Shown: one piece after another, positions 1-50,705 of the stretch
Position numbering within the stretch: position 1 is the stretch's first letter
Layout: each line of letters opens with the position of its first letter
Position numbers and translations under genes: made by a program
Source: a virus
Length of the DNA stretch: 50,705 bases
Virus record (IMG/VR): IMGVR_UViG_3300029876_000011
Direction: 5' to 3' (one strand)
Notes under the pieces: model-generated
Database searches by the model: none
Seen by the model: the letters and a program-made list of their open reading frames with translations, nothing else
What the model was told of the DNA's origin: nothing

Positions 1-99
1 TTTCTTTACTCCAGAAACAGAACAAATTTGTTCCACATATTCTACTGTTGCCTTTACTACTTCTTTTTTTGTTTTGTCATTTACATATTTATCATATGT
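1..99. repeat. Terminal redundancy: bases 1-99 are identical to 50607-50705
   Basis: Direct comparison of the two window ends; the duplicated block lies inside a coding sequence. Confidence 0.9.
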
Positions 100-198
100 C
101 TGTTTCAATTTAGTACCAATAAAAGTAATTACCGCTATTAATATAGTATTTAGAATTTCAAATAAATTATTTTGTATTGCTGTTAAAATTGATTCCAT
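1..198 (-). CDS. Holin-like small membrane protein, N-terminal portion; the gene continues across the window junction into 50457..50705
   Basis: ATG at 198-196 with an AAAGGGTG ribosome-binding site, 15 nt after the stop of the upstream gene (213). Translation MESILTAIQNNLFEILNTILIAVITFIGTKL... has one hydrophobic helix then a charged tail, and runs in frame into the 50457..50642 ORF, giving about 115 aa. Confidence 0.45.
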   Translation of the reverse strand, partial: MESILTAIQNNLFEILNTILIAVITFIGTKLKQTYDKYVNDKTKKEVVKATVEYVEQICSVSGVKK

Positions 199-212
199 TT
201 TTTTCACCCTTT

Positions 213-1823
213 CTATTTAAATAAAACATTTCCTAGATTAACTGCTCCACTATCAATATTAATTGTTCCATAATATTCATTTCCAATGGCTATACTAGAA
301 GCAGAAATACTAGTGTTATTTCTGCCAGTAACAATTATTTGATTAAATAACACTTTATATGTACTGTTAGCACCATATTGAATACCACTTGAAGTATTGC
401 CTTTTATATTAACAGTTGAATTTGATAACTCATTACAACCCCAAGTTCCATAAATATTAGTGGCAGTTGTATTATTGATGTTGACTTTACTGCTTTTAAT
501 TTTTCCACCATGAAAGCCATAAATAGTAGTGGCATTATATGTACCTATTTTTATATTTGCATTTTCTATTGTTATATCTCCCTCACAACTAAACACTGCT
601 AATATGCTTTGAGTAGTTGAAGGACTTGCTGGTAGGTTTATAGTTGCATTACCAAAGTCTAATATAATGCTCCTGTTAGAAGTTCCTGTACTATTGAAAT
701 CAAATATCATTTGATTTTCTATTAATGTATCCGCTCCTAAAGATCCACTTACTGATATTTTCATTGAAGCATTATCTGCTACACTTGAATAATCTCCTGT
801 ACCATTTAAGAAATTCTTTACTATATTTGATAATGCTATGTTGTCATTAGAACCAGTTGCTATATAACTACAACTTGCTAATTTATCAACTTTATTTTCT
901 AATGCTTCAACTTGAACTACAATACTTTCTGATGCTGTACCACTTACTGATTTCTTATTAACAAATTCTACATCTTGTGTTGCTACATCAAGAGGAGTAG
1001 TTAATGTTATAGATGTTCCAGCACTATTTATTGTATATTCAACATTTTTTAATAGTCTCATACCATTTATGAATACATTAAGAACATCTAAGCCATTATG
1101 AACATAATTGATTGAAGTAGGTATAGTTATAACTGTTTGCCCCACTGTATTACTTCTATATACTGCTTGATATTCTCTATATAAACTTGTTGCTGCTACT
1201 GTATCTTTAATATCATCAAACCAAGTGTCAAATTCTGTTGTTTGATTATCAATGAAATCATTTTGTGCTGCTTGATATTGATTAAACAATGTTGTTGTAT
1301 CCATTTGATTTATTAAACCTGTTATCCAACCACAAACATCATTATTCGGTCTGGTATCGGTTATATTTGCAGAAGATATTGAAGTTGCATTTTTACTAAC
1401 CCTTACATATCCTAAAAATATTTCTGTTATATTATTTGTTCTGGTGATTGTTGGATATGTTGGATTAGTTGCCAATGTACCTTCTTTAACTGTTAACACT
1501 ACATTTCTATCAGTTGAACTCTTTCTTATTACTATTGCATCGTATCTATCTAGAATTACATCTGCTGCTGTTAGTGTTATTTCAGTATCACTTTCAATTT
1601 CAAAATAATGATTATCAACATATCCTCTACCTGATTTAACAACTACTTTAAGTCCACTGGTACTAGGAACTACTTGACAAGCATTAGATACTGTTGCAAA
1701 AACACCATTTTCTGACACTAAACCTTTAAATCTTTCGTTTACATCTTCTGCATTGTAAACTCTATCTGGTGTATTGTCTTTTACTACTGCATTAAAATAT
1801 CCTGCTTTTAAATCTATATCCAT
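213..1823 (-). CDS. Tail fibre / receptor-binding protein (baseplate upper protein-like N-terminus, Ser/Thr/Asn-rich beta-rich C-terminus)
   Basis: 536 aa; last large gene of the tail module after Dit and Tal; composition typical of a receptor-binding protein. Confidence 0.45.
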   Translation of the reverse strand: MDIDLKAGYFNAVVKDNTPDRVYNAEDVNERFKGLVSENGVFATVSNACQVVPSTSGLKVVVKSGRGYVDNHYFEIESDTEITLTAADVILDRYDAIVIRKSSTDRNVVLTVKEGTLATNPTYPTITRTNNITEIFLGYVRVSKNATSISSANITDTRPNNDVCGWITGLINQMDTTTLFNQYQAAQNDFIDNQTTEFDTWFDDIKDTVAATSLYREYQAVYRSNTVGQTVITIPTSINYVHNGLDVLNVFINGMRLLKNVEYTINSAGTSITLTTPLDVATQDVEFVNKKSVSGTASESIVVQVEALENKVDKLASCSYIATGSNDNIALSNIVKNFLNGTGDYSSVADNASMKISVSGSLGADTLIENQMIFDFNSTGTSNRSIILDFGNATINLPASPSTTQSILAVFSCEGDITIENANIKIGTYNATTIYGFHGGKIKSSKVNINNTTATNIYGTWGCNELSNSTVNIKGNTSSGIQYGANSTYKVLFNQIIVTGRNNTSISASSIAIGNEYYGTINIDSGAVNLGNVLFK

Positions 1824-1835
1824 TTAGAACACCTC

Positions 1836-2900
1836 CTATATTCCAAAAGTTAATGTAATAACTTTTCCATTTTGATCTTCACTTTCAATAACTTCAATTA
1901 CTCTTGCATTTATGTATATACCATTCCAACTTTCTTTTTTTATGGTTACAATATCGCCTAACTTAAAATCCTTTTTATATTCAAATCCTTTTAATATAAC
2001 CTCTCCAGCAAAAGCAACTGTGATTGAAGTTAAATTATCTAATCCTTCATCTTTCATTTGATTTTCTAATTCTGTTTCAGTTATATCTTCATTGTTAGAA
2101 CTTATATTTCTCTGATCCACCCAGATTTCGCTTCTATCAATACCAGTAGGTTCAGAACTAGTATTGTAGACTTCTACTATCTTTCTTGCTAAACCTTCAC
2201 CTTCACCAGCAACATAGGCATAATTTGTATAACCACTTACATCATTATCATATTCGGATTTTTTTAGATTATCGTATTCATCACAAAAAACTATCCATGA
2301 ATTTTTTGTTTGATTATATGATCTGTCTATACCTTTATACATTTCAAAATATAATTTTCCATTTCGTAAAGGCATTTTAAATCCTAGTCCATTTGCTTCA
2401 CAAGTTTCCTCTATTTTTTCTAGTAAATTTGCTCCAGTTATTTGCATTTCTATTTTTTCAGTAATAGAAGTATCAATATTTCCTAATTCAAGAAAACTAA
2501 TATTTCTTTTTGGATTGTTTGCATTGATAGCATTTATATAAACTAAATTTCTGATATTGTCCTGTAAATTCCCATACAATTGTGTTTGTTGAGATACTAT
2601 TCTCGACGCTAGAACTTTACCACTAGCAAATCTTCCAGTTACAGTTATCATATCTCCTGTTTCTGGCTCATTTTCAAGATGTATTTTTTCAATAACACCA
2701 ACATTATCTTCATCATCATCTCTGATAATATAGTAACCATTTAGTATTAAGTCTAATTTATCTTGTGTTAATGCCATATATAGTTCAAATTCGCCTGTTT
2801 TATAGTACCTACTAGCCCAAATAACAGAAGCATTATCTATTATCCCTAGTCTTTCAAAGTTTTTATTTACAACAATAACTTCCATACTAAACACCCTCAT
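1836..2900 (-). CDS. Tail tip / baseplate hub protein (Tal-like, short)
   Basis: 354 aa, immediately after Dit with overlapping start; assigned by position. Confidence 0.4.
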   Translation of the reverse strand: MRVFSMEVIVVNKNFERLGIIDNASVIWASRYYKTGEFELYMALTQDKLDLILNGYYIIRDDDEDNVGVIEKIHLENEPETGDMITVTGRFASGKVLASRIVSQQTQLYGNLQDNIRNLVYINAINANNPKRNISFLELGNIDTSITEKIEMQITGANLLEKIEETCEANGLGFKMPLRNGKLYFEMYKGIDRSYNQTKNSWIVFCDEYDNLKKSEYDNDVSGYTNYAYVAGEGEGLARKIVEVYNTSSEPTGIDRSEIWVDQRNISSNNEDITETELENQMKDEGLDNLTSITVAFAGEVILKGFEYKKDFKLGDIVTIKKESWNGIYINARVIEVIESEDQNGKVITLTFGI

Positions 2901-3747
2901 AATTTGAATAGTGTTTGAATGATATATTTATATATTCATTGCCACTAGTAGCAGAATAAGTGAATATATTATCTCCTGCTCCTACTTGTAAGAACTTACT
3001 GTTTGGAGTTAAGTAGTTAAATATATTTGTTTCTTCTGCATTTCTTATCAATTTAATTTTTTTGTTATTTGTATATGTTGTTATGATTATTCTGTCTCCA
3101 CTTTGAAGTGTGTATGGCTTTTCAGTTGTTCCTAATCCTATAAATTCTTTTGTTTCTCTGTTATAAATCATAGGATTAACTATTGTTCCTCTTGCAAATA
3201 TTTCGATTTCCATTCCACTGGCAATATCACCTTTATTTGTCAAATTTAATATTTGTATGGTTTCATATGTACTAAATGGTTCTGGATTAACTCTGTAAAA
3301 TGGGAAATAAAAGTTACCTTTTACAGTGTCTATGCTGTTAATCATTTCTTCTACATCTTTCCACCATACATCAGGACATAGAACTGATATTTGACAAGTT
3401 GTTAGCATTTGAAATTGATCTATTGTTAAACTTTCAACATTTCCATCTATCCATACATTTCTATTTTCATTTTCAAAATAGATTTTTATATATTTTCCAT
3501 TTTTAACATAGTTGTATAGATTAATTCTATTTTCTTCAACATTGCCTTTGATATACATATCAATAACAATATTTCTTGTTCCTGTTCTCTCATGTGTTAT
3601 TTCAGCACCATCACCAATGTTATCGACTTGTGAAATAGAAGCAGCAGGAGGAGTTAGTCCATCAATTCTTGAAACAATATAGTTTTCTTCATTTTGCGTA
3701 AGGCTTAATTGTTCGCCTTTTGAATTTTCAATAATTAATTTATACAT
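2887..3747 (-). CDS. Distal tail protein (Dit)
   Basis: 286 aa, directly downstream of the tape measure protein with an 8-nt overlap; standard siphovirus order. Confidence 0.5.
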   Translation of the reverse strand: MYKLIIENSKGEQLSLTQNEENYIVSRIDGLTPPAASISQVDNIGDGAEITHERTGTRNIVIDMYIKGNVEENRINLYNYVKNGKYIKIYFENENRNVWIDGNVESLTIDQFQMLTTCQISVLCPDVWWKDVEEMINSIDTVKGNFYFPFYRVNPEPFSTYETIQILNLTNKGDIASGMEIEIFARGTIVNPMIYNRETKEFIGLGTTEKPYTLQSGDRIIITTYTNNKKIKLIRNAEETNIFNYLTPNSKFLQVGAGDNIFTYSATSGNEYINISFKHYSNYEGV

Positions 3748-6700
3748 AACTACCTCCCTTTGAATTTAATAAATTCTTAGATTGTCTCCATATTTCTAAT
3801 CTGTCTAATGGTTTAGGTGAATTATTTGTTTGGTTGAAGTTATAGTAATTGTTAACAGTTTTACTATTTGAAGCATTTGGATTATTTCCTGATACATTAG
3901 TGTTAAGATCTAAACTAGGAAGATTAATTTGACTAACCATCTTATTTAATGCTTTGTTTATTTCTTTTTTAGCATCATCAACTTCATCAATAGCACCTTC
4001 ACTAATACCCATCGTTAAATATTTTCCTACTTCATCAGCCATAACTTTTGAAGGTGAGTGTATTCCAAAGAAATCTTTAAATCCATCTTTAATTTTACCA
4101 CCAACATCTTTAACACCTGACCAAATTGAAGAACCAATATTTTTCATACCATTAATAATACCCTTTACTATGTCTAATCCTAATTGTCCCCAATCAACAT
4201 CAGTTATCATAGTTTTAATTTTATCAATAAAATCTGTTATAGCAGTTTTTGCTTTTCCTGGTAATTCTTTAATTTTGTCTATAACATTAGTTACAAAATT
4301 ATTAGCAGCATCTTTGGCATTTTGAACCATGTTATCTTTCCATTCAATAACTTTTTCAATAGTGTTATCGAACCACTCTTTAATTTTTGTTGGCAAATCT
4401 TTAATAAAATTGATAACATTTTCAACAAAATTTATGGCACTTTCTTTTGCTTTCTTTGCAAAATTTATTCCCCAATCAATAACACTACTAATGATGTTTG
4501 CTAGTGTGTTGATTATTTTTGGTGGCAATTCTAAGAAAGCCTTCATAAATGCTGTTATTATTTTAGGAACTGCTTTTAAAAGTTCTAATGCTATTTTAGG
4601 GACTGCCTTTACTATTTCCATAAATACTGTGATTGCAATTTCATATATTTTTGGTGCATTACTTAATAATGCTTCTACTATTGCTAAAATTATAGTAGGA
4701 ATTTCAGGTATTAATGCTGCAATTAATTGTGGTATTGCTTCAACTATTCCAAGAAGTAACTGTAATGCTCCTTGTATTAATGCTGGTATTCCTGCAACTA
4801 ATCCATCAATTATTGCTGTTACTATTGTAGGCAATGCCTTACTTAATTCTTGAATTATTGTAGGTATAGCCTGAATTATTGCACTTAATAATTGAATTGC
4901 TCCATCAATTAACATTGGTATTCCTTGAACTAAACCACTTATCAATGTATTAATTATCGTTGGTATGGCTTCTACTAATGGTGGTATTATTTGAGGTATA
5001 GCCTGAATTATTCCATCCAATAGAGTTAAAGCACCTTGAAGTAAATCAGGTATTCCTTGTAATAATCCATCTATTATTGATTTTATTATTTGTGGTAAAG
5101 CAGTGGTTAGTGCTTGAACTACTGTTGGAATTGCTTCCACTATTGCCATAAAAAATTCTGTTGCACCTTCAATTAACATTGGAATATTATTAACTAAATT
5201 TTCTATTATTTTCGGAACTATTTCTATCACTTGAACTATTAATTGTGGGATCATTGTTCCCATTCCATATAACAATTCATTAATTAAATCAGCACCAACA
5301 TCCACCAGCATAGGCAACATACTTAATAGACTTTCTGTTATTTGTGGTATCAAGCCCATTATAGTAGTTAAAATACTTGGCAATGCTTGAACTATACCTT
5401 GAATTAAAGATGTTGCTATTTGAACTCCAACTTGTAATATCTTTGGCAGTGCTTCTGTTATTTTTCCTAGCAAGCCATCAATAACTTTTTGAATACCATT
5501 TTTTAATTGTTCTTCTGCTCCCTCTGTTCCAGCAAATAAGCCTTTTAAACCTTCTCCTGCTTCTTTAAGCCCAGGAACTAAAGAATTTAATAAATCAGCA
5601 CCAAATTGTTTGATTAATGTATTGATAGGCATTGCTACTTTTCCTACTTCTGCCATTGCAGAATTAAAATCACTGGTGGCTTGCCTTGAAGCAATCAAAT
5701 CAGCATTCAATTCTTGATATTTTTTTGCTGCTTCTTCATAAGTACTGTTTAGAGTTTCAGTAATTAATGTTGCTCTTTCTTGTTCTGAATTACATGCTGC
5801 TAATTTTTCATTAAATTCATCTTCACTTATTCCAGCCCAATTAAGTGCATCTGCAAGTGGTCCTGTTACTTGTCCTACTTTTGCTGTTTCATTGGCTGCT
5901 TCTGTTAATCCTTCAAGTGGCAATGAATCACCAAATGTTGCATATACACCTGCTGCAATATCAGTCCATTTTGCAAGTTCTTCTTCATTTTGTGTAAGTT
6001 TTGCTAAATGGTTAACCGCTTCTACTGATTGATCAGTTTCTCCAAGAATACCAACCATACCTTCATAGGCTTTTTTCCCTGCTTCGGCACTATGTCCAGA
6101 AGTGGTAAAGGCTGTTTCAAGTTTACCCATATCTTCTACAAATTCTTGACTGGCTGCTCCACTTGCTAGAAATCCACCTGCAAGTGCTGTAACACCTGCA
6201 CCTAAACCTTTTAAGCCTGCTTTAGCAATACTTCCTAATCCTTTAGATAATTTTGATAAACTTCCTTCTGTCTTATCAGCACTTTTTTCTATTTCTTTTA
6301 AACTATCTTCAACTGATTTACCAGTTTTGGCAGCCTTTTTTTCAGCCTTAGAAACATCATCTAAAGAGTTTTCATAATTTTTTATTTCTTTTTCTGTTCC
6401 CTTAACTGATGCTTCTTGCTTTTTAATAGCAATATTATTATCTTCAATTGCTTTAGCATGATTTTTTTGAGCCTTGTTTGCTGAATCATATTCGGATTTT
6501 AATTTGTCGATATGTTTTCTTGCATTTTCAACTTCTTTTGATTGCTCACCATATCTATCAATAACATTTTGTAAAGCCTTTTCATGAATATCAATCTGTC
6601 TTTTTAACTTAACTTTTTCTTCTGCTGCCTTCCGTTCCATTTCTACGGTTTTCTGTTGCTGTTGTTCAAGTATAGATAATTTTTTCTTCTCTGCTGTTAA

Positions 6701-6889
6701 AACTGTATTTAATTGTTCAATTTTTGCAGATAAACCATCAGAACTTTTACTCCAGTCATCCATACCAGCACTGGCTGCTTTAAATTCTGCATTTGCTAAT
6801 TTAATGTCTTTATTTGCTTGTTGAATACCACTTTTAAATTCAGACAAATCAACTCTAAACTTTGTTGTTACTTCTTTTGCTTTAGCCAT
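3740..6889 (-). CDS. Tail tape measure protein
   Basis: 1049 aa; N-terminal coiled-coil (K/E-rich); long run of hydrophobic Gly/Ala/Ile/Leu/Pro repeats; sits between chaperones and Dit. Confidence 0.8.
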   Translation of the reverse strand: MAKAKEVTTKFRVDLSEFKSGIQQANKDIKLANAEFKAASAGMDDWSKSSDGLSAKIEQLNTVLTAEKKKLSILEQQQQKTVEMERKAAEEKVKLKRQIDIHEKALQNVIDRYGEQSKEVENARKHIDKLKSEYDSANKAQKNHAKAIEDNNIAIKKQEASVKGTEKEIKNYENSLDDVSKAEKKAAKTGKSVEDSLKEIEKSADKTEGSLSKLSKGLGSIAKAGLKGLGAGVTALAGGFLASGAASQEFVEDMGKLETAFTTSGHSAEAGKKAYEGMVGILGETDQSVEAVNHLAKLTQNEEELAKWTDIAAGVYATFGDSLPLEGLTEAANETAKVGQVTGPLADALNWAGISEDEFNEKLAACNSEQERATLITETLNSTYEEAAKKYQELNADLIASRQATSDFNSAMAEVGKVAMPINTLIKQFGADLLNSLVPGLKEAGEGLKGLFAGTEGAEEQLKNGIQKVIDGLLGKITEALPKILQVGVQIATSLIQGIVQALPSILTTIMGLIPQITESLLSMLPMLVDVGADLINELLYGMGTMIPQLIVQVIEIVPKIIENLVNNIPMLIEGATEFFMAIVEAIPTVVQALTTALPQIIKSIIDGLLQGIPDLLQGALTLLDGIIQAIPQIIPPLVEAIPTIINTLISGLVQGIPMLIDGAIQLLSAIIQAIPTIIQELSKALPTIVTAIIDGLVAGIPALIQGALQLLLGIVEAIPQLIAALIPEIPTIILAIVEALLSNAPKIYEIAITVFMEIVKAVPKIALELLKAVPKIITAFMKAFLELPPKIINTLANIISSVIDWGINFAKKAKESAINFVENVINFIKDLPTKIKEWFDNTIEKVIEWKDNMVQNAKDAANNFVTNVIDKIKELPGKAKTAITDFIDKIKTMITDVDWGQLGLDIVKGIINGMKNIGSSIWSGVKDVGGKIKDGFKDFFGIHSPSKVMADEVGKYLTMGISEGAIDEVDDAKKEINKALNKMVSQINLPSLDLNTNVSGNNPNASNSKTVNNYYNFNQTNNSPKPLDRLEIWRQSKNLLNSKGGSYV

Positions 6890-6904
6890 ACAATCACCTC
6901 CTTG

Positions 6905-7126
6905 TTAAATCCAACCTCCAGTACCCCTCTTTCCAGTAACATTTCTTCTGTAAGTTGAATTACTTCTTTGAACATTGTTAGGTTCAATGTTATTTTCCTC
7001 TTTATAGTTATTACTTCTTTGTATTCTTCTTATTAACTTGAATACTTCCCCACTTGGTGTATTCCATATAATAAAAGGATTTAAAGAATAATATCTTTGA
7101 CATAAACTATCAATAATTCCAAACAT
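6905..7126 (-). CDS. T-like C-terminal extension of the tail assembly chaperone, reachable by a -1 frameshift from 7150..7497
   Basis: The -1 frame is open from the slippery site at 7171-7177 through to 6905 and gives KKRDEGTQVKSVPISLSMFGIIDSL...; there is no own ribosome-binding site. Confidence 0.5.
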   Translation of the reverse strand: MFGIIDSLCQRYYSLNPFIIWNTPSGEVFKLIRRIQRSNNYKEENNIEPNNVQRSNSTYRRNVTGKRGTGGWI

Positions 7127-7149
7127 AGATAGAGAAATGGGAACACTTT

Positions 7150-7497
7150 TTACTTGTGTTCCCTCATCACGTTTTTTATTTCAGCAGTTAACTGATCTTT
7201 AGTTTCAACAAATATTTTGAAGATGATTGGAACTAGTTTAGAAGTTGCCACACGACTTAATTCTTCTTCTGTTAATCCTTCAAAAATATCTAGCATTAAA
7301 GGTTTAACTTCTTTTAGATTTTTTAAGATAGCCATACCTAAAGACATATCAAGTTCTCCTTCGCCTATCTTGTCAAAATCTAGTGTATTTAAAATGTTGT
7401 CGATAACTCCAAAAGGTAAATCATATCCTTCTGCTGTATAAGTTTTTTCTATTTCTCTTTTATTTTCTTTTTTTGGTATTTGTAGTTCTAATTTCAT
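7150..7497 (-). CDS. Tail assembly chaperone (G-like)
   Basis: 115 aa acidic protein between major tail protein and TMP; contains the slippery site. Confidence 0.55.
   Translation of the reverse strand: MKLELQIPKKENKREIEKTYTAEGYDLPFGVIDNILNTLDFDKIGEGELDMSLGMAILKNLKEVKPLMLDIFEGLTEEELSRVATSKLVPIIFKIFVETKDQLTAEIKNVMREHK
7171..7177 (-). promoter_or_regulatory. Programmed -1 ribosomal frameshift slippery heptamer A_AAA_AAC
   Basis: Minus strand reads GAA ATA AAA AAC GTG; the X_XXY_YYZ heptamer is in the zero frame 20 nt before the chaperone stop, at the G/T chaperone position between major tail protein and TMP. Confidence 0.55.
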
Positions 7498-7610
7498 TTT
7501 ATTTTCCTCCTTATCAAAAATTAGATTGTGGGTAATTCATATAAGATAAGGTATTATATGAAAATGTAATATTCCACTGTCCCCACTTATTTTACTATTT
7601 GAATACTAAA

Positions 7611-8237
7611 TTATGCACTTGGTGTTGGTGCAAATGATGAAAGAGTATCAGGTGTTTGTACTGTTTTAAACCACTCAGACAAATCTAATTTAGTTCCATC
7701 ATCTTTAGTATCTTCTAATGCAACATAAACTTTTCTTCCACCATTTGTGAATTTATGAGTTGTTGCAATACCTGTATATACTAGAGACATATTGTTTGAA
7801 TCTGTTCCAGCATTTTTAGTTGTGTTAGTTTCATCTGGTATTTGGAAAGTTCCTTTTAAAGCCCATTTATAAGTCTTAACTCCATCTGTTGTTTCACTAA
7901 CATAACCAACTGCAAAGTAAGGATTAGTAACTCCATCTCCTCCACCTAGAATAGCACCAGTTGTTGTATCAATTTGCTGTCCTGTTAATTTTGCTAACAT
8001 TGAATTTGTTAAATGGTCTATTGTAAATGTTCTTGTTTCTGCTCCTACACCTTTTAAAACTAATGCTGGATTGTTGTCATAATATTTAGTTTCACTACCT
8101 TGCTCAGTTGTAACTCCAACTTCAGCAAGTCCTGCTATACTAAAAACTTCTCCAGTTTCATAACCAGTTGAATCATCTTTTGATACTAATGCTGCCACAA
8201 GATTTTCACAACCTCTATATTCTGCTATTTGCTTCAT
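7611..8237 (-). CDS. Major tail protein
   Basis: 208 aa, Thr/Gly-rich beta-rich protein just upstream of the chaperone pair. Confidence 0.6.
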   Translation of the reverse strand: MKQIAEYRGCENLVAALVSKDDSTGYETGEVFSIAGLAEVGVTTEQGSETKYYDNNPALVLKGVGAETRTFTIDHLTNSMLAKLTGQQIDTTTGAILGGGDGVTNPYFAVGYVSETTDGVKTYKWALKGTFQIPDETNTTKNAGTDSNNMSLVYTGIATTHKFTNGGRKVYVALEDTKDDGTKLDLSEWFKTVQTPDTLSSFAPTPSA

Positions 8238-8240
8238 ATT

Positions 8241-8603
8241 TTATTCCTCCTTCTTTTTTATAAAATATACATCAAACATTTTTGCTGTATGTGTTTTATT
8301 ATCACTGGCAACATCTGTTGGATCATCAGTAATAATAAAATCATTTTCTTCTAATTCTTTAATTGCTTTATCAGTCATTTCTAATAAAAATATTCTATCA
8401 GTACTATAAGCATTTATTTGATAACCAATATCATTTTTATTATGTTGATTATCATACATTTCTCCTCTAGCATTATCCCAACACCAATAACTAAAATAGT
8501 TTTCAGGTTCAGGATCTTCTTTTGATAGAGTACCTTGAAGAATAACATCAAATTCTTGACTTAATTTTAGGCTTTCCAATACCCTAACTAATTTATCTTC
8601 CAC
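8241..8603 (-). CDS. Tail terminator-like protein
   Basis: 120 aa, immediately upstream of the major tail protein gene; by position only. Confidence 0.3.
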   Translation of the reverse strand: MEDKLVRVLESLKLSQEFDVILQGTLSKEDPEPENYFSYWCWDNARGEMYDNQHNKNDIGYQINAYSTDRIFLLEMTDKAIKELEENDFIITDDPTDVASDNKTHTAKMFDVYFIKKKEE

Positions 8604-9033
8604 TATTCATCACCTTATCTAACTCTTTAGCAAATACTTCTTCTTGAATTTTTGCTATTTCTTCTTTAGTTTTAGTTCCATAAATAGTACTCTTTAATCC
8701 TTTTACTGGATTACTATAGTTTCCACCATACATTAGAAATATTGGTGTAATACCTTCATCTAAACTAAAACCAATATCAATAGTTCCATTAAATCCTTTC
8801 CACTCAATGTTTTTATCATCAATAATTTGCCTTTCAGATTGTCCTTTTGAGTATTTACCTTTTGCTGGCAAATTTGATTTAGTAAGTTTTTCATGGATTA
8901 ATGGTGTTATATAATCATGACTTGCTTCTAATGCTTTAGTTCCTACTGGAATTATATCCGCTCCTAAATCAGAAAATTGTTTAATCATTTCTTCAAGCCC
9001 ATCAAATTCTAAACTAAACTTTTTCTTTGACAT
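8593..9033 (-). CDS. Tail completion protein (HK97 gp10-like)
   Basis: 146 aa, overlapping neighbours; by position only. Confidence 0.3.
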   Translation of the reverse strand: MSKKKFSLEFDGLEEMIKQFSDLGADIIPVGTKALEASHDYITPLIHEKLTKSNLPAKGKYSKGQSERQIIDDKNIEWKGFNGTIDIGFSLDEGITPIFLMYGGNYSNPVKGLKSTIYGTKTKEEIAKIQEEVFAKELDKVMNSGR

Positions 9034-9389
9034 TATGCTTTACCTTTATTTCTTTTAATTTTAAATTTAAGATATTGGTGCATTTGGTCTATATCTTCTG
9101 GTTCGTTTAGAATTTCAAAAGTTGCATTATCTGATAATCTAACTAATAAGCAATCACTTTTTATATCAGGTCTAAACCAAGTTACTATATTTGCAGTATC
9201 CTCAATAATATATCTATCATTTTCTGTTCTTTCTGTACCTCCAAAGGTTTTAAAGTTACAATAGATAATTGGATCAATTGCATTTTTATAAATTGGTTTA
9301 GATACACCATTCTTCTTTTCGTATTTATCAACTATAAGAAGTTTCATTGGTGTATTTAACTGTTTTATTTCATTTGGCATATAAGACAT
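9033..9389 (-). CDS. Head closure / head-tail joining protein
   Basis: 118 aa; by position only. Confidence 0.3.
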   Translation of the reverse strand: MSYMPNEIKQLNTPMKLLIVDKYEKKNGVSKPIYKNAIDPIIYCNFKTFGGTERTENDRYIIEDTANIVTWFRPDIKSDCLLVRLSDNATFEILNEPEDIDQMHQYLKFKIKRNKGKA

Positions 9390-9395
9390 AATTTA

Positions 9396-9647
9396 TCACC
9401 TTTTTTCTCTTAACCTTATAATTTGCTTTTCAAAGTCTGGAGAATACTCATGAAGATTATCTTTATCCCATACACCTTTAGTAATAGCACCAATGGATGA
9501 TTTGCTATTAACTACTTCTTTAGATACACCCATTCCCATCATATCTTCTTTTACTTCTGATATAAGTTGTAATAGAGTATCATCTTGATAATCTCCTGTA
9601 ATTCTCAAAGACTTTTTCAATTTAATTAATAACTCTTGCTCATCCAT
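9396..9647 (-). CDS. Head-tail adaptor (gp6-like connector)
   Basis: 83 aa, first gene after the capsid/glycosyltransferase genes; size and position typical. Confidence 0.35.
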   Translation of the reverse strand: MDEQELLIKLKKSLRITGDYQDDTLLQLISEVKEDMMGMGVSKEVVNSKSSIGAITKGVWDKDNLHEYSPDFEKQIIRLREKR

Positions 9648-9794
9648 TGGTTAATCACTCCTTTGTAATAGAATATATTTTTGCATATCCTAACTTACAT
9701 ATTTTTATTGTTCTATCTCTATCTACCTCTATTATTTCTCCTAAATAAACATCTCTTTTTAGAACTATGTCAAAATTTTTGCTAATAGTAACTA

Positions 9795-18881: not shown

Positions 18882-19601
18882 TTAAATAGTAAATGTCTTA
18901 TTAAAACATAGCCAAGCACTAGTGCTTGCTGTTGCATTAGCATTTGTTCCATATCTTGAAAATTGAACTGTACCATTTGAATTAATTGTAAGTAACCAAA
19001 CATTTTTTCCTGAACCTTGACATATTTCAAAAATCGCATTTGATGGTCTATATCCTGTCGGCAAAGTAAATATTGTTACGCCAGTAGTGCTACCAGTCAA
19101 ATTACTTTTTGGTGATACAACTCCTCTTATTTCAACTATATTTCCTACTTTTCTATATTGAGGTGTATTTGAAGAAATATTGCTATAAGCATTGAAATTA
19201 CTAGTTAATGTAGCATTTTTCCAACCACTATCATCTAAATCTTCATAAGAACTATTAGTTATCTTGTACCTTTTAGAACTATTACTCGAAATAATAGTTA
19301 CATAAGAGTAAGATGTTCCTTTCTCTACAATTACATAAGCAAAGGGATCTACTCCACTTATTCCACTTTGAGAAGAATAATATTTAAAATAACCATATAT
19401 TTTATAAATACCAGTATTTAAATTTCTTAATATGATTGGATTAGAAGCATCTTCACTTGCTTTATATATTGGTAATTGCTCATCTATGTCAGTAATAACA
19501 TAACTCTCATTTTTTGAAAGTGAGTTACTATTTTTTAACTCTCTATATTTAGAAAGAGTTAGTTTGTTAATGGTAACTCCATTTACTTGTGTTACACCCA
19601 T
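18882..19601 (-). CDS. Tail-fibre-associated protein (shares a domain with the collagen-like fibre)
   Basis: EDASNPIILRNLNTGIYKIYGYFKYYS parallels [27 protein letters not shown] in 20925..23315. Confidence 0.4.
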   Translation of the reverse strand: MGVTQVNGVTINKLTLSKYRELKNSNSLSKNESYVITDIDEQLPIYKASEDASNPIILRNLNTGIYKIYGYFKYYSSQSGISGVDPFAYVIVEKGTSYSYVTIISSNSSKRYKITNSSYEDLDDSGWKNATLTSNFNAYSNISSNTPQYRKVGNIVEIRGVVSPKSNLTGSTTGVTIFTLPTGYRPSNAIFEICQGSGKNVWLLTINSNGTVQFSRYGTNANATASTSAWLCFNKTFTI

Positions 19602-19604
19602 AAA

Positions 19605-20912
19605 CTACTCCCAAATTTTTGTTACTGCTGTGTAGATGGTTGGTTTATTGGTTAAATCATTGTATGAACCACTAAATAGACTAGGTTTATTAGTTAAGTC
19701 ATTATAATTTCCACTAAATATTGTAGGCTTGTTTTTTAAATCACTATATGATCCAGTAGTTGCAACTGTTGCTAAATCACTTTTATTTGCCTTATTGCCA
19801 ATAGCATTATTTAAAGTACTAACAACTGTTTCATTGTTTTGAATTGCTTCTGCTATTTCTTGCAATGTATCTAATGTTGTCGGTGCTGTACCTACTAAAT
19901 TTGCAACTTTTGTATCTGTATATGTTTTTGCTTCTGTTAATTTACTACTTGCATCTGTTTTAGTTTCAAGTCCACTTATATTTGGAATATCACTTGCATT
20001 TGCCTTGCCACTAATAGCAGAACTTAATTCTGTTTCAGTTATGTACTCACTAGGAATTGCTGTTAAGTATCCTTTATCATTTGTGAATGCACTAATCTTT
20101 GTTGGTACTGTTGGAATTGTAGGCTTATTAGTTAAATCGTTATAATTTCCACTAAAATTACTTTTTCCATTCCAAGTTTCCTTTTCACTTGCACTTACAA
20201 ATTGATCATCAGTAAATAGCCATACTTCATTATCATCATAAATTGTATCTGTAAATTTAGCATTACTTGGTACATCACTATCTACTGTATGATTATTAAC
20301 TTTTTCTGCATTGTCTACTATTCCATCGTGATTAGTATCATATACAGAACTCATCATATCTCCTTGTCCTGCATTACTCCATTTACAATCAAAATCAGTA
20401 TCACTTAATTTAGTTAATACTTGCCCTGCTGTACCTCCGACTGGTAATGCCTTTTCTACATCACCTAATACTTCTTTTGTTTCATCAAGAACTTTTTGTG
20501 CTTCTGATATAAAATCAGGATATTCTTCTGGCATATTTTCACTAGCATTAATTGAATTTAATATTGTAAATTTTATTGTATAAGTTTTAAATACTGTTCC
20601 ATCTTTTCTTAGTACTACTTCTACTTTAAGATCACCAGCAATATCTAATAATGAATTTGGAATAGCATATTCAACATATTTAATCGTTAATTTTTCGGCT
20701 TCGCTTTCTATTATTTCTTCTTGAATTTCTAACTTAGGTGTACTGAACTTTGTACCATCTATTTTTTCAAATTCTAAATAAAAATCTTTATCATACATTT
20801 TTTCATCTAACATAAACCATAGTTTGGTTGCTTCGTTTTCATAAGTTTTTCCTATGATTAAGTTGCTACAACTATAATTTCTATCATTATTTAAATAAAT
20901 ATCTATTTCCAT
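19605..20912 (-). CDS. Tail fibre protein
   Basis: 435 aa; C-terminal repeated (F)SG(N/S)YNDLTNKP(T/S) motifs; overlapping start with neighbour. Confidence 0.5.
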   Translation of the reverse strand: MEIDIYLNNDRNYSCSNLIIGKTYENEATKLWFMLDEKMYDKDFYLEFEKIDGTKFSTPKLEIQEEIIESEAEKLTIKYVEYAIPNSLLDIAGDLKVEVVLRKDGTVFKTYTIKFTILNSINASENMPEEYPDFISEAQKVLDETKEVLGDVEKALPVGGTAGQVLTKLSDTDFDCKWSNAGQGDMMSSVYDTNHDGIVDNAEKVNNHTVDSDVPSNAKFTDTIYDDNEVWLFTDDQFVSASEKETWNGKSNFSGNYNDLTNKPTIPTVPTKISAFTNDKGYLTAIPSEYITETELSSAISGKANASDIPNISGLETKTDASSKLTEAKTYTDTKVANLVGTAPTTLDTLQEIAEAIQNNETVVSTLNNAIGNKANKSDLATVATTGSYSDLKNKPTIFSGNYNDLTNKPSLFSGSYNDLTNKPTIYTAVTKIWE

Positions 20913-20924
20913 TTCTAACCTCCT

Positions 20925-23315
20925 TTACTTTACTGAATCTGATGGACTAGTTTTTGTATATTCAAGTGTTATTTGAACATTAGTTGGACTATATGACCAT
21001 TGATTAGTACTAAAATACAAACTTATTTCTGTTGAAGTAAAATCATATAACCAAATTTCCCAACTAGTATAATTTGCGGGTATCATTTGCTGTTTACCAT
21101 CATTTCTATCACATCTGCCATGAGCATTTATAAAATTTTTTACATTACTTATGCCATGCTGTATATAAGTTTTTACTGTACTTGGTGTTCCTATATTTAT
21201 TGTTTTACTATATAAAGTCGAACCATCTGTATACTTGCCTATCACTTTTTCTTCTGTTGAATAATTATTTAGGTTGTTTATATAAGAGCAACTATAAGTA
21301 TCAGTAGTACTTGTGCTTTTTGTATTTGAAACTTCTGCTACCACTCCAGAACTTTGAAATGCTTTAATTATCCAGCAATCTACTTCATATGGTTGTAAAT
21401 TGTTATGTCCTTGGTTTCCACCTGTATTAAATATAGGGTCATTAGATGTACTATAATTGCCTAGTTTACCAGCAGTAAGATAATTCTCACCGAAACCTGT
21501 ATCATTTTGAGAACATTTTATAGTGTGCTGATGACTTGGCATTTCATCTATAGTCAAAGTGTGTTTTTTTGCACCATCTTTTTTTCCTAATAAATTAAAC
21601 TCTGTTTCTGATGAAGATAAACCAACTGATACTCTTCCTTGCTTATCAGGTAAATTGAATGTTGTTGAACCATCTCCATCACCATAACTTGTACCTATAA
21701 CTGCAAATAAATCAGAATAAGTTGTTCTAGAAACTGCTTGCCCATTACATAACAACCAATTTTCTGGTATAGTGGTACTTCCATAAGGCATCATTGATCC
21801 TATCGGCAATGTATCTCCTGCAACTCCACCATCCAATGTTTTTTCAGTATAACTGTTACTTGTAATTTCATAACCAATTACTTTGTTTCCATATGGTTGC
21901 AATAACTGAACATAAGTAGTTGTTGAACTCTTAGATATTGACATTAATAAAGGACTTGTTATTGCTGTTGTTCCATCATAAGTTGAATAATACTTTATAT
22001 ATCCATACAATTTATAAATACCTTCATCAAGATTATAAAGAACAATAGGATTAGAAGTATCTTCACTTGATAGATTTATAACTGGTTTATTGGTTAAATC
22101 GTTATAATTTGTTACACCTCCACCAGCACCATCTGCACCTTTAGGAATACCAAAATCAAATATAGGATTTGCTGTTGTTCCTCTTTGAGTTACTGTTGCT
22201 TCACTTCCTGCTGCTAATGTTGTTGTTGTTCCTACTTGAATATTAGGAGTTATTCCATCTTGTCCTGTTGCTCCAGTATCTCCTTTTTCACCCTGAATAC
22301 CTTGCGGTCCCTGCTCTCCTTGTGGTCCTGTATCTCCTTTTAACAAATTGTAATCACTTGTTGTTGCTGCCACTGACCTTAAAATAGAATATTCTACTAC
22401 TGTACCAATTACATCTAATGGAATAGTCAATACAATATTATTATTTGAAATATTATATTCAGTTCCCTCTACCATCTTGAAACCATTGATATAAACACTT
22501 AATATATCTATATCACTTCTAAATGTTGTCTCACTAAATGAAATAGGTATAGTTGTTACATTTGTTGTTGTGGTTGTATATGTATTTTTTATATTTTTGT
22601 AGTATGTTGTTATATCTGTTTTTAATTCTTCTAATTGTGCTTCTGTAAAATCTTGATAAGTAAATGGATCACCTTTTGGTCCTTGTGGTCCTGTTTCACC
22701 AGTTTCACCCTTTGGTCCTTGTTCTCCTTGCACTCCCTGTTCTCCTTGTGGTCCTGTATCTCCTTGAATACCTTGTTCTCCTTTTTCACCTTGAACACCT
22801 TGTTCACCTTGCGGTCCTGTTTCACCTTGCTCTCCTTTTGCTCCTCTAGGAATAACAAAGTTAAAAACTGCTGCACTTGATGTCCCACTATTTGTTACTT
22901 GTGCATCTGTTCCTGGCTCTCCAGTAGTAGTTGTTCCTACTTGAATAGTTGCAGCACTTCCTCCACTTTGTGCATTTAGTTTTCCATTACTATCAATCGT
23001 TAAATTATCTCCAACAATTATTCCACCTAGTGAAGTTGTTGAAGCAATTGGTAAATCATTATATTTATAATTAGTTGATTTTCTAACTAAGTAATTTCCA
23101 CTGTCTATTTTTAAAATAATATCATCTGTACTTGTTAAATTTTTTGGAATAGAAAAGGTTATATAATTACTACTTCCTCCATCATATTTCACCTTTAATT
23201 TAACAGTTCCATTTGTATAGAAATAAGAGATTGGAGGATTATAATTTATAATTCCATCATTTATTTCTAATACATTTGTTGTTTTTGTAGTTCCATTTTG
23301 CAATGTAAATTCCAA
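20925..23315 (-). CDS. Collagen-like tail fibre protein
   Basis: Two Gly-X-Y blocks ([31 protein letters not shown]... and [28 protein letters not shown]); a YNDLTNKP motif; C-terminal globular domain. Confidence 0.65.
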
Positions 23316-23592
23316 ATAAGGATTTGTTACTGTTTCAGTTCTTATAATGATTTGAATTTCATTTGTACAGTTACCTTCGTTTGAATATCCTAAAGTATTA
23401 TTAATTAAATCTATATTTGCTATATTTCTGATAGTATCACCTTCAATCTTTTGTATTTACAGTGTAAACCTGTATATCTCTCCCCTACTCTATCGTGCAA
23501 AGCCTTATTTTATAAGGGTTTATTAACTATTTCTAAAAATTAATTATCACTTAAAATAGGGTAGGGGATTGACATTTTTATGTAAAGTATAG

Positions 23593-23952
23593 TTATTGAC
23601 TAATCTTCATCAACACTACTCTACATTCGTATGTTCCAGTAGGACCAGAACCACCATCATTATGTGTTGTAAGTGTTATATGGTTCGCAAATAGTTGTCC
23701 ACTTATAGTAAATGAACCAGCAACACCAGCACCAAAAGCCCATGCACCATTACCTGAATACTTAGTTTCTGCCGAAATGACTACACAGTTATCTTTATTA
23801 AATCCGCCAGGATAACTTATTGTTGTTGAACCTCTACCATCTGTCATACTTAAACTACCACTTGCAACTGTGAACTTATCATCAATTTCTTGTTTACTAT
23901 AAACCTCATGTTTGCATTTGCTCCCACAATATCCATATAAATTTTCTGCCAT
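23593..23952 (-). CDS. Hypothetical beta-rich protein
   Basis: 119 aa Gly/Ser/Thr-rich; between the HTH protein and the fibre genes. Confidence 0.3.
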   Translation of the reverse strand: MAENLYGYCGSKCKHEVYSKQEIDDKFTVASGSLSMTDGRGSTTISYPGGFNKDNCVVISAETKYSGNGAWAFGAGVAGSFTISGQLFANHITLTTHNDGGSGPTGTYECRVVLMKISQ

Positions 23953-23976
23953 TATTCTTCCTCCTATCTAATTGAA

Positions 23977-24456
23977 TTACCAATCTTCATATTTTGCACT
24001 TTCTTGTTTTAGTTTTAATTCTTCTTCTCTAAACTTTGCCACTAAAGGATCTTTAGTGTATTTACCTTTTGTCCAGTTATTTAACAAGTATTGTTGTTGT
24101 GCTGGATTTGGTGGTTGATATTTTGTATATACTTCTTTAACTCTTTTTGCTGGGTTTCCCTCTTCATCTAATTGAATTACCATTTTCTCTTCTGTGTATT
24201 CATATCCCATAGCAGTCTTATAAGTAATCTTTTCTAGTTCCTCGATTGCCTTCTCCCTACCATCTTTGATACACTCCGATAATTCTAAAATCTCACTTTT
24301 ATGTTTATAGTATGTTGATTGAGCAATTCCTAAATGTTTAATGATTTGCTTTTCTGAATAACCTTCACTGGCAAGTTTTTTTATTTCATCTTTCTTTGAT
24401 AAAAGATAATCTTTATTACTTTTTCTTCCTCTTTTTTTAGGTGTCTTTTCTGCCAT
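23977..24456 (-). CDS. HTH DNA-binding protein (terminase-small-subunit-like or regulator)
   Basis: GYSEKQIIKHLGIAQSTYYKH helix-turn-helix; it is 8 kb from terL, so a TerS role is uncertain. Confidence 0.35.
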   Translation of the reverse strand: MAEKTPKKRGRKSNKDYLLSKKDEIKKLASEGYSEKQIIKHLGIAQSTYYKHKSEILELSECIKDGREKAIEELEKITYKTAMGYEYTEEKMVIQLDEEGNPAKRVKEVYTKYQPPNPAQQQYLLNNWTKGKYTKDPLVAKFREEELKLKQESAKYEDW

Positions 24457-24467
24457 AATTCATCACT

Positions 24468-25442
24468 CTAAATTATTTCAATTTGAATAGCATCAATTTC
24501 TCTACCATAAATACCAGCCATACCATTAACAGAATCGTTAATGTCAAACTTAGTTATCCAGCCTAACCATCTTCCTGCTGCTACAATATTTCCATATTCA
24601 TCTTTTCGTTCTTTTATATGAACTCTATATCTAGCAGTACCTTTTGTTGACTTAATAGCAATACCATCAATTGGCTTTTCTAAAATGCCAGCGAAATCAT
24701 CTCCATATTTATCTTTTTGTCTATCAGTTATCAATCCTAACCATTTACCATTGATAGTATGAACTTGATAGATTAGATTTCCTGCTGCTTCTACTGTTCC
24801 TACTGTATTACCTCTAAAGCCACTAATAGGTTTACCATAAACTCCAGCATATCCATCTGAATCAACATTGTTGTAATTAGTGATATCACTCCACCACTTA
24901 CCACCAGCATATACTTGATATTTTACATTAATCTTTTTGTTTTCACTATTTGAAGCATTTAATTTATTTTCAACCATTTTAATAAATCTATTCCAACCCA
25001 TATCTAATGTTCTATGTGGACAATATTTACCTGAATAATCTTGGTGTTTTGTTACTTTGTCAATTCCCCAATTGTATCTCTTTAAAATATCAACAATTAG
25101 ATCAACTGCATTTTGTTCTGCTTTAATAAATCTTTCTCCACCTGATTTAGAGTAGCAAATTTCAATTGCTATACCTTCTCTATTTCCTTTTCCATTCCCA
25201 CCGTCTCCAGCATGCCAGCCATTCCTATTTTCAGGAAGTCCTTGTACTACTTCTTTATCATCTACTGCATAATGGAAAGATGTTTCATCATTATTTCTAG
25301 TCATATATGCTATCTCATTTCTAGCAGTAGCATCATTTGCAGTGTTATGTACTACTATTCTAGTAGGTGTCATACTATAAGGACATTTAATATTGTACTT
25401 GCTTTCTGGAACTATCTTTTTAATTATATTCATTTCCTTCAC
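24468..25442 (-). CDS. Endolysin: N-acetylmuramoyl-L-alanine amidase (PGRP/amidase_2 fold) with C-terminal repeated cell-wall-binding units
   Basis: IVVHNTANDATARNEIAYM...SFHY...YCPH zinc-amidase pattern; C-terminal repeats GGKWW / NGKWLGLI / AGRWLGWI. The likely true start is the second Met, preceded by a GGAG site. Confidence 0.8.
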   Translation of the reverse strand: MKEMNIIKKIVPESKYNIKCPYSMTPTRIVVHNTANDATARNEIAYMTRNNDETSFHYAVDDKEVVQGLPENRNGWHAGDGGNGKGNREGIAIEICYSKSGGERFIKAEQNAVDLIVDILKRYNWGIDKVTKHQDYSGKYCPHRTLDMGWNRFIKMVENKLNASNSENKKINVKYQVYAGGKWWSDITNYNNVDSDGYAGVYGKPISGFRGNTVGTVEAAGNLIYQVHTINGKWLGLITDRQKDKYGDDFAGILEKPIDGIAIKSTKGTARYRVHIKERKDEYGNIVAAGRWLGWITKFDINDSVNGMAGIYGREIDAIQIEII

Positions 25443-25552
25443 TCTCCTTTACTATTTGAAGCATTTTGAATAAAAAAAGATAATACATAAAATCAAAAAA
25501 CTTTATATATTATCCTCCTTTCTAATACTATTATATTAAAATAAAATATTTT

Positions 25553-26131
25553 TTACTCAAAATCGTTCATTTTTTCTCTTAATTTTCTTAAAATCCTTTT
25601 AATTTTTCTTGATATACTTCCTTGCTTAATGTTTAATATTTTTGCTAATTCATATTGTTTAATTCTCTTACAGTCTATACCATAGTAAGTTTTAATAAGA
25701 AATTTATCTTTTTCATTTAGGCTCTCAATTTCTTTATAAAGTACTTCATATTGTTCTTTTTCTATTAGCATTTTTTCTATTCTTTGAGTCTCATCTTCAA
25801 TGAAATTACTAAACTCTAATTCATCTTTATCATCATTGTTATAGACATAATCATAAGAAAGTGTATTTTTGTTTGATTTATTTTTAACACTATTTTCTTT
25901 TCTTATTTGTAAGAATATTTCATTTCTAACACATCTATAGAGATATGTTGAAGGTGCAAAGCCTTTGGTTTCATCATAAGTCTTAACACCTTTGATTAAT
26001 CCAATCATTCCTACATCATAGTAGTCCTCTTTCTTTTTATATAAGTTCATTTTTTTCAACACATCATAGATTATGTTTTCATTTTTTAAAACCAATTCCT
26101 CCTGACTTTCAGATAATTTTTTTTGCTTCAT
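25553..26131 (-). CDS. Sigma-70 family RNA polymerase sigma factor (region 2 and region 4 only, ECF/TcdR-sized)
   Basis: YYDVGMIGLIKGVKTYDETKGFAPSTYLYRCVRNEIFLQIRK matches region 2; ELAKILNIKQGSISRKIKRILRKLRE matches the region 4 helix-turn-helix. Confidence 0.7.
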   Translation of the reverse strand: MKQKKLSESQEELVLKNENIIYDVLKKMNLYKKKEDYYDVGMIGLIKGVKTYDETKGFAPSTYLYRCVRNEIFLQIRKENSVKNKSNKNTLSYDYVYNNDDKDELEFSNFIEDETQRIEKMLIEKEQYEVLYKEIESLNEKDKFLIKTYYGIDCKRIKQYELAKILNIKQGSISRKIKRILRKLREKMNDFE

Positions 26132-26152
26132 ATATCACCTACAACTATACGA

Positions 26153-26428
26153 TTATTCCTCCCTTAAAATATTTAATAATTCTATTTTATATTGATGGTT
26201 TTTTTCTCCATCTTCGGGATCTGCTAATCCCCACGGTTTATTAACATATTCAATTGCTTTTGTAATCTTCTGTTGTAATTCATATATTTCTCTTGCTTGA
26301 TCCTCCTCTATCTGTTCACTTGTTTTCTTTAATACCTCATATTCTTCTTTTAATAGAGATATTTCCTTTTGTAATTGTTCTGTTTTTGTATCTACTATTG
26401 CTTGTACATCACTATCTGTATAATTCAT
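26153..26428 (-). CDS. Hypothetical coiled-coil protein
   Basis: 91 aa, heptad-rich. Confidence 0.4.
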   Translation of the reverse strand: MNYTDSDVQAIVDTKTEQLQKEISLLKEEYEVLKKTSEQIEEDQAREIYELQQKITKAIEYVNKPWGLADPEDGEKNHQYKIELLNILREE

Positions 26429-26447
26429 AATCTTTTCTCCTCCTTAT

Positions 26448-26573
26448 CTAATTAAATATCATACAAATTATAGTCATTAAAACTATAAATACTGTGAATA
26501 CTATTAATGAAATTGTATTGCATACATCTTCATCTCTATCCATTAATTCTATTATTTTTGTGAATTTTTTCAT
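26448..26573 (-). CDS. Small membrane peptide (41 aa), not in the ORF track
   Basis: Hand translation MKKFTKIIELMDRDEDVCNTISLIVFTVFIVLMTIICMIFN, verified codon by codon; C-terminal transmembrane helix. Confidence 0.3.
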   Translation of the reverse strand: MKKFTKIIELMDRDEDVCNTISLIVFTVFIVLMTIICMIFN

Positions 26574-26581
26574 GTTTCCTC

Positions 26582-26695
26582 CTACTTTTTCTTCTTATCA
26601 TCAAGCATATTATATTTGCCAGAAATGTATGCTAATGCTACTAATCCAGCAATTACTATACCTAATCCTACAATTATACATTCGCCTGTATTCAT
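26582..26695 (-). CDS. Small membrane peptide (37 aa), not in the ORF track
   Basis: Hand translation MNTGECIIVGLGIVIAGLVALAYISGKYNMLDDKKKK, verified; AGGAGG site upstream. Confidence 0.3.
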   Translation of the reverse strand: MNTGECIIVGLGIVIAGLVALAYISGKYNMLDDKKKK

Positions 26696-26712
26696 TTGTT
26701 TTTCCTCCCTTC

Positions 26713-26904
26713 CTATTTTTCATCCATAATATAATTTTTAACTGCTATGTAATCTGCTGATGTTATCTTTCCATCTCTATTGACATCATGCCTATCATAT
26801 CTTTCTAATCCTACTAAGTATCCTAGTTCTAATGTGCATATTGTTAAAAGAAAGATACATATTACAAGTATAAAGTCTCTGCCCTCTTTTAATTTTTCTA
26901 ACAT
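26713..26904 (-). CDS. Small membrane protein with a dockerin/EF-hand-like calcium-binding motif
   Basis: Transmembrane segment ILVICIFLLTICTL followed by DVNRDGKITSADYIAVKNYI, which matches the dockerin repeat pattern DxNxDGxVNxxDxxxLxxYIL. Confidence 0.4.
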   Translation of the reverse strand: MLEKLKEGRDFILVICIFLLTICTLELGYLVGLERYDRHDVNRDGKITSADYIAVKNYIMDEK

Positions 26905-26937
26905 TACTCATCACCTTCTTTCTCTATTTCTTTACTC

Positions 26938-27189
26938 CTATATTTCACTCGTATCAATCAATACATCTCTATTAATGGAGATTCTATCCGACATATCAAA
27001 TATGTACCTAATTCTTTTAATATGGTCTTTTTCTAAACATTTTGTCAATTCATCTTTAGATATACACCACTCAAAAGTAGAATCACTAAAACAGACTATA
27101 AAATCATGACCTTCTATTTTATCTATTGTTTCTTTATCAAAAAAACTTTTATATTTTCTTAATTTAATTATTCTACATACTTCTTTCAT
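26938..27189 (-). CDS. Hypothetical protein
   Basis: 83 aa ORF in the minus-strand gene array. Confidence 0.4.
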   Translation of the reverse strand: MKEVCRIIKLRKYKSFFDKETIDKIEGHDFIVCFSDSTFEWCISKDELTKCLEKDHIKRIRYIFDMSDRISINRDVLIDTSEI

Positions 27190-27245
27190 CTGGTACTCCT
27201 ATTATTTCTTTATATGCTGATAAAATTCTTTTTAAAGTAATAAGT

Positions 27246-27575
27246 TTAGATTGTTCTTCCACTGCAATCAGTTCTTTCACAATATTGTTTTCTTAACTCT
27301 TTTAATTTGTCACAATTACTAGGACACCATATATCTCTTTCTATCAGTTCTTGGATTTGTATGCTGGCATCATGTAATTGTTTCTTTAATTGTTGGTTTT
27401 CTTTTATTAATAAATCTAGGCATCTAGCATTTTCTCCATAACAATTGCCTAAAAAAATAATTTCTCCATTTTCTATTTTTGCAACAGTCATACCAATTCC
27501 ATCTTCTCCATTTTCATCTACACCTATCGTGTATTTATCAATGTCGTAAGTATATTCTTTATTCATTACTATCAC
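27246..27575 (-). CDS. Hypothetical protein
   Basis: 109 aa; overlaps neighbour. Confidence 0.4.
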   Translation of the reverse strand: MIVMNKEYTYDIDKYTIGVDENGEDGIGMTVAKIENGEIIFLGNCYGENARCLDLLIKENQQLKKQLHDASIQIQELIERDIWCPSNCDKLKELRKQYCERTDCSGRTI

Positions 27576-27882
27576 TTTCTTGCTCTAGTTCTTGCATTTT
27601 TTTAATTACATCTCCCAATCCATCAGAAAGACCTGTTTCATAAGAACCAAGACCATAGGTGCCTTCTTTATATTCTTTTAACCATTCTTTTAATTTATTC
27701 CAATTATCTTTTAATTGTTTATTTTCTTTTAATATTTCAACACTTTCGTTATGAGTTTTAGCAAATTGATTAAGACATTCTTTTCTATCTTTTTGTAGAA
27801 AATCTATTATTGCTAATAAACTTATATTTCGTAAGCATATTAATTCTTCTACATTTCTAAAGGCTATTTCTTCTATATTCAT
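27559..27882 (-). CDS. Hypothetical protein
   Basis: 107 aa; overlaps neighbours. Confidence 0.4.
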   Translation of the reverse strand: MNIEEIAFRNVEELICLRNISLLAIIDFLQKDRKECLNQFAKTHNESVEILKENKQLKDNWNKLKEWLKEYKEGTYGLGSYETGLSDGLGDVIKKMQELEQESDSNE

Positions 27883-28097
27883 TCTGACACTCCTTTTAAT
27901 ATTTCACTTAATTTTAGTAAGTTATCTACGATTTTATATTCATCTCCAGCCTCAAACATATTGTTTATCTTTCCTAATGCCTTGCCGATTATCTTTTTAT
28001 AATTATCATTTTGACTTTTCAATGTCTCATTTTCGGTTCTTAATTTTTCAATAAACTTTAAATCATCTTCCCACATTTCTTTTTCTTTATCTGTCAT
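27879..28097 (-). CDS. Hypothetical protein
   Basis: 72 aa; start coupled to the stop of the DnaC-like gene. Confidence 0.4.
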   Translation of the reverse strand: MTDKEKEMWEDDLKFIEKLRTENETLKSQNDNYKKIIGKALGKINNMFEAGDEYKIVDNLLKLSEILKGVSE

Positions 28098-28999
28098 TAG
28101 AATAATACCTCCTCATTTCTTACTTTTTTTACTCTATAACTTTCACCTTTTATTTCTATAACTGCTGTTGCCATTTCATTGATCCTATCTACTGTCTTAT
28201 CCATAAAGTTTCTACTTCCTACTAAATCTTTAATAGAATAGTTGCTGCTAAATATAGTAGGCTTTTCTTTGTTATATCTCTTGTTAATGATTTCAAATAT
28301 CTTATCTTGACTAAAGTTATCACCACTATTTTTAGATAGACTTTCTGTTCCTAAATCATCTATGAATAAGAAGTCCACATCTGCAATGCTATTGATAACA
28401 TTATCATCTGTTTCAATTGATTTAGAATTGTATGTATTTCTTATTGATTTTAAAATTTCATAGAAGTTAGTAAACAGTACTGAATATTCCTTTTCCATTA
28501 ATTCGTTTGCCATACAAGCAGTTAATACAGTTTTACCTACACCAGAATTTCCATATAGATAAATACCATAACCTTTGTTAAATACTTCACATGAAATATC
28601 ACAATACTTTTTACATCTGTTAAATGCTTCTGCAAAACTTCTATTTGTTAAATCTAAATCAGAAAATCTTATATTTTTGTATCTTTTATCTATTAGTGAT
28701 CTATCTTTTAATTTCTCTATTCTTAGTAATCTTTTTCTTCTATCTTCTTCCTCTTTAAGCCTTTGCTGTTCTTCTTCATAACATTTACAAACACATCTCC
28801 TGGCAATCAAATTATTTCGCCAATCATTGCCTACAAATAATTTTTTTTGATTGCATACAGTACAATAAATCATATTGTCTTTTATGTATTCATTCTTTTC
28901 TAAAGTGAAATTTGATAAAATGACATTTCCATTTTCATCTATGTTACTACCTATCGTACTTGGATAAGTCTGATTTAGCATTTCCTTGATGGATTGCAT
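28097..28999 (-). CDS. DnaC/IstB-like AAA+ helicase loader with N-terminal zinc-ribbon
   Basis: Walker A YGNSGVGKT, Walker B DFLFIDDLGTE; N-terminal CTVC...C..C. Confidence 0.7.
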   Translation of the reverse strand: MQSIKEMLNQTYPSTIGSNIDENGNVILSNFTLEKNEYIKDNMIYCTVCNQKKLFVGNDWRNNLIARRCVCKCYEEEQQRLKEEEDRRKRLLRIEKLKDRSLIDKRYKNIRFSDLDLTNRSFAEAFNRCKKYCDISCEVFNKGYGIYLYGNSGVGKTVLTACMANELMEKEYSVLFTNFYEILKSIRNTYNSKSIETDDNVINSIADVDFLFIDDLGTESLSKNSGDNFSQDKIFEIINKRYNKEKPTIFSSNYSIKDLVGSRNFMDKTVDRINEMATAVIEIKGESYRVKKVRNEEVLF

Positions 29000-29765
29000 T
29001 ATTGTTTTCCTCCTTATATGGATAAATGTCGGTCCAATTTTTTAAGATAGATTGTTCTAATATTTTAATTTGAATTTGTTTACTATTTGACAACTTAAAT
29101 AGTTTATTAATTAGCATAGTTAATGCTCTATCAGTCATAGGCTTTTTTATTAACTTTCTCATTTTTATATAATCATAAATAGTATTTTTGACTTCATTAT
29201 TTTCAACCATAGAATTTAGAATTTCATCGTAAGATGTTTTCTTTCTTTCTTCTTTATTCTTTATATCTATCTCTATACTCTTATCTCTATCTCTATACTC
29301 TATCTCTTCGTTATTTTCAATAACATTACTATCGTTACTATCGGCGTTACTATTAGTAACGGATAATTTTAACTGTTTTTGTCTTTCTCTAAATCTTTTT
29401 TGTCTTTGAGCATTTGCATTTGCTGCTTCACTTCCTACCATTTCATTGAAGTTAGCAATTTTCAATATTTTATCTGTTTCTTCATATATAAGCCCTAATT
29501 TTTTAAACAATCCTAATGCAATTGTTACTGTATCAAAATCAAAATGTTTAGTATCTCTTACAATTTTTTCTACATTAAATGGAACTATCATTTCACCAAT
29601 TTTAGAACACATTTCTCCATTGTTATTGGCTGTATTTAAACATAACATTTGATACAAAACTATATATTCACAACCATTCTTTTGAGATAGTAAAAAATCT
29701 ATAGTTTCTTGATTGAAAAAGTCTGTCTTTAACTTGATCCAATAATATCTTTTATCTTCTTTCAT
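28947..29765 (-). CDS. Phage replisome organiser (DnaD-like N-terminal domain)
   Basis: N-terminus KRYYWIKLKTDFFNQETIDFL matches the replisome-organiser N-terminal family pattern; sits upstream of the DnaC-like loader. Confidence 0.55.
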   Translation of the reverse strand: MKEDKRYYWIKLKTDFFNQETIDFLLSQKNGCEYIVLYQMLCLNTANNNGEMCSKIGEMIVPFNVEKIVRDTKHFDFDTVTIALGLFKKLGLIYEETDKILKIANFNEMVGSEAANANAQRQKRFRERQKQLKLSVTNSNADSNDSNVIENNEEIEYRDRDKSIEIDIKNKEERKKTSYDEILNSMVENNEVKNTIYDYIKMRKLIKKPMTDRALTMLINKLFKLSNSKQIQIKILEQSILKNWTDIYPYKEENNNAIHQGNAKSDLSKYDR

Positions 29766-29797
29766 ATCCTCACCTTATCCTTTCTAGGTATGTAAAA

Positions 29798-29865
29798 AGA
29801 GTACCTATACACAACCCACAAATTATTTGTTAAGGATAGCCTGTGGGCTGTGTATAAATACTCTT
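29798..29865 (-). promoter_or_regulatory. 23-bp imperfect inverted repeat (agagtacctatacacaacccaca / tgtgggctgtgtataaatactct) with a 22-nt AT-rich loop, in the 5' leader of the replisome organiser gene
   Basis: 20 of 23 positions are complementary; lies between the consensus promoter (29887-29915) and the start codon (29765). Confidence 0.5.
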
Positions 29866-29886
29866 CATGCTACCCTTAACAATATC

Positions 29887-29915
29887 ATTTTACCATTTAT
29901 TTACAATTATGTCAA
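29887..29915 (-). promoter_or_regulatory. Consensus sigma-A-type promoter TTGACA-N17-TAAAAT
   Basis: Minus strand reads gtagTTGACAtaattgtaaataaatggTAAAATgat; exact 17-nt spacer. Confidence 0.6.
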
Positions 29916-30057
29916 CTACTTTTTTACTATTTGAAGCATTTTATTTAAACCTTTATAAAATCCTTCTATATCTCCTGAAAGTATTTGACCTTTCATTGTC
30001 TTATATGTATTCTTAGGTATCTTGTATTTAAGTTTCTTTAGTTCTTTGAGTGCTTTA

Positions 30058-31233
30058 TTAACCATTTACTAATACCGCCTTATTTCCTGTTAGTTCTTCC
30101 CATCTTTTAACTATTACATCACAATATTTAGGATCTAATTCCATGCTATAAGATTTTCTTTCATTTTGCTCACATGCTATTAATGTTGTTCCACTACCAG
30201 CAAATAAATCTAATACTATATCTTCCTTCTTTGTATTGTTTTGAATTTGATAGTCAAATAATTTAATTGGTTTCATTGTTGGATGTTCTGCATTTCTTGA
30301 TGGTTTATCAAAGTTTAATACAGTTGTTTGAGTTCTATCACTAGCCCATAAATGACTTGCTCCCTCTTTCCAACCATATAAGCAAGGTTCATGTTTCCAA
30401 TGATAATCTTGTCTACCCATAACCATAGAGTTTTTGTTCCAAATTAAACATTGTCTAACTTTCCAACCATTATCAAAACAAGCACCTCTAAAGTTATATC
30501 CTTCACTATCAGCATGCCAAATATAAAAGACTGCTCCTTCTTTCATTACACTATCTGCACTAGCAAATGCATCTCGTAAAAATTGGCGGAAACTATCATT
30601 GTCCATCTTATCATTTTTAATTTTTAAACCAGTACCACCTTCATAATCGACATTATAAGGAGGATCAGTAATCAATAAATCTACTTTTGTACCATCCATT
30701 AATTTTTCCAAATCATCTATAGCAGTACTGTCTCCACACATTAATCTGTGATTTCCTAGTTGATATATATCTCCTAACTTTGATTTCGGTTCTTCTACCT
30801 CTTCTAATGCTCCCTCAATATCAAAATCATCTTCTTCTGCTTCTGGTTCTTCTTCAAACATTGTCATATCAAATTCAAAATCAGACATATCAATATCTTG
30901 AATAGCCTTTAGTTCTTCTTCTAATTTAGTAAAATCCCATTCTGCAATTTCTCCGACCTTATTATCTGCTAGTCTAAAGGCTTTAATTTGCTCTGGTGTT
31001 AAATCATCAGCAATTACACAAGGAACAGTTTCTAAGCCTAATTTTTTAGCAGCCCTAATTCTGGTATGTCCAGCAACAATAACATTATCTCTATCAAGAA
31101 TAATTGGTACTTTAAAGCCAAACTCCTTTATGCTATTTGCTACTGGTCCAATAGCATTTTCATTGTTTCTTGGATTATTCTCATATTCTTTAATATCACT
31201 GATGTTAATTTCTATGATGTTCAATATCTTCAC
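30058..31233 (-). CDS. ParB-like nuclease domain fused to a DNA methyltransferase (beta-class, N6-adenine or N4-cytosine)
   Basis: N-terminal ParB motif IILDRDNVIVAGHTRIRAA; DPPY motif IV precedes the AdoMet motif LDLFAGSGTT. Confidence 0.75.
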   Translation of the reverse strand: MKILNIIEINISDIKEYENNPRNNENAIGPVANSIKEFGFKVPIILDRDNVIVAGHTRIRAAKKLGLETVPCVIADDLTPEQIKAFRLADNKVGEIAEWDFTKLEEELKAIQDIDMSDFEFDMTMFEEEPEAEEDDFDIEGALEEVEEPKSKLGDIYQLGNHRLMCGDSTAIDDLEKLMDGTKVDLLITDPPYNVDYEGGTGLKIKNDKMDNDSFRQFLRDAFASADSVMKEGAVFYIWHADSEGYNFRGACFDNGWKVRQCLIWNKNSMVMGRQDYHWKHEPCLYGWKEGASHLWASDRTQTTVLNFDKPSRNAEHPTMKPIKLFDYQIQNNTKKEDIVLDLFAGSGTTLIACEQNERKSYSMELDPKYCDVIVKRWEELTGNKAVLVNG

Positions 31234-31239
31234 TCCAAT

Positions 31240-31569
31240 TTAAAGAATTTCTTTATTTAACATTTCTAAACAATATAGTGGTCCTGTACCAGTTGGTTCA
31301 TATATTCTTATATAGTCATATTCTTTGAAGTAAATTAATTCTACATCTTCTCTATCTTTAAAATGCTCTACCAACATTTTGTACATCTTTTCTCTATATT
31401 CATGGTAATTTGGTAACTTTTCTAATTCTTCTTCTATAGTTCTTAACAACTCATGGTTACCTTTAAAATGTTTTCTATAATATTCATCAATACCATAACT
31501 CTCTAGTTGTTCTAATATGCTTGTATATGTATTATCTTTTTCAATATCAAAGATACTAATTTGTTCCAT
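31240..31569 (-). CDS. Hypothetical protein
   Basis: 109 aa; preceded by the conserved GTGCAATATAA..GGTAATGTTGCA leader hairpin element. Confidence 0.4.
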   Translation of the reverse strand: MEQISIFDIEKDNTYTSILEQLESYGIDEYYRKHFKGNHELLRTIEEELEKLPNYHEYREKMYKMLVEHFKDREDVELIYFKEYDYIRIYEPTGTGPLYCLEMLNKEIL

Positions 31570-31741
31570 ATACCCCTCCTTTCAGTATGCAACATTACCA
31601 CTATCTTATATTGCACCTATGTAAGTACTAACTAGCCTAGATATATCAAGACTTTAAGCCCTATTTTTTATCTAAAATAGTTTTTAACTTTTTTAAGGTG
31701 CTTTTTTGGCTCAAAAAATGGAACTCCCCCTGATTGATAAC

Positions 31742-31873
31742 CTACTTATTTCCATTTTTCATTTCTATTAATTTGTCTGCTAAATCTTCTAGTTCTTTGT
31801 TTTCTCCAAATTTTTGTATGGCTAGATCAATACAAAAAATTAATTTAGTTAGTTCTTCATTTGTTAATTTCAT
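31742..31873 (-). CDS. Small ORF (43 aa), not in the ORF track
   Basis: MKLTNEELTKLIFCIDLAIQKFGENKELEDLADKLIEMKNGNK; AGGAGG site; preceded by the ATGCTTCAAATAGTAAA motif. Confidence 0.3.
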   Translation of the reverse strand: MKLTNEELTKLIFCIDLAIQKFGENKELEDLADKLIEMKNGNK

Positions 31874-31914
31874 TTTAACACCTCCTTTATTTACTATTTG
31901 AAGCATTGAAGCCC

Positions 31915-32109
31915 TTAAAGGACTTCAACTGCTCCAGTTTCTTTGCTGCATTTAATTTCTGTTTTCTTCCCATCAAGTTCAAACCTCCAAGAATAAGTAG
32001 TAGGTGTTTCCTTATCAACATACCAGCCTATAACTTCATCAAACTCTTTATATTTTGATTTGTTATAAACTTTCTTAATTCTACTTACTGCTTGTTTGTT
32101 TGTTAGCAT
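31915..32109 (-). CDS. Hypothetical protein
   Basis: 64 aa; driven by promoter/leader cassette copy A. Confidence 0.4.
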   Translation of the reverse strand: MLTNKQAVSRIKKVYNKSKYKEFDEVIGWYVDKETPTTYSWRFELDGKKTEIKCSKETGAVEVL

Positions 32110-32200
32110 TTTGTATTTCCCCTTTGATGTTTTAGTAGGTTATCTCCTAACCTCTATATATATAATAACATATATGATAATATATATCAATAGTTTTGTT
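32110..32200 (-). promoter_or_regulatory. Promoter/leader cassette family P-I, copy A (TTGATA-N17-TATTAT)
   Basis: -35 at 32185-32190, -10 at 32162-32167; shares the conserved leader ..tatatatagaggttaggagataacctactaaaacatcaaagggg. Confidence 0.5.
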
Positions 32201-32235
32201 TCATTTTTTATCTGTAATTTATTATTTGAAGCATA

Positions 32236-32583
32236 TTACTCTTGACTATCTACAAATCTAGTAAAGGTATTCTTATATCCTCCAATAGCATAGTCTATAT
32301 ATTCACTAGTCTTATTAATCCTTGCTTCTTGAACTTTTTCATTCGCTAATTCAGGATGTTCTTTTTGTACCTTTCTTCTTGCTCTTGTTATACTTTCAAA
32401 TGCTGGTAATTTATATTCTTTATGATTTAACATAACATCATAAAATGGTTGTCTAATTACCACATTTTCATTAATTAACTGATATACTCTATACAATAAG
32501 ACAAAATCATCTGATCTAGTATCTTCAAATCTAGTTAGCACATCTTTAACCATATCCTCCACTTTATATAAATCAGTTTTCAT
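32236..32583 (-). CDS. Hypothetical protein
   Basis: 115 aa. Confidence 0.4.
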   Translation of the reverse strand: MKTDLYKVEDMVKDVLTRFEDTRSDDFVLLYRVYQLINENVVIRQPFYDVMLNHKEYKLPAFESITRARRKVQKEHPELANEKVQEARINKTSEYIDYAIGGYKNTFTRFVDSQE

Positions 32584-32782
32584 TTTTCCCCTCCAATTCT
32601 TTCATTTTTAGTAATATATCTAGATATACTGTTTCTTGAGTTTCGTTAAAAGTATCTACCAAGAACATTACTAACATTTTCCAATTCGTTTCTAATTTAT
32701 TTAACTTTGCCAATTTCTCTGCTGTATATAAACTTAAATATTCACCTTTCATATAATCACCTCTTTTTACTATTTGAAGCAT
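32573..32782 (-). CDS. Hypothetical protein (probable true start at the internal Met; the annotated N-terminus MLQIVK is the conserved motif)
   Basis: The ATGCTTCAAATAGTAAAAAGAGGTGA motif plus ribosome-binding site lies before an internal ATG. Confidence 0.35.
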   Translation of the reverse strand: MLQIVKRGDYMKGEYLSLYTAEKLAKLNKLETNWKMLVMFLVDTFNETQETVYLDILLKMKELEGKNEN

Positions 32783-32787
32783 AATGC

Positions 32788-32979
32788 TTAATCAAATAAA
32801 CTAATTTGTTTTTTAGTAATTTGATTAGCATTAGTACTTTCTATTCTCAATGGTTCAGGTTTCTTTTCTATTTCCTTGGAAATACATTTACTACATAAAA
32901 CTAAACCATTGTGTCCACTACAATAATCCCATTTATTGCATACATCACATTGATCTTTAAATGACTTCATTATTATCAC
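32788..32979 (-). CDS. Small zinc-ribbon protein
   Basis: CDVCNKWDYCSGHNGLVLCSKC. Confidence 0.4.
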   Translation of the reverse strand: MIIMKSFKDQCDVCNKWDYCSGHNGLVLCSKCISKEIEKKPEPLRIESTNANQITKKQISLFD

Positions 32980-33421
32980 TGCTTTTCCTTCCTAATATTT
33001 CATCTGCTTCTTCTTTTGTATAGGCATCATATCCATATTGAGCATTTTGTTGTTTGTTTCTAGTCTTATGTATTTGATTTAATAATATTTTTCTATTTCC
33101 CTCATTACATAGTTTATTTTCATTATCATGGAACACTTTCATTAGTTCTAACTGATTTTTATATATTCTTCTTTCAGTTCTTAACTTATGTAGTTCTTTA
33201 ATGATCCTATATGATTCTGTAACTTTAACAGGCTCTAATTCTATGTAATGTAACCAATAATCTATCTTCTTATCAGTTAATGATTGTAAGGTAAACAACT
33301 TTTCAAAATACTCTTCATTATCTTCTAATAATCTGATTGCATTGCAGATGTTGTCTAACACATCTACTGTACTTGGTTGTTCCATGTATCCCTCCTTATA
33401 TCTTGTATTCCATATTTTCAA
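32957..33421 (-). CDS. Hypothetical protein
   Basis: 154 aa. Confidence 0.4.
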   Translation of the reverse strand: MKIWNTRYKEGYMEQPSTVDVLDNICNAIRLLEDNEEYFEKLFTLQSLTDKKIDYWLHYIELEPVKVTESYRIIKELHKLRTERRIYKNQLELMKVFHDNENKLCNEGNRKILLNQIHKTRNKQQNAQYGYDAYTKEEADEILGRKSSDNNEVI

Positions 33422-33767
33422 ATTGTTCTTTTGTTACTATTGATTTAATATCTTCATTTTTTCTTATTCTTTCAATCCACACACCAGTTCTATTATTAGG
33501 TCTTTTAACTTGTATCTCATATACTTTATTATTACTGCTTAAAATTGCAGTAACAGGATATCTATTAACATAATCTCCTACTTCTAAAATATCAATTATG
33601 TTATAACTGGCTTTAACTACATTTTCTTTTGTATATTCTCCTTGATAGATACTGCCATTATTTTCAGTTAATATAGTTGTTTCAAATACATTTGCAATTT
33701 TATTTATAACAACTATATCTTCAACATCATTTACCAGCCTTACATACATTCCAACTTTTAATTCCAT
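33396..33767 (-). CDS. Hypothetical protein, paralog family 1 (with 45419..45763)
   Basis: Shares M-L-VGMYVR ... NIIDIL-VGDYVN ... SIVTKEQFE with 45419..45763. Confidence 0.45.
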   Translation of the reverse strand: MELKVGMYVRLVNDVEDIVVINKIANVFETTILTENNGSIYQGEYTKENVVKASYNIIDILEVGDYVNRYPVTAILSSNNKVYEIQVKRPNNRTGVWIERIRKNEDIKSIVTKEQFENMEYKI

Positions 33768-33906
33768 TTTTTACACCTCCGTTCATCTTATTTCCTCCTT
33801 ATATATTTTATGCAACATTACCCATATGTTATATTGCACCTAGTAGACATTGAATAAGACTATATATATCAATGCTTTAACTAGTTTTTACTATCTAAAA
33901 TAGTTT

Positions 33907-34155
33907 TTATGATTTTTGACCTATATTTTCTATCTTTTTTCTCATATTTAGATATTCTTTACCAATAGGACTTTCAAAATATTTATTACATAAATCTATT
34001 GCAAAATTGATTGTTGCATTTGCTACATTTTTTATAGGTTCAATAACATCTTCTGGTTCTATGTCGTTTGCAATGCAATAATTAGCAAAATTATGTTTTG
34101 TTTCATCACTCATACCTTTGACTATACTAGCATTTGTAAATTTAATATGTTCCAT
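33907..34155 (-). CDS. Hypothetical protein
   Basis: 82 aa. Confidence 0.4.
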   Translation of the reverse strand: MEHIKFTNASIVKGMSDETKHNFANYCIANDIEPEDVIEPIKNVANATINFAIDLCNKYFESPIGKEYLNMRKKIENIGQKS

Positions 34156-34167
34156 CTATTTCACCTC

Positions 34168-34476
34168 CTAACATACATCAATAATTCCATCTGGATTATC
34201 TTCACAACAATTTCTCATTTCTTTAATTGCTTCTAATAAATCATAATAAGTCCCCCAACCATTTTCAGGATTTAGTTTTTCATACTCCTCTTGATTCACT
34301 ATTAAATCTTCAATGGCTTTTTGTAAAATTGGTAATGCTTCTTTACAACTCATACCATCTAATGTTTTGAAACCTCCAGGAATACATTTGTAGTACATTT
34401 TTGAAAGATTATAAGTAATATTCCTATCAAATATCTCAACTTCTCTTGTTGCTCTTACTCCTATATCTAAACTCAT
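34168..34476 (-). CDS. Hypothetical protein
   Basis: 102 aa. Confidence 0.4.
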   Translation of the reverse strand: MSLDIGVRATREVEIFDRNITYNLSKMYYKCIPGGFKTLDGMSCKEALPILQKAIEDLIVNQEEYEKLNPENGWGTYYDLLEAIKEMRNCCEDNPDGIIDVC

Positions 34477-35054
34477 CTACATTCACTCTCCTCTGATCTA
34501 ATATAATTATCATAATCTACCCATAATTTATCTATTAAAGGTTGCATATATTTAGGTATTTCTTGTCTATGTTTTAATACATAACTTGCATATGGTTTAA
34601 TTGCTAAACCTCTTTCTAAGTATGCTTCTTTATTTCTAAAATCAATTACTATTGTTTTTAGTTCATCATGTTGATAATTAGGTATCAATCCAAACCTTCC
34701 AACTCTCAATAGTCCCTTTACTTTCTCATAATTTGAATATGACTTATAAGGTGATAAATCAAGACATTCCCAATCAAAGAAATAATAATATTCAATACTT
34801 TCATCTATACTACTTCTTCTATTTTCTAGTGTTTTTTTATAAAACTTTGTAACAGCAAATTCATTAAGAAATTGCTGTAAAAATGGTGGAAAATAAGTTT
34901 GTAACATATCAACAAAACTATCGTTATTAGTCATAAAATACCTATTATAATTGACAACAACTTTTTGCTTATCACCATCACATATAAACTCTAAATGTTC
35001 ATTATCTGCTATGTTTTGAAGAGTTATAGAATTATAATCAAATTCTCTTATCAT
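34473..35054 (-). CDS. Hypothetical protein
   Basis: 193 aa. Confidence 0.4.
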   Translation of the reverse strand: MIREFDYNSITLQNIADNEHLEFICDGDKQKVVVNYNRYFMTNNDSFVDMLQTYFPPFLQQFLNEFAVTKFYKKTLENRRSSIDESIEYYYFFDWECLDLSPYKSYSNYEKVKGLLRVGRFGLIPNYQHDELKTIVIDFRNKEAYLERGLAIKPYASYVLKHRQEIPKYMQPLIDKLWVDYDNYIRSEESECR

Positions 35055-35223
35055 TTTTCCTCCATATACCCATTTCTACAAGTTCTTTTCGTTCTACTTC
35101 TTCTTCTGTTAGTTCTATTGGTTTATTTATTTTCTTTAATTCTGCTAATATTTCTTTTTGAATAGTTACTAATTTATGAATATCCTCATAAAATCTTCTT
35201 TCGTATTGATTCATAACTTTCAA
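35038..35223 (-). CDS. Hypothetical protein
   Basis: 61 aa; overlapping neighbours. Confidence 0.35.
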   Translation of the reverse strand: MKVMNQYERRFYEDIHKLVTIQKEILAELKKINKPIELTEEEVERKELVEMGIWRKNDKRI

Positions 35224-35710
35224 CTCCTTTCATTTTGCTTTTAACATTTATCCACACTTTTTTTCCTAAAATGTTATTGATTTCTCCAATTGTATAACCT
35301 TTTAAAAATAATTTTATACATTTAAGTTCTTGTTGGTTTAAGTGTGCCTTTTCTATTAATTCATTAAGATATATTTTTGTGTCTATCTCATGTTGTGGAT
35401 TATAAGATTTGTTATAAATGACTATCGGATTTTTAAAATCAAGTTTATCAATAATATCTTCTTCATAAATTTCATGCCTTACCTTTGATGAATTAAGATA
35501 ATTGTATTTCCAAAATTGTTTATCAGCATTGTATAGTTTTTCAAATGTATAATTCTCTTTATGTTTAACTTGATATCTGTTCCATAATACTAATAATTTG
35601 TGTATGTAATAATCATATAAATCATCATATTCAACATATTTTATTGTTTTGATATCTACCTTGCATAGGATTTTTACCTTGTCATAGTATTTTATTAATT
35701 CTTCCATCAT
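35186..35710 (-). CDS. Hypothetical protein with C-terminal sigma-region-4/LuxR-like helix-turn-helix
   Basis: LNQQELKCIKLFLKGYTIGEINNILGKK. Confidence 0.4.
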   Translation of the reverse strand: MMEELIKYYDKVKILCKVDIKTIKYVEYDDLYDYYIHKLLVLWNRYQVKHKENYTFEKLYNADKQFWKYNYLNSSKVRHEIYEEDIIDKLDFKNPIVIYNKSYNPQHEIDTKIYLNELIEKAHLNQQELKCIKLFLKGYTIGEINNILGKKVWINVKSKMKGVESYESIRKKIL

Positions 35711-36153
35711 ACAAACATTTTACCAATATGATACTTTTTAAAATCTTGATATTTCTTTAATAGTTCTTCTTCTTTTTTTATATCTTCATCAATTTTGTCA
35801 AATATGTTTGCTATATGCTTCTGTGTTTTAATATCATTATGTATTACTAATTCCATATGATTAAATACATCTGGTTGTATGTTTATCCCTGTTTGATATT
35901 TAGAAAGAAATACAGGCAGTTGATCACTTATAAGATAATATAAATATTTGCTATTAATTAATTTGTTGTTTTTAACAATTAGCACTATATATTGGCTTTC
36001 TACATTAGTATCTTGATTTAAGTAAAATATTTGTCCCTTACTAGCAGATACTTGAATAATGATATTTCCTTCACTATAAACTTTATTTTTCTTTGCTCTT
36101 TCAATATCAACTAAATCTAATAATTTCACTTCTTTATAATTTCTTAAATCCAT
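35707..36153 (-). CDS. hsdS: Type I restriction-modification specificity subunit, half-size (single target-recognition domain)
   Basis: 148 aa; HsdS-like TRD plus conserved C-terminal helix (HIANIFDKIDEDIKKEEELLKKYQDFKKY); start 4 nt after the hsdM stop. Confidence 0.65.
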   Translation of the reverse strand: MDLRNYKEVKLLDLVDIERAKKNKVYSEGNIIIQVSASKGQIFYLNQDTNVESQYIVLIVKNNKLINSKYLYYLISDQLPVFLSKYQTGINIQPDVFNHMELVIHNDIKTQKHIANIFDKIDEDIKKEEELLKKYQDFKKYHIGKMFV

Positions 36154-36157
36154 ATAA

Positions 36158-37450
36158 TCACCCTAACCACTCCATCATAGGTTTTATTGCTTTTGAATAA
36201 TATTCTTTTTCTTCTGGTGTAGTTCCCTCTAACTGTTCAAGCATTCCTTTTAATTGTTTTTCACATTCTTTAGTTTCTTTTTCAATTTTAATAATATCCT
36301 GTACTACTTCCTTTAAATCTGGTAATGGTTCGGTTTCAAACGTATCAACATATCTTGGAATATTTAAGTTATAATCATTTTTAACTACTTCTTCAAAACT
36401 TGCTAAATGTGAATATTTTTCTATTTCTTTTCTATTTTTGTATGTTTCTATTATTTTGTTTATTTGTTCATCATTCATATCATTTTGTTTTGCTTGCTTT
36501 ATGCAGTTTTTAGAACTATCTATAAACAAAATATTTTTATCTTGTTTATTTTTGTTCAATATTAATATGAATGTAGGAATACCTGTATTCAAAAACATTT
36601 TTTCAGGAAGGCCAATAATGCTATCAATTAAATTATTTTCTATTAATTGTTTTCTTATTTCTCCCTCTGCTGATCCTCTGAACAATACACCATGAGGCAA
36701 TATCATAAATGCTTTACCGTTATCACTCAATCTATATAGAATATCTAATACAAATGCAAAATCGGCTTTGCTTTTTGGTGCTAACTCATATCCTTCAAAC
36801 CTTTTATCACATTTTGGCTGCCATTCTATTGAATATGGAGGATTAGAGATGATGGTGTTATATTTAATATCTTGTATATTTTCACTTTTTCCGATTACAC
36901 TGAAATCATTACCTTTTTTCAGTGTGAAAGTATTTATTATTTCATTTTTCAATACATCTTTTTGAATTATTAAGGCATCTGTATTTCTAATTGATAAGTT
37001 AAACAACAATATAGGTATTGACCTAGAAGATAATTCTTCACATTGAAAAGTTGCATTCTTATTTTCATTGTAAGTAAACAATGTTAAAGATCCTGTTCCA
37101 CTGCATACATCTAATACACTATCTTGTTTATCTTGTAACCTTGCTATTATTTTACATATACTATCAGGAGTATAATCTTGCTTTAATCCTTTTCTATCAC
37201 TATGTTCTTCTTGAAAATAATCTCTAAAAAAATCGCTTGATAAATCAATGTCGTACTTCATAAAATTATTAAATAGTTTGTTTTTTTCTTCTTCATTTAA
37301 TAATAAAGTCATTAACTTATCAGGTAATTCAAAACTCTCTTTTATTCCTATAAGTTCATTTATTACTTTGCTTGTTATTTTTTTCTTTTTTTCATCATTA
37401 AATAATGACATTTGTCCATTCATATTTCCTCCTTTTACTATTTGAAGCAT
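36158..37450 (-). CDS. hsdM: Type I-like N6-adenine DNA methyltransferase (HsdM); likely true start at ATGAATGGACAAATG (~37422), since the annotated MLQIVKGG N-terminus is the conserved motif plus ribosome-binding site
   Basis: Motif I VLDVCSGTGSL, motif IV NPPYS; C-terminal HsdM-like region. Confidence 0.8.
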   Translation of the reverse strand: MLQIVKGGNMNGQMSLFNDEKKKKITSKVINELIGIKESFELPDKLMTLLLNEEEKNKLFNNFMKYDIDLSSDFFRDYFQEEHSDRKGLKQDYTPDSICKIIARLQDKQDSVLDVCSGTGSLTLFTYNENKNATFQCEELSSRSIPILLFNLSIRNTDALIIQKDVLKNEIINTFTLKKGNDFSVIGKSENIQDIKYNTIISNPPYSIEWQPKCDKRFEGYELAPKSKADFAFVLDILYRLSDNGKAFMILPHGVLFRGSAEGEIRKQLIENNLIDSIIGLPEKMFLNTGIPTFILILNKNKQDKNILFIDSSKNCIKQAKQNDMNDEQINKIIETYKNRKEIEKYSHLASFEEVVKNDYNLNIPRYVDTFETEPLPDLKEVVQDIIKIEKETKECEKQLKGMLEQLEGTTPEEKEYYSKAIKPMMEWLG

Positions 37451-38319
37451 TAAAACTTCACATTTTCTAATTTTTTTCGTTTTTGCTCTCCTGATGTTTT
37501 AGTATATATCCTTGTTGTCTTTAAATCATTATGTCCTAACAAATCTGCTAAATCTAGCACATTCTCTGGATAACTTTCTAAAAATACCTGTGCAAATAAA
37601 TGTCTAAAGTTATGAGGATGTACCTTTTCTTTATTAATTCTAGCAATTCCTGCAATCTTCTTCATTTGTCTCCAGATGGTTGATACTGCTGGCATTTTAC
37701 CTTTACACTTTGGATCATTTGATAGAAATATGTAACCGCTATCTATTCCTTTTGATTTATAGTATTTTTTTAATTCTCTTGATAGGTCTTGCCTTATTAC
37801 TATTTCTCTATCTTTTCCTTTGTTATATACCTTTATATTTTTTCTAGGTGTTTTTTCTAGGTTTTCAACTGTGAAGTACTTTAATTCTCCAATTCTACAA
37901 CCTGTCATACCTAAAACTTTAATTATGTAATATAATTGCTCGTTGCCTGTTTTATTAGCAATTCTTAATAATCTCTTAAAGTCTGCTATGGTTAATGATT
38001 CTTCATTGCTACTCTGCTCTTGCATTTTATATTTTTTTATTGTTAAGTCATTTAATCCTAACCATCTTAAATACTTATTTAATGATACTATCCATATATT
38101 CATACTCTTTGGACTTTCTGTTATGGTTCTTATATAGTCTTTATAATCCATAGTAGTATCTTTTGTTATTGACTTCTCATCATCAGGAAGCCAATTAATG
38201 AATTTCATTACATTGTTTTTATATTGCTTTAATGTATTTACTTCTTTTTCTTCATATCTTAATTCAGTTATCCATTCATCAACTTTTGATAGTAGTTCTT
38301 CTTTGTTCATAGTTATCAC
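37450..38319 (-). CDS. Tyrosine recombinase (XerC/D-sized; no arm-binding domain)
   Basis: C-terminal catalytic signature HNFRHLFAQ ... LGHNDLKTTRIYTKTS (R..H-x-x-R..Y); stop overlaps the hsdM-motif ATG. Confidence 0.75.
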   Translation of the reverse strand: MITMNKEELLSKVDEWITELRYEEKEVNTLKQYKNNVMKFINWLPDDEKSITKDTTMDYKDYIRTITESPKSMNIWIVSLNKYLRWLGLNDLTIKKYKMQEQSSNEESLTIADFKRLLRIANKTGNEQLYYIIKVLGMTGCRIGELKYFTVENLEKTPRKNIKVYNKGKDREIVIRQDLSRELKKYYKSKGIDSGYIFLSNDPKCKGKMPAVSTIWRQMKKIAGIARINKEKVHPHNFRHLFAQVFLESYPENVLDLADLLGHNDLKTTRIYTKTSGEQKRKKLENVKF

Positions 38320-38658
38320 CTAGAAAGGTAAGTCCTGATCCGTTATTTGATAATCTGTAAATGTATCTTGTTCTTTTGTTTCAACTTGTTGTTGCTGCTG
38401 TCTCTGTACATTTTCTACAACATCAAATTCAGATATAAATATGTATTCATACTTCTTACCATTTACATCATCACATTTTAACCAGGCATTTTTAATTTTA
38501 ATATCTGTTTTATTTTCTAATTCAACACCCTTTTTAAATCTACAATTTTTATACCAATTAACATAATTTCCATCTTGTTTTTTATCACTTAGACTTAATG
38601 AATAATATCCATTTTCATTTTTAAATACTTTTACTGAATAATCACTTGTTATATTCAT
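38320..38658 (-). CDS. SSB-like OB-fold protein (Gln-rich linker, acidic tail ending DLPF)
   Basis: C-terminus QQQQQVETKEQDTFTDYQITDQDLPF resembles the SSB D-(I/L)-P-F tail; stop abuts the recombinase start. Confidence 0.45.
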   Translation of the reverse strand: MNITSDYSVKVFKNENGYYSLSLSDKKQDGNYVNWYKNCRFKKGVELENKTDIKIKNAWLKCDDVNGKKYEYIFISEFDVVENVQRQQQQQVETKEQDTFTDYQITDQDLPF

Positions 38659-38799
38659 TTACTATTGCTCCTTTCTAATATTACCTTTTGCTTATCTCCA
38701 TCACATATAAAATTAAATGTTTCACAATGCAAGAAAGATAATCTTTCTAATTCTATGAGTGGCAATTTTGCATAATCAATTTCAATCATTTCCACTCTC

Positions 38800-39105
38800 C
38801 TATTCTTCTGGCTTTTTATCTAATTCTTCTAATTGCTTATTTATTGCTTGTAATTCTTTAAATGTAATAGGAACTGAGTGACCATAATGATCTCGTTTCT
38901 CTACTTCGCACTTTTCTACTTGCTTGCTAATTAGAAAATCAATCATAAAATAATCATCCCAAATTGAATTTTCAGGTATGCTTTTTATATATATAATATC
39001 CCATTCATTTGCAGAACGTTTTTTATATCCTAACTCTTCAAACATTTCTTCTACACTTATTTCTTTCTCTCTATTAACTATTTTTGTTGTTGCCATATTT
39101 ATCAC
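38800..39105 (-). CDS. Hypothetical protein, paralog family 2 (with 47436..47645)
   Basis: Shares EEMFEELGYK and ELQAINKQLEEL with 47436..47645. Confidence 0.4.
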   Translation of the reverse strand: MINMATTKIVNREKEISVEEMFEELGYKKRSANEWDIIYIKSIPENSIWDDYFMIDFLISKQVEKCEVEKRDHYGHSVPITFKELQAINKQLEELDKKPEE

Positions 39106-39202
39106 TCTCCTTTTTTTCCATATATTGGTTGCAACATTACCTATATATTATATTGCACTATATAAATGTTGATTTTTCCTTTATTTCATAAGGCATTGAG
39201 CC

Positions 39203-39364
39203 TTATTTTTTATGTAAAATAGTTTTTATGATTTTTGGTAGTAGTTTTTCTTTATAAAACACATAATGGCAGTCTGTTGCTCTAGTTATATATTTTACTT
39301 TTATGTCTTTTCTACTAATAAATTTTTCTAAATCAACTATCCATTCAAAGTGGTCTACTTTCAT
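39203..39364 (-). CDS. Small ORF (53 aa), not in the ORF track; C-terminus encoded by the repeated element-1
   Basis: Hand translation MKVDHFEWIVDLEKFISRKD...PKIIKTILHKK, verified codon by codon. Confidence 0.3.
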   Translation of the reverse strand: MKVDHFEWIVDLEKFISRKDIKVKYITRATDCHYVFYKEKLLPKIIKTILHKK

Positions 39365-39383
39365 TTTTTTCACTCTCCTTTCT

Positions 39384-39560
39384 CTACTTATTTTTATGTA
39401 AAATATTTTTTATGATTTTTGAACCAGTATCAAACATATTTTTTATAAAATCTGATATGGTATAATCTAGTAATTCATCTAGTATTTGAAATAAACTAAC
39501 CGCTAAACATATTAAATATAATGTTGCTAATACAAATAACATAAATATTATAAAATCCAT
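39384..39560 (-). CDS. Small membrane ORF (58 aa), not in the ORF track; C-terminus encoded by element-1
   Basis: MDFIIFMLFVLATLYLICLAVSLFQILDELL...SKIIKNILHKNK; ATG abuts the stop of 39561..39788. Confidence 0.3.
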   Translation of the reverse strand: MDFIIFMLFVLATLYLICLAVSLFQILDELLDYTISDFIKNMFDTGSKIIKNILHKNK

Positions 39561-39788
39561 CTATTCACTCTCCTTGTTAATAATTTTCATAACTTCATCT
39601 ATTACCTTTTCAGTTAATTTATCTGCTTGTTCATCAATTAGTTTATTTAGATCATTTAATTCTTCTTCTTTAATAATGCCTTTTCTAATTAATATAATAA
39701 CTAATGATATAAATTGTGCATTTAGTTTAATGGATTCTTGTCTTAAATCATTATTTAATACCTCTCGTTTAATTTCTTCTCTTGTCAT
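39561..39788 (-). CDS. Hypothetical protein
   Basis: 75 aa helical. Confidence 0.4.
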   Translation of the reverse strand: MTREEIKREVLNNDLRQESIKLNAQFISLVIILIRKGIIKEEELNDLNKLIDEQADKLTEKVIDEVMKIINKESE

Positions 39789-39989
39789 CTATTCACCTCT
39801 TTAAATAAATTTATTATTTGAAAATTTCTGTCTATATTTAAACAAAAATTTTGGATGGTACTTATTCAGTAAATGCAACAATAATTTTTCAATAATACTT
39901 TTTAGGTATCTGAAAAACCATATTGTATGATTTACCACTTTGTAATATTGCATTACATTCACCTTTCGTATTTTTTAATCACATTATAT

Positions 39990-40151
39990 TTAGTTTTCTT
40001 TATTGGAATAAAAGTTTGTATAATCTTCAATGGCTTTTATTTTGTTGTTAAGTCTCTCGATTTCATAATCTTTGAATTTTATCTCATTTTTATATTTGTC
40101 TAGGAGATAACCTAATTCATCAATTACTTCTAAGATGTTTTTTTCATTCAT
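39990..40151 (-). CDS. Small ORF (53 aa), not in the ORF track
   Basis: MNEKNILEVIDELGYLLDKYKNEIKFKDYEIERLNNKIKAIEDYTNFYSNKEN; downstream of cro. Confidence 0.3.
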   Translation of the reverse strand: MNEKNILEVIDELGYLLDKYKNEIKFKDYEIERLNNKIKAIEDYTNFYSNKEN

Positions 40152-40247
40152 TACTTTGTCCTCCATAGAAAATTTTCTTGCAATACTAATAATACAAACT
40201 TGTGTTCTCTATTTCAATATTTCAGTTAATTCTACATATTAGAGTTA

Positions 40248-40469
40248 TTATTCCTTTTTCCACAACAGCCACATATCTGAATAAGGACCTATTAGTTCAT
40301 CTTCAAACACCTCATAGAACCTTTCCATAAGTCCAAATGATGGATTAGATTTACCACTCTCAATATCTGAATAATGCTGCCTAGTTATGTCTAATTGTTC
40401 AGCAAAGTATTTAATACTTCTTTTGCCTTTTTCTCTTGTTCTCCTAAACTTTATTAGAGTAAACCTCAT
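40248..40469 (-). CDS. cro: Cro-like XRE-family HTH protein
   Basis: 73 aa with YFAEQLDITRQHYSDIESGKSNPS helix-turn-helix; divergent from the cI-like gene. Confidence 0.6.
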   Translation of the reverse strand: MRFTLIKFRRTREKGKRSIKYFAEQLDITRQHYSDIESGKSNPSFGLMERFYEVFEDELIGPYSDMWLLWKKE

Positions 40470-40558
40470 ATTTATTTATCACCTCCTAACAATGTTTCTT
40501 ATTGAAAGGTAATTTTACTTTTTGAAGCATACAATTCACCTCACTACCATCTATTACC

Positions 40559-40587
40559 ATTTTACTATATTTAAATAATTTTGTCAA
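40559..40587 (-). promoter_or_regulatory. Consensus promoter TTGACA-N17-TAAAAT for the cro-side early transcript
   Basis: Minus strand reads TTGACAaaattatttaaatatagTAAAATgg; 90 nt upstream of the cro ATG. Two copies of the 17-nt motif lie in the switch region. Confidence 0.55.
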
Positions 40588-40671
40588 TAATAAATTGTCA
40601 TTTTCAAACTTAAAGTTTTACTTTTTGAATACTTTAGTGTATATTTATATTTGATAAATTAGAAAGGAAGT

Positions 40672-41046
40672 GTGGAAATGACTAAAATACAAAAGTCATT
40701 AGATACTAAGGAAATTGGAGAAAAGGTTAGGCAATTAAGGAAAGCAAGATCAATGAGGCAAGATGAACTTGGAGAAGTTTTAGGAGGTTTAAGTAGAGGA
40801 CAAGTAAGTAATTTAGAAACAGGGAGAAGAAATTTAAATATTCATCAAATAAAAATATTAGCAGACTTTTTTGGAGTATCTTTAGAAACATTAGGATTAA
40901 AAACAGAAGAAGTAGAAGTTAATGATTTATTGGCTCGTGCAAAATTAATTTTTGAAAATGATACTGTACCTTTTGAAGAAAAACAAGAATTGAGTGAAGA
41001 AATTATGAAAATGTATATCATAGCAAAGGAGCAAATAAAAAAATAG
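40672..41046 (+). CDS. cI: cI-like XRE-family repressor (HTH only, no S24 peptidase domain)
   Basis: IGEKVRQLRKARSMRQDELGEVLGGLSRGQVSNLETGRR helix-turn-helix; plus strand, upstream of int. Confidence 0.65.
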   Translation: MEMTKIQKSLDTKEIGEKVRQLRKARSMRQDELGEVLGGLSRGQVSNLETGRRNLNIHQIKILADFFGVSLETLGLKTEEVEVNDLLARAKLIFENDTVPFEEKQELSEEIMKMYIIAKEQIKK

Positions 41047-41496
41047 AAGTATCTCTATTTGATACTTCAAGGAGGTGATATTTTATGCTTTAGAGCCATA
41101 TATTAGTTTTATCTCTTTTTAATTTTTTTATTTCTTCTTCTGTATAGAAGCAGTTTTCATTATCTTTAAATAAACGATTGCAACCATCATATAATCTTTT
41201 TTGTAGGCTTTTTTCTTATAACAGTATGTTTCATAATATCACCTCCTAATCAACTATAACAAAATTGATTAAGAATATATTATTAAGATACTTCTTTAAC
41301 TTTAATTTTAATTTTTAAATTATTTTGGTTGGCATATAATTCATACAATAACTCATAGAATTTAGTAATATTCACATTATCAATCCTTTCTTATCACATT
41401 GTGAAAGATAAATGCTTCAAATAGTATATTTAATAACTACATTATGAAACAAAATATAATATTATTACAACTAGAATTTAAAGGGGATATTGGAAA

Positions 41497-42855
41497 ATGA
41501 AAGCAAAAAGAATAGCAGGATATGTTAGGGTTTCACACGATGAACAAAAGAAATATGGCTATTCAGTTCAAGCACAAATAGATAGGATTATAAGGTATGC
41601 AGAAGAAAATAAATGTCAATTAGTAGAAATATATGTTGATGAGGGTTTTACTGCTACAAAAATGAAAAGACCTGATTTATTAAGAATGTTAAACGATTTA
41701 GATAAATTTGATGTACTTGTATTTACTCGTTTGGATCGTTTCTCTAGGAATGTATTACAAGCAAACAAAATGGTTGAGATTATGGAAGAATACAATGTAG
41801 CCATTAAATCAATTGAAGAAGAAGATATTGATACAACTACTGCTGATGGTAAGTTCAACTTCAATTTAAGGGTATCACTCGCCCAAAGGGAAGCAGAAAA
41901 GACAAGCGAACGGATTAAATCAATATTTGAATTTAAGATTAAACAAGGGCAACCAGTAAGTGGTAACCAACCTTATGGTTATAAAATCGTAACCAAAGAC
42001 AATAAGAAAACAATCGTTAAAGATCCTGAACTTATACCTATTGTAAATGATATATTTGAATATTTTGCTAAACATCATACTATAAGAGGCACTATGACAT
42101 ATATTAATGGTAAATACGACATAAGCAAAAATTACAATTGTATTTATAGAATGCTAACAAGTACTGAATACTATGGACTATATGAAGGTAACCCTAATTA
42201 CTACCCTCCATACATCACAAAAGAAGAATTTGAAAAGAACGTACAAAGAAGAAAAGCAAATGTTAAAGGAAGAAAAGGAACTAATGTTTATCTATTCACC
42301 TCCCTAATGAAATGCCCTTTTTGTGGGTTTAAAATGGTTGGTAAGTTCACCAAAAGAAAAAACAAAAATGGGACAATTAGAGAATACTGGGGTTACATTT
42401 GTAGCAACAACCAAAGAAATAAAGCATGTGCTAGTGGTAAGGTTATTAATGAAAATGTAATTTTAGACTTCCTTTTAAAAAATGTTGAAAAACTCGCTCA
42501 AAAACATATTGCAGAAGTTATGGAAGTTAAACCAGCAGATAAAACCGATTTACCTCAAAATCGGATTAATGAAATTTTAGAGGAAATTGACAACTTAAAT
42601 TATATGTTCCAAAAGAAAAGAATTGACATTAAAAAGTATGATAAAGAATATGAGGCACTTGAAAAAGAACTAGCAAACTTACAAAAAGAAACACCAAAGG
42701 AAACTGATATTACTATATTAGAAGAATTTTTAAAGAGTGATTGGAAAGATGTTTATAACTCTTTAGACAAAGAAAATCAAAGGGCTTTATGGAGAAATTT
42801 GATAAAGGAAATTAAGTTTAATAAAGATTTTAAAATAGATGTAGATTTCTTATAA
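41497..42855 (+). CDS. int: Large serine recombinase (integrase)
   Basis: N-terminal resolvase catalytic domain with RIAGYVRVSHDEQ (Ser nucleophile); recombinase domain; zinc ribbon CPFCGF...C..C; C-terminal coiled-coil. Confidence 0.85.
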   Translation: MKAKRIAGYVRVSHDEQKKYGYSVQAQIDRIIRYAEENKCQLVEIYVDEGFTATKMKRPDLLRMLNDLDKFDVLVFTRLDRFSRNVLQANKMVEIMEEYNVAIKSIEEEDIDTTTADGKFNFNLRVSLAQREAEKTSERIKSIFEFKIKQGQPVSGNQPYGYKIVTKDNKKTIVKDPELIPIVNDIFEYFAKHHTIRGTMTYINGKYDISKNYNCIYRMLTSTEYYGLYEGNPNYYPPYITKEEFEKNVQRRKANVKGRKGTNVYLFTSLMKCPFCGFKMVGKFTKRKNKNGTIREYWGYICSNNQRNKACASGKVINENVILDFLLKNVEKLAQKHIAEVMEVKPADKTDLPQNRINEILEEIDNLNYMFQKKRIDIKKYDKEYEALEKELANLQKETPKETDITILEEFLKSDWKDVYNSLDKENQRALWRNLIKEIKFNKDFKIDVDFL

Positions 42856-42860
42856 TATTC

Positions 42861-42908
42861 GTGTTCATAACTACATATAGCCAAGTGGTTAAAGTTAGAT
42901 ATGAACAT
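42861..42908. other. Candidate attP: imperfect inverted repeat gtgttcata ... tatgaacat around ccaagtggttaa
   Basis: 8 of 9 bp complementary arms, 30 bp apart, immediately 3' of the serine integrase gene; the size fits serine-integrase attP sites. Confidence 0.25.
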
Positions 42909-42911
42909 AAA

Positions 42912-42948
42912 AGAAACCCTTGATAATCCTATGTTATCAGGGGTTTTC
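42912..42948 (+). terminator. Rho-independent terminator after int
   Basis: 13-bp stem aaacccttgataa / ttatcaggggttt (1 mismatch) followed by TTTT. Confidence 0.55.
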
Positions 42949-43109
42949 TAATGTACCATACTATAAAATTTTATAATTAATTCCATTACTTCTTTTTCAT
43001 TGTATCTATCTTGTATCATTTCTAACACCTCATGATATTCAATTTCTTCTTTCACTTTTTCATTATAAATATCTACTGCTTTGCTAAGTTCTGCATACCA
43101 TTTAAACAT
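42948..43109 (-). CDS. Small ORF (53 aa), not in the ORF track; intact member of paralog family 3
   Basis: MFKWYAELSKAVDIYNEKVKEEIEYHEVLEMIQDRYNEKEVMELIIKFYSMVH, verified by hand. Confidence 0.35.
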   Translation of the reverse strand: MFKWYAELSKAVDIYNEKVKEEIEYHEVLEMIQDRYNEKEVMELIIKFYSMVH

Positions 43110-43160
43110 AAAATACCTCCAATATAAATTAAATTTTATTATATTAGAAATATTATTTTA

Positions 43161-43189
43161 AATCAAAGAAAAAGAACCCTTAAAGGGTT
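43161..43189 (-). terminator. Hairpin gaaccctt-a-aagggttc followed by TTTTTCTTTGAT on the minus strand
   Basis: Perfect 8-bp stem with a T-run on the minus strand. Confidence 0.45.
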
Positions 43190-43353
43190 CAGGCTTCTTT
43201 AAATATTTCTATGATTGTACTTAACATTTCAACTGGATCTTCTGTGTCGTTTATTTCATCAATCACTTCCCAGTATTCAAGATGTTGTTCTTCTTTTCTA
43301 TTTGAGTTGTATTTATCAATAGCCATATTTAAAATTTCTGCATATAATATCAT
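43188..43353 (-). pseudogene. Frameshifted copy of paralog family 3 (1-nt insertion)
   Basis: MILYAEILNMAY then stop; the next frame continues IDKYNSNRKEEQHLEYWEVIDEINDTEDPVEMLSTIIEIFKEA. The intact paralog reads AVDIYNEKVKEE at the equivalent position; the extra base is in plus-strand caataagcc (~43318-43321). Confidence 0.35.
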
Positions 43354-43415
43354 TTTCAATTACTCCCTTAAAATTTATTATTTGAAGCATAAGAGGGAAA
43401 TTAATCCCTCTCTTT

Positions 43416-43673
43416 TTATTTTACTATTACTAGTTTTGCTCTAAATCTTGCAAATGTACTTTCTATAATTTCATATTCAAATTCATCATCTGCTACTACA
43501 CGCATATTTGATATTAATACTGCATTTATATCCCTTTCTGACAATCTTGTTATTGCCTGTGACATATTGTTTACTGTTTCTGCTGTATCAACTCCATGTA
43601 ACATTGCATAATTTAAACACTTTGCAATTTGATCTTCAACATCTTTACCTTTTGCTAAAATAAGAAGTTTCAT
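43416..43673 (-). CDS. Hypothetical protein
   Basis: 85 aa; driven by cassette copy B. Confidence 0.4.
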   Translation of the reverse strand: MKLLILAKGKDVEDQIAKCLNYAMLHGVDTAETVNNMSQAITRLSERDINAVLISNMRVVADDEFEYEIIESTFARFRAKLVIVK

Positions 43674-43689
43674 TTTTTGTTTTCCCCTT

Positions 43690-43762
43690 TGATGTTTTAG
43701 TAGGTTATTTCTTAACCTCTATATATATAATAACATATATAATAATACATATCAATAGATTT
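43690..43762 (-). promoter_or_regulatory. Promoter/leader cassette family P-I, copy B (TTGATA-N17-TATTAT, leader hairpin aggttaagaaataacct, RBS AAAGGGG)
   Basis: -35 at 43750-43755, -10 at 43727-43732; the leader is near-identical to copies at 32110-32200 and 44045-44114. Confidence 0.5.
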
Positions 43763-43824
43763 GCTTCTAATTTATTATTTAGTTTATTATTTGAAGCATA
43801 AGAGGGAGATTAATCCCTCTCGTT

Positions 43825-44034
43825 TTATTTTCTTATGATGTTGTATTTCTTATATTCATTAAAAAAATCTGCTTTTTTTAATCTATCAATCTTTACTACT
43901 TTAAATTCATCTTTGTTAAATACTTCATGAGTTGTATCTCCAATTTGTTCTTTCATTTTATTACTTAATGTTGAACTAAATATCACTCCTCTTTGTTTTT
44001 GATCCTTTGTTAATTTGCGGTAGATGTTCTTCAT
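43825..44034 (-). CDS. Hypothetical basic protein
   Basis: 69 aa; driven by cassette copy C. Confidence 0.4.
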   Translation of the reverse strand: MKNIYRKLTKDQKQRGVIFSSTLSNKMKEQIGDTTHEVFNKDEFKVVKIDRLKKADFFNEYKKYNIIRK

Positions 44035-44044
44035 TTTGTTTTCC

Positions 44045-44114
44045 CCTTTGATGTTTTAGTAGGTTATCTCTTAACCTCTATATATATAATAACATATATA
44101 TTTACACACATCAA
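44045..44114 (-). promoter_or_regulatory. Promoter/leader cassette family P-I, copy C (TTGATG-N17-TATTAT)
   Basis: -35 at 44109-44114, -10 at 44086-44091; same conserved leader. Confidence 0.5.
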
Positions 44115-44141
44115 ACAAAATGCTTCTATTTGAATACTTTT

Positions 44142-44357
44142 TTAAATTATAAATATTTTATCATTATCCATTGTTTCAATTGATCCGATCATTTCTAGTT
44201 CTTCTAACCATCGTGTGAAGAAATATTCTTCCTCACTATTTTCAATTCCTAGTAATCTTTTTAATTGGATAATGTCAGTAGTATAACCACCTTGTAACAT
44301 AGCAACTAATTCTAATAATTGAGTTTTAATTTTATTTTTAAGTTTTTCATTTGTCAT
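44142..44357 (-). CDS. Hypothetical protein
   Basis: 71 aa. Confidence 0.4.
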   Translation of the reverse strand: MTNEKLKNKIKTQLLELVAMLQGGYTTDIIQLKRLLGIENSEEEYFFTRWLEELEMIGSIETMDNDKIFII

Positions 44358-44373
44358 TTTTTATTCTTCCTTT

Positions 44374-44601
44374 CTATATTCCAATTCCTAATAATATATC
44401 TTCTGCATCATTTAATATTGATATTTTCTTTTCAATATATTTTACTTTATCTTTATATTCATTTAATGTTATTTCAGCACCTGTATAATTTTTATCTTGC
44501 TCTTTAAACTCTTCGATATCTTTTTTAATATCTTCTATTATTGATTTCATTGCTCCTAATTCTTGATTTAATTCTTTTAATTTTAATTCTATTTCTTTCA
44601 T
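44374..44601 (-). CDS. Hypothetical coiled-coil protein
   Basis: 75 aa. Confidence 0.4.
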   Translation of the reverse strand: MKEIELKLKELNQELGAMKSIIEDIKKDIEEFKEQDKNYTGAEITLNEYKDKVKYIEKKISILNDAEDILLGIGI

Positions 44602-44632
44602 TTTAATCTCTCCTTTTCTTAATTACACATAT

Positions 44633-44661
44633 ATTATAGCATATATTATAATATATATCAA
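44633..44661 (-). promoter_or_regulatory. Promoter family P-II, copy 1 (TTGATA-N17-TATAAT)
   Basis: Minus strand reads atgtaaattattaCTTGATAtatattataatatatgcTATAATat; near-identical copy at 50116-50144. Confidence 0.5.
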
Positions 44662-44689
44662 GTAATAATTTACATTTTTCTGACATTTT

Positions 44690-44720
44690 AACAAAATAAA
44701 AAAGGACTATATTAGTCCTC
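44690..44720 (-). terminator. Hairpin aggacta-tat-tagtcct followed by TTTTTTATTTT on the minus strand, after the hicB-like gene
   Basis: Perfect 7-bp stem with a T-run on the minus strand. Confidence 0.45.
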
Positions 44721-45149
44721 TTCCTCTTTGATATCCAATGTTTCCATTAATGCTTTTTGTAAAACTGCTGATACATTAACTCCACTTTCAATGGCTTTTT
44801 GATTTAAATATTTAGGTAAAGTTACTGCTTTTGTAATTGATTTATATTTATCCTTTTCTCTAAACCACTTCATATTTACATCAATATAAATTAGTTTTTG
44901 GTTATCCTTTAGTTTGATTTCTTTAGGATCGCTAGGCTCTTTAATTTCTCTTTCATCAGTTTCTAACTCTAAATAATGTAATCCTAATGCTTCTTTTCCT
45001 TTTTCAATAGTATCTTGTATGGACTTACCTCCAGTATAACAACCTTCTATATCAGGAAAATAAGCATTATATAACTCTTTTTCTGAATGTTTTTCAATAA
45101 CCATAGGATAACAAATAAAGTTTTTAGTCATGTTTTCCCTCCTTAACAA
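44712..45149 (-). CDS. hicB: HicB-family antitoxin-like protein (HicB fold plus C-terminal ribbon-helix-helix-like region); probable true start at MTKNFICYPMV
   Basis: NFICYPMVIEKHSEKELYNAYFPDIEGCYTGGKSIQDTIEKGKEAL matches the HicB/UPF0150 pattern; the upstream ATG lies inside an AAGGAGGG ribosome-binding site. Confidence 0.55.
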   Translation of the reverse strand: MLRRENMTKNFICYPMVIEKHSEKELYNAYFPDIEGCYTGGKSIQDTIEKGKEALGLHYLELETDEREIKEPSDPKEIKLKDNQKLIYIDVNMKWFREKDKYKSITKAVTLPKYLNQKAIESGVNVSAVLQKALMETLDIKEEED

Positions 45150-45154
45150 TATAT

Positions 45155-45182
45155 ATTATAACACATATTATATTATATTCAA
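45155..45182 (-). promoter_or_regulatory. Promoter TTGAAT-N16-TATAAT upstream of the hicB-like gene
   Basis: Minus strand reads TTGAATataatataatatgtgtTATAATatatattgttaaggaggg. Confidence 0.4.
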
Positions 45183-45220
45183 ATTTTAAAATAAATTAAC
45201 AATTTGAAGCAATTTAAATT

Positions 45221-45419
45221 TCAAAAGAACCTTTTTTCAAATATTTCATGAGTACATATACTATATACTAAATCTTCTATATCATCACCAGATATAAACC
45301 AACCATCATTTAAATAGCAAGTATTCTCTTTTATTTCAACTATACAATGATTATCTAGAAAATCCCCCACTTATATTTAATAATACTTCTTTATCTTGAC
45401 TTCTAATCCATAATTCCAT
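45221..45419 (-). pseudogene. Frameshifted small ORF at a G5 homopolymer (plus-strand C5 at 45364-45368)
   Basis: MELWIRSQDKEVLLNISGGFSR then stop; the other frame continues DFLDNHCIVEIKENTCYLNDGWFISGDDIEDLVYSICTHEIFEKRFF. The ATG overlaps the stop of 45419..45763 (TAATG). Confidence 0.35.
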
Positions 45420-45763
45420 TACTTTTCTCCTATTCTATATTCTGCAATTTCAAATAATTCTTTTGTTACGACTGATTTAATGGCTTGTTTATAAAATTTA
45501 TAGTGGTTAGTTGTTCCATTTTCTACTGGATAATCACATTGTACGAAGTGTGCATAATCATAACCTTTTAATGACACCTTATAGCCGTTAACATAATCTC
45601 CTACTTTAATTAAATCTATTATGTCATAACTAGCATCTTGAATGCTTTTTTTATTTATATAAAATCCATTTAATTTATATTCTCTTTCGTTAAAATCAAC
45701 TAACTCTTTTATTTTTTTTATTACCCCACCATATCGTACATACATTCCAACTTCTAATTTCAT
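45419..45763 (-). CDS. Hypothetical protein, paralog family 1
   Basis: See 33396..33767. Confidence 0.45.
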   Translation of the reverse strand: MKLEVGMYVRYGGVIKKIKELVDFNEREYKLNGFYINKKSIQDASYDIIDLIKVGDYVNGYKVSLKGYDYAHFVQCDYPVENGTTNHYKFYKQAIKSVVTKELFEIAEYRIGEK

Positions 45764-45766
45764 TAT

Positions 45767-46015
45767 TTACCTCCAACATTCTCGTATAATCTGTTTTATA
45801 TTTTCATCAACATTTTCATAAATTCTTTCAAGTATATCCCTTTCTTGTGTATATATTTTTTTATTTTTAACATCATTTAAGGCTTCGATATAACCTTTTA
45901 AACGATAAATTTCATTATTCCTTTTAACATCGTTCATAGTAGTTATATAATTAAAATCATTAAGTTTTTTTAATCGCTCTTTTTTTCTATGTATAATAGT
46001 ATGTATATCTTCCAT
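45767..46015 (-). CDS. Hypothetical protein
   Basis: 82 aa. Confidence 0.4.
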   Translation of the reverse strand: MEDIHTIIHRKKERLKKLNDFNYITTMNDVKRNNEIYRLKGYIEALNDVKNKKIYTQERDILERIYENVDENIKQIIRECWR

Positions 46016-46033
46016 TATTTATCATCCTACTTT

Positions 46034-46237
46034 CTAATAAGGTCTTTTATAAGTGAACCGACCATAATAATTAGGAATATTGTTAATATTGTAATTAAAC
46101 TTAAAAAAAGTCCAGTCTATAAAACTCCAATCAATTTTATTTGTTTCCCCAGTGCATATATTTATATATTCATAACTTCCTATATTAGTTCGTTCTACTA
46201 AACAACCACTCAAATTTACATTTATCTCATTTTTCAT
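46034..46237 (-). CDS. Hypothetical protein
   Basis: 67 aa. Confidence 0.35.
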   Translation of the reverse strand: MKNEINVNLSGCLVERTNIGSYEYINICTGETNKIDWSFIDWTFFKFNYNINNIPNYYGRFTYKRPY

Positions 46238-46247
46238 TATTTACCTC

Positions 46248-46448
46248 CTAAATATGCAAAATACTATTAATAATATCTTTTAACCATTTATTTTCTTTTT
46301 CATATTTTCTTAATTCATTTTCTAAATTATTAATTCTATTTTCATAACATTTTCCTTGTTCTTCCAATTGCATATTTAAATATCTATTTTCAGCATCTTT
46401 TTGTTTATACATTTCTTCATAATTACAAGATACTTTATTTTCTTCCAT
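46248..46448 (-). CDS. Hypothetical coiled-coil protein
   Basis: 66 aa. Confidence 0.4.
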   Translation of the reverse strand: MEENKVSCNYEEMYKQKDAENRYLNMQLEEQGKCYENRINNLENELRKYEKENKWLKDIINSILHI

Positions 46449-46675
46449 TATTTATCATCTCCTATTATTTCTCTATATTTTTGTAAAATTTCTTTATATA
46501 CTTTCATCTCTTTGTTGGAATTGAACAGTAAATCAGAAACTGCTTCGCAACTATGTATTTCATCTTCTAAATAATTTATAAACTCCTTTTGTTGAGTTTT
46601 ATTTGTTTGAATTATAAGTGCATTAGATACAGCGACATTTTGCCAATAATGACTTTTTTCTCTATCTCTAGTCAT
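46448..46675 (-). CDS. Hypothetical protein
   Basis: 75 aa. Confidence 0.4.
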   Translation of the reverse strand: MTRDREKSHYWQNVAVSNALIIQTNKTQQKEFINYLEDEIHSCEAVSDLLFNSNKEMKVYKEILQKYREIIGDDK

Positions 46676-46829
46676 TTATTTCACTCTCTCTTTTTCTGTT
46701 TTTATATGTTCTATTGTCTTTGCACCATTTACAAGAACCATGATTGCGACAAGATTTATCTACTGCTTTTGCTTTTCTATATGGCTTTCTTTTTTCTTTG
46801 CCATATTTAATTGCTTTGTCTAAAGACAT
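46668..46829 (-). CDS. Small basic Cys-containing ORF (53 aa), not in the ORF track
   Basis: MSLDKAIKYGKEKRKPYRKAKAVDKSCRNHGSCKWCKDNRTYKNRKRESEIND, verified; start overlaps the upstream stop (TAATG), stop overlaps the next ATG (ATGACTAG). Confidence 0.3.
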   Translation of the reverse strand: MSLDKAIKYGKEKRKPYRKAKAVDKSCRNHGSCKWCKDNRTYKNRKRESEIND

Positions 46830-47215
46830 TATTCCTCCTTTACTATTTGAAGCACTTTATTTGTAATATCTAATATATTCTTTTGAATTGATGTTTTAAA
46901 TTCATAATCAATGCTGGATTGAACTTCTTTTTCTTCCCATTTTTTCATTAATGGAAATGAAAATTCTTTAAATACATCAAAATTATTTATATATCTTTTT
47001 ATTTCTTCTAATGCTTCTTCTAAATCATTTGATCTATGAAAAGCCTCATGTTCTCTTTTTAGTGCTGTTTTTCTTAGTTCTAGTTCTAATTCTAGTTTCT
47101 TATTTTTTTCTTTCAGATCATCAATATCACTCAATAAATCTTGAAGAATTTCAATAGGAATTAAGTAGTCTCCACCTTTTTGATAAAAACAATCAAAATC
47201 CTCTATTTGCATCAT
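46829..47215 (-). CDS. Hypothetical coiled-coil protein; its last 8 codons are the conserved 17-nt motif plus ribosome-binding site (..VLQIVKEE)
   Basis: 128 aa. Confidence 0.4.
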   Translation of the reverse strand: MMQIEDFDCFYQKGGDYLIPIEILQDLLSDIDDLKEKNKKLELELELRKTALKREHEAFHRSNDLEEALEEIKRYINNFDVFKEFSFPLMKKWEEKEVQSSIDYEFKTSIQKNILDITNKVLQIVKEE

Positions 47216-47445
47216 TTCACCTCTTTACTAAATAGTACTTTATCTAATAATTTTTCTTGTTTTCGATTTAAAGTAACACCTAATTTTAGACATTCTACTA
47301 ATATTTCTAGTTCTTTGTTTTCCCTTTTTAATTGCTTGCTTTCTTTTAACAAATCCTTAACAAATTCTTCTTCAAGTAAAGAACAAGACTTTATGTAACC
47401 ATATTTATATTTTCTCATTAGATCTTCTGCTATCATTAATTCCAC
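47212..47445 (-). CDS. Hypothetical protein
   Basis: 77 aa. Confidence 0.4.
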   Translation of the reverse strand: MELMIAEDLMRKYKYGYIKSCSLLEEEFVKDLLKESKQLKRENKELEILVECLKLGVTLNRKQEKLLDKVLFSKEVK

Positions 47446-47645
47446 CCCAATTCTTCTACTTGCTTATTTATTGCTTGTAATTCTTCAAGACCTATTGATT
47501 GAGTAATCAATATTTGTTTATCGTCAAAGAAAGCAATATGAGTAATTCTTCCTGTAGGATGAGGACCTTTATAAATGATTATTTTCTCATTTATAAGTTT
47601 ATATCCTAACTTTTCAAACATCTCTTTAGCAGTCATTATTATCAC
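47436..47645 (-). CDS. Hypothetical protein, paralog family 2
   Basis: See 38800..39105. Confidence 0.4.
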   Translation of the reverse strand: MIIMTAKEMFEKLGYKLINEKIIIYKGPHPTGRITHIAFFDDKQILITQSIGLEELQAINKQVEELGWN

Positions 47646-47910
47646 CTTTTTTTATATGCAAATTCCATTTAACTATTTCTTTTTCAAATTCATGAAATAT
47701 ATTTTTTAATCTCTCTTCCAATGTTTCGTTAATGGTATAAAACATATCACAGTGAAAACCTGTGCTAGTATCAATTCTAATTTTTAACAAATCATTAAAG
47801 AAAGAAAAACTTATAAAAGATTTATAATTCTCATAAAACTCTTTGCTCAAATAATTGAGGTATTGCATTACATAAATAAATTCTTTATTCATTACTATCA
47901 TTTCCTTCAA
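47626..47910 (-). CDS. Hypothetical protein
   Basis: 94 aa. Confidence 0.4.
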   Translation of the reverse strand: MKEMIVMNKEFIYVMQYLNYLSKEFYENYKSFISFSFFNDLLKIRIDTSTGFHCDMFYTINETLEERLKNIFHEFEKEIVKWNLHIKKGDNNDC

Positions 47911-48226
47911 AAGATTCTACTATTGATAAAAATGCTGCATAATTTTTCATTGTGGTATCTGCCATTAAATAATCTATATCAAATTCATTTGTACTATTTT
48001 CTTTGCAATAGTCATGGTGTCTCTTGATTACTACTTTAAGATTATGTTTTAGCATTTTCCAATTATCTTTTAATTCTTGATTTTCTTGTTGTAATTGTTT
48101 AATGTATTTATATAATATTTTTTGGTCTTTATATGTAAATTCACTTGTATAATCATCATGTGGTTCTAAACTAGTTGTTTCTAAATAGTCTAATATCATA
48201 TCTAAATCAGTAAGTTCTATATTCAT
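47885..48226 (-). CDS. Hypothetical protein
   Basis: 113 aa. Confidence 0.4.
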   Translation of the reverse strand: MNIELTDLDMILDYLETTSLEPHDDYTSEFTYKDQKILYKYIKQLQQENQELKDNWKMLKHNLKVVIKRHHDYCKENSTNEFDIDYLMADTTMKNYAAFLSIVESFEGNDSNE

Positions 48227-48484
48227 TCTCCAGCCTCCTTTAATTCCTCATCAATATCTAATACTTGCTTTTTAAAGTACTCTATATAAAATTTATCTCC
48301 AAATTGCTTTGCCAGTTTATATCTTTCTAGAAAAGATTTTCTGATCTTTATTAATGCTTTTTTTCTATGTAGTTCCATTATTTATTCATCTCCTTTATCA
48401 TTAAAATAATTCCTACTATCGCACCTATACCAATAACCCCCATTATAATTAATGGTATATATAATATAAACATCCCTGCCTCCT

Positions 48485-48700
48485 CTACATTTGATAAGTT
48501 AACATTAAATATAGTACATACAAACTTGCTATCAACATCACTAGGAAGAACATTGTTATTAAGAAATAGCCTATACTTTCTACTTTTGATTTTATTTTTA
48601 GTTGCTTCAACTTAATTTCTTCTTTAGTTAATTTTTTCTTCTTAGGAAATTGCATTCTCAATTCCTCCTTTTCTTCTTCTGTCAGTTCTCTCGGTTTCAT
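48485..48700 (-). CDS. Small protein with C-terminal transmembrane helix
   Basis: IGYFLITMFFLVMLIASLYVLYLMLTY. Confidence 0.4.
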   Translation of the reverse strand: MKPRELTEEEKEELRMQFPKKKKLTKEEIKLKQLKIKSKVESIGYFLITMFFLVMLIASLYVLYLMLTYQM

Positions 48701-48963
48701 AAACCTAACCTCCTTCTACGACTTTGTGATACTCTTCTTTTCTCCTTGTTGCATTCTTCTGTTGATTTGGCTTTTATGAATGTGTCATTTGGTAAAGTGC
48801 AGCCATACTTTTTAAATTGATAATCTTCTATTCTTAATATCAATTCTTCCAAATATTCAAAGTTACCATGTTCTTTTTTAAAGTTACATCTAAATGCATC
48901 TCTATTTGGTAATGCATGATTTTTATATTTATTAAAATAGAACTCCAATTTAAATTCATTCAT
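48697..48963 (-). CDS. Hypothetical basic protein
   Basis: 88 aa. Confidence 0.4.
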   Translation of the reverse strand: MNEFKLEFYFNKYKNHALPNRDAFRCNFKKEHGNFEYLEELILRIEDYQFKKYGCTLPNDTFIKAKSTEECNKEKRRVSQSRRRRLGL

Positions 48964-48964
48964 A

Positions 48965-49624
48965 TTATTTCCCTCCTAATTCTTTATATCTTCTAGATAC
49001 ACCAGGTATCCAATCACTATTTAAATTGTTAGGATCATTTTCTGCTCCTATTGGTGCATACTTAGGTTGAATGGTTTCTATTGTTGTACGACCCTCATCA
49101 TAATAATTTCTTTTTAAATTAGATATATAGGCTTCTATACCTGCATCTAAAGTTTCATAACTATAGAACTCCCCTTTCATACCATTCCACATACCACCAA
49201 CATTATTTTGATATTTAAATATATAAGAAGTGTAGTCCCAAGTTTCGTGTAAAGATATAGCAACTGCTAATCTCCAGTCAATGTCATAATCTTGTGCTAC
49301 CTTTTTAATTTTGCAAGATACCTCATCTAAAGTACACTCACTTGATAATTCTTCTATTTTTTCAACACTCTCTAATTCGACATTTTCTTGGCTTTCTAGC
49401 AACTTTTGTTCTTCTTGGTTTATTTTCATCTTAACTTTATTTTCGTTTGATTGGGCTTTTACTATTAAATCTGAATATATTAATTTATTTGAATATAAAA
49501 GTCCTAACATAAATCCTATAAATATTAATACTGCTGTTCTTTTTACCTCTTTTAACACTGTATCTACTCTTTTTTTATTTTTATAACCTTTTCTTGTCAT
49601 TACCCCTTTATTAATTTTTTTCAT
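48965..49624 (-). CDS. Membrane-anchored glucosaminidase-like (GH73-like) cell-wall hydrolase
   Basis: N-terminal transmembrane anchor AVLIFIGFMLGLLY; catalytic region DIDWRLAVAISLHETWDYTSY...GGMWNGMKGEFYSYETLDAGIEAY...IQPKYAP fits the glucosaminidase pattern. Confidence 0.55.
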   Translation of the reverse strand: MKKINKGVMTRKGYKNKKRVDTVLKEVKRTAVLIFIGFMLGLLYSNKLIYSDLIVKAQSNENKVKMKINQEEQKLLESQENVELESVEKIEELSSECTLDEVSCKIKKVAQDYDIDWRLAVAISLHETWDYTSYIFKYQNNVGGMWNGMKGEFYSYETLDAGIEAYISNLKRNYYDEGRTTIETIQPKYAPIGAENDPNNLNSDWIPGVSRRYKELGGK

Positions 49625-49952
49625 TTTCTATCCTTTCTATAACCAACCCCTTATGTAACCGCTTACATTTTTATGATAATATAAGTGATTAATGCTATTT
49701 CTAAATAAAATAGTATTACTCCTCTATTTTTATATATACTTTTAAATACTTTCATTATTCAGCACCTCCTATCATTAAATTATATTTAGGTGTATATTCT
49801 TTACCAGTTAATTTATTGATAACGAATATGATCTCATTACCACTCAATACTGGTATATAACCTTTATCATTAATTAATCTTTCAACTTTTTTTATTTCCC
49901 TTTTCATTCTAATCACCTTTTCTTTTTTATATCTTTAAACTGAGGAGAACTT

Positions 49953-50084
49953 TTAGTTCTCACTCAATTTTCTAATTATGTTGTCTGCCATTATGAACTC
50001 TTCATATTTGCCAGTTTCTTTTGTAAGAAATCTTGTTAATAATGTTATTATCAAATTAATTTCTTCTTTAGTTAATTTTTCCAT
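49953..50084 (-). CDS. Small ORF (43 aa), not in the ORF track, downstream of promoter P-II copy 2
   Basis: MEKLTKEEINLIITLLTRFLTKETGKYEEFIMADNIIRKLSEN; AAGGAAAGGAG site. Confidence 0.3.
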   Translation of the reverse strand: MEKLTKEEINLIITLLTRFLTKETGKYEEFIMADNIIRKLSEN

Positions 50085-50115
50085 TATTTATTCTCCTTTC
50101 CTTAACTACAATATA

Positions 50116-50144
50116 AGTATACCATATATTATAATATATGTCAA
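50116..50144 (-). promoter_or_regulatory. Promoter family P-II, copy 2 (TTGACA-N17-TATACT)
   Basis: Minus strand reads atgtaaattactaCTTGACAtatattataatatatggTATACTtat. Confidence 0.5.
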
Positions 50145-50185
50145 GTAGTAATTTACATTTTTTTGAATTTTTTTAAAATAATAAA

Positions 50186-50212
50186 AAAGACTAGTATTTA
50201 CTAGCCTTTATG
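50186..50212 (-). terminator. Hairpin (gactagta / tactagcc) followed by TTTTTTATTATTTT on the minus strand, after the BhlA/UviB-like gene
   Basis: 7 of 8 bp stem with a T-run. Confidence 0.45.
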
Positions 50213-50473
50213 ATGATGCTTGTTTATTTCTTCTTCTATGTGTTTGATCTCGTTTTCTACTACTGGCATTCTTTTAGCAAAGTTATTATGTTCTCTAACT
50301 TCTCTAGTTAATTCTTCTATCTTGGTATCAGTTATCGCTTGGTTTCTAGTTACTTCTAATTTAATGTCATTAACTATCTTTTTGTTACTGCTAAAATTAG
50401 TAACTAGTACACCTAAAAATGTAAGCCCTCCTGTTATTAATGCTACTGATATAGTATCACTCATTCTTAACAC
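50201..50473 (-). CDS. BhlA/UviB-like holin-like protein (N-terminal transmembrane helix plus charged coiled-coil)
   Basis: ISVALITGGLTFLGVLVTNF transmembrane segment followed by a K/E-rich helix ending HHHKG; the architecture matches BhlA/UviB small lysis proteins. Confidence 0.4.
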   Translation of the reverse strand: MLRMSDTISVALITGGLTFLGVLVTNFSSNKKIVNDIKLEVTRNQAITDTKIEELTREVREHNNFAKRMPVVENEIKHIEEEINKHHHKG

Positions 50474-50705
50474 CTATACCTTTGTTAAAAGCATTAACTG
50501 CACTTTCAATTAATATTTCTAATTCAGTTTCACTTATATTAATACCTTTTTCATTTAACCACTCAATTGATTTTTCTTTTGCTTGATTAAATTTTTCTTG
50601 GCTTGTTTTCTTTACTCCAGAAACAGAACAAATTTGTTCCACATATTCTACTGTTGCCTTTACTACTTCTTTTTTTGTTTTGTCATTTACATATTTATCA
50701 TATGT
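50457..50705 (-). CDS. Holin-like small membrane protein, C-terminal portion of the junction-spanning gene (see 1..198)
   Basis: The ORF-track entry 50457..50642 begins at an internal GTG; the reading frame is open upstream through 50705 and continues at 101-198. Confidence 0.45.
   Translation of the reverse strand, partial: TYDKYVNDKTKKEVVKATVEYVEQICSVSGVKKTSQEKFNQAKEKSIEWLNEKGINISETELEILIESAVNAFNKGIGVKNE
50607..50705. repeat. Terminal redundancy, second copy of 1-99
   Basis: Identical sequence. Confidence 0.9.

Follow-up and report, generated by a model that had tools for sequence, protein, structure and literature searches.

The 17-bp word ATGCTTCAAATAGTAAA, scattered over the genome of a virus, is probably the site of the virus's own 122-aa Xre-type cI repressor, which when bound to the dispersed copies would most likely stop RNA polymerase; we put the likelihood of this reading, which is drawn from sequence, at about 70%. 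The window referred to below is the whole stretch of DNA analysed, 50,705 nt of the IMG/VR record IMGVR_UViG_3300029876_000011. The evidence comprises the statistics of the motif, a conserved geometry of its copies, its linkage to the cI gene and covariation between protein and DNA. It suggests that a scheme of genome-wide silencing, known mainly from mycobacterial viruses, has originated independently in a virus of gut bacteria.

A Dispersed, Strand-Specific Word

An earlier note on this DNA had described a dispersed, strand-specific 17-nt motif. The window contains 21 good copies of ATGCTTCAAATAGTAAA and one degenerate copy, against a chance expectation of 0.4-1.2. Scanning with the consensus at no more than three mismatches gave 17 matches where 1.09 are expected, a number reached by none of 100 shuffles. 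The position-weight scan found 20-21 copies in the sense of the genes and one on the opposite strand, the chance level at the 14-bit threshold being 0.36 (sense) and 0.20 (antisense) in first-order Markov shuffles; by this measure the motif is real. Every copy is oriented as the local genes are, just as the earlier note had it, and most are intergenic. In the right-hand region the following dispersed copies are found:

46839..46855, minus strand: copy GTGCTTCAAATAGTAAA, in the last 10 codons of ORF 46829..47215; next ATG 9 nt on
45196..45212, minus strand: weaker copy TTGCTTCAAATTGTTAA, 13 nt upstream of the TTGAAT-17-TATAAT promoter of a HicB-like gene
44122..44138, minus strand: degenerate copy AGTATTCAAATAGAAGC, just past the stop codon of ORF 44142..44357
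43783..43799, minus strand: copy ATGCTTCAAATAATAAA, abutting a hairpin, 27 nt upstream of a TTGATA-17-TATTAT promoter-leader cassette
43374..43390, minus strand: copy ATGCTTCAAATAATAAA, abutting a hairpin; start codon 14 nt downstream
39810..39826, minus strand: weak copy AATTTTCAAATAATAAA; 39561..39788 starts 21 nt on
37434..37450, minus strand: exact copy that occupies the whole interval separating the tyrosine recombinase gene from hsdM; ATG 10 nt away
32766..32782, minus strand: exact copy, 5 nt past a stop codon; next ATG 13 nt on
32218..32234, minus strand: copy ATGCTTCAAATAATAAA, 1 nt past the stop of 32236..32583; a TTGATA-17-TATTAT promoter follows 27 nt on
31890..31906, minus strand: exact copy immediately 3' of a hairpin; ATG 16 nt downstream

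The 115-aa product of 32236..32583, to which no function is assigned, is also widely conserved in the motif-bearing phage group, a point against the repressor reading. From the replication genes to the tail genes the copies are:

29923..29939, minus strand: exact copy, ending 7 nt ahead of the -35 in the TTGACA-17-TAAAAT promoter before the replisome-organiser gene
29079..29095, minus strand: weaker copy AGTTGTCAAATAGTAAA, within the replisome-organiser gene
25448..25464, minus strand: exact copy between the sigma-factor and amidase genes; 14 nt to ATG
24942..24958, minus strand: copy ATGCTTCAAATAGTGAA, within the amidase gene, sense
18134..18150, minus strand: copy AGTTTTCAAATAGTATA, 6 nt past a stop codon; next start 20 nt on
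16034..16050, minus strand: copy AGTATTCAAATAATAAA; ORF 15708..16019, adjoining the large terminase gene, begins 14 nt on
12799..12815, minus strand: copy ATGCTTCAAATAGTGAA, within the 3' end of ORF 12736..14043
10715..10731, minus strand: copy AGTATTCAAATAGTAAA, 3 nt past the stop of 10735..12099; next ATG 14 nt on
7591..7607, minus strand: copy AGTATTCAAATAGTAAA, 3 nt past the stop of 7611..8237; next start 93 nt on
3860..3876, minus strand: exact copy in the gene of a 1049-aa tail protein, 120 nt before the stop

The tail-region DNA of relatives holds a copy in a coding context closely similar to that of the copy at 3860. All positions given in the earlier note hold a copy, although two of them shift (39813 to 39810-39826, and 44124 to the degenerate copy at 44122-44138); its list omitted the copies at 3860, 12799, 18134, 24942 and 29079. 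Three of its statements have to be corrected. Most copies were said to lie 5-20 nt upstream of a Shine-Dalgarno sequence and ATG, whereas only 10 of the 21 lie 9-21 nt from a start codon, the remainder being 44-157 nt away or within genes; the end of the copy at 29923 and the downstream TTGACA of the replication promoter are 7 nt, and not 45 nt, apart; and the AGTATTC form, taken for a late-region variant, recurs at the cI promoter and, in relatives, in early regions.

The cI/cro Switch

The immunity region is composed of the following features:

40678..41046, plus strand: cI-like Xre-family repressor, 122 aa (Pfam HTH_3), the proposed reader of the motif
40617..40633, minus strand: variant copy AGTATTCAAAAAGTAAA, its position kept in all cI-bearing relatives
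40559..40587, minus strand: P_R-like early lytic promoter TTGACA-17-TAAAAT
40514..40530, minus strand: copy ATGCTTCAAAAAGTAAA, with the P_R -10 28 nt before it and the start codon of the cro-like gene 44 nt after it
40248..40469, minus strand: Cro-like HTH protein (Pfam HTH_3), first gene of the lytic transcript
41412..41428, plus strand: copy ATGCTTCAAATAGTATA, the only one on this strand, with cI on one side and the serine integrase gene on the other; co-directional with int
41497..42855, plus strand: serine integrase gene

The cI-like ORF, which can be extended to a GTG at 40672, encodes a protein identical to P0001, found on 91 contigs, with the recognition helix LSRGQVSNLETG. Its AF2 model consists of a single HTH and a C-terminal two-helix hairpin; the modelled HTH domain has matches in P22 c2 and in controller proteins, C.AhdI for example, and the repressor is probably an oligomer. 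The reverse complement of the copy at 40617, which lies 29 nt upstream of the P_R -35, supplies the -35 (TTTACT, 40617-40622) of a putative cI promoter with its -10 (TATATT) at 40640-40645. No copy in the switch overlaps the P_R core. The earlier note had recognised both the two copies within the switch and the single plus-strand copy ahead of the integrase gene, and both observations hold. Comparison with related phages, a check that it had named, shows the motif to be present there as well, and the same layout recurs in every relative: a variant copy forming the cI promoter -35, a gap of 28-29 nt, P_R, and a copy downstream.

Linkage and Covariation With cI

All motif-rich phages with their immunity region covered carry cI homologues that are 56-100% identical and near-invariant in the HTH, and within this single phage group, from which all data on co-occurrence come, the motif accompanies the cI gene into otherwise unrelated phages. 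Three higher-GC lineages, of 36-40% GC (L177, L178 and L184), have only three copies in 11-20 kb, all within 600 bp of cI. Position 4 of the motif varies with residue 2 of the recognition helix in cI: where this residue is Gly, C is found in 102/164 sites (nine lineage groups), and where it is Ser or Pro, in 0/35, T occupying 27/35 of this latter set, which spans six groups in at least three clades (Fisher p = 2.5e-13, calculated without phylogenetic correction). More distant cI homologues (33% identity, helix RPAISNIEAG) adjoin related integrases and go with a distinct variant word, ATGTTTCAAAAnGAAAA, in the same layout. One such lineage, L226, has six copies of it against 0.25 expected, all on the lytic strand, including one 57 nt upstream of cI and one between cI and int.

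Operators common to Cro and cI are the rule in classical switches such as those of lambda and 434, and another product of the immunity module, for example the Cro-like protein, could read the sites alone or jointly with cI, the dispersed copies then serving regulation in the lytic phase. The Cro-like gene always adjoins sites, and its helix shares the pattern R/T-x-x-x-S-x-I/L-E-x-G with that of cI. However, identity among Cro-like proteins amounts to only 38-63% in phages whose motif is unchanged, their recognition helix does not track motif position 4 (TRQHY, for example, occurs with both C4 and T4 site sets), and in some lineages the first gene after P_R is a different one; we consider this explanation unlikely. 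The motif-cI linkage, the positions in the switch, the helix covariation and the variant motif of distant cI proteins, all read from sequences, support the earlier proposal that the copies may be binding sites of the cI-like repressor.

Context of the Motif in Related Phages

Conservation around the motif in related phages (107-123 non-redundant contexts) is confined to a block of exactly 17 bp, which holds all of the information, no partner element being found beside it. Purine richness, used to mark the likely coding strand, coincides with the motif-sense strand in 92 of 107 contexts, the exceptions being mostly switch regions or unrelated singletons; joint inheritance of co-oriented gene cassettes could partly account for this strand bias. 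Strong sigma-70-like promoters near motif copies lie just downstream of the site in 17 cases and 21-40 nt upstream of it in seven, and almost never overlap it.

The earlier note had offered as an alternative a site for mRNA processing or translation enhancement, analogous in position to T4 RegB targets. Such a site acting in RNA could be an endoribonuclease target or serve a translational regulator or enhancer beside ribosome-binding sites, and its position would also compare with that of the start-associated sequences (SAS) of Cluster K. Consistent with this, copies are in sense orientation throughout, for about one third of the non-redundant ones the distance from their end to the start codon downstream is 9-20 nt, peaking at 13-16 nt, and a stable hairpin abuts 16-19% of copies versus 1-3% of control positions, resembling processed mRNA ends. 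The motif lacks a Shine-Dalgarno core, however, unlike the Cluster K sequences (PMC3203893). Its spacing to the start codon is not fixed, and within long spacers it may stand at either end; for 17 non-redundant copies the promoter of the following gene comes after the motif, and the conserved copy upstream of P_R, over the cI promoter -35, is where a sense transcript is not expected. Neither would covariation with a DNA-binding helix be expected of an RNA site, and this alternative appears distinctly improbable.

Each copy might instead be a promoter, possibly of a single-element -10 type, read by host RNA polymerase with the phage's SigK/SigE-like sigma factor, and start an mRNA with a short leader shortly before the Shine-Dalgarno sequence. 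The phage does encode a sigma-70-family factor with regions 2 and 4 (25553..26131; best NCBIfam matches SigK and SigE), the part CAAATAGTA of the motif loosely resembles the SigK -10 consensus, CATAnnnTA, and some copies stand behind terminator-like hairpins and ahead of Shine-Dalgarno sequences. Yet homologues of the factor were found in the three closest relatives only and in none of the other examined loci of motif-rich phages, and no -35 partner element was found. In many copies the Shine-Dalgarno sequence follows 0-2 nt after the motif, so that with TAGTAA as the -10 and a start at the normal distance it would be lost. Such promoters would also make no temporal sense, as copies precede early (cro), late, int and accessory genes alike, and would leave unaccounted for the three cI-flanking copies in L177/L184 and the covariation with the cI helix. 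We regard this possibility as very unlikely.

Finally, the motif could be a recombination linker, that is, a conserved boundary or a target of the tyrosine recombinase (37450..38319) in cassette exchange between phages. Homology breaks exactly at the motif in 114/273 related context pairs (42%) versus 19/353 (5%) at controls 400 nt away, although these controls are mostly intragenic and part of the enrichment thus reflects gene boundaries only. One upstream flank is joined to different downstream genes across phages, and a 35-nt segment with the motif is duplicated behind two structural genes. Against this, the recombinase was not found in the examined DNA of distant motif-bearing phages, the motif has neither dyad symmetry nor a spacer of the tyrosine-recombinase type, the switch geometry and the cI covariation are unaccounted for, and exchange at short conserved sites may be a by-product of their conservation. 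A linker role seems extremely doubtful.

Proposed Mode of Action

In the preferred reading, cI would recognise the asymmetric word ATGCTTCAAATAGTAAA as such. Two copies would serve the lysis-lysogeny switch, one providing autoregulation by its overlap with the cI promoter -35 and the other lying at about +20 to +37 of the P_R transcript, before cro. The approximately 20 other copies occur in early, late, lysis and accessory regions, mostly in short spacers between genes; there, the repressor of a lysogen would most likely halt RNA polymerase that has started upstream, keeping lytic genes silent and preventing read-through from cI to int; site-bound repressor may also insulate sigma-70-type promoters just downstream of some sites. 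We infer here that the repressor physically binds, that its block to elongation depends on orientation, and which promoters are active in lysogens. Some points stand against this scheme. A protein of the predicted single-HTH and helical-hairpin type would normally be expected on a symmetric site, whereas the motif is asymmetric. Moreover, strong promoters, that of replication at 29915 among them, follow several of the sites and would stay unrepressed under a pure roadblock. Finally, with no copy over its core, repression of P_R would depend on a downstream block or on looping.

Comparison With Known Systems

A close functional parallel is that of the L5/Cluster A repressor gp71. There, as here, more than 20 asymmetric sites are found genome-wide, mostly in short intergenic gaps, their orientation strikingly tracks the direction of transcription, and their sequence varies with the repressor variant (PMC9283540, PMC6550527). 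The likeness to stoperators drawn in the earlier note stands as a functional analogy, in which the dispersed copies may block elongating polymerase as L5 stoperators do, but does not extend to homology. The L5-type repressor is a 183-aa monomer that reads 13 bp with an HTH and a second, 'Stoperator' DNA-binding domain, whereas the repressor here (122 aa, one Xre-type HTH plus helical hairpin, 17-bp site) is unrelated to gp71 and lacks that second domain. The early lytic promoter of L5 carries an operator, whereas here the P_R core is free and one copy overlaps the cI promoter; the hosts are Actinobacteria for L5 and low-GC gut Clostridia here.

For the C1 repressor of P1 the consensus, ATTGCTCTAATAAATTT, is an asymmetric one of 17 bp, and the genome has about 22 dispersed operators (PMC8546580). 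The present phage is similar in site length and in the number of copies. In P1 the operators mostly lie over promoters of separate operons under C1 control, whereas the sites described here rarely lie over promoters and are often inside operons; P1 C1 is a 283-aa protein of another family, to which the HTH_3 repressor is unrelated. Among Firmicutes prophages, SPbeta of Bacillus subtilis has the SPbeta repeated element (SPBRE), 15 bp long and present at about 10 dispersed intergenic places, which was predicted in silico long before its binding protein, the master repressor MrpR, was found (PMC10516654). MrpR has a tyrosine-recombinase fold and the SPBRE lies within promoter regions, at a density of about 10 in 134 kb compared with about 21 in 51 kb here.

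The SAS of Cluster K mycobacteriophages is likewise asymmetric, occurs in one orientation just upstream of many starts of unrelated genes, and has no known function (PMC3203893). It includes the Shine-Dalgarno core and is located 3-7 bp from the start codon, whereas the present motif excludes the Shine-Dalgarno sequence, is spaced from 9 to more than 100 nt and is also found in the repressor switch. That switch shares with those of lambdoid phages, 434 and P22 divergent cI and cro genes, back-to-back promoters and an Xre-type HTH. In these classical systems palindromic operators are clustered at the switch and the repressors carry an S24 autocleavage domain, whereas here an asymmetric, dispersed site is paired with a repressor that has no peptidase domain.

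The window and its repressor

The window (50,705 bp, 24-33% G+C) carries nearly all of its genes on the minus strand and appears to be the complete, circularly permuted genome of a temperate siphophage. The exceptions that matter here are two plus-strand genes facing a cro-like gene:

40672/40678..41046 (+), Xre-type repressor gene, cI
41497..42855 (+), large serine integrase gene, int
40248..40469 (-), cro-like gene

Downstream of this switch are found replication genes, DNA methylases, a tyrosine recombinase, a sigma factor, the small terminase subunit, and tail and lysis genes. The sigma factor (25553-26131, minus strand) belongs to the sigma-70 family, has regions 2 and 4 and is encoded just upstream of the amidase and small-terminase genes; its best NCBIfam matches, both sub-threshold, are sporulation SigK and SigE. 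Note also that a 500-nt non-coding region (16020-16527), which lies upstream of the ORF 15708..16019 and adjoins the large terminase gene, contains an unusually GC-rich patch at approximately 16440-16510 (CACCCCCCCACTCTTC...GGGGGCC) together with a 33-nt repeat, present twice in identical form (16164-16196 and 16328-16360), that can fold into a hairpin; the region may serve packaging (cos/pac) or encode a structured RNA. Among the accessory genes that separate the lysis genes from int is one for a HicB-like antitoxin (44712-45149, minus strand), which has its own TTGAAT-17-TATAAT promoter; its partner could be encoded by a small ORF upstream, 45221..45370. Neither Rfam nor a tRNA scan gave any match in the window.

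The repressor protein is found in identical form on 91 metagenomic contigs, many of them of 50-52 kb and from human-gut samples, where the 536-aa tail gene with which the window starts comes after the holin gene. A megablast of 20 kb gave no match among cultured phage records, and the only cultured-phage matches of cI are Butyrivibrio phage proteins only 30% identical to it. Among the matches listed in an exact-motif scan of species genomes, most are chance singletons, and just one genome-collection contig, from a 'Clostridia bacterium' MAG, is related. The repeats of Bo-Finn, considered as candidate dispersed operators, proved to lie in coding sequence or, in one case, to form a local tandem cluster.

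In the AF2 model of cI (mean pLDDT 81.5), a canonical Xre helix-turn-helix (HTH; residues 10-65) is followed by a C-terminal two-helix hairpin, with no second DNA-binding domain. Pfam identifies only HTH_3, HTH_31 and HTH_19 and no peptidase family, so that neither the family search nor the helical C-terminus reveals an S24 peptidase, and the Foldseek matches in the PDB are confined to Xre-type HTH domains (C.AhdI, the BldD DNA-binding domain and P22 c2), the match being limited to the HTH itself. With one HTH and no second DNA-binding domain, cI is therefore not of the L5 gp71 type; it probably oligomerises.

A dispersed motif that follows the direction of the genes

An earlier note on this DNA had described a 17-nt motif dispersed over the window and co-oriented with local transcription, and had proposed a weight-matrix scan with strand statistics and a comparison with related phages as checks; both were run, and both bear the description out. 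Matches to the consensus with at most three mismatches number 17 against 1.09 expected, and the matrix recovers 20-21 copies in the sense of the genes and one on the plus strand, compared with 0.36 sense and 0.20 antisense matches in shuffled sequence at a 14-bit threshold. Altogether, 21 good copies and one degenerate copy occur in 50.7 kb (0.4-1.2 expected). Twenty are located on the gene strand, and the sole exception, at 41412, precedes the oppositely oriented plus-strand int. The positions listed earlier stand apart from small offsets (39813 is really 39810) and the copy given as 44124, which is present in degenerate form at 44122-44138; five copies had been missed (3860, 12799, 18134, 24942 and 29079).

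No dyad symmetry is apparent in the 17-mer on inspection. Fifteen of the 21 copies fall outside called genes, and most copies other than those placed next to strong promoters (see below) lie within operons, between a stop codon and the next ribosome-binding site. The statement that most copies sit just upstream of a Shine-Dalgarno sequence and an ATG is correct for 10 of 21, which end 9-21 nt before a start codon, and does not extend to the remainder: the distance to the start codon varies from 9 to more than 100 nt and, where the spacer is long, the motif can adjoin either the upstream stop codon or the downstream start. We also would like to point out a stretch of about 35 nt (ACACCAAGTGCATAATT(T/G)AGTATTCAAATAGTAAA) duplicated after two different structural genes (7591-7625 and 10715-10749, minus strand), both of whose proteins therefore end in ...TPSA, with a motif copy coming next.

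Scanning viral contigs for the exact word retrieved about a dozen related contigs of approximately 27% GC, each with several copies in similar kinds of place and with different genes downstream. When the window and all related loci were pooled and redundant contexts removed, 107-123 independent contexts remained, in which sequence information is confined to one contiguous 17-bp block. With the purine-rich strand used as a proxy for the coding strand, the motif is in the sense of that strand in 92 of 107 non-redundant contexts, and most of the exceptions are divergent or convergent switch regions or unrelated single matches. The pooled contexts disfavour the view that the motif is a sigma-factor-dependent promoter, as no conserved partner element exists at -35-like or -10-like distances; in addition, sigma homologues were found only in the three closest relatives, the Shine-Dalgarno sequence often begins 0-2 nt after the motif, and copies precede genes from every temporal class.

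The cI/cro switch and the linkage of the motif to cI

As in a lambdoid switch, cI and cro are divergent and their promoters are back to back. Two elements define the geometry:

40617-40633, variant motif copy AGTATTCAAAAAGTAAA, whose other strand reads TTTACT
40559..40587 (-), P_R-type early lytic promoter (P_R), TTGACA-17-TAAAAT

Read from the sequence, TTTACT, a 17-nt spacer and TATATT likely form the cI promoter. P_R starts 29 nt beyond the variant copy, and a consensus-like copy is placed 28 nt past its -10, ahead of the cro Shine-Dalgarno sequence. This arrangement recurs in every cI-bearing lineage, despite surrounding DNA that cannot be aligned. Palindromic operators clustered between the cI and cro promoters were not found in the 200-bp spacer, the sole repeat of which is a direct 14-nt repeat belonging to the two motif copies; its inverted repeats are weak. 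A more general role of the reverse complement (TTTACT...) as an antisense promoter was rejected, a correctly spaced -10 being seen, on inspection of the copies, only at the cI promoter.

Homologues of cI with 56-100% identity and a near-invariant HTH are encoded by every motif-rich phage whose available sequence includes the immunity region; the cro-like proteins of these phages are only 38-63% identical. Three contigs of related phages (L177, L178 and L184; 36-40% GC) have little else in common with the window and carry exactly three copies in 11-20 kb, all less than 600 bp from cI: the first is at the cI promoter, and the other two precede the cro-like gene and a small gene convergent with cI. 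This small gene, immediately downstream of cI (L177 10392-10628, minus strand; also in L092, L182/L183 and L184), always has a motif copy and a conserved stretch (CTTTCATAA...TGAATACATACATAT) ahead of it, and possibly encodes an anti-repressor or toxin. Just downstream of the early lytic promoter, several relatives (L031/L176, L092, L177/L178 and L184) carry the palindrome GAAC-N4-GTTC, exact or with one mismatch (e.g., GGAACGTATGTTCTT), resembling the Gram-positive LexA (Cheo) box. The window has no match to a LexA-type box, and SOS input may therefore differ between lineages; the repressor has no domain for self-cleavage.

A 115-aa protein (32236-32583, minus strand; TRSDDF...VMLNHKEY.LP.F.S(I/V)TRARRK) is found in nearly all phages of the group at 47-63% identity and has no matches in Pfam, PHROG, NCBIfam or the PDB. 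It was considered and rejected as the reader of the sites, as it is absent near cI in L177/L178, where the motif is still present.

Covariation of repressor and site

In the recognition helix of cI (LSR-G-QVSNLETG), residue 2, which aligns with the base-contacting Gln29 of 434 repressor, tracks the fourth base of the motif. In nine lineage groups this residue is Gly and position 4 is C in 102 of 164 sites; in six groups it is Ser or Pro, and C is found in none of 35 sites and T in 27. By pairwise identity, the Ser/Pro groups represent three or more clades, and the covariation gives a Fisher p of 2.5e-13, uncorrected for phylogeny. The helices of the cro-like proteins do not track the C/T split, TRQHY occurring with both types of site.

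More distant phages extend this relationship. Next to integrase relatives (46-63% identity) there are cI-like proteins that share only 32-39% identity with the cI of the window, and in three cases the helix is RPAISNIEAG. One such contig, L226, contains six copies of the related but distinct word ATGTTTCAAAAnGAAAA (0.25 expected). The lytic strand carries all six: one is found 57 nt before the cI start, another between cI and int, and others adjoin Shine-Dalgarno sequences. Homologues of cI at 33% identity are accompanied by ATGTTTCAAAAnGAAAA, the site sequence changing with the repressor variant. Switch geometry, linkage, covariation and distant relatives are four independent lines of support for the principal proposal of the earlier note, that these are sites of the cI-like repressor, and on comparative grounds we consider it very probable that a cI-family repressor binds them.

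Promoters near the sites and a proposed mechanism

Strong sigma-70-like promoters show two enriched placements relative to the sites in 123 contexts. In 17 contexts the site is 4-33 nt upstream of the -35, and in seven, including that of P_R in the window, it is 21-40 nt downstream of the -10; almost no such promoter overlaps a site. The copy at 29923, upstream of the replication promoter, ends 7 nt before its TTGACA, a distance previously given as 45 nt. These positions also bear on an RNA-level site, the alternative raised in the earlier note. This alternative fails, given that a conserved copy sits upstream of P_R, that many copies are upstream of promoters and that the spacing to the start codon varies.

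Returning to binding by the repressor, what is seen here is the orientation bias; we put the odds that the dispersed copies are oriented blocks to transcription at slightly better than even. In the simplest reading, bound repressor would block polymerase coming from upstream, and cro and all downstream lytic transcription would therefore be shut off at many points. The single plus-strand copy would stop read-through from cI to int, and promoters placed just downstream of a site could still fire. For the combined reading, binding by a cI-family repressor together with oriented blocking by the dispersed copies, we estimate a probability of about 0.7.

The strongest promoter downstream of a site (29915-29887) is separated from the replisome-organiser ORF (28947..29765) by a leader with a 27-bp hairpin followed by UUUUU (29790-29870, minus strand; dG -46.3 kcal/mol, z = -8.8). 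This hairpin has no Rfam match, and might act as a terminator or attenuator, mark the end of a small RNA of about 100 nt or be an origin-type palindrome; the promoter at 29915 does not have to drive the replication genes by itself. Elsewhere, a promoter-plus-leader cassette of about 95 nt is present twice with approximately 90% identity (32105-32200 and 43669-43765, minus strand). It comprises TTGATA-17-TATTAT, a small hairpin (GAGGTTAGGAGATAACCTAC) and a Shine-Dalgarno sequence, and each cassette lies 27 nt downstream of a motif copy and precedes a small gene (64 aa and 85 aa, unrelated). Near-identical hairpins (AGAGGGA...TCCCTCT) at 43392-43411 and 43801-43820 abut motif copies, which they precede on the minus strand; in the plus-strand sense each hairpin has a T-run after it and so resembles a terminator of transcription from int. 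A conditional terminator composed of hairpin and roadblock was rejected: across the family only 16-19% of copies directly adjoin a strong hairpin, the stem of which sometimes takes in the 4-5 bases at the start of the motif, and, by our estimate, polymerase stalled by bound protein would halt before transcribing the hairpin.

Module boundaries and wider implications

The sites mark mosaic module boundaries between phages. In 42% of related context pairs the break in homology falls exactly at the motif, compared with 5% at controls 400 nt away, although these control positions are mostly intragenic. In L172, L173, L175 and L018, for example, one upstream flank is joined to different downstream genes in different phages. 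A role of the motif as a recombination linker, as a secondary effect, thus has real support, but the tyrosine recombinase is not conserved. Its lack of conservation in distant motif phages also led us to reject integron-like cassettes mobilized by this enzyme. In the window, the recombinase gene (37450-38319) is followed by hsdM (36158-37423) and a half-size hsdS (35707-36153; all minus strand), with no restriction subunit seen; close relatives keep the recombinase and have other methylase genes instead.

A broader proposal is put forward tentatively, as one we hold somewhat less probable than its opposite: that human-gut Clostridia temperate phages independently evolved a stoperator-style network, in which a minimal 122-aa single-HTH repressor acts on approximately 10-20 co-oriented copies per phage of a 17-bp asymmetric site, one helix residue (Gly versus Ser/Pro) sets an immunity specificity legible from position 4, and the sites double as recombination linkers at module swaps. 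If true, dispersed oriented repressor sites would be a convergent solution to prophage silencing, reached via an unrelated and much smaller repressor in abundant uncultivated phages. The recognition code would be compact and testable, immunity groups could be predicted from metagenomic sequence alone, and sites at homology breaks would tie regulation to mosaic genome evolution. A small blocker of transcription in one direction, acting at an asymmetric site, could also serve synthetic biology in low-GC Gram-positive bacteria.

Comparison with known systems

Genome-wide stoperator networks are documented essentially only in actinobacteriophages, P1 and SPbeta being looser parallels; the surveyed papers that use the term bring in non-actinobacterial phages purely by way of speculative comparison, and none of them deals with a Firmicutes phage. 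The start-associated sequences of Cluster K phages contain the Shine-Dalgarno core and are located 3-7 bp from the start codon (PMC3203893), whereas the present motif has no GGAG core and a wider range of distances. The divergent switch is lambdoid, but its candidate operators are neither palindromic nor clustered and its repressor has no S24 domain for RecA-stimulated self-cleavage. The operators of P1 C1 mostly overlap the promoters they control, which the sites here almost never do, and the Pfam families of the present repressor are all Xre-type HTH. In length and number, the sites of the window mirror the 22 dispersed 17-bp asymmetric operators of P1 C1 (PMC8546580). The closest resemblance is to L5 and Cluster A, with more than 20 dispersed asymmetric sites (21 + 1 in the window) that are mostly intergenic and oriented with transcription, and whose sequence shifts with the repressor variant, as do C and T at position 4 and ATGTTTCAAAAnGAAAA here. 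The window's system mirrors L5 stoperators in logic (PMC9283540; PMC6550527), the block to elongation being one that we infer. Differently from L5 gp71, a monomer using an HTH and a 'Stoperator' domain (PMC9283540), the modelled cI would offer a single HTH and a hairpin. The system probably works like the stoperators, with an unrelated protein, in phages of a different bacterial phylum.

Follow-up and report, generated by a model that had tools for sequence, protein, structure and literature searches.

The dif sites of Xer recombinases have an 11-6-11 layout, and in the XerS/difSL, XerH/difH and archaeal XerA/dif systems a recombinase of ~290-360 aa is linked to an asymmetric site with imperfect inverted arms of ~11 bp, one arm being better conserved than the other in single-recombinase dif sites (PMC5357621). 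We analysed a viral DNA stretch of 50,705 nucleotides (IMG/VR record IMGVR_UViG_3300029876_000011, hereafter the window) and found an intergenic repeat whose palindromic part, E2, resembles the sites of XerS/difSL and XerH/difH in its 11-6-11 layout, its invariant left arm and the recombinase gene next to it, a likeness of layout and gene linkage without established sequence identity. Those systems have one site per chromosome and serve dimer resolution, whereas the phage genomes described here carry 1-3 direct repeats (three in the genome of about 50.6 kb studied here, 2-3 in most relatives), placed in an early lytic operon inside a 120-bp cassette together with a second conserved element, E1, and a stem-loop.

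In Cre/loxP of phage P1, too, the phage encodes a simple tyrosine recombinase and carries a short palindromic site close to the gene for it, and lox sites that differ in the spacer only do not recombine with each other. However, loxP is a 13-8-13 site with one copy per genome, and Cre was not among the PDB matches of the recombinase studied here, to which it has no detectable sequence similarity. TnpI of Tn4430, a tyrosine recombinase of ~284 aa, has a ~116-bp site (IRS) directly upstream, composed of a palindromic core and accessory motifs at a fixed distance. The accessory motifs of IRS are extra copies of the recombinase-binding motif, whereas E1 does not resemble the E2 arms, and there is only one IRS per transposon. 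The PeSLs of T4-type phages are short repeated intergenic stem-loop cassettes found on either side of variable small early genes and at mosaic joints; they contain a good sigma-70 early promoter, whereas the cassette described here has no -35 element and is tied to a recombinase gene. Some mosaic joints in the present phage coincide with other repeats.

For plasmid pdif sites, the host enzymes XerC/XerD are regarded as the recombinases, and the modules are framed by inversely oriented sites, whereas the present phage encodes its own recombinase and has direct repeats only. In Acinetobacter, several of these Xer-type 28-bp sites per replicon border gene blocks that vary among relatives (PMC6449649, PMC13141974). 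Bacillus phage SPbeta integrates by a serine recombinase, and its MrpR (YopR) protein, which has a tyrosine recombinase fold, binds the short SPBRE element in about ten intergenic or promoter regions (PMC10516654). The present phage likewise has a short element repeated upstream of phage genes, in three copies, and the window also encodes a large serine recombinase (41497..42855), which adjoins a cI-like gene. In MrpR the catalytic residues have been lost, and its role is to maintain lysogeny (PMC10516654), whereas here these residues are invariant and the gene is part of an early operon in the lytic direction. SPBRE is a motif of 15 bp, E2 a palindrome of 28 bp.

Organisation of the cassette in the early operon

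A preliminary description of this DNA had reported two separate repeated elements. The four copies of element 1 and three copies of element 2 that it listed were all recovered in place and lie far above chance: the exact 12-mer TGCAACATTACC occurs in the whole window only at 31588, 33811 and 39130, an element-1 23-mer gave 3 matches with ≤3 mismatches against 0 expected, and the repeat finder grouped the four element-1 copies at 76-100% identity (family D7). However, the elements are not separate; they are the two ends (E1 and E2) of a single composite intergenic unit of 118 nt (about 120 bp) with fixed spacing, found by the repeat finder at 31578-31695, 33801-33918 and 39120-39237 with 69-72% identity (family D3). 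The window contains three complete cassettes and one solo E1 (Table 1). On the minus (coding) strand, the A-tract-rich E1, whose core AAAAASTAT is near-invariant, comes first, then a stem-loop that varies in sequence, and then E2, a 28-bp imperfect palindrome (TGCAATATAAy-NNNNNN-GTwATrTTGCA) with two 11-bp arms and a 6-bp centre; in the window E1 sits at a constant 70 nt upstream of E2.

The cassettes occupy entire intergenic gaps of the early operon, and all copies are oriented like the genes, just ahead of the ribosome-binding site. Over the collected copies, 16-36 nt separate the end of E2 from the next start codon, and the three window copies lie 18-43 nt before a start codon. E1 of copy 1 holds the 3' end of ORF 39203..39373, and the ATG of the next gene (39096) lies 33 nt past E2. 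The stem-loop of copy 2 is interrupted (CTAGT/ACTAG plus GCATTGA/TCAATGT), and that of copy 3 is weak (AGGGCUU/AGUCUU) and pairs via G.U on the sense strand only. In copy 3, the upstream ORF 31742..31873 stops 59 nt ahead of the E1 core and the next gene starts 18 nt past E2. The solo E1 forms the 3' end of ORF 39384..39560, with the ribosome-binding site of 39203..39373 directly after it.

Table 1. Positions of the cassette copies, their parts and the recombinase gene in the window.
Feature	Position	Strand	Remarks
Cassette copy 1 (T-type)	39130..39250	minus	one of three full repeat copies
Copy 1, E1	39203-39250	minus	core AAAAACTAT at 39219-39227
Copy 1, stem-loop	39188-39206		
Copy 1, E2	39130-39157	minus	TGCAATATAAT-ATATAG-GTAATGTTGCA
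Cassette copy 2 (C-type)	33811..33931	minus	E1 core 33900-33908
Copy 2, E2	33811-33838	minus	TGCAATATAAC-ATATGG-GTAATGTTGCA
Cassette copy 3 (G-type)	31588..31708	minus	E1 core 31677-31685
Copy 3, E2	31588-31615	minus	TGCAATATAAG-ATAGTG-GTAATGTTGCA
Solo E1, without E2	39378..39426	minus	repeat family D7
Xer-like tyrosine recombinase, 289 aa	37450..38319	minus	PF00589, PF02899; phrog_216/phrog_1 integrase

We collected 68 distinct cassette copies from viral contigs, MAGs (Bacillota and Erysipelotrichaceae) and metagenomes. In the viral contigs, either element alone as a query recovered the cassette, with E1 always about 78 nt ahead of E2. The distance from the E1 core to E2 was 68 nt in 22 copies, 69 nt in 5 and 70 nt in 41 (n = 68), and this spacing has stayed constant while the intervening sequence has strongly diverged.

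The C-termini read from E1 in the preliminary description, KIIKTILHKK (39203..39373) and SKIIKNILHKNK (39384..39560), are correct, and the 43-aa ORF 31742..31873 does end in TAG, followed by 26 open codons that end in ..KKLKTILDKK and a stop; readthrough of this TAG found no support. The ORF 33907..34155 differs in frame from element 1, as had been described, but its stop (..GQKS, TCA TAA) lies inside the element (33885-33921) and not just past it. Among the 68 distinct copies, the ORFs upstream use frame 1 (..KIIKTILHKK), frame 2 (..QKS) or frame 0 (..NYF, ..YST) where they end within E1, and the remaining ones stop 9-62 nt ahead of it. All three frames are represented among these ORF ends within or ahead of E1, so the tail KIIKTILHKK is incidental and selection acts on the nucleotides, in agreement with the nucleotide-level function first proposed. 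The search of related phages suggested at that time gave the same picture, since the E1 nucleotides are kept in all 68 copies while the upstream ORFs end in varying frames; conservation of the peptide without the nucleotides, named beforehand as the refuting outcome, was not found in them.

Conservation of E2 and its linkage to the recombinase gene

Among 44 distinct copies, the 10 arm pairs of E2 are complementary in 91.4% of cells; 4 of the 10 pairs never vary, a double change occurs at one pair only, and pair 80:97 is unpaired in 16 of the 44 sequences. The covariation score was 0.062, compared with 0.054 for shuffles. This sequence conservation with almost no covariation argues against a purely structural RNA, which had been one of the early ideas, and the pattern is that of a sequence-specific palindrome, with a stem of 9-10 bp instead of the 7 bp first given. 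The left arm, which includes a -10-like hexamer (TATAAT or TAAnAT), is conserved more than symmetry demands and is invariant across recombinases of only 43% identity, part of this apparent invariance being selection by the search, since the copies were retrieved with patterns that require TGCAATATAA. The invariance of the left arm could instead mirror a conserved host factor. Symmetric variants of E2 occur as TGCAAGATAA..TTATCTTGCA in locus L057 and GGCAATATAAT..ATTATCTTTCC in locus L069. At right-arm position 22, all sites within a genome share one base (G, A or C) in 15 of 15 cases, and this base tracks the recombinase clade; at arm position 11, next to the centre, the sites of one genome differ (T, C or G) in 14 of 15. 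The viral contigs searched contained no c3/c2 hybrid junctions.

The recombinase gene, which the preliminary description does not connect with the repeats, is located in the segment between cassettes 1 and 2. The best solved relative of its product is XerA (4a8e, E 1.3e-24), and XerD is also among the best. Residues R142, K167/K169, H236, R239, H263 and Y272 are invariant in the alignment with eight relatives down to 45% identity (alignment A3), and judged by these residues the enzyme is catalytically intact. Loci fetched by DNA pattern alone contained 28 T-type cassettes with room of 1.3 kb or more, and 25 of these had a tyrosine recombinase gene within 1.3 kb, 17 of them within 180 nt, directly after E2 or before E1; many of the loci L030-L109 were retrieved via the recombinase protein itself. 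The T-type cassettes of L007, L123 and L177 have room on both sides and no recombinase nearby. In L010-type phages, the neighbour of the cassette is a short recombinase of 215 aa from the same PHROG, and the same E2 adjoins 289-aa and 215-aa enzymes that are only 24% identical over the catalytic motifs. The recombinase is the sole protein family common to nearly all of the 17 phage groups.

At about an even chance, we propose the phage-encoded Xer-type tyrosine recombinase as the enzyme whose cognate DNA site is E2. As with dif, lox or difSL, each arm would be bound by one recombinase monomer; both this binding and its consequence we infer from sequence. Strand exchange might take place between like sites, with unlike centres stopping the direct repeats from deleting the intervening DNA, or binding might merely control the downstream gene, an operator function that had already been raised and is possible for these elements. 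Two or three active direct-repeat sites would delete the DNA between them unless unlike centres block the reaction, and we assume that they do. E1 and the stem-loop would be accessory or architectural DNA, or would act in the transcript. Points against this reading are the missing c3/c2 hybrid junctions, the occurrence of one E2 beside two rather different enzymes, the three T-type cassettes that have no recombinase nearby, and the co-orientation of the copies and their position before the ribosome-binding site, which also suit an expression signal. Folding, too, is better for the sense than for the antisense strand.

A speculative extension, which we regard as rather improbable, is that the recombinase and its 2-3 dif-like sites make the early region a natural cassette-exchange system. 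The arms would be shared and would co-evolve with the enzyme, the centres (T, C and G types) would be unlike and presumably heterospecific, and like sites on co-infecting or resident relatives would recombine and swap whole gene blocks, while sites of the same genome, because of their unlike centres, would be unable to delete the DNA between them. Among phages, such a system would correspond to engineered heterospecific-lox cassette exchange and to the dif modules of plasmids.

Alternative explanations of the cassette

It is unlikely, in our estimation, that the cassette acts, PeSL-like and independently of the recombinase, as an internal (delayed-early) promoter preceded by A-tract DNA and combined with a stem-loop. 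The left arm would then be the -10 element (TATAAT/TAAnAT), the conserved GG the start site, and the palindrome the operator of another regulator. This would suit the intergenic and gene-oriented position of all copies with E2 close before the next start codon, the perfect TATAAT of T-type sites, the AT that always follows C or G at position 11 and restores TAAnAT (13/13, alignment A4), and the left-arm conservation in excess of symmetry. Promoters of Bacillus phages can be activated by curved DNA in a phase-dependent manner, and the fixed spacing to the upstream A-tracts suits such activation. The other repeated cassette in the genome, D2, has good sigma-70-type promoters, which score 10/12, whereas 0 of the 3 window copies pass a consensus promoter scan. 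At 16-18 bp upstream, -35-like hexamers are not enriched (the match averages 1.4-2.5 of 6, no higher than at other offsets), and half-site centres ~20 bp apart are unusual in helix-turn-helix operators. A promoter also leaves unexplained why divergent lineages have a recombinase gene directly before or after the cassette, and why the arm variants are genome-specific.

We also find it doubtful that the middle stem-loop and the E2 hairpin form an RNA processing or stability point in a polycistronic early transcript, in which the A/U-rich linker is cleaved between a hairpin that protects the 3' end of the upstream message and one that protects the new 5' end ahead of the ribosome-binding site, or that the E2 hairpin is bound by a translational regulator. 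Folding agrees with an RNA role in that the sense strands of the window copies gave z-scores of -2.2, -2.8 and -1.5 against shuffled sequences (antisense -1.0, -0.6 and -0.5), and among 45 distinct cassettes the sense strand was more often the more stable in the middle region (33 vs 11) and in E2 (37 vs 8). The middle stem contains compensatory or G.U-preserving changes, such as TAATCC/GGATTA to TAATTC/GAATTA and GCCCT/GGGGT, and the E2 pairs 75:103 and 80:97 have U.G variants. However, E2 is conserved in sequence without covariation, RNAalifold retains only 5 pairs (-1.6 kcal/mol), one entire clade fixes a mid-stem U-C mismatch at all sites, and the middle hairpin is missing or very weak in several lineages (L071, L075). 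No match to Rfam 15 was found at the gathering threshold in the whole window, and nothing relevant at E up to 5 in 31400-39500. The invariant E1 core and the recombinase linkage would remain unexplained by an RNA element.

Since the stem-loop is followed by a T-run on the plus (non-coding) strand only, an intrinsic terminator with adjacent conserved DNA would halt transcription running against the early genes, which we consider very improbable. A scan flags 39188-39206 on the plus strand with the tail TTTTTATGTA, and in the 68-nt class a 12-bp stem preceded by A6-7 on the sense strand becomes a stem followed by U6-7 on the antisense strand. However, G.U pairs of several stems turn into A.C mismatches on that strand (c1, L018, L040, L058), no conserved antisense promoter lies downstream, and E2, the fixed spacing and the recombinase linkage are left unexplained. 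The preliminary description had suggested a terminator among other functions; a sense-strand intrinsic terminator of the early operon was rejected, as the A-run precedes the stem and no U-run follows it on the transcribed strand. An integron attC site was likewise rejected, as E1 (AAAAASTATTTT) and the E2 arms are non-complementary and E2 and the middle stem each self-pair in folds.

Meaning for phage early regions

If E2 is the working site of the recombinase, widespread uncultured Bacillota phages would own a second, simple site-specific recombination system besides their integrase, with several non-identical sites bordering variable gene blocks. Modular exchange in phage early regions would thereby gain a concrete mechanism or a regulator, and genome engineering possibly new small recombinase/site pairs. 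If E2 serves as an operator only, it would be the second case after MrpR/SPBRE of a recombinase-family protein governing several phage promoters, here with the catalytic residues retained. Either way, the 3' ends of four ORFs in the window are shaped by a DNA element and not by protein selection.

Early operon and repeated motifs of the phage

The window is circularly closed, since its first and last 99 bases (1-99 and 50607-50705) are identical, and the resulting 50.6-kb contig (50,606 bp) is probably a complete phage genome. The G+C content is 25-32%, and nearly all genes are carried by the minus strand. The cassettes analyzed here are located in the early minus-strand operon, which is preceded by a good promoter (TTGACA-17-TAAAAT at 40587). 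Megablast found no near-identical known phage, deposited phages include no close relative of the window, and the nearest isolate for the recombinase, Erysipelothrix phage SE-1, shares only 31% identity; therefore, no annotated relative could be used. The sigma-70 family protein is probably a late-gene regulator. By eye, the 174-aa product of 35186..35710 resembles a region-4-type HTH protein, with no Pfam hit. In the late region, a tail-fibre-like gene contains periodic 9-nt collagen-like repeats, and two other genes contain exact 27-nt tandem and 33-nt repeats.

Besides the A-tract-rich element E1 and the palindromic element E2, a third repeated motif, ATGCTTCAAATAGTAAA, was detected in the window in 17 copies at ≤3 mismatches (0.95 expected). 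It always follows the orientation of the local genes. In most cases a stop codon or terminator directly precedes the motif, and a ribosome-binding site or sigma-70-like promoter comes 3-30 nt after it, but some copies fall within ORFs (3860, 12799, 24942). The motif gives rise to spurious MLQIVK.. ORF starts. A different intergenic cassette of 127 nt is also repeated, with the ATGCTTCAAATAATAAA motif at its beginning and good sigma-70-type promoters (TTGATA-17-TATTAT, upstream TG).

Positions of the cassettes, genes and repeats in the window
Feature	Position	Strand	Remark
Cassette copy 1 (T-type)	39130..39250	minus	
Cassette copy 2 (C-type)	33811..33931	minus	
Cassette copy 3 (G-type)	31588..31708	minus	
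Solo E1	39378..39426	minus	
Xer-like tyrosine recombinase	37450..38319	minus	
HsdM-like and HsdS-like genes	35707-37423	minus	directly after the recombinase
cro-like gene	40248..40469	minus	first gene of the long early operon
cI-like gene	40672..41046	plus	
Large serine recombinase	41497..42855	plus	
Sigma-70 family protein, regions 2 and 4	25553-26131	minus	just upstream of lysis and structural genes
AATATATAG variants, examples	39118-39126; 33799-33807		AATATATGG in copy 1; AATATATAA in copy 2
Paralogue pair, cassette 2	33396-33767 vs 45419-45763		
Paralogue pair, cassette 1	38800-39105 vs 47436-47636		
ATGCTTCAAATAGTAAA, examples	3860-3876, 25448-25464, 29923-29939, 31890-31906, 32766-32782, 37434-37450, 40514-40530	minus	
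ATGCTTCAAATAGTAAA, example	41412-41428	plus	
127-nt cassette	32109-32235, 43674-43800, 44033-44159		
Late-gene repeats	22254-22846, 17475-17606, 11781-11889		

Structure and conservation of the cassette

E1 and E2 had been regarded as two separate elements. The repeat finder placed them in one 118-nt unit with three copies that are 69-72% identical, and the fourth E1 copy (39378-39426) is solo. As first described, the E2 core TGCAACATTACC occurs exactly three times, once in each cassette copy, and no E2 half-sites were found elsewhere in the window. E1 gave 3 matches at ≤3 mismatches against 0 expected, and its four copies fall in one repeat family.

Exact-pattern scans with either element alone converged on the same viral contigs, in which E1 precedes E2 by about 78 nt. 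Further cassettes came from Bacillota and Erysipelotrichaceae MAGs, from a profile search of the fetched loci, from loci fetched through the recombinase, and from a metagenome scan whose pattern was too loose (23 of 120 stretches were real cassettes). A total of 68 distinct cassettes were collected, many of the compared sequences being close relatives; diverged cassettes are under-sampled and 'invariant' is partly ascertainment, as the search patterns demanded the E1 core and most of TGCAATATAA. E1 is rich in A-tracts and contains three or four AAAAAnTA-like repeats and the core AAAAA[C/G]TAT. It is followed by a stem-loop of lineage-dependent sequence with compensatory or G.U-preserving changes (for example, a 12-bp TCTCTCTAATCC/GGATTAGAGAGA stem with the variant TAATTC/GAATTA), which is weak or absent in some lineages. 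E2 spans 28 bp: TGCAATATAA and a single variable base are followed by a centre of 6 bp, in most copies ATnnnG, and by GTwATrTTGCA. Despite very different intervening DNA, the distance from the first base of the E1 core to E2 is 68 nt in 22 copies, 69 nt in 5 and 70 nt in 41, and this strict spacing suggests one nucleoprotein or RNA unit, not independent signals.

The preliminary description had proposed a nucleotide-level function for the repeats, and this proposal held when the ends of the upstream ORFs were compared: no peptide was found conserved without the nucleotides. The peptide tails had been read correctly, and the codons after the TAG of 31742..31873 are open as described, their number being 26; the stop of 33907..34155, just past which E1 had been placed, actually lies inside E1 of copy 2, in a second frame. 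Upstream ORFs end in frame 1 (..KIIKTILHKK, stop 22 nt into E1), in frame 2 (..QKS, stop at TCATAA) or in frame 0 (..NYF or ..YST), and the remaining ones end 9-62 nt ahead of E1. Because they end in several frames or before E1, the E1 nucleotides are what is conserved, and the shared peptide tail is a by-product.

On the other side, the next start codon follows the end of E2 by 16-36 nt; where it is 79-87 nt away, a tiny ORF seems to lie in between, judging from the inspected cases of the class with 68-nt spacing. The closeness of E2 to a start codon says little alone, since the cassette fills the entire gap in a compact genome. Many cassettes of the 70-nt class carry a conserved AATATATAG stretch 3-4 nt after E2, before the ribosome-binding site; neither copy 3 of the window nor the 68-nt class has it. 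Ahead of 33396..33767, in the stretch that separates its start from E2 of copy 2 (33768-33800, minus), a strong ribosome-binding site and ATG (AAGGAGGAAATAAGATG) were observed in another frame. The matching start in the related locus L002 opens a real, different gene, suggesting that the gene downstream of copy 2 was replaced and the old start signal left behind. Inspection of the translations by eye revealed, in the other small-gene region (43-50 kb), a paralogue for each of the two genes that immediately follow cassettes 2 and 1. In another related locus, L051 (about 2043-2120), which has a 53% identical recombinase gene nearby, the right arm of E2 is replaced; a perfect 10-bp inverted repeat, GTATAGATAA ... 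TTATCTATAC, encloses a 57-bp segment holding the TGCAATATAAT arm, and this arrangement could be a rearranged or alternative site.

RNA and transcription signals in the cassette

The two arms of E2 are 91% complementary among 44 distinct copies. Four pairs are invariant, one position is unpaired in 16 of the 44, and a double change occurs in one pair only; the covariation score (0.062) is barely above that of shuffles (0.054), and RNAalifold kept five pairs at -1.6 kcal/mol. This pattern is characteristic of a palindrome recognised by its sequence, not of a structural RNA. Against this reading, folding is more favourable for the sense than for the antisense strand (33 vs 11 for the middle region, 37 vs 8 for E2), and the stem-loop may have an RNA-level role. 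No Rfam family matches.

A -10-like hexamer is present in the left arm of E2: TATAAT or, in 13 of 13 cases with C or G at the variable base, TAAnAT. No -35-like hexamer was enriched at the right distance from it, and a consensus promoter scan that reports strong promoters in another repeated cassette of the window did not report the E2 sites; a sigma-70 promoter in E2 was rejected for want of a -35. A by-eye search found no fitting antisense-strand promoters and no sigma-54, sigma-F/G or ECF-like spacings. On the sense strand, the stem-loop has an A-run before it and no U-run after it; only when read on the non-coding strand does it have the shape of an intrinsic terminator, and a sense-strand terminator was rejected because there is no U-tract. 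A cI/Cro operator was dismissed, as the cI-cro intergenic region contains no TGCAA half-sites.

The Xer-like recombinase and E2

The proposed partner of E2 is a 289-aa Xer-like tyrosine recombinase (PF00589 and PF02899), whose best solved relative is XerA (4a8e, 1.3e-24) and whose catalytic residues are all invariant across eight relatives with identities as low as 45%. When 17 phage groups were clustered all-against-all, the recombinase was the only family present in nearly all of them. A role as integrase was rejected, since a serine (or other) integrase is also present beside cI in most relatives; in locus L017, a tRNA near the recombinase gene is ambiguous in this respect. The recombinase gene is directly followed by two genes that, by eye, resemble a type I HsdM-like methyltransferase and an HsdS-like subunit of half size. 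An hsdS shufflon as the target was also rejected: no long inverted repeats surround these genes, and related phages (L001) keep the recombinase without them.

When loci were retrieved by DNA pattern alone, the recombinase gene was found after the first cassette. Among protein-unbiased loci with enough flanking DNA (L030-L109, fetched through the recombinase, were left out), a tyrosine recombinase lies within 1.3 kb of 25 of the 28 T-type cassettes, named after the base at E2 arm position 11, and within 180 nt of 17. Where the recombinase of a phage is 43-59% identical, its start comes 40-110 nt after E2; the order is reversed in L057, L058, L065, L128, L206 and L225, where the recombinase stop is about 20 nt before E1. 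The neighbour in L010-type phages is a shorter recombinase (215 aa) of the same PHROG (216), only 24% identical over the catalytic motifs. The 11-6-11 layout of E2 is that of dif sites, and single-recombinase Xer systems have the gene beside its site and one arm preferred (PMC5357621).

In each of the 15 multi-site genomes, all sites of the genome have one base in common at right-arm position 22. This base tracks the recombinase clade: the window group has G, the 68-nt class has A, and L055, L071 and L093 have C. Arm position 11 differs between sites in 14 of the 15, typically in the order T, C, G, even where the cassettes are otherwise nearly identical (L055, L071, 68-nt class). Shared arms with differing centres would be expected for several sites of one phage-encoded protein that are kept distinct; we regard this as suggestive, because the pattern comes from about six independent lineages, and gene conversion or linkage could contribute. 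No deletion or circle junctions joining cassettes 1 and 2 were found in viral contigs. Mosaic joints occur right after TGCAATATAA (for example, L011 vs L014, L081 vs other cassette-2-type copies), and also at E1 and at other repeats; they were set aside as evidence of site-specific exchange, since homologous recombination in the invariant arm predicts the same picture. The invariant left arm may itself be explained by host RNA polymerase or another factor.

The most likely reading, to which we give an even chance, is that E2 is the cognate site of the Xer-type recombinase of this phage. Strand exchange could take place at E2; the conservation of the catalytic residues, the geometry of the site, with about 20 bp between half-site centres, and the distinct centres speak for it. 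Alternatively, E2 could serve as an operator, as favoured by its placement before genes and its -10-like arm, and would then resemble the SPBRE repeats of SPbeta, on which MrpR acts (PMC10516654).

Follow-up and report, generated by a model that had tools for sequence, protein, structure and literature searches.

Three near-identical cassettes of ~100 bp lie on the minus strand of the window (the whole 50,705-nt stretch of viral DNA analysed here), each with a different small ORFan behind it, and we consider them probably to be portable expression cassettes of a PeSL-like (promoter-early stem-loop) or moron-like kind, in which a 5'-terminal stem-loop and a strong ribosome-binding site (RBS) would form a stabilising or insulating leader. 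Sequence comparison shows modules being gained, lost and replaced between related phages with the cassettes as the junctions, and the promoter, the hairpin and the gene can each occur apart from the others. The gut phage itself appears to be temperate and siphovirus-like, with a low-GC Firmicute of Clostridia type as its likely host.

A repeat search of the window returned the cassettes as a 127-nt family (32109-32235, 43674-43800 and 44033-44159), in which copies 2 and 3 are 87% and 70% identical to copy 1 and the three-copy alignment shows no variation between the -16 region and the Shine-Dalgarno (SD) sequence, the hairpin loop excepted. A 44-nt core, TATATATAGAGGTTARGARATAACCTACTAAAACATCAAAGGGG, is shared at 32119-32162, 43684-43727 and 44043-44086 with 0 mismatches apart from two degenerate loop positions. 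The initial annotation had described three near-identical cassettes and named a shuffled-genome control; in 100 dinucleotide-preserving shuffles the core was not matched, even at ≤3 mismatches. AT-rich low complexity does not account for the similarity. That description therefore holds for the core, while its details on the accompanying motif and hairpins needed revision. The cassettes and their genes comprise the following features:

32162..32190, minus strand: cassette 1 promoter, -35 TTGATA (32190-32185), 17-nt spacer with TATG, -10 TATTAT (32167-32162)
32133..32156, minus strand: cassette 1 hairpin, UAGAGGUUA-GGAGA-UAACCU-A-CUA, 5 nt past the -10
32107..32124, minus strand: cassette 1 SD AAGGGG (GGGG at 32119-32122) and start codon (32109-32107)
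32218..32234, minus strand: 17-nt motif copy ATGCTTCAAATAATAAA, 27 nt upstream of the cassette 1 -35
31915..32109, minus strand: 64-aa ORFan of cassette 1
31908..31926, minus strand: GC hairpin at the end of the 64-aa gene, GAAGUCC-UUUAA-GGGCUUC, holding the stop codon (read from the sequence)
43727..43755, minus strand: cassette 2 promoter, TTGATA-17-TATTAT with TG
43698..43721, minus strand: cassette 2 hairpin, loop AGAAA
43416..43673, minus strand: 85-aa ORFan of cassette 2
43374..43411, minus strand: 3' end of the 85-aa module, second hairpin (43392-43411) and motif copy (43374-43390)
44086..44114, minus strand: cassette 3 promoter, TTGATG-17-TATTAT with TG
44057..44080, minus strand: cassette 3 hairpin, loop AGAGA
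43825..44034, minus strand: 69-aa ORFan of cassette 3
43783..43820, minus strand: 3' end of the 69-aa module and upstream boundary of cassette 2, GC hairpin AGAGGGA-N6-TCCCTCT (43801-43820) and 17-nt motif (43783-43799)
44122..44138, minus strand: motif-like sequence AGTATTCAAATAGAAGC ahead of cassette 3, degenerate (6 mismatches against the 17-nt consensus)

All three cassette promoters are of the sigma-A type, with a 17-nt spacer, a -10 box TATTAT and TG ahead of it, the spacer carrying a TATG -16 element. Only six TG-extended promoter-like sites occur between 30.7 and 50.7 kb, all on the gene strand: the three cassettes, a second promoter family of two (44661..44633 and 50144..50116) and 45182..45155. 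With the transcript start placed from promoter geometry alone, the leader opens, at about the predicted +1 and 5 nt past the -10, with a 24-nt hairpin, UAGAGGUUA-N5-UAACCU-A-CUA; an AAGGGG SD follows 8 nt past the hairpin, and the ATG lies 46-48 nt along the leader. The annotated hairpin aggtta-N5-taacct is present but had been drawn too short, as the stem UAG-AGGUUA / UAACCU-A-CUA has 9 bp plus one bulged A. The RNA structure prediction that the annotation called for returned this hairpin as both the minimum free energy (MFE) and the centroid structure in every leader folded (-6.7 to -7.6 kcal/mol), and a comparison with Rfam gave no match.

The second promoter family was also borne out, its copies being 75% identical (44590-44703 versus 50073-50186) and each having an intrinsic terminator ahead of it:

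44633..44724, minus strand: copy A, intrinsic terminator (44698-44724), then TTGATA-17-TATAAT (44661-44633), driving a 75-aa gene (44374-44601)
50116..50209, minus strand: copy B, intrinsic terminator (50186-50209), then TTGACA-17-TATACT (50144-50116), driving a 43-aa gene (49953-50084)

Copy A has the same spacer type as the cassettes and a short leader, and the hairpin is absent from this family.

Each of the 64-, 85- and 69-aa ORFans closes with a GC hairpin. The first of these (31908-31926) includes one U.G pair on the sense strand and is followed directly by a 17-nt motif copy at 31890-31906; searches of the 64-aa product against Pfam and PHROG gave no match. A GC hairpin had been reported ahead of two cassettes, which stands for cassette 2 (43801-43820), whereas the hairpin at 43392-43411 lies past the cassette-2 gene and is followed by an SD and a 56-aa gene that has no cassette. 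Similarly, the 17-nt motif was said to precede every cassette; good copies, with 1 mismatch each, are found at cassettes 1 and 2 only (32218-32234 and 43783-43799), and cassette 3 has only the 6-mismatch sequence. Comparators for this motif, not for the cassette, are the stoperators of Cluster A mycobacteriophages (PMC9283540) and the start-associated sequences (SAS) of Cluster K (PMC3203893). All three are short, asymmetric, present in ~15-25 copies and co-oriented with transcription, and are placed in promoter regions, in short intergenic gaps or directly upstream of RBS or start codons; the motif differs from the other two in sequence and host phylum, and some of its copies lie inside ORFs. 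Repeats of TTGTCAA type, the likely CI operators of the switch region, are distinct from the 17-nt motif.

Related phages show how the modules change. Contig L001 is without exactly the 69-aa module (window 43781-44033), and its junction lies inside the cassette: it has cassette 3 from upstream through the loop and then cassette 2 from the start-codon region on, which places the crossover within a 34-nt identical stretch. L003 has ~4 kb of differing upstream DNA, joined at the cassette. The 85-aa gene, whose homologues are 69-99% identical and integrase-adjacent in every case, has the full cassette in the window, a hairpin-less promoter in L033, and hairpin, motif and SD with no promoter in L032 and L035-37, while the cassette also stands ahead of a different gene of 155 aa (L033, L036). 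The suggestion that these are portable promoter modules is thus supported by the cassette preceding different genes, by one gene having differing fronts and by the one-module loss in L001. We regard it as extremely improbable that the bulged hairpin is a folded-DNA recombination site, akin to integron attC, at which a phage recombinase captures gene cassettes. The junction inside the cassette, the extrahelical base and the tyrosine recombinase (37450-38319) that the phage encodes besides a serine integrase would suit such a site, but the hairpin is just 24 nt long without attC-like R boxes, homologous exchange suffices for a junction in a 34-nt identical stretch, hairpin-bearing loci have no recombinase in common, and the tie of the hairpin to the -10 box and SD points to transcription and translation.

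A matching hairpin recurs in otherwise unrelated phage contigs, which have almost no proteins in common with the window, 5-6 nt past the -10 and 43-49 nt before the ATG, with unrelated small genes behind it (L011, L014, L017/L020/L038-41, L021/L042, L023/L028). One such phage has small genes in a tandem array that includes at least seven of these cassettes, and across leaders the hairpin-to-SD distance is 5-13 nt. Among 185,579 species genomes the element is essentially absent, with one real match, in a phage-like MAG contig. Stem variants include U.G (AGCCUC) and G.U (AACCUU) pairs, an A.C intermediate in L035 and its G-C compensated counterpart in L014b, and loop length, hence half-site spacing, shifts by ±1. 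On a model-fitted alignment, 85.6% of cells are paired, versus 24-49% with the 3' partner slid; covariation is 0.054 versus 0.032 in shuffles (9/500), a modest signal given few independent changes and the fitted alignment. In L005/L027 the cassette-2 hairpin has uncompensated changes and folding is lost, so the hairpin is not indispensable; it is absent from the L033 promoter as well.

We think it improbable that the repeats are a recent duplication or gene conversion of a good promoter region, with the promoter as their only role and the hairpin incidental. Copies with 70-87% identity along 127 nt that sit within a mosaic accessory region, a relative that tolerates a disrupted hairpin and a sister promoter family lacking one are all consistent with duplication, yet the hairpin keeps its position in unrelated phages with other promoters and genes, its variants preserve pairing, and the ATG distance is constant despite differing intervening sequence. 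The transcription start site is a common operator position, and the start site of each of the three promoters carries AGGTTA-N5-TAACCT, a perfect 6-bp palindrome found in the window solely at the cassettes, as would befit a DNA operator through which a dimeric repressor co-regulates them. We consider this highly improbable: half-site spacing varies by ±1 bp in natural variants, U.G and G.U changes keep RNA pairing at the expense of DNA symmetry, the outer stem has a bulged A and is not symmetric, a fixed SD/ATG distance is not required of a DNA operator, the palindrome was not found in the cI/cro switch region, and no helix-turn-helix (HTH) protein is encoded in the cassette units. G.U, compensatory and loop-length changes together favour an RNA hairpin over a DNA operator. 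The shared leader-RNA function that the initial annotation had raised is plausible, as the hairpin recurs in place in unrelated phages with RNA-compatible variation, and the annotation's interpretation as a whole is partly supported.

The preferred reading, in its form that any stable 5' hairpin would serve, does not explain the near-invariance of the 5' arm UAGAGGUU across unrelated phages, part of which is ascertainment since the searches fixed the stem sequence. The hairpin could instead be a sequence-specific RNA element bound by a host or phage protein, or by the 30S subunit through the SD-like GAGG in its 5' arm, which we hold to be unlikely; such binding would act on a regulon of small accessory genes at the level of translation, decay or antitermination, rather than stabilise transcripts through structure alone. 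Across lineages whose promoter type, loop, downstream leader and gene are not the same, UAGAGGUU and the core GGUU/AACC hardly vary, the hairpin is fixed in position relative to the SD (5-13 nt), purine-rich loops recur (GGAAA, GGAGA, AGAGA), and the 5' arm reads as SD-like while the 3' arm resembles an anti-SD. However, hairpin-bearing loci have no protein in common, the near-absence from species genomes argues against a host regulon, loops vary freely even among the three copies of one genome, and much of the stem invariance reflects search patterns in which the stem was fixed.

For the portable-cassette reading, a close counterpart is the PeSL of T4-type phages (Arbiol et al. 2010, PMC2839356; Comeau et al. 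2014, PMC4122927). PeSL cassettes flank ORFans, which recombination deletes or inserts (PMC2839356). Both are conserved ~100-bp intergenic elements comprising a stop codon, AT-rich stretch, strong sigma-70-type promoter, stem-loop, SD and ATG, both are repeated within plastic, ORFan-rich regions with crossovers between the -10 and ATG, and in both an ORFan flanked by two cassettes corresponds to a single chimeric cassette in a relative (RB49 ORF192 versus phi1; the 69-aa gene in the window versus L001). The sequences are unrelated, and PeSLs belong to lytic T4-like myoviruses rather than a temperate siphovirus-like Firmicute phage; their stem-loops, which are G/C-rich, serve as terminators or attenuators and vary in where they stand around the promoter, whereas here the stem-loop is A/U-rich, always at +1 and apparently part of the mRNA leader, with separate GC hairpins closing the modules. 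Homologous recombination between the repeats need not have been selected for and could be a by-product. Module anatomy also fits temperate-phage morons (Juhala et al. 2000; concept discussed in PMC2839356), with a single accessory ORFan, its own promoter, a 3' hairpin, a place near the integrase/att end for two of the three units and patchy occurrence in relatives. In classical morons the flanking signals are unrelated, and illegitimate recombination is their presumed means of movement; in the present case a conserved repeat, the promoter-leader, itself supplies the homology, and cassette 1 is situated in the early/replication region instead of at a prophage end.

Bacillus mRNAs with aprE, ermC and cryIIIA leaders are stabilised by 5'-end occlusion and a strong SD without translation (PMC3997798). 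These Firmicute stabilisers (the aprE 5' stem-loop plus RBS, ermC, cryIIIA STAB-SD and SP82 polypurine; PMC3997798) resemble the cassettes in their short leader, extreme-5' stem-loop, strong nearby SD and purine-rich SD-like 5' segment. They are not similar in sequence, and the known ones belong to single genes rather than to a repeated element common to unrelated phages. In each cassette a host-type sigma-A promoter of near-consensus sequence, with a -16 TRTG element, is joined to a leader of fixed length (46-48 nt). The leader's initial 24 nt are predicted to fold into a stem-loop whose start coincides with the predicted 5' end or lies no more than one nucleotide away, and one small ORFan per cassette with a GC hairpin at its end completes a self-contained, moron-like transcription unit. 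We infer that the 5' stem-loop and nearby strong RBS may shield the short monocistronic transcript against the 5'-end-dependent decay that operates in Firmicutes (RppH, RNase J1, RNase Y), and that the leader may insulate the RBS from any coding sequence placed downstream. If so, the cassette would give any captured gene high, context-independent expression.

Three minus-strand regions of the window align without variation from the promoter −16 region to the Shine-Dalgarno (SD) sequence, except for a 5-nt loop. Their 44-nt core matches at 32119-32162, 43684-43727 and 44043-44086 (cassettes 1, 2 and 3) and had no match in 100 shuffles, by which a low-complexity artefact is ruled out as the cause of the similarity, and the three repeated cassettes proposed in the initial annotation are real. 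Each cassette opens with TTGATA (TTGATG in the third copy) and a 17-nt spacer that has TATGT at its end, and continues with TATTAT, 5 nt and a hairpin (UAGAGGUUA-N5-UAACCU-A-CUA), followed by 8 nt, AAGGGG, 8-10 nt and ATG; cassettes 2 and 3 form a direct repeat at a distance of 359 bp. Overall, this AT-rich DNA shows no enrichment of sigma-70-like hexamer pairs, with 123 found versus 149 expected. Within 30.7-50.7 kb, the promoter scan returned only six TG-extended −10 sites, namely the three cassettes, 44661..44633, 50144..50116 and 45182..45155, all on the gene strand and ahead of genes. The second promoter family suggested earlier (44661..44633 and 50144..50116) is thus among these six with both of its members.

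Each cassette heads one small ORF (64, 85 or 69 aa), for which Pfam and PHROG searches gave no matches, and each of these genes is directly followed by a GC hairpin:

31908-31926, GC hairpin after the 64-aa gene of cassette 1
43392-43411, GC hairpin after the 85-aa gene of cassette 2
43801-43820, GC hairpin after the 69-aa gene of cassette 3

The hairpin at 43392-43411 had been read as preceding a cassette, but it actually follows the cassette-2 gene. On the sense strand, the U-tracts of all three are imperfect. With its own promoter, one gene and a 3' GC hairpin, each module has the predicted signals of an autonomous unit, as is characteristic of morons. Modules 1 and 2 are also bracketed on both sides by a 17-nt motif; such a motif had been described before every cassette, which holds for cassettes 1 and 2, whereas cassette 3 is preceded only by the degenerate AGTATTCAAATAGAAGC (44122-44138). 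The hairpins at 43174-43190, 43392-43411 and 43801-43820 score as plus-strand intrinsic terminators and are followed by clean T-tracts. Relative to the cassette genes this orientation is antisense, and all three lie past the end of the integrase gene; they may be bidirectional, shielding the accessory genes from integrase read-through. The 85-aa protein of cassette 2, whose neighbor in relatives is always the serine integrase, has a predicted beta-alpha-beta pattern. Its weak collinear likeness to the integrase resolvase domain is non-significant (E=13) and the catalytic serine is absent; there were no matches to PDB sequences, and Foldseek found nothing with its low-confidence AlphaFold model (pLDDT 59.8).

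The portability of these modules, also suggested in the initial annotation, is borne out by relatives of the window phage, some close and some more distant, which were recovered as contigs by exact-pattern scans and protein look-ups. Contig L001 matches cassette 3 in its upstream flank, promoter and loop, and cassette 2 in its start-codon region and 85-aa gene, and window positions 44033-43781 (the 69-aa gene, its 3' hairpin and the motif) are missing; the crossover lies within a 34-nt stretch identical in cassettes 2 and 3 and yields a chimeric cassette. Contig L003 carries ~4 kb of different upstream DNA, with the junction at the cassette. L005/L027 keep both cassettes, with uncompensated changes in the cassette-2 hairpin, which no longer folds. 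Homologues of the 85-aa gene are 69-91% identical but have different upstream regions: L032 and L035-37 have no promoter there, and the SD comes directly after a GC hairpin and the 17-nt motif, whereas in L033 a TTGATA-17-TATAAT promoter and a leader without the hairpin come after the motif. A complete cassette stands ahead of another gene (155 aa) in L033 and L036. An extra 75-aa gene (MKEKMLEQKGKW...) lies directly behind the second-family promoter and leader in L001, L005 and L027 (5513-5740 in L001, corresponding to ~44601 in the window), and the junction of this gene-boundary indel is at the start codon. These presence/absence, promoter-only and promoter-less states indicate that promoter, leader hairpin and gene are separable recombining modules. 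We hold both the anatomy and the modular exchange with high confidence.

The phage in which these modules reside is complete, as bases 1-99 equal 50607-50705 in an exact 99-nt terminal direct repeat; the window is a circular or terminally redundant assembly of a genome of ~50.6 kb. Its G+C content is ~27%, and the minus strand holds almost all genes. PHROG matches include terminase, portal, major head, tape measure, tail and amidase-endolysin genes, as well as a DnaC-like loader, ParB-methyltransferase fusions and a tyrosine recombinase. No tRNA or tmRNA was found in the window. A lysogeny block and the gene opposing its repressor were recognized:

40248-40469, Cro-like HTH protein, opposite the repressor
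40678-41046, plus strand, XRE-type repressor (CI), lysogeny block
41497-42855, plus strand, large serine integrase, lysogeny block

Integrase, CI/Cro and structural genes including the tape measure together indicate a temperate siphovirus-like phage. The nearest terminases belong to an uncultured human-faecal phage (54% identity) and to Butyrivibrio phages (48%), from which a Clostridia-type host is inferred; megablast found no cultured phage similar to the window at the DNA level. Since cassettes 2 and 3 lie between the accessory block and the integrase and have no repeat in common with the switch, they may be expressed in the lysogen, like morons. Two other repeats were observed in this genome, collagen-like 9-nt periodic repeats at 22254-22846 in a 602-aa ORF of the tail-fibre region and a perfect 27-nt tandem repeat (3-4 copies) at 17475-17606.

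The leader hairpin had been noted earlier in all three cassettes, and is indeed present in each, but it was drawn too short: the real structure spans 24 nt, with 9 bp and a bulged A, and is both the MFE and the centroid structure of every leader. A covariance model built from 20 instances gave 53 matches in the 304 kb of sequence examined, only three of them in the window. Among the variants, GAGGUU-AGGAAAG-AACCUC has no bulge, AGCCUC and AACCUU give a U.G and a G.U pair, respectively, loops are longer or shorter by 1 nt, and a further form reads GAGGU-N8-ACCUC. AGGUUA...CAACCU in L035 (A.C mismatch) and AGGUUG...CAACCU in L014 (G-C pair) look like an intermediate and its compensated form. Every variant other than the L005 copy still folds (−4.3 to −8.3 kcal/mol). 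On the model-fitted alignment 85.6% of cells pair, versus 24-49% with the 3' partner slid; the covariation of 0.054 versus 0.032 in shuffles (reached in 9/500) is modest and biased to the model by construction. Contig L031, with a possible doubly compensated variant, was excluded from these comparisons for its wrong spacing from the promoter.

Read as DNA, the same palindrome would be an operator for a dimeric repressor, but this is unlikely: half-site spacing varies by +/−1, some variants pair as U.G or G.U, the outer stem lacks symmetry, the cassette units encode no HTH protein, and the palindrome is found nowhere else in the window, the cI/cro switch included. The wobble changes, the variable half-site spacing, the bulge and asymmetry of the outer stem and a constant distance to the ribosome-binding site (RBS) favor an RNA hairpin over an operator, and we assign this identity to the leader element with moderate confidence. 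Rfam 15 gave no match in the whole window at the gathering score, and only chance-level matches (E>1) at relaxed thresholds within 43300-44800. Other known classes of site were considered and rejected: a lambda boxB/N-type site, as loops are not conserved even inside one genome; CsrA-type GGA loops, also not conserved; and mimicry of a CRISPR repeat or Cas13 direct repeat by the hairpin plus ACUAAAAC, as this tail is not kept in other lineages.

A scan for UAGAGGUUA-N5-UAACCUACUA found the hairpin in further contigs (L011, L014, L017/L020, L021, L023 and L028) that have essentially no proteins in common with the window; L014 is a contig of a Clostridia MAG, and L038-L042 and L050 were added by further protein look-ups. 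In every real instance (22 instances) the element starts 5-6 nt after the −10 box, with the SD 5-13 nt past the stem (8 nt in the window) and the ATG 43-49 nt from the hairpin start, while promoter type, loop, remaining leader and gene all vary. L017 and its relatives, including a 98-kb contig, carry arrays of at least seven cassettes of ~110 nt each ahead of small genes:

433-8886 of L017 (Ga0326513_10000727), and also in L038-L041, tandem cassette array with a spacing of ~400 nt; genes are 58-84-aa ORFans

These array cassettes have a GAGTATAAT −10 box, no obvious −35 and repeated TATCA boxes, and carry the same 5' hairpin as the window in two versions. Leader queries against 50,697 phage records gave only chance matches at blastn sensitivity, so that the element is absent from cultured phage records at this level, and one real hairpin match was found among 185,579 species genomes. 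Lactobacillus EV3 and Staphylococcus PG-2021_90 were inspected as candidates and dismissed, and cyanobacterial and marine pattern matches are not promoter-proximal and look like chance. A literature search for the stem sequences gave nothing relevant. The 5' hairpin apparently belongs to a wider, so far undescribed leader motif of uncultivated Clostridia-type phages.

The asymmetric 17-nt motif ATGCTTCAAATAGTAAA occurs in 17 copies at up to 3 mismatches, against an expectation of 0.95. The minus strand carries sixteen of them, the only plus-strand copy lies upstream of the integrase gene, itself on the plus strand, and all are co-oriented with local genes, as in these examples:

3860-3876, minus strand, motif copy
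25448-25464, minus strand, motif copy
29923-29939, minus strand, motif copy
31890-31906, minus strand, motif copy
32766-32782, minus strand, motif copy
37434-37450, minus strand, motif copy
41412-41428, plus strand, motif copy

An additional copy with 4 mismatches is at 40617-40633. Six or seven copies end 0-3 nt ahead of an SD; others end ~27 nt ahead of a sigma-A promoter or lie inside ORFs. A GC hairpin often stands directly before the motif, and the stems of such hairpins covary between relatives. In the switch region, two copies bracket a P_R-like promoter (40587..40559), and this pair is kept in L033 and L035, although the L035 CI is only 60% identical. The motif is restricted to relatives of the window phage; the unrelated contigs that bear the hairpin lack it. 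By asymmetry, copy number and orientation it is like stoperators (PMC9283540), which are sites of the immunity repressor, and start-associated sequences (SAS; PMC3203893), which stand directly ahead of start codons, and as judged by these features it resembles a stoperator-like or SAS-like element separate from the hairpin. A promoter for a T7-like single-subunit RNA polymerase was rejected, since there is no large RNA polymerase gene and the only ORF of >1000 aa is the tape measure. The more distant relative L032 encodes, at 6394-7002, a 202-aa protein with Sigma70_r4 and RNA_pol_A_CTD Pfam matches, of which no homologue was found in the window. Within coding sequence, the copy ATGCTTCAAATAGTGAA at 24942-24958 falls between the parts of the endolysin ORF (24468-25433) that encode the amidase domain and the C-terminal repeats, and the portal and tape-measure ORFs also contain copies towards their 3' ends (12799-12815 and 3860-3876, respectively). 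The variant AGTATTCAAATAGTAAA occurs on the minus strand at 7591-7625 and 10715-10749, both times with ...caccaagtgcataatt before it; the 208-aa tail-region gene that ends at 7611 thus has its last codons (..TPSA*) and downstream boundary sequence in common with the major head protein gene, which ends at 10735.

A further repeated intergenic family (D3/D7) of ~118 nt was found:

31578-31695, minus strand, D3/D7 element
33801-33918, minus strand, D3/D7 element
39120-39237, minus strand, D3/D7 element
39378-39422, minus strand, D3/D7 element

Common to its elements are TCAAAAATCATAAAAACTATTTTAGATA, a hairpin of the GGGCTTAAAGCC type and, ~10 nt ahead of the SD, a second conserved inverted repeat of the leader (GTGCAATAT...ATGTTGCAT). 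From this composition, the family, which lies in the early region, looks like one more set of promoter/leader cassettes.

For the hairpin cassettes, the predicted transcript begins with the A of UAGAGG, which is nt 7 or 8 counted from the −10 box, and such a start would give an mRNA with essentially no single-stranded 5' end. In Firmicutes, 5'-end occlusion combined with a strong SD stabilises mRNAs, for example in the aprE, ermC and cryIIIA leaders (PMC3997798). As in the aprE-type stabiliser, a strong RBS is close to the stem-loop (AAGGGG 8 nt after the hairpin). Promoter spacing predicts a +1 on the A of UAG, which would put the stem-loop at the 5' end of the transcript. The fixed structured leader would keep the RBS unpaired with whatever ORF sits behind it, the cassette would thereby give captured genes strong, context-independent expression, and ~100 bp of cassette homology would provide sites for exchange. 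This proposed stabiliser function is held with lower confidence than the RNA hairpin itself. It does not account for the near-invariant 5' arm across unrelated phages. Ascertainment explains part of this invariance, and the remainder could reflect a specific binder or some constraint on the SD-like bases that are transcribed first; no shared protein able to bind the hairpin was found among the loci compared.

The nearest known parallel is the promoter-early stem-loop (PeSL) cassette of T4-type phages. As in PeSLs, a (predicted) promoter with sigma-70-like consensus lies within a conserved intergenic repeat, the repeat flanks ORFans and holds indel junctions between close relatives (L001, L003), and the stem-loop is integral to the repeat, here in 3/3 copies. 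In RB49, ORF192 lies between two PeSLs, and one chimeric PeSL takes its place in phi1 (PMC2839356), a replacement pattern that parallels the recombining modules here. A stem-loop downstream of the −10 is one of five PeSL layouts (PMC2839356), although here it is leader-like and not terminator-like. PeSLs, which form excised mini-circles during infection, occupy hyperplastic regions of T4-like myoviruses, in contrast to this 50.6-kb temperate siphovirus-like phage, and there is no sequence relation. On these sequence comparisons, the cassettes are best filed as PeSL-like or moron-like portable promoter-leader cassettes, analogous to PeSLs without belonging to their family. A broader joint reading seems rather unlikely to us: that the 24-nt 5' hairpin (UAGAGGUUA-loop-UAACCUACUA, with its GAGGUU/AACCUC variant) would be an undescribed cis-acting RNA motif of many unrelated gut/rumen Clostridia phages, recognised sequence-specifically by the translation or RNA-decay machinery or an unknown factor and marking a mobile 'regulon' of small accessory, possibly anti-defence, genes, and would form, with the co-oriented 17-nt boundary motif, a Firmicute-phage cassette-exchange system akin to PeSLs or integron cassettes.

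If the hairpin leader does stabilise or insulate, expression work in Clostridia would gain a compact, portable 5' UTR part, and the hairpin would also serve as a sequence tag for highly expressed small phage genes in metagenomes. No part of a phage genome moves faster than its accessory genes, among them anti-defence genes, morons and ORFans, and how they gain expression signals and move has been documented mainly in T4-type phages, through PeSLs, and in lambdoid morons. This locus is a clean natural example in a temperate Firmicute phage, with presence/absence, promoter-only and promoter-less states and a chimeric cassette at a deletion junction, and it points to a general role of conserved promoter-leader repeats as vehicles of modular exchange.

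Follow-up and report, generated by a model that had tools for sequence, protein, structure and literature searches.

The hsdM-hsdS pair described here is probably an orphan 'Type 1½' (M.AhdI-like) methyltransferase, which the phage acquired as a moron for self-protection and which lies beside an unrelated recombinase of the phage backbone. The locus belongs to the window, that is, the whole 50,705-nt stretch of viral DNA that was analysed; the window ends overlap by 99 nt and close into a circular phage genome. A previous sequence-only reading had presented the locus as one translationally coupled operon of four genes (SSB-like, tyrosine recombinase, hsdM and hsdS). All four gene identities were confirmed, with small corrections to the starts, and a fifth gene, ORF174, which had been overlooked, proved to be co-transferred with M-S. 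The features of the locus and its genomic surroundings are as follows.

35186..35710, minus strand: ORF174, sigma-70/ECF-like fold with two helical domains and a linker; overlaps the hsdS stop (ATGA)
35707..36153, minus strand: half-size HsdS, 148 aa, with a single target-recognition domain (TRD) and one coiled-coil helix
36158..37423, minus strand: HsdM-type gamma-class N6-adenine DNA methyltransferase, 421 aa; the N-terminal domain of HsdM is missing
35212..37433, no strand assigned: hsdM-hsdS-ORF174 mobile cassette, 2.2 kb, delimited by homology to an unrelated phage and by 'empty-site' relatives
37436..37450, minus strand: copy of the 15-nt motif ATGCTTCAAATAGTA, overlapping the recombinase stop and immediately 5' of the hsdM ribosome-binding site
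37450..38310, minus strand: Xer/XerA-like tyrosine recombinase, 286 aa, made up of a core-binding and a catalytic domain; an arm-binding domain is absent
38320..38658, minus strand: SSB-like protein, 112 aa, with an OB fold, a variable linker and a ...DLPF C-terminal tip
30058..31233, minus strand: fusion of ParB_N and N6_N4_Mtase, the second methyltransferase of the phage
41497..42855, plus strand: large serine recombinase, adjoining a CI-like repressor at 40672..41046

The methyltransferase subunit matched the N6_Mtase (1.8e-70) and PADLOC MTase_I (1e-79) profiles, and the adenine-MTase motifs reported earlier are readable in its sequence as LDVCSGTGS (motif I) and NPPY. Its best PDB match was 3lkd (3e-68, chain residues 196-529), and the nearest members of the HsdM family were the type IC and S. 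thermophilus enzymes. With the TIGR00497 model it scored 183 bits, below the 243-bit cut-off, because the N-terminal third of HsdM is missing. The specificity subunit matched Methylase_S (8e-10, residues 18-129) and over 50 Specificity_I models of PADLOC. It covers only positions 49-162 of the Pfam model and aligns with one TRD and the central helix of 1yf2, in agreement with the single TRD proposed before. The absence of a restriction subunit also held: the terminal overlap means that the searches for hsdS and hsdR spanned the entire phage genome, in which no ResIII or helicase ORF and hence no HsdR was found, and the ORFs longer than 430 aa encode tape measure, tail fibre, terminase, portal and capsid proteins. 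Thus, of the hallmarks of a classical type I restriction-modification system, the HsdM motifs are present, whereas HsdR and an HsdS with two TRDs and two helices are not. Separate M and single-TRD S subunits, as in Type 1½ enzymes, are present, whereas a cognate type II endonuclease is not, the other gene of the cassette being ORF174 and the neighbours being backbone. HsdS homologues of 145-148 aa are conserved beside M in Streptococcus and Enterococcus phages and in two further phage loci (L020 and L043). The possibility that ORF174 was a hidden restriction endonuclease was considered and rejected, since its fold is all-helical and sigma-like with no nuclease fold. No relationship between ORF174 and the other sigma factor of the phage could be detected by hhalign, so the sigma-like assignment refers to the fold only.

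The cassette is independent of the recombinase, as shown by its boundaries and by its presence or absence among near-identical phages. Two relatives (L012 and L013) carry a recombinase that is 99-100% identical, yet they lack the interval ~35231..37417; at their empty site, the recombinase stop and the 15-nt motif run straight into the next backbone gene, and AAAGGAG ribosome-binding-site microhomology is present at both cassette joints. In the unrelated phage L043, M-S-ORF174 shows 78.8% nucleotide identity confined to 37433..35212, and no recombinase is found nearby. In L020, M and S alone adjoin a DNA polymerase gene (74-80% amino acid identity), and M+S also occur in 17 phage records from Streptococcus, Enterococcus and Lactobacillus. 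Hsd genes without a recombinase were observed in L003, L020 and L043. The 15-nt motif occurs 15 times, compared with approximately one copy expected, with all copies co-oriented with transcription; it is found in backbone relatives and is missing from the other cassette carriers. Judged from this distribution, the copy at 37436..37450 is a backbone element, at which the cassette has its left edge. The SSB-like, recombinase, hsdM and hsdS genes do not form one inherited unit.

The gene junctions within the proposed operon also had to be revised in part. The recombinase probably begins at ATG 38310 (286 aa, as in its homologues) and not at the GTG that abuts the upstream SSB-like stop. Its own stop does overlap the 15-nt motif, as had been noted, but the probable hsdM start, ATG 37423 behind AGGAGG, lies 24 nt further on, so that the two genes are adjacent and not overlapping. 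The hsdS ATG, on the other hand, does lie 4 nt past the hsdM stop as described. Tight gene packing is common throughout the early operon and is not peculiar to these four genes. The 112-aa protein has both the OB fold and the acidic C-terminal D-[IL]-P-F tip of an SSB; its gene was found only among the closest relatives, and the contents of this slot vary.

The recombinase matched Phage_integrase (1.6e-18) and has a SAM-like domain at its N-terminus. By alignment, its R, K, HxxR, H and Y residues correspond to XerD R148, K172, H244, R247, H270 and Y279, so that all catalytic residues are kept, and the R-K-H-R-H/W-Y set, the two domains and the lack of an arm-binding domain agree with an Xer-type architecture. 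Its best structural-sequence relatives were XerA (4a8e, 1e-24) and XerD, which were also the best NCBIfam models; both scored under their cut-offs (134.5 bits vs a 220-bit cut-off for XerA), and the other curated Xer equivalogs (XerC/XerD/XerS) scored lower than XerA. A total of 4397 homologues were found, and a search of the genome contigs with the recombinase yielded only three loci, from which no host could be assigned reliably. In this family, the position of the gene is fixed and its neighbours are variable, the same early-operon position being kept in phages that possess a separate serine or tyrosine integrase. These observations place the recombinase in the phage backbone, as a conserved early lytic gene unrelated to the hsdM/hsdS module. 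A role as the phage integrase was rejected: the large serine recombinase adjoins the repressor and is likely the integrase, which makes the tyrosine recombinase an additional one, and the latter sits within the lytic early operon and has homologues paired with serine or tyrosine integrases. The phages bearing this recombinase form a large family of temperate siphophages, apparently of low-GC spore-forming Firmicutes, the host being suggested loosely by CotJ-type spore-coat genes beside a related prophage. The region had no Megablast match in 50,697 phage records, nor did 29.5-44 kb have any Rfam match at E<=1. A scan for sigma-70 promoters and terminators returned 67 sites vs 82 expected and is uninformative in such AT-rich DNA.

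On the basis of these results, the following scheme may be proposed. The 2.2-kb cassette is a horizontal acquisition, inserted where ribosome-binding-site sequences allowed illegitimate or microhomology recombination. Its M and S products most likely form an M2S2 complex, as M.AhdI and the other 'Type 1½' enzymes do, with two single-TRD S chains pairing via their helices and mimicking a full S subunit. The target would be symmetric and bipartite, and both of its strands would receive m6A. It should be noted that S is unusually small and M lacks the N-terminal domain, so the complex may differ from M.AhdI. Expressed from the early operon, M+S would methylate replicating phage DNA ahead of host restriction; the early expression and the lack of a restriction partner are what point to such pre-emptive methylation. 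The M2S2 stoichiometry, the symmetric target and the protective role are thus inferred features of the model. The earlier suggestion of an orphan self-protecting module is therefore supported for M+S, which matches Type 1½, but the Xer-like gene is not part of it (L012/L013 and L043). With the ParB-fused enzyme, the count of two DNA methyltransferases in this phage was also correct.

Besides the orphan-methyltransferase interpretation, other explanations of the locus were considered. One of these, already suggested in the earlier reading, derives the locus from a phase-variable type I system, as a variant or remnant whose tyrosine recombinase shuffles hsdS and thereby switches methylation specificity. 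The recombinase gene does lie two genes upstream of hsdS, and such adjacency of recombinase and hsd genes is typical of epigenetic invertons (PMC7672463). However, the published definition of an inverton asks for two or more hsdS genes with inverted repeats on their flanks (PMC7672463), and neither was present: tblastn of S against the whole circular genome found no second hsdS-like sequence (next match, E=1.8), confirming the single hsdS copy, and no credible inverted repeats could be observed at hsdS, where the arms touching the gene were AT-rich and 71-78% complementary, at chance level. Together with the nearly identical recombinases in phages lacking hsdM/hsdS and the cassettes lacking a recombinase, this makes a specificity switch highly improbable. 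The sequence-only reading had named two findings that would refute its own interpretation, a 148-aa protein without HsdS matches and a recombinase of the arm-binding integrase type. Neither was observed, since the 148-aa protein does match HsdS models and an arm-binding domain is missing from the recombinase; even so, comparative genomics refutes a functional link between the recombinase and M+S. It is also improbable that M+S recruits a host HsdR, so that the lysogen or infected cell gains a new restriction specificity and excludes superinfection, or that its main function is epigenetic control of host or phage genes. The similarity of M to type IC and S. thermophilus HsdM enzymes would fit this idea, and mobile S or M subunits mixing with chromosomal partners have been discussed for Lactococcus and for Clostridium prophages (PMC11318856). 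On the other hand, M has no N-terminal domain, the cassette moves among phages with different hosts while no R gene accompanies it, and it lies in a repressed early lytic operon, after a Cro-like gene and a motif that resembles repressor 'stoperators', a position which makes expression in lysogens unlikely.

A further explanation is that recombinase and methyltransferase are linked in some other way, either through an insertion hotspot or cassette capture (integron- or pdif-like, using the 15-nt motif or 28-bp sites) or through the recombinase acting as a DNA-binding regulator, as SPbeta MrpR does, of an operon in which a methyltransferase is a habitual member. It concerns in part three 28-bp palindromes of 11-6-11 geometry in this genome, which are conserved in relatives:

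39130..39157, minus strand: dif-like palindrome copy 1, TGCAATATAAY-N6-GTAATGTTGCA, heading the sub-operon that contains the recombinase
33811..33838, minus strand: copy 2, same orientation, central 6 nt different
31588..31615, minus strand: copy 3, same orientation, central 6 nt different

The palindrome is a candidate recombinase-binding or regulatory site. Its dif-like geometry and its location favor a link: most relatives have it on the flanks of the recombinase, and in L038 and L054 it immediately precedes the gene. So does an unrelated 223-aa recombinase-family gene, which has the same palindrome before it and a methyltransferase-like gene after it, so that two unrelated recombinase families are accompanied by this element. 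Moreover, the slot directly after the recombinase holds four different methyltransferases depending on lineage (HsdM/S, N6_N4 of 230 aa, C5 of 457 aa and C5 of 312 aa), which implies that the adjacency could be not purely accidental, and in Bacteroides phage BS-TP3 an integrase overlaps an HsdM-like gene. A tyrosine-recombinase-fold protein acting as a regulator on repeated sites also has a precedent (PMC10516654). Nevertheless, the cassette joints are ribosome-binding-site microhomology and not palindromes, with a 28-bp site at neither edge; in most lineages the recombinase has no methyltransferase beside it, phage early regions commonly hold methyltransferases anyway, and the palindrome also occurs in L028, a 12.8-kb contig without an Xer-like gene. 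The confinement of its T·G mismatches to the sense strand and its fixed position before ribosome-binding sites would fit an RNA or regulatory element as well, and the recombinase keeps the full catalytic set, unlike MrpR. The RNA folding energies predicted for the palindromes were -8 to -10 kcal/mol, and their z-scores were modest (-0.4 to -1.8). In the covariation analysis a single pair was compensatory, several changes were compatible with U·G pairing, and at one position half of the variants lose the pairing, a pattern that fits an RNA element and a protein-binding site alike. A short-range search for inverted repeats upstream of more distant recombinases (SE-1, BS-TP3, L018, L023 and L040) found nothing convincing. 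Such a link is considered unlikely, and its specific form, in which the recombinase and the palindromes (with or without the 15-nt motif) would be a module-exchange or cassette-capture device, or a recombinase-derived regulator, recruiting methyltransferases downstream, is quite unlikely. If true, the capture device would be to phages what integrons or pdif modules are elsewhere. Separately, it was observed that gene-module boundaries are marked by two short-repeat families, and that the 28-bp palindromes, in direct orientation and with differing centres, lie on conserved islands at mosaic boundaries.

The preferred interpretation, an orphan methyltransferase acquired as a moron, reveals no new mechanism of specificity switching and adds another case of phage orphan methyltransferases used to evade restriction. 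It also points to a compact natural half-S family (M of ~420 aa, S of ~148 aa) across phages of several Firmicutes, usually annotated as 'hypothetical', which would be a minimal model of type I-like target recognition, and the near-isogenic phages with and without the cassette represent a clean natural experiment. Three leads extend beyond the original claim: the conserved extra recombinase of this phage group, the repeated insertion of different methyltransferases right behind it, and the two families of boundary repeats.

Comparison with known systems places the components of the locus differently. Proximity of a tyrosine recombinase gene to hsdM and hsdS is shared with phase-variable type I systems (such as S. 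pneumoniae SpnIII with PsrA/CreX), but here there is a single hsdS with no inverted repeats and no hsdR, and recombinase and hsdS are not co-inherited. The recombinase shares its core-binding and catalytic domains and full catalytic set with the XerA/XerD dimer resolvases, with candidate 11-6-11 palindromes nearby, whereas its gene belongs to the early lytic operon of a phage, its score reaches none of the NCBIfam Xer cut-offs, and its candidate sites are two or three direct-orientation copies with differing centres. It also resembles MrpR (YopR), the SPbeta master repressor with a tyrosine-recombinase fold that binds SPBRE repeats, in being an extra tyrosine-recombinase-family protein of a serine-recombinase phage with repeated intergenic sites (PMC10516654); MrpR, however, has lost most catalytic residues and maintains lysogeny, in contrast with the catalytically complete protein of this lytic early operon. 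The closest parallel to M+S is the Type 1½ group (M.AhdI, M.BsaBI and M.PshAI), with a separate HsdM-like M and a single-TRD S, a published 2M+2S composition and a symmetric bipartite target; M.AhdI forms M2S2 on GACN5GTC (PMC2878638; PMC3874165 section 35). The described members belong to bacterial type II restriction-modification systems that include a cognate endonuclease (AhdI also has a C protein), whereas the present pair is phage-borne, with no endonuclease in the locus and a sigma-like gene alongside, a shorter M and an S of 148 aa vs ~25 kDa for S.AhdI. Engineered half-S enzymes (EcoR124I-NT and EcoDXXI deletions) likewise rebuild S by dimerization of a single TRD with a conserved helix and bind palindromic bipartite sites (PMC3874165, Table 2 text; PMC2877798); those are laboratory truncations that are still HsdR-competent, whereas the half-S subunits described here constitute a natural, conserved phage family.

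The hsdM and hsdS genes of this phage are part of a 2.2-kb cassette, hsdM-hsdS-ORF174, which adjoins a tyrosine recombinase gene through insertion, and the recombinase is a neighbour of the methyltransferase rather than its partner. Five closely packed genes occupy the minus strand at 35186-38658:

38320..38658, minus strand, SSB-like gene
37450..38310, minus strand, tyrosine recombinase, 286 aa (Phage_integrase, 1.6e-18, plus an N-terminal SAM-like domain)
36158..37423, minus strand, HsdM-type methyltransferase (N6_Mtase, 1.8e-70; PADLOC MTase_I, 1e-79)
35707..36153, minus strand, HsdS, 148 aa, one target-recognition domain (TRD) and one helix (Methylase_S, 8e-10; more than 50 PADLOC Specificity_I models; 1yf2 residues 104-205)
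35186-35710, minus strand, ORF174, sigma-factor-like predicted fold, overlapping the hsdS stop

The sequence-only reading had observed the first four genes of this block correctly, including the 4-nt gap between hsdM and hsdS, and two of its boundaries were revised. The recombinase start, which it had placed against the SSB-like stop, is most likely ATG 38310, given homologue lengths of 280-286 aa; the most likely start of hsdM, whose ribosome-binding site it had described as overlapped by the recombinase stop, is ATG 37423, preceded by AGGAGG and 24 nt past that stop. Among curated families the recombinase comes closest to XerA and XerD (it scores under the cut-offs of both), and among solved structures to XerA of Pyrococcus (1e-24), XerA of Thermoplasma and XerD. 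In the alignment with XerD, all of R148, K172, H244, R247, H270 and Y279 were matched. The hsdM product carries the motifs LDVCSGTGS and NPPY and has no N-terminal HsdM domain (TIGR00497 covers model positions 169-510, and PDB 3lkd covers chain residues 196-529). Sequence-profile searches with ORF174 gave no matches.

Comparison with related phages separated the recombinase from the hsd genes. Over the early region, two viral contigs (L012 and L013) share 96-99% identity with the window, and their recombinases are 99-100% identical; both lack window ∼35231..37417, which is exactly hsdM, hsdS and ORF174. At their junction, the recombinase stop and a 15-nt motif run straight into the ribosome-binding site that serves the following backbone gene, and both joints lie within a common AAAGGAG. 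The reading frame of ORF174 crosses the recombination joint, and its 13 C-terminal residues are encoded by the backbone. Conversely, all three cassette genes recur in L043, a phage of unrelated backbone with a canonical SSB and other neighbour genes (protein identities of 74%, 82% and 70% for hsdM, hsdS and ORF174, respectively); its 78.8% DNA identity to the window is limited to 37433..35212, and no recombinase lies near the cassette. Judging by these alignments, ORF174 travels together with hsdM-hsdS between unrelated phages. In another carrier, L020, the M and S genes (74% and 80% identity) are located beside a DNA polymerase gene without ORF174, and the pair is also present in 17 records from phages of Streptococcus, Enterococcus and Lactobacillus, usually annotated as 'DNA methyltransferase' and 'hypothetical protein'. 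On the basis of L043, L020 and these records, M and S form a functional pair whose carrier cassette moves between phages. The idea that four genes were inherited as a single unit is refuted by L012/L013 (recombinase without hsd genes) and by L043 (hsd genes without recombinase). The SSB-like gene is also a variable cassette and was found in the closest relatives only.

Positions 1-99 and 50607-50705 of the window are identical, a 99-nt direct repeat at the two ends; therefore, the assembly is circularly closed and represents a complete phage genome of ∼50.6 kb. A contig of 50,671 bp (L046, ENA sample ERZ27256593) is 100% identical to it. The genome belongs to a siphovirus and encodes terminase, portal, capsid, tape measure and tail proteins. 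It further contains a replication module, sigma factor and amidase genes, a CI/Cro-like switch and a large serine recombinase (41497..42855); the second methyltransferase noted earlier, a ParB_N-N6_N4 protein at 30058..31233, is indeed present. A group-1 glycosyltransferase gene (9795-10700) lies amid the head genes, and a block of collagen-repeat, tail-collar and fibre-repeat genes (16528-23315) separates the sigma factor/amidase genes from the terminase, an order unusual for a siphovirus.

As the sequence-only reading had proposed, no HsdR-like protein is encoded anywhere in the complete circular genome. It had also considered a remnant or variant of an invertible specificity system. Such phase-variable systems are characterized by two or more hsdS genes and by inverted repeats on the flanks (PMC7672463). 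Here, tblastn of HsdS over the genome recovered hsdS alone, and the only inverted repeats touching it were AT-rich matches at chance level, so that specificity switching is unsupported. The recombinase and hsdS are, moreover, inherited independently of each other, which contradicts switching.

Homologues of the recombinase number more than 4000. All contexts examined place the gene in the early lytic operon of temperate phages, each with an integrase of its own next to the repressor. This integrase is a serine recombinase in the related loci L004, L039, L040 and L041 and of the tyrosine type in L006; the genes flanking the early-operon recombinase vary by lineage. One related prophage is bordered by cotJ-type spore-coat genes, which suggests that the hosts are spore-forming Firmicutes. 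Across lineages, at least four different methyltransferases (type I-like M+S, N6_N4 and two C5 types) occupy the slot directly 3' of the recombinase gene:

The window, HsdM/S
L045, 3568-4260, extra 230-aa N6_N4 enzyme inserted between recombinase and hsdM (L045 has three methyltransferases)
L008-L011 (L008, 6853-8226), 457-aa C5 enzyme, 13 nt past the stop
L071, 312-aa C5 enzyme, 36 nt past the stop
L041, 8419-9357, 312-aa C5 enzyme, 597 nt past the stop
L002, 4746-5738, and L087, 6678-7157, further loci of this pattern

In Bacteroides phage BS-TP3, an integrase overlaps an HsdM-like gene, and two more distant recombinase families are likewise followed by methyltransferase-like genes. Different enzymes at the same position in different lineages might point to a genuine functional link with the recombinase. 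However, the majority of lineages have no methyltransferase there and such enzymes are commonplace among early genes; thus, we regard this link as improbable and the pattern as a lead, not a finding.

A second repeated association involves a 28-bp palindrome, TGCAATATAAY-N6-GTAATGTTGCA (also written TGCAATATAAY-N6-GTWATRTTGCA), which has three copies in the window, in direct orientation and with a different central region in each:

39130-39157, minus strand, 28-bp palindrome
33811-33838, minus strand, 28-bp palindrome
31588-31615, minus strand, 28-bp palindrome

Each phage has two to three direct copies within ∼130-bp conserved islands whose flanking genes vary among relatives. The palindrome is kept in phages whose recombinase is just 47-61% identical, and as a rule flanks the recombinase gene (directly upstream in L038, 4909-4936, and L054). 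Three small ORFs (39203-39373, 39384-39560 and 33907-34155) have a common repeated 3' end, ...KIIKTILHKK; because this end extends into the conserved intergenic island that precedes the palindrome, the repeat unit spans gene end, island and palindrome. At ∼27 gut-metagenome loci from gut prophages (for example, L087, 8368-8395), the palindrome lies ∼20 nt upstream of a 223-aa gene of the Phage_integrase family (PF00589, 1.2e-18), which is often followed, at a distance of 0.5-1.5 kb, by a methyltransferase-like gene of 159 aa. BLASTP revealed no similarity between the 223-aa protein and the window recombinase (E=0.32), and the palindrome thus occurs with two unrelated tyrosine-recombinase families.

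With its 11-6-11 geometry, like that of dif, the palindrome could be a recombination site, but a ribosome-binding site is invariably found 3' of it, T·G pairs, confined to the sense strand, account for its mismatches, the cassette joints lie away from it and it is present in a 12.8-kb contig (L028) without an Xer-like gene. It could also be a binding site for the recombinase or a regulator, or an RNA hairpin preceding ribosome-binding sites. The predicted hairpin is only marginally more stable than shuffled controls and has no Rfam match. In SPbeta, MrpR illustrates that a protein of tyrosine-recombinase fold can regulate via repeated sites; the catalytic residues lost in MrpR are kept in the window recombinase (PMC10516654). 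In L028 (5489-5516; also in L099), the palindrome is followed after ∼110 nt by a sigma-70-like gene. This small, integrase-bearing element has a much higher GC content (∼0.40) and may be satellite-like, borrowing a helper phage's regulatory site.

The 15-nt motif ATGCTTCAAATAGTA is asymmetric and has 15 copies in the window (∼1 expected):

3862, 12801, 14133, 24944, 25450, 29925, 31892, 32220, 32768, 37436, 40516, 43376, 43785, 46841, minus strand
41412, plus strand, the sole such copy, upstream of the integrase gene

All copies, the plus-strand one included, match local transcription in orientation, often immediately before a ribosome-binding site or right after a terminator-like hairpin; one is ∼30 nt downstream of an early promoter (TTGACA-17-TAAAAT, 40587-40559). 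The copy at 37436 overlaps the recombinase stop at the left cassette edge, and gene-cassette indels between relatives occur directly 3' of this copy and of 32768 (the latter versus L012). From sequence comparison, the motif is part of the phage backbone, not of the cassette. Its number, asymmetry and orientation recall mycobacteriophage stoperators (PMC9283540), by analogy only.

The repeat elements and the recombinase/methyltransferase slot merit further attention, and M+S itself is of modest interest, its kind being already known. The earlier description of an orphan M+S module was right. M+S would methylate phage DNA de novo and so evade host restriction; considering the lack of an endonuclease partner in the cassette and its early-operon location, this protective role is the likeliest one. 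Prophage-borne type I components have been recorded previously (PMC11318856). 'Type 1½' methyltransferases combine a separate M with a single-TRD S as 2M+2S and recognize symmetric bipartite targets, for example GACN5GTC for M.AhdI (PMC2878638; PMC3874165, section 35), and engineered half-S type I enzymes act likewise (PMC2877798). By analogy, the same stoichiometry and target symmetry would be expected of the phage enzyme, whose separate M and single-TRD S fit the 'Type 1½' methyltransferases.
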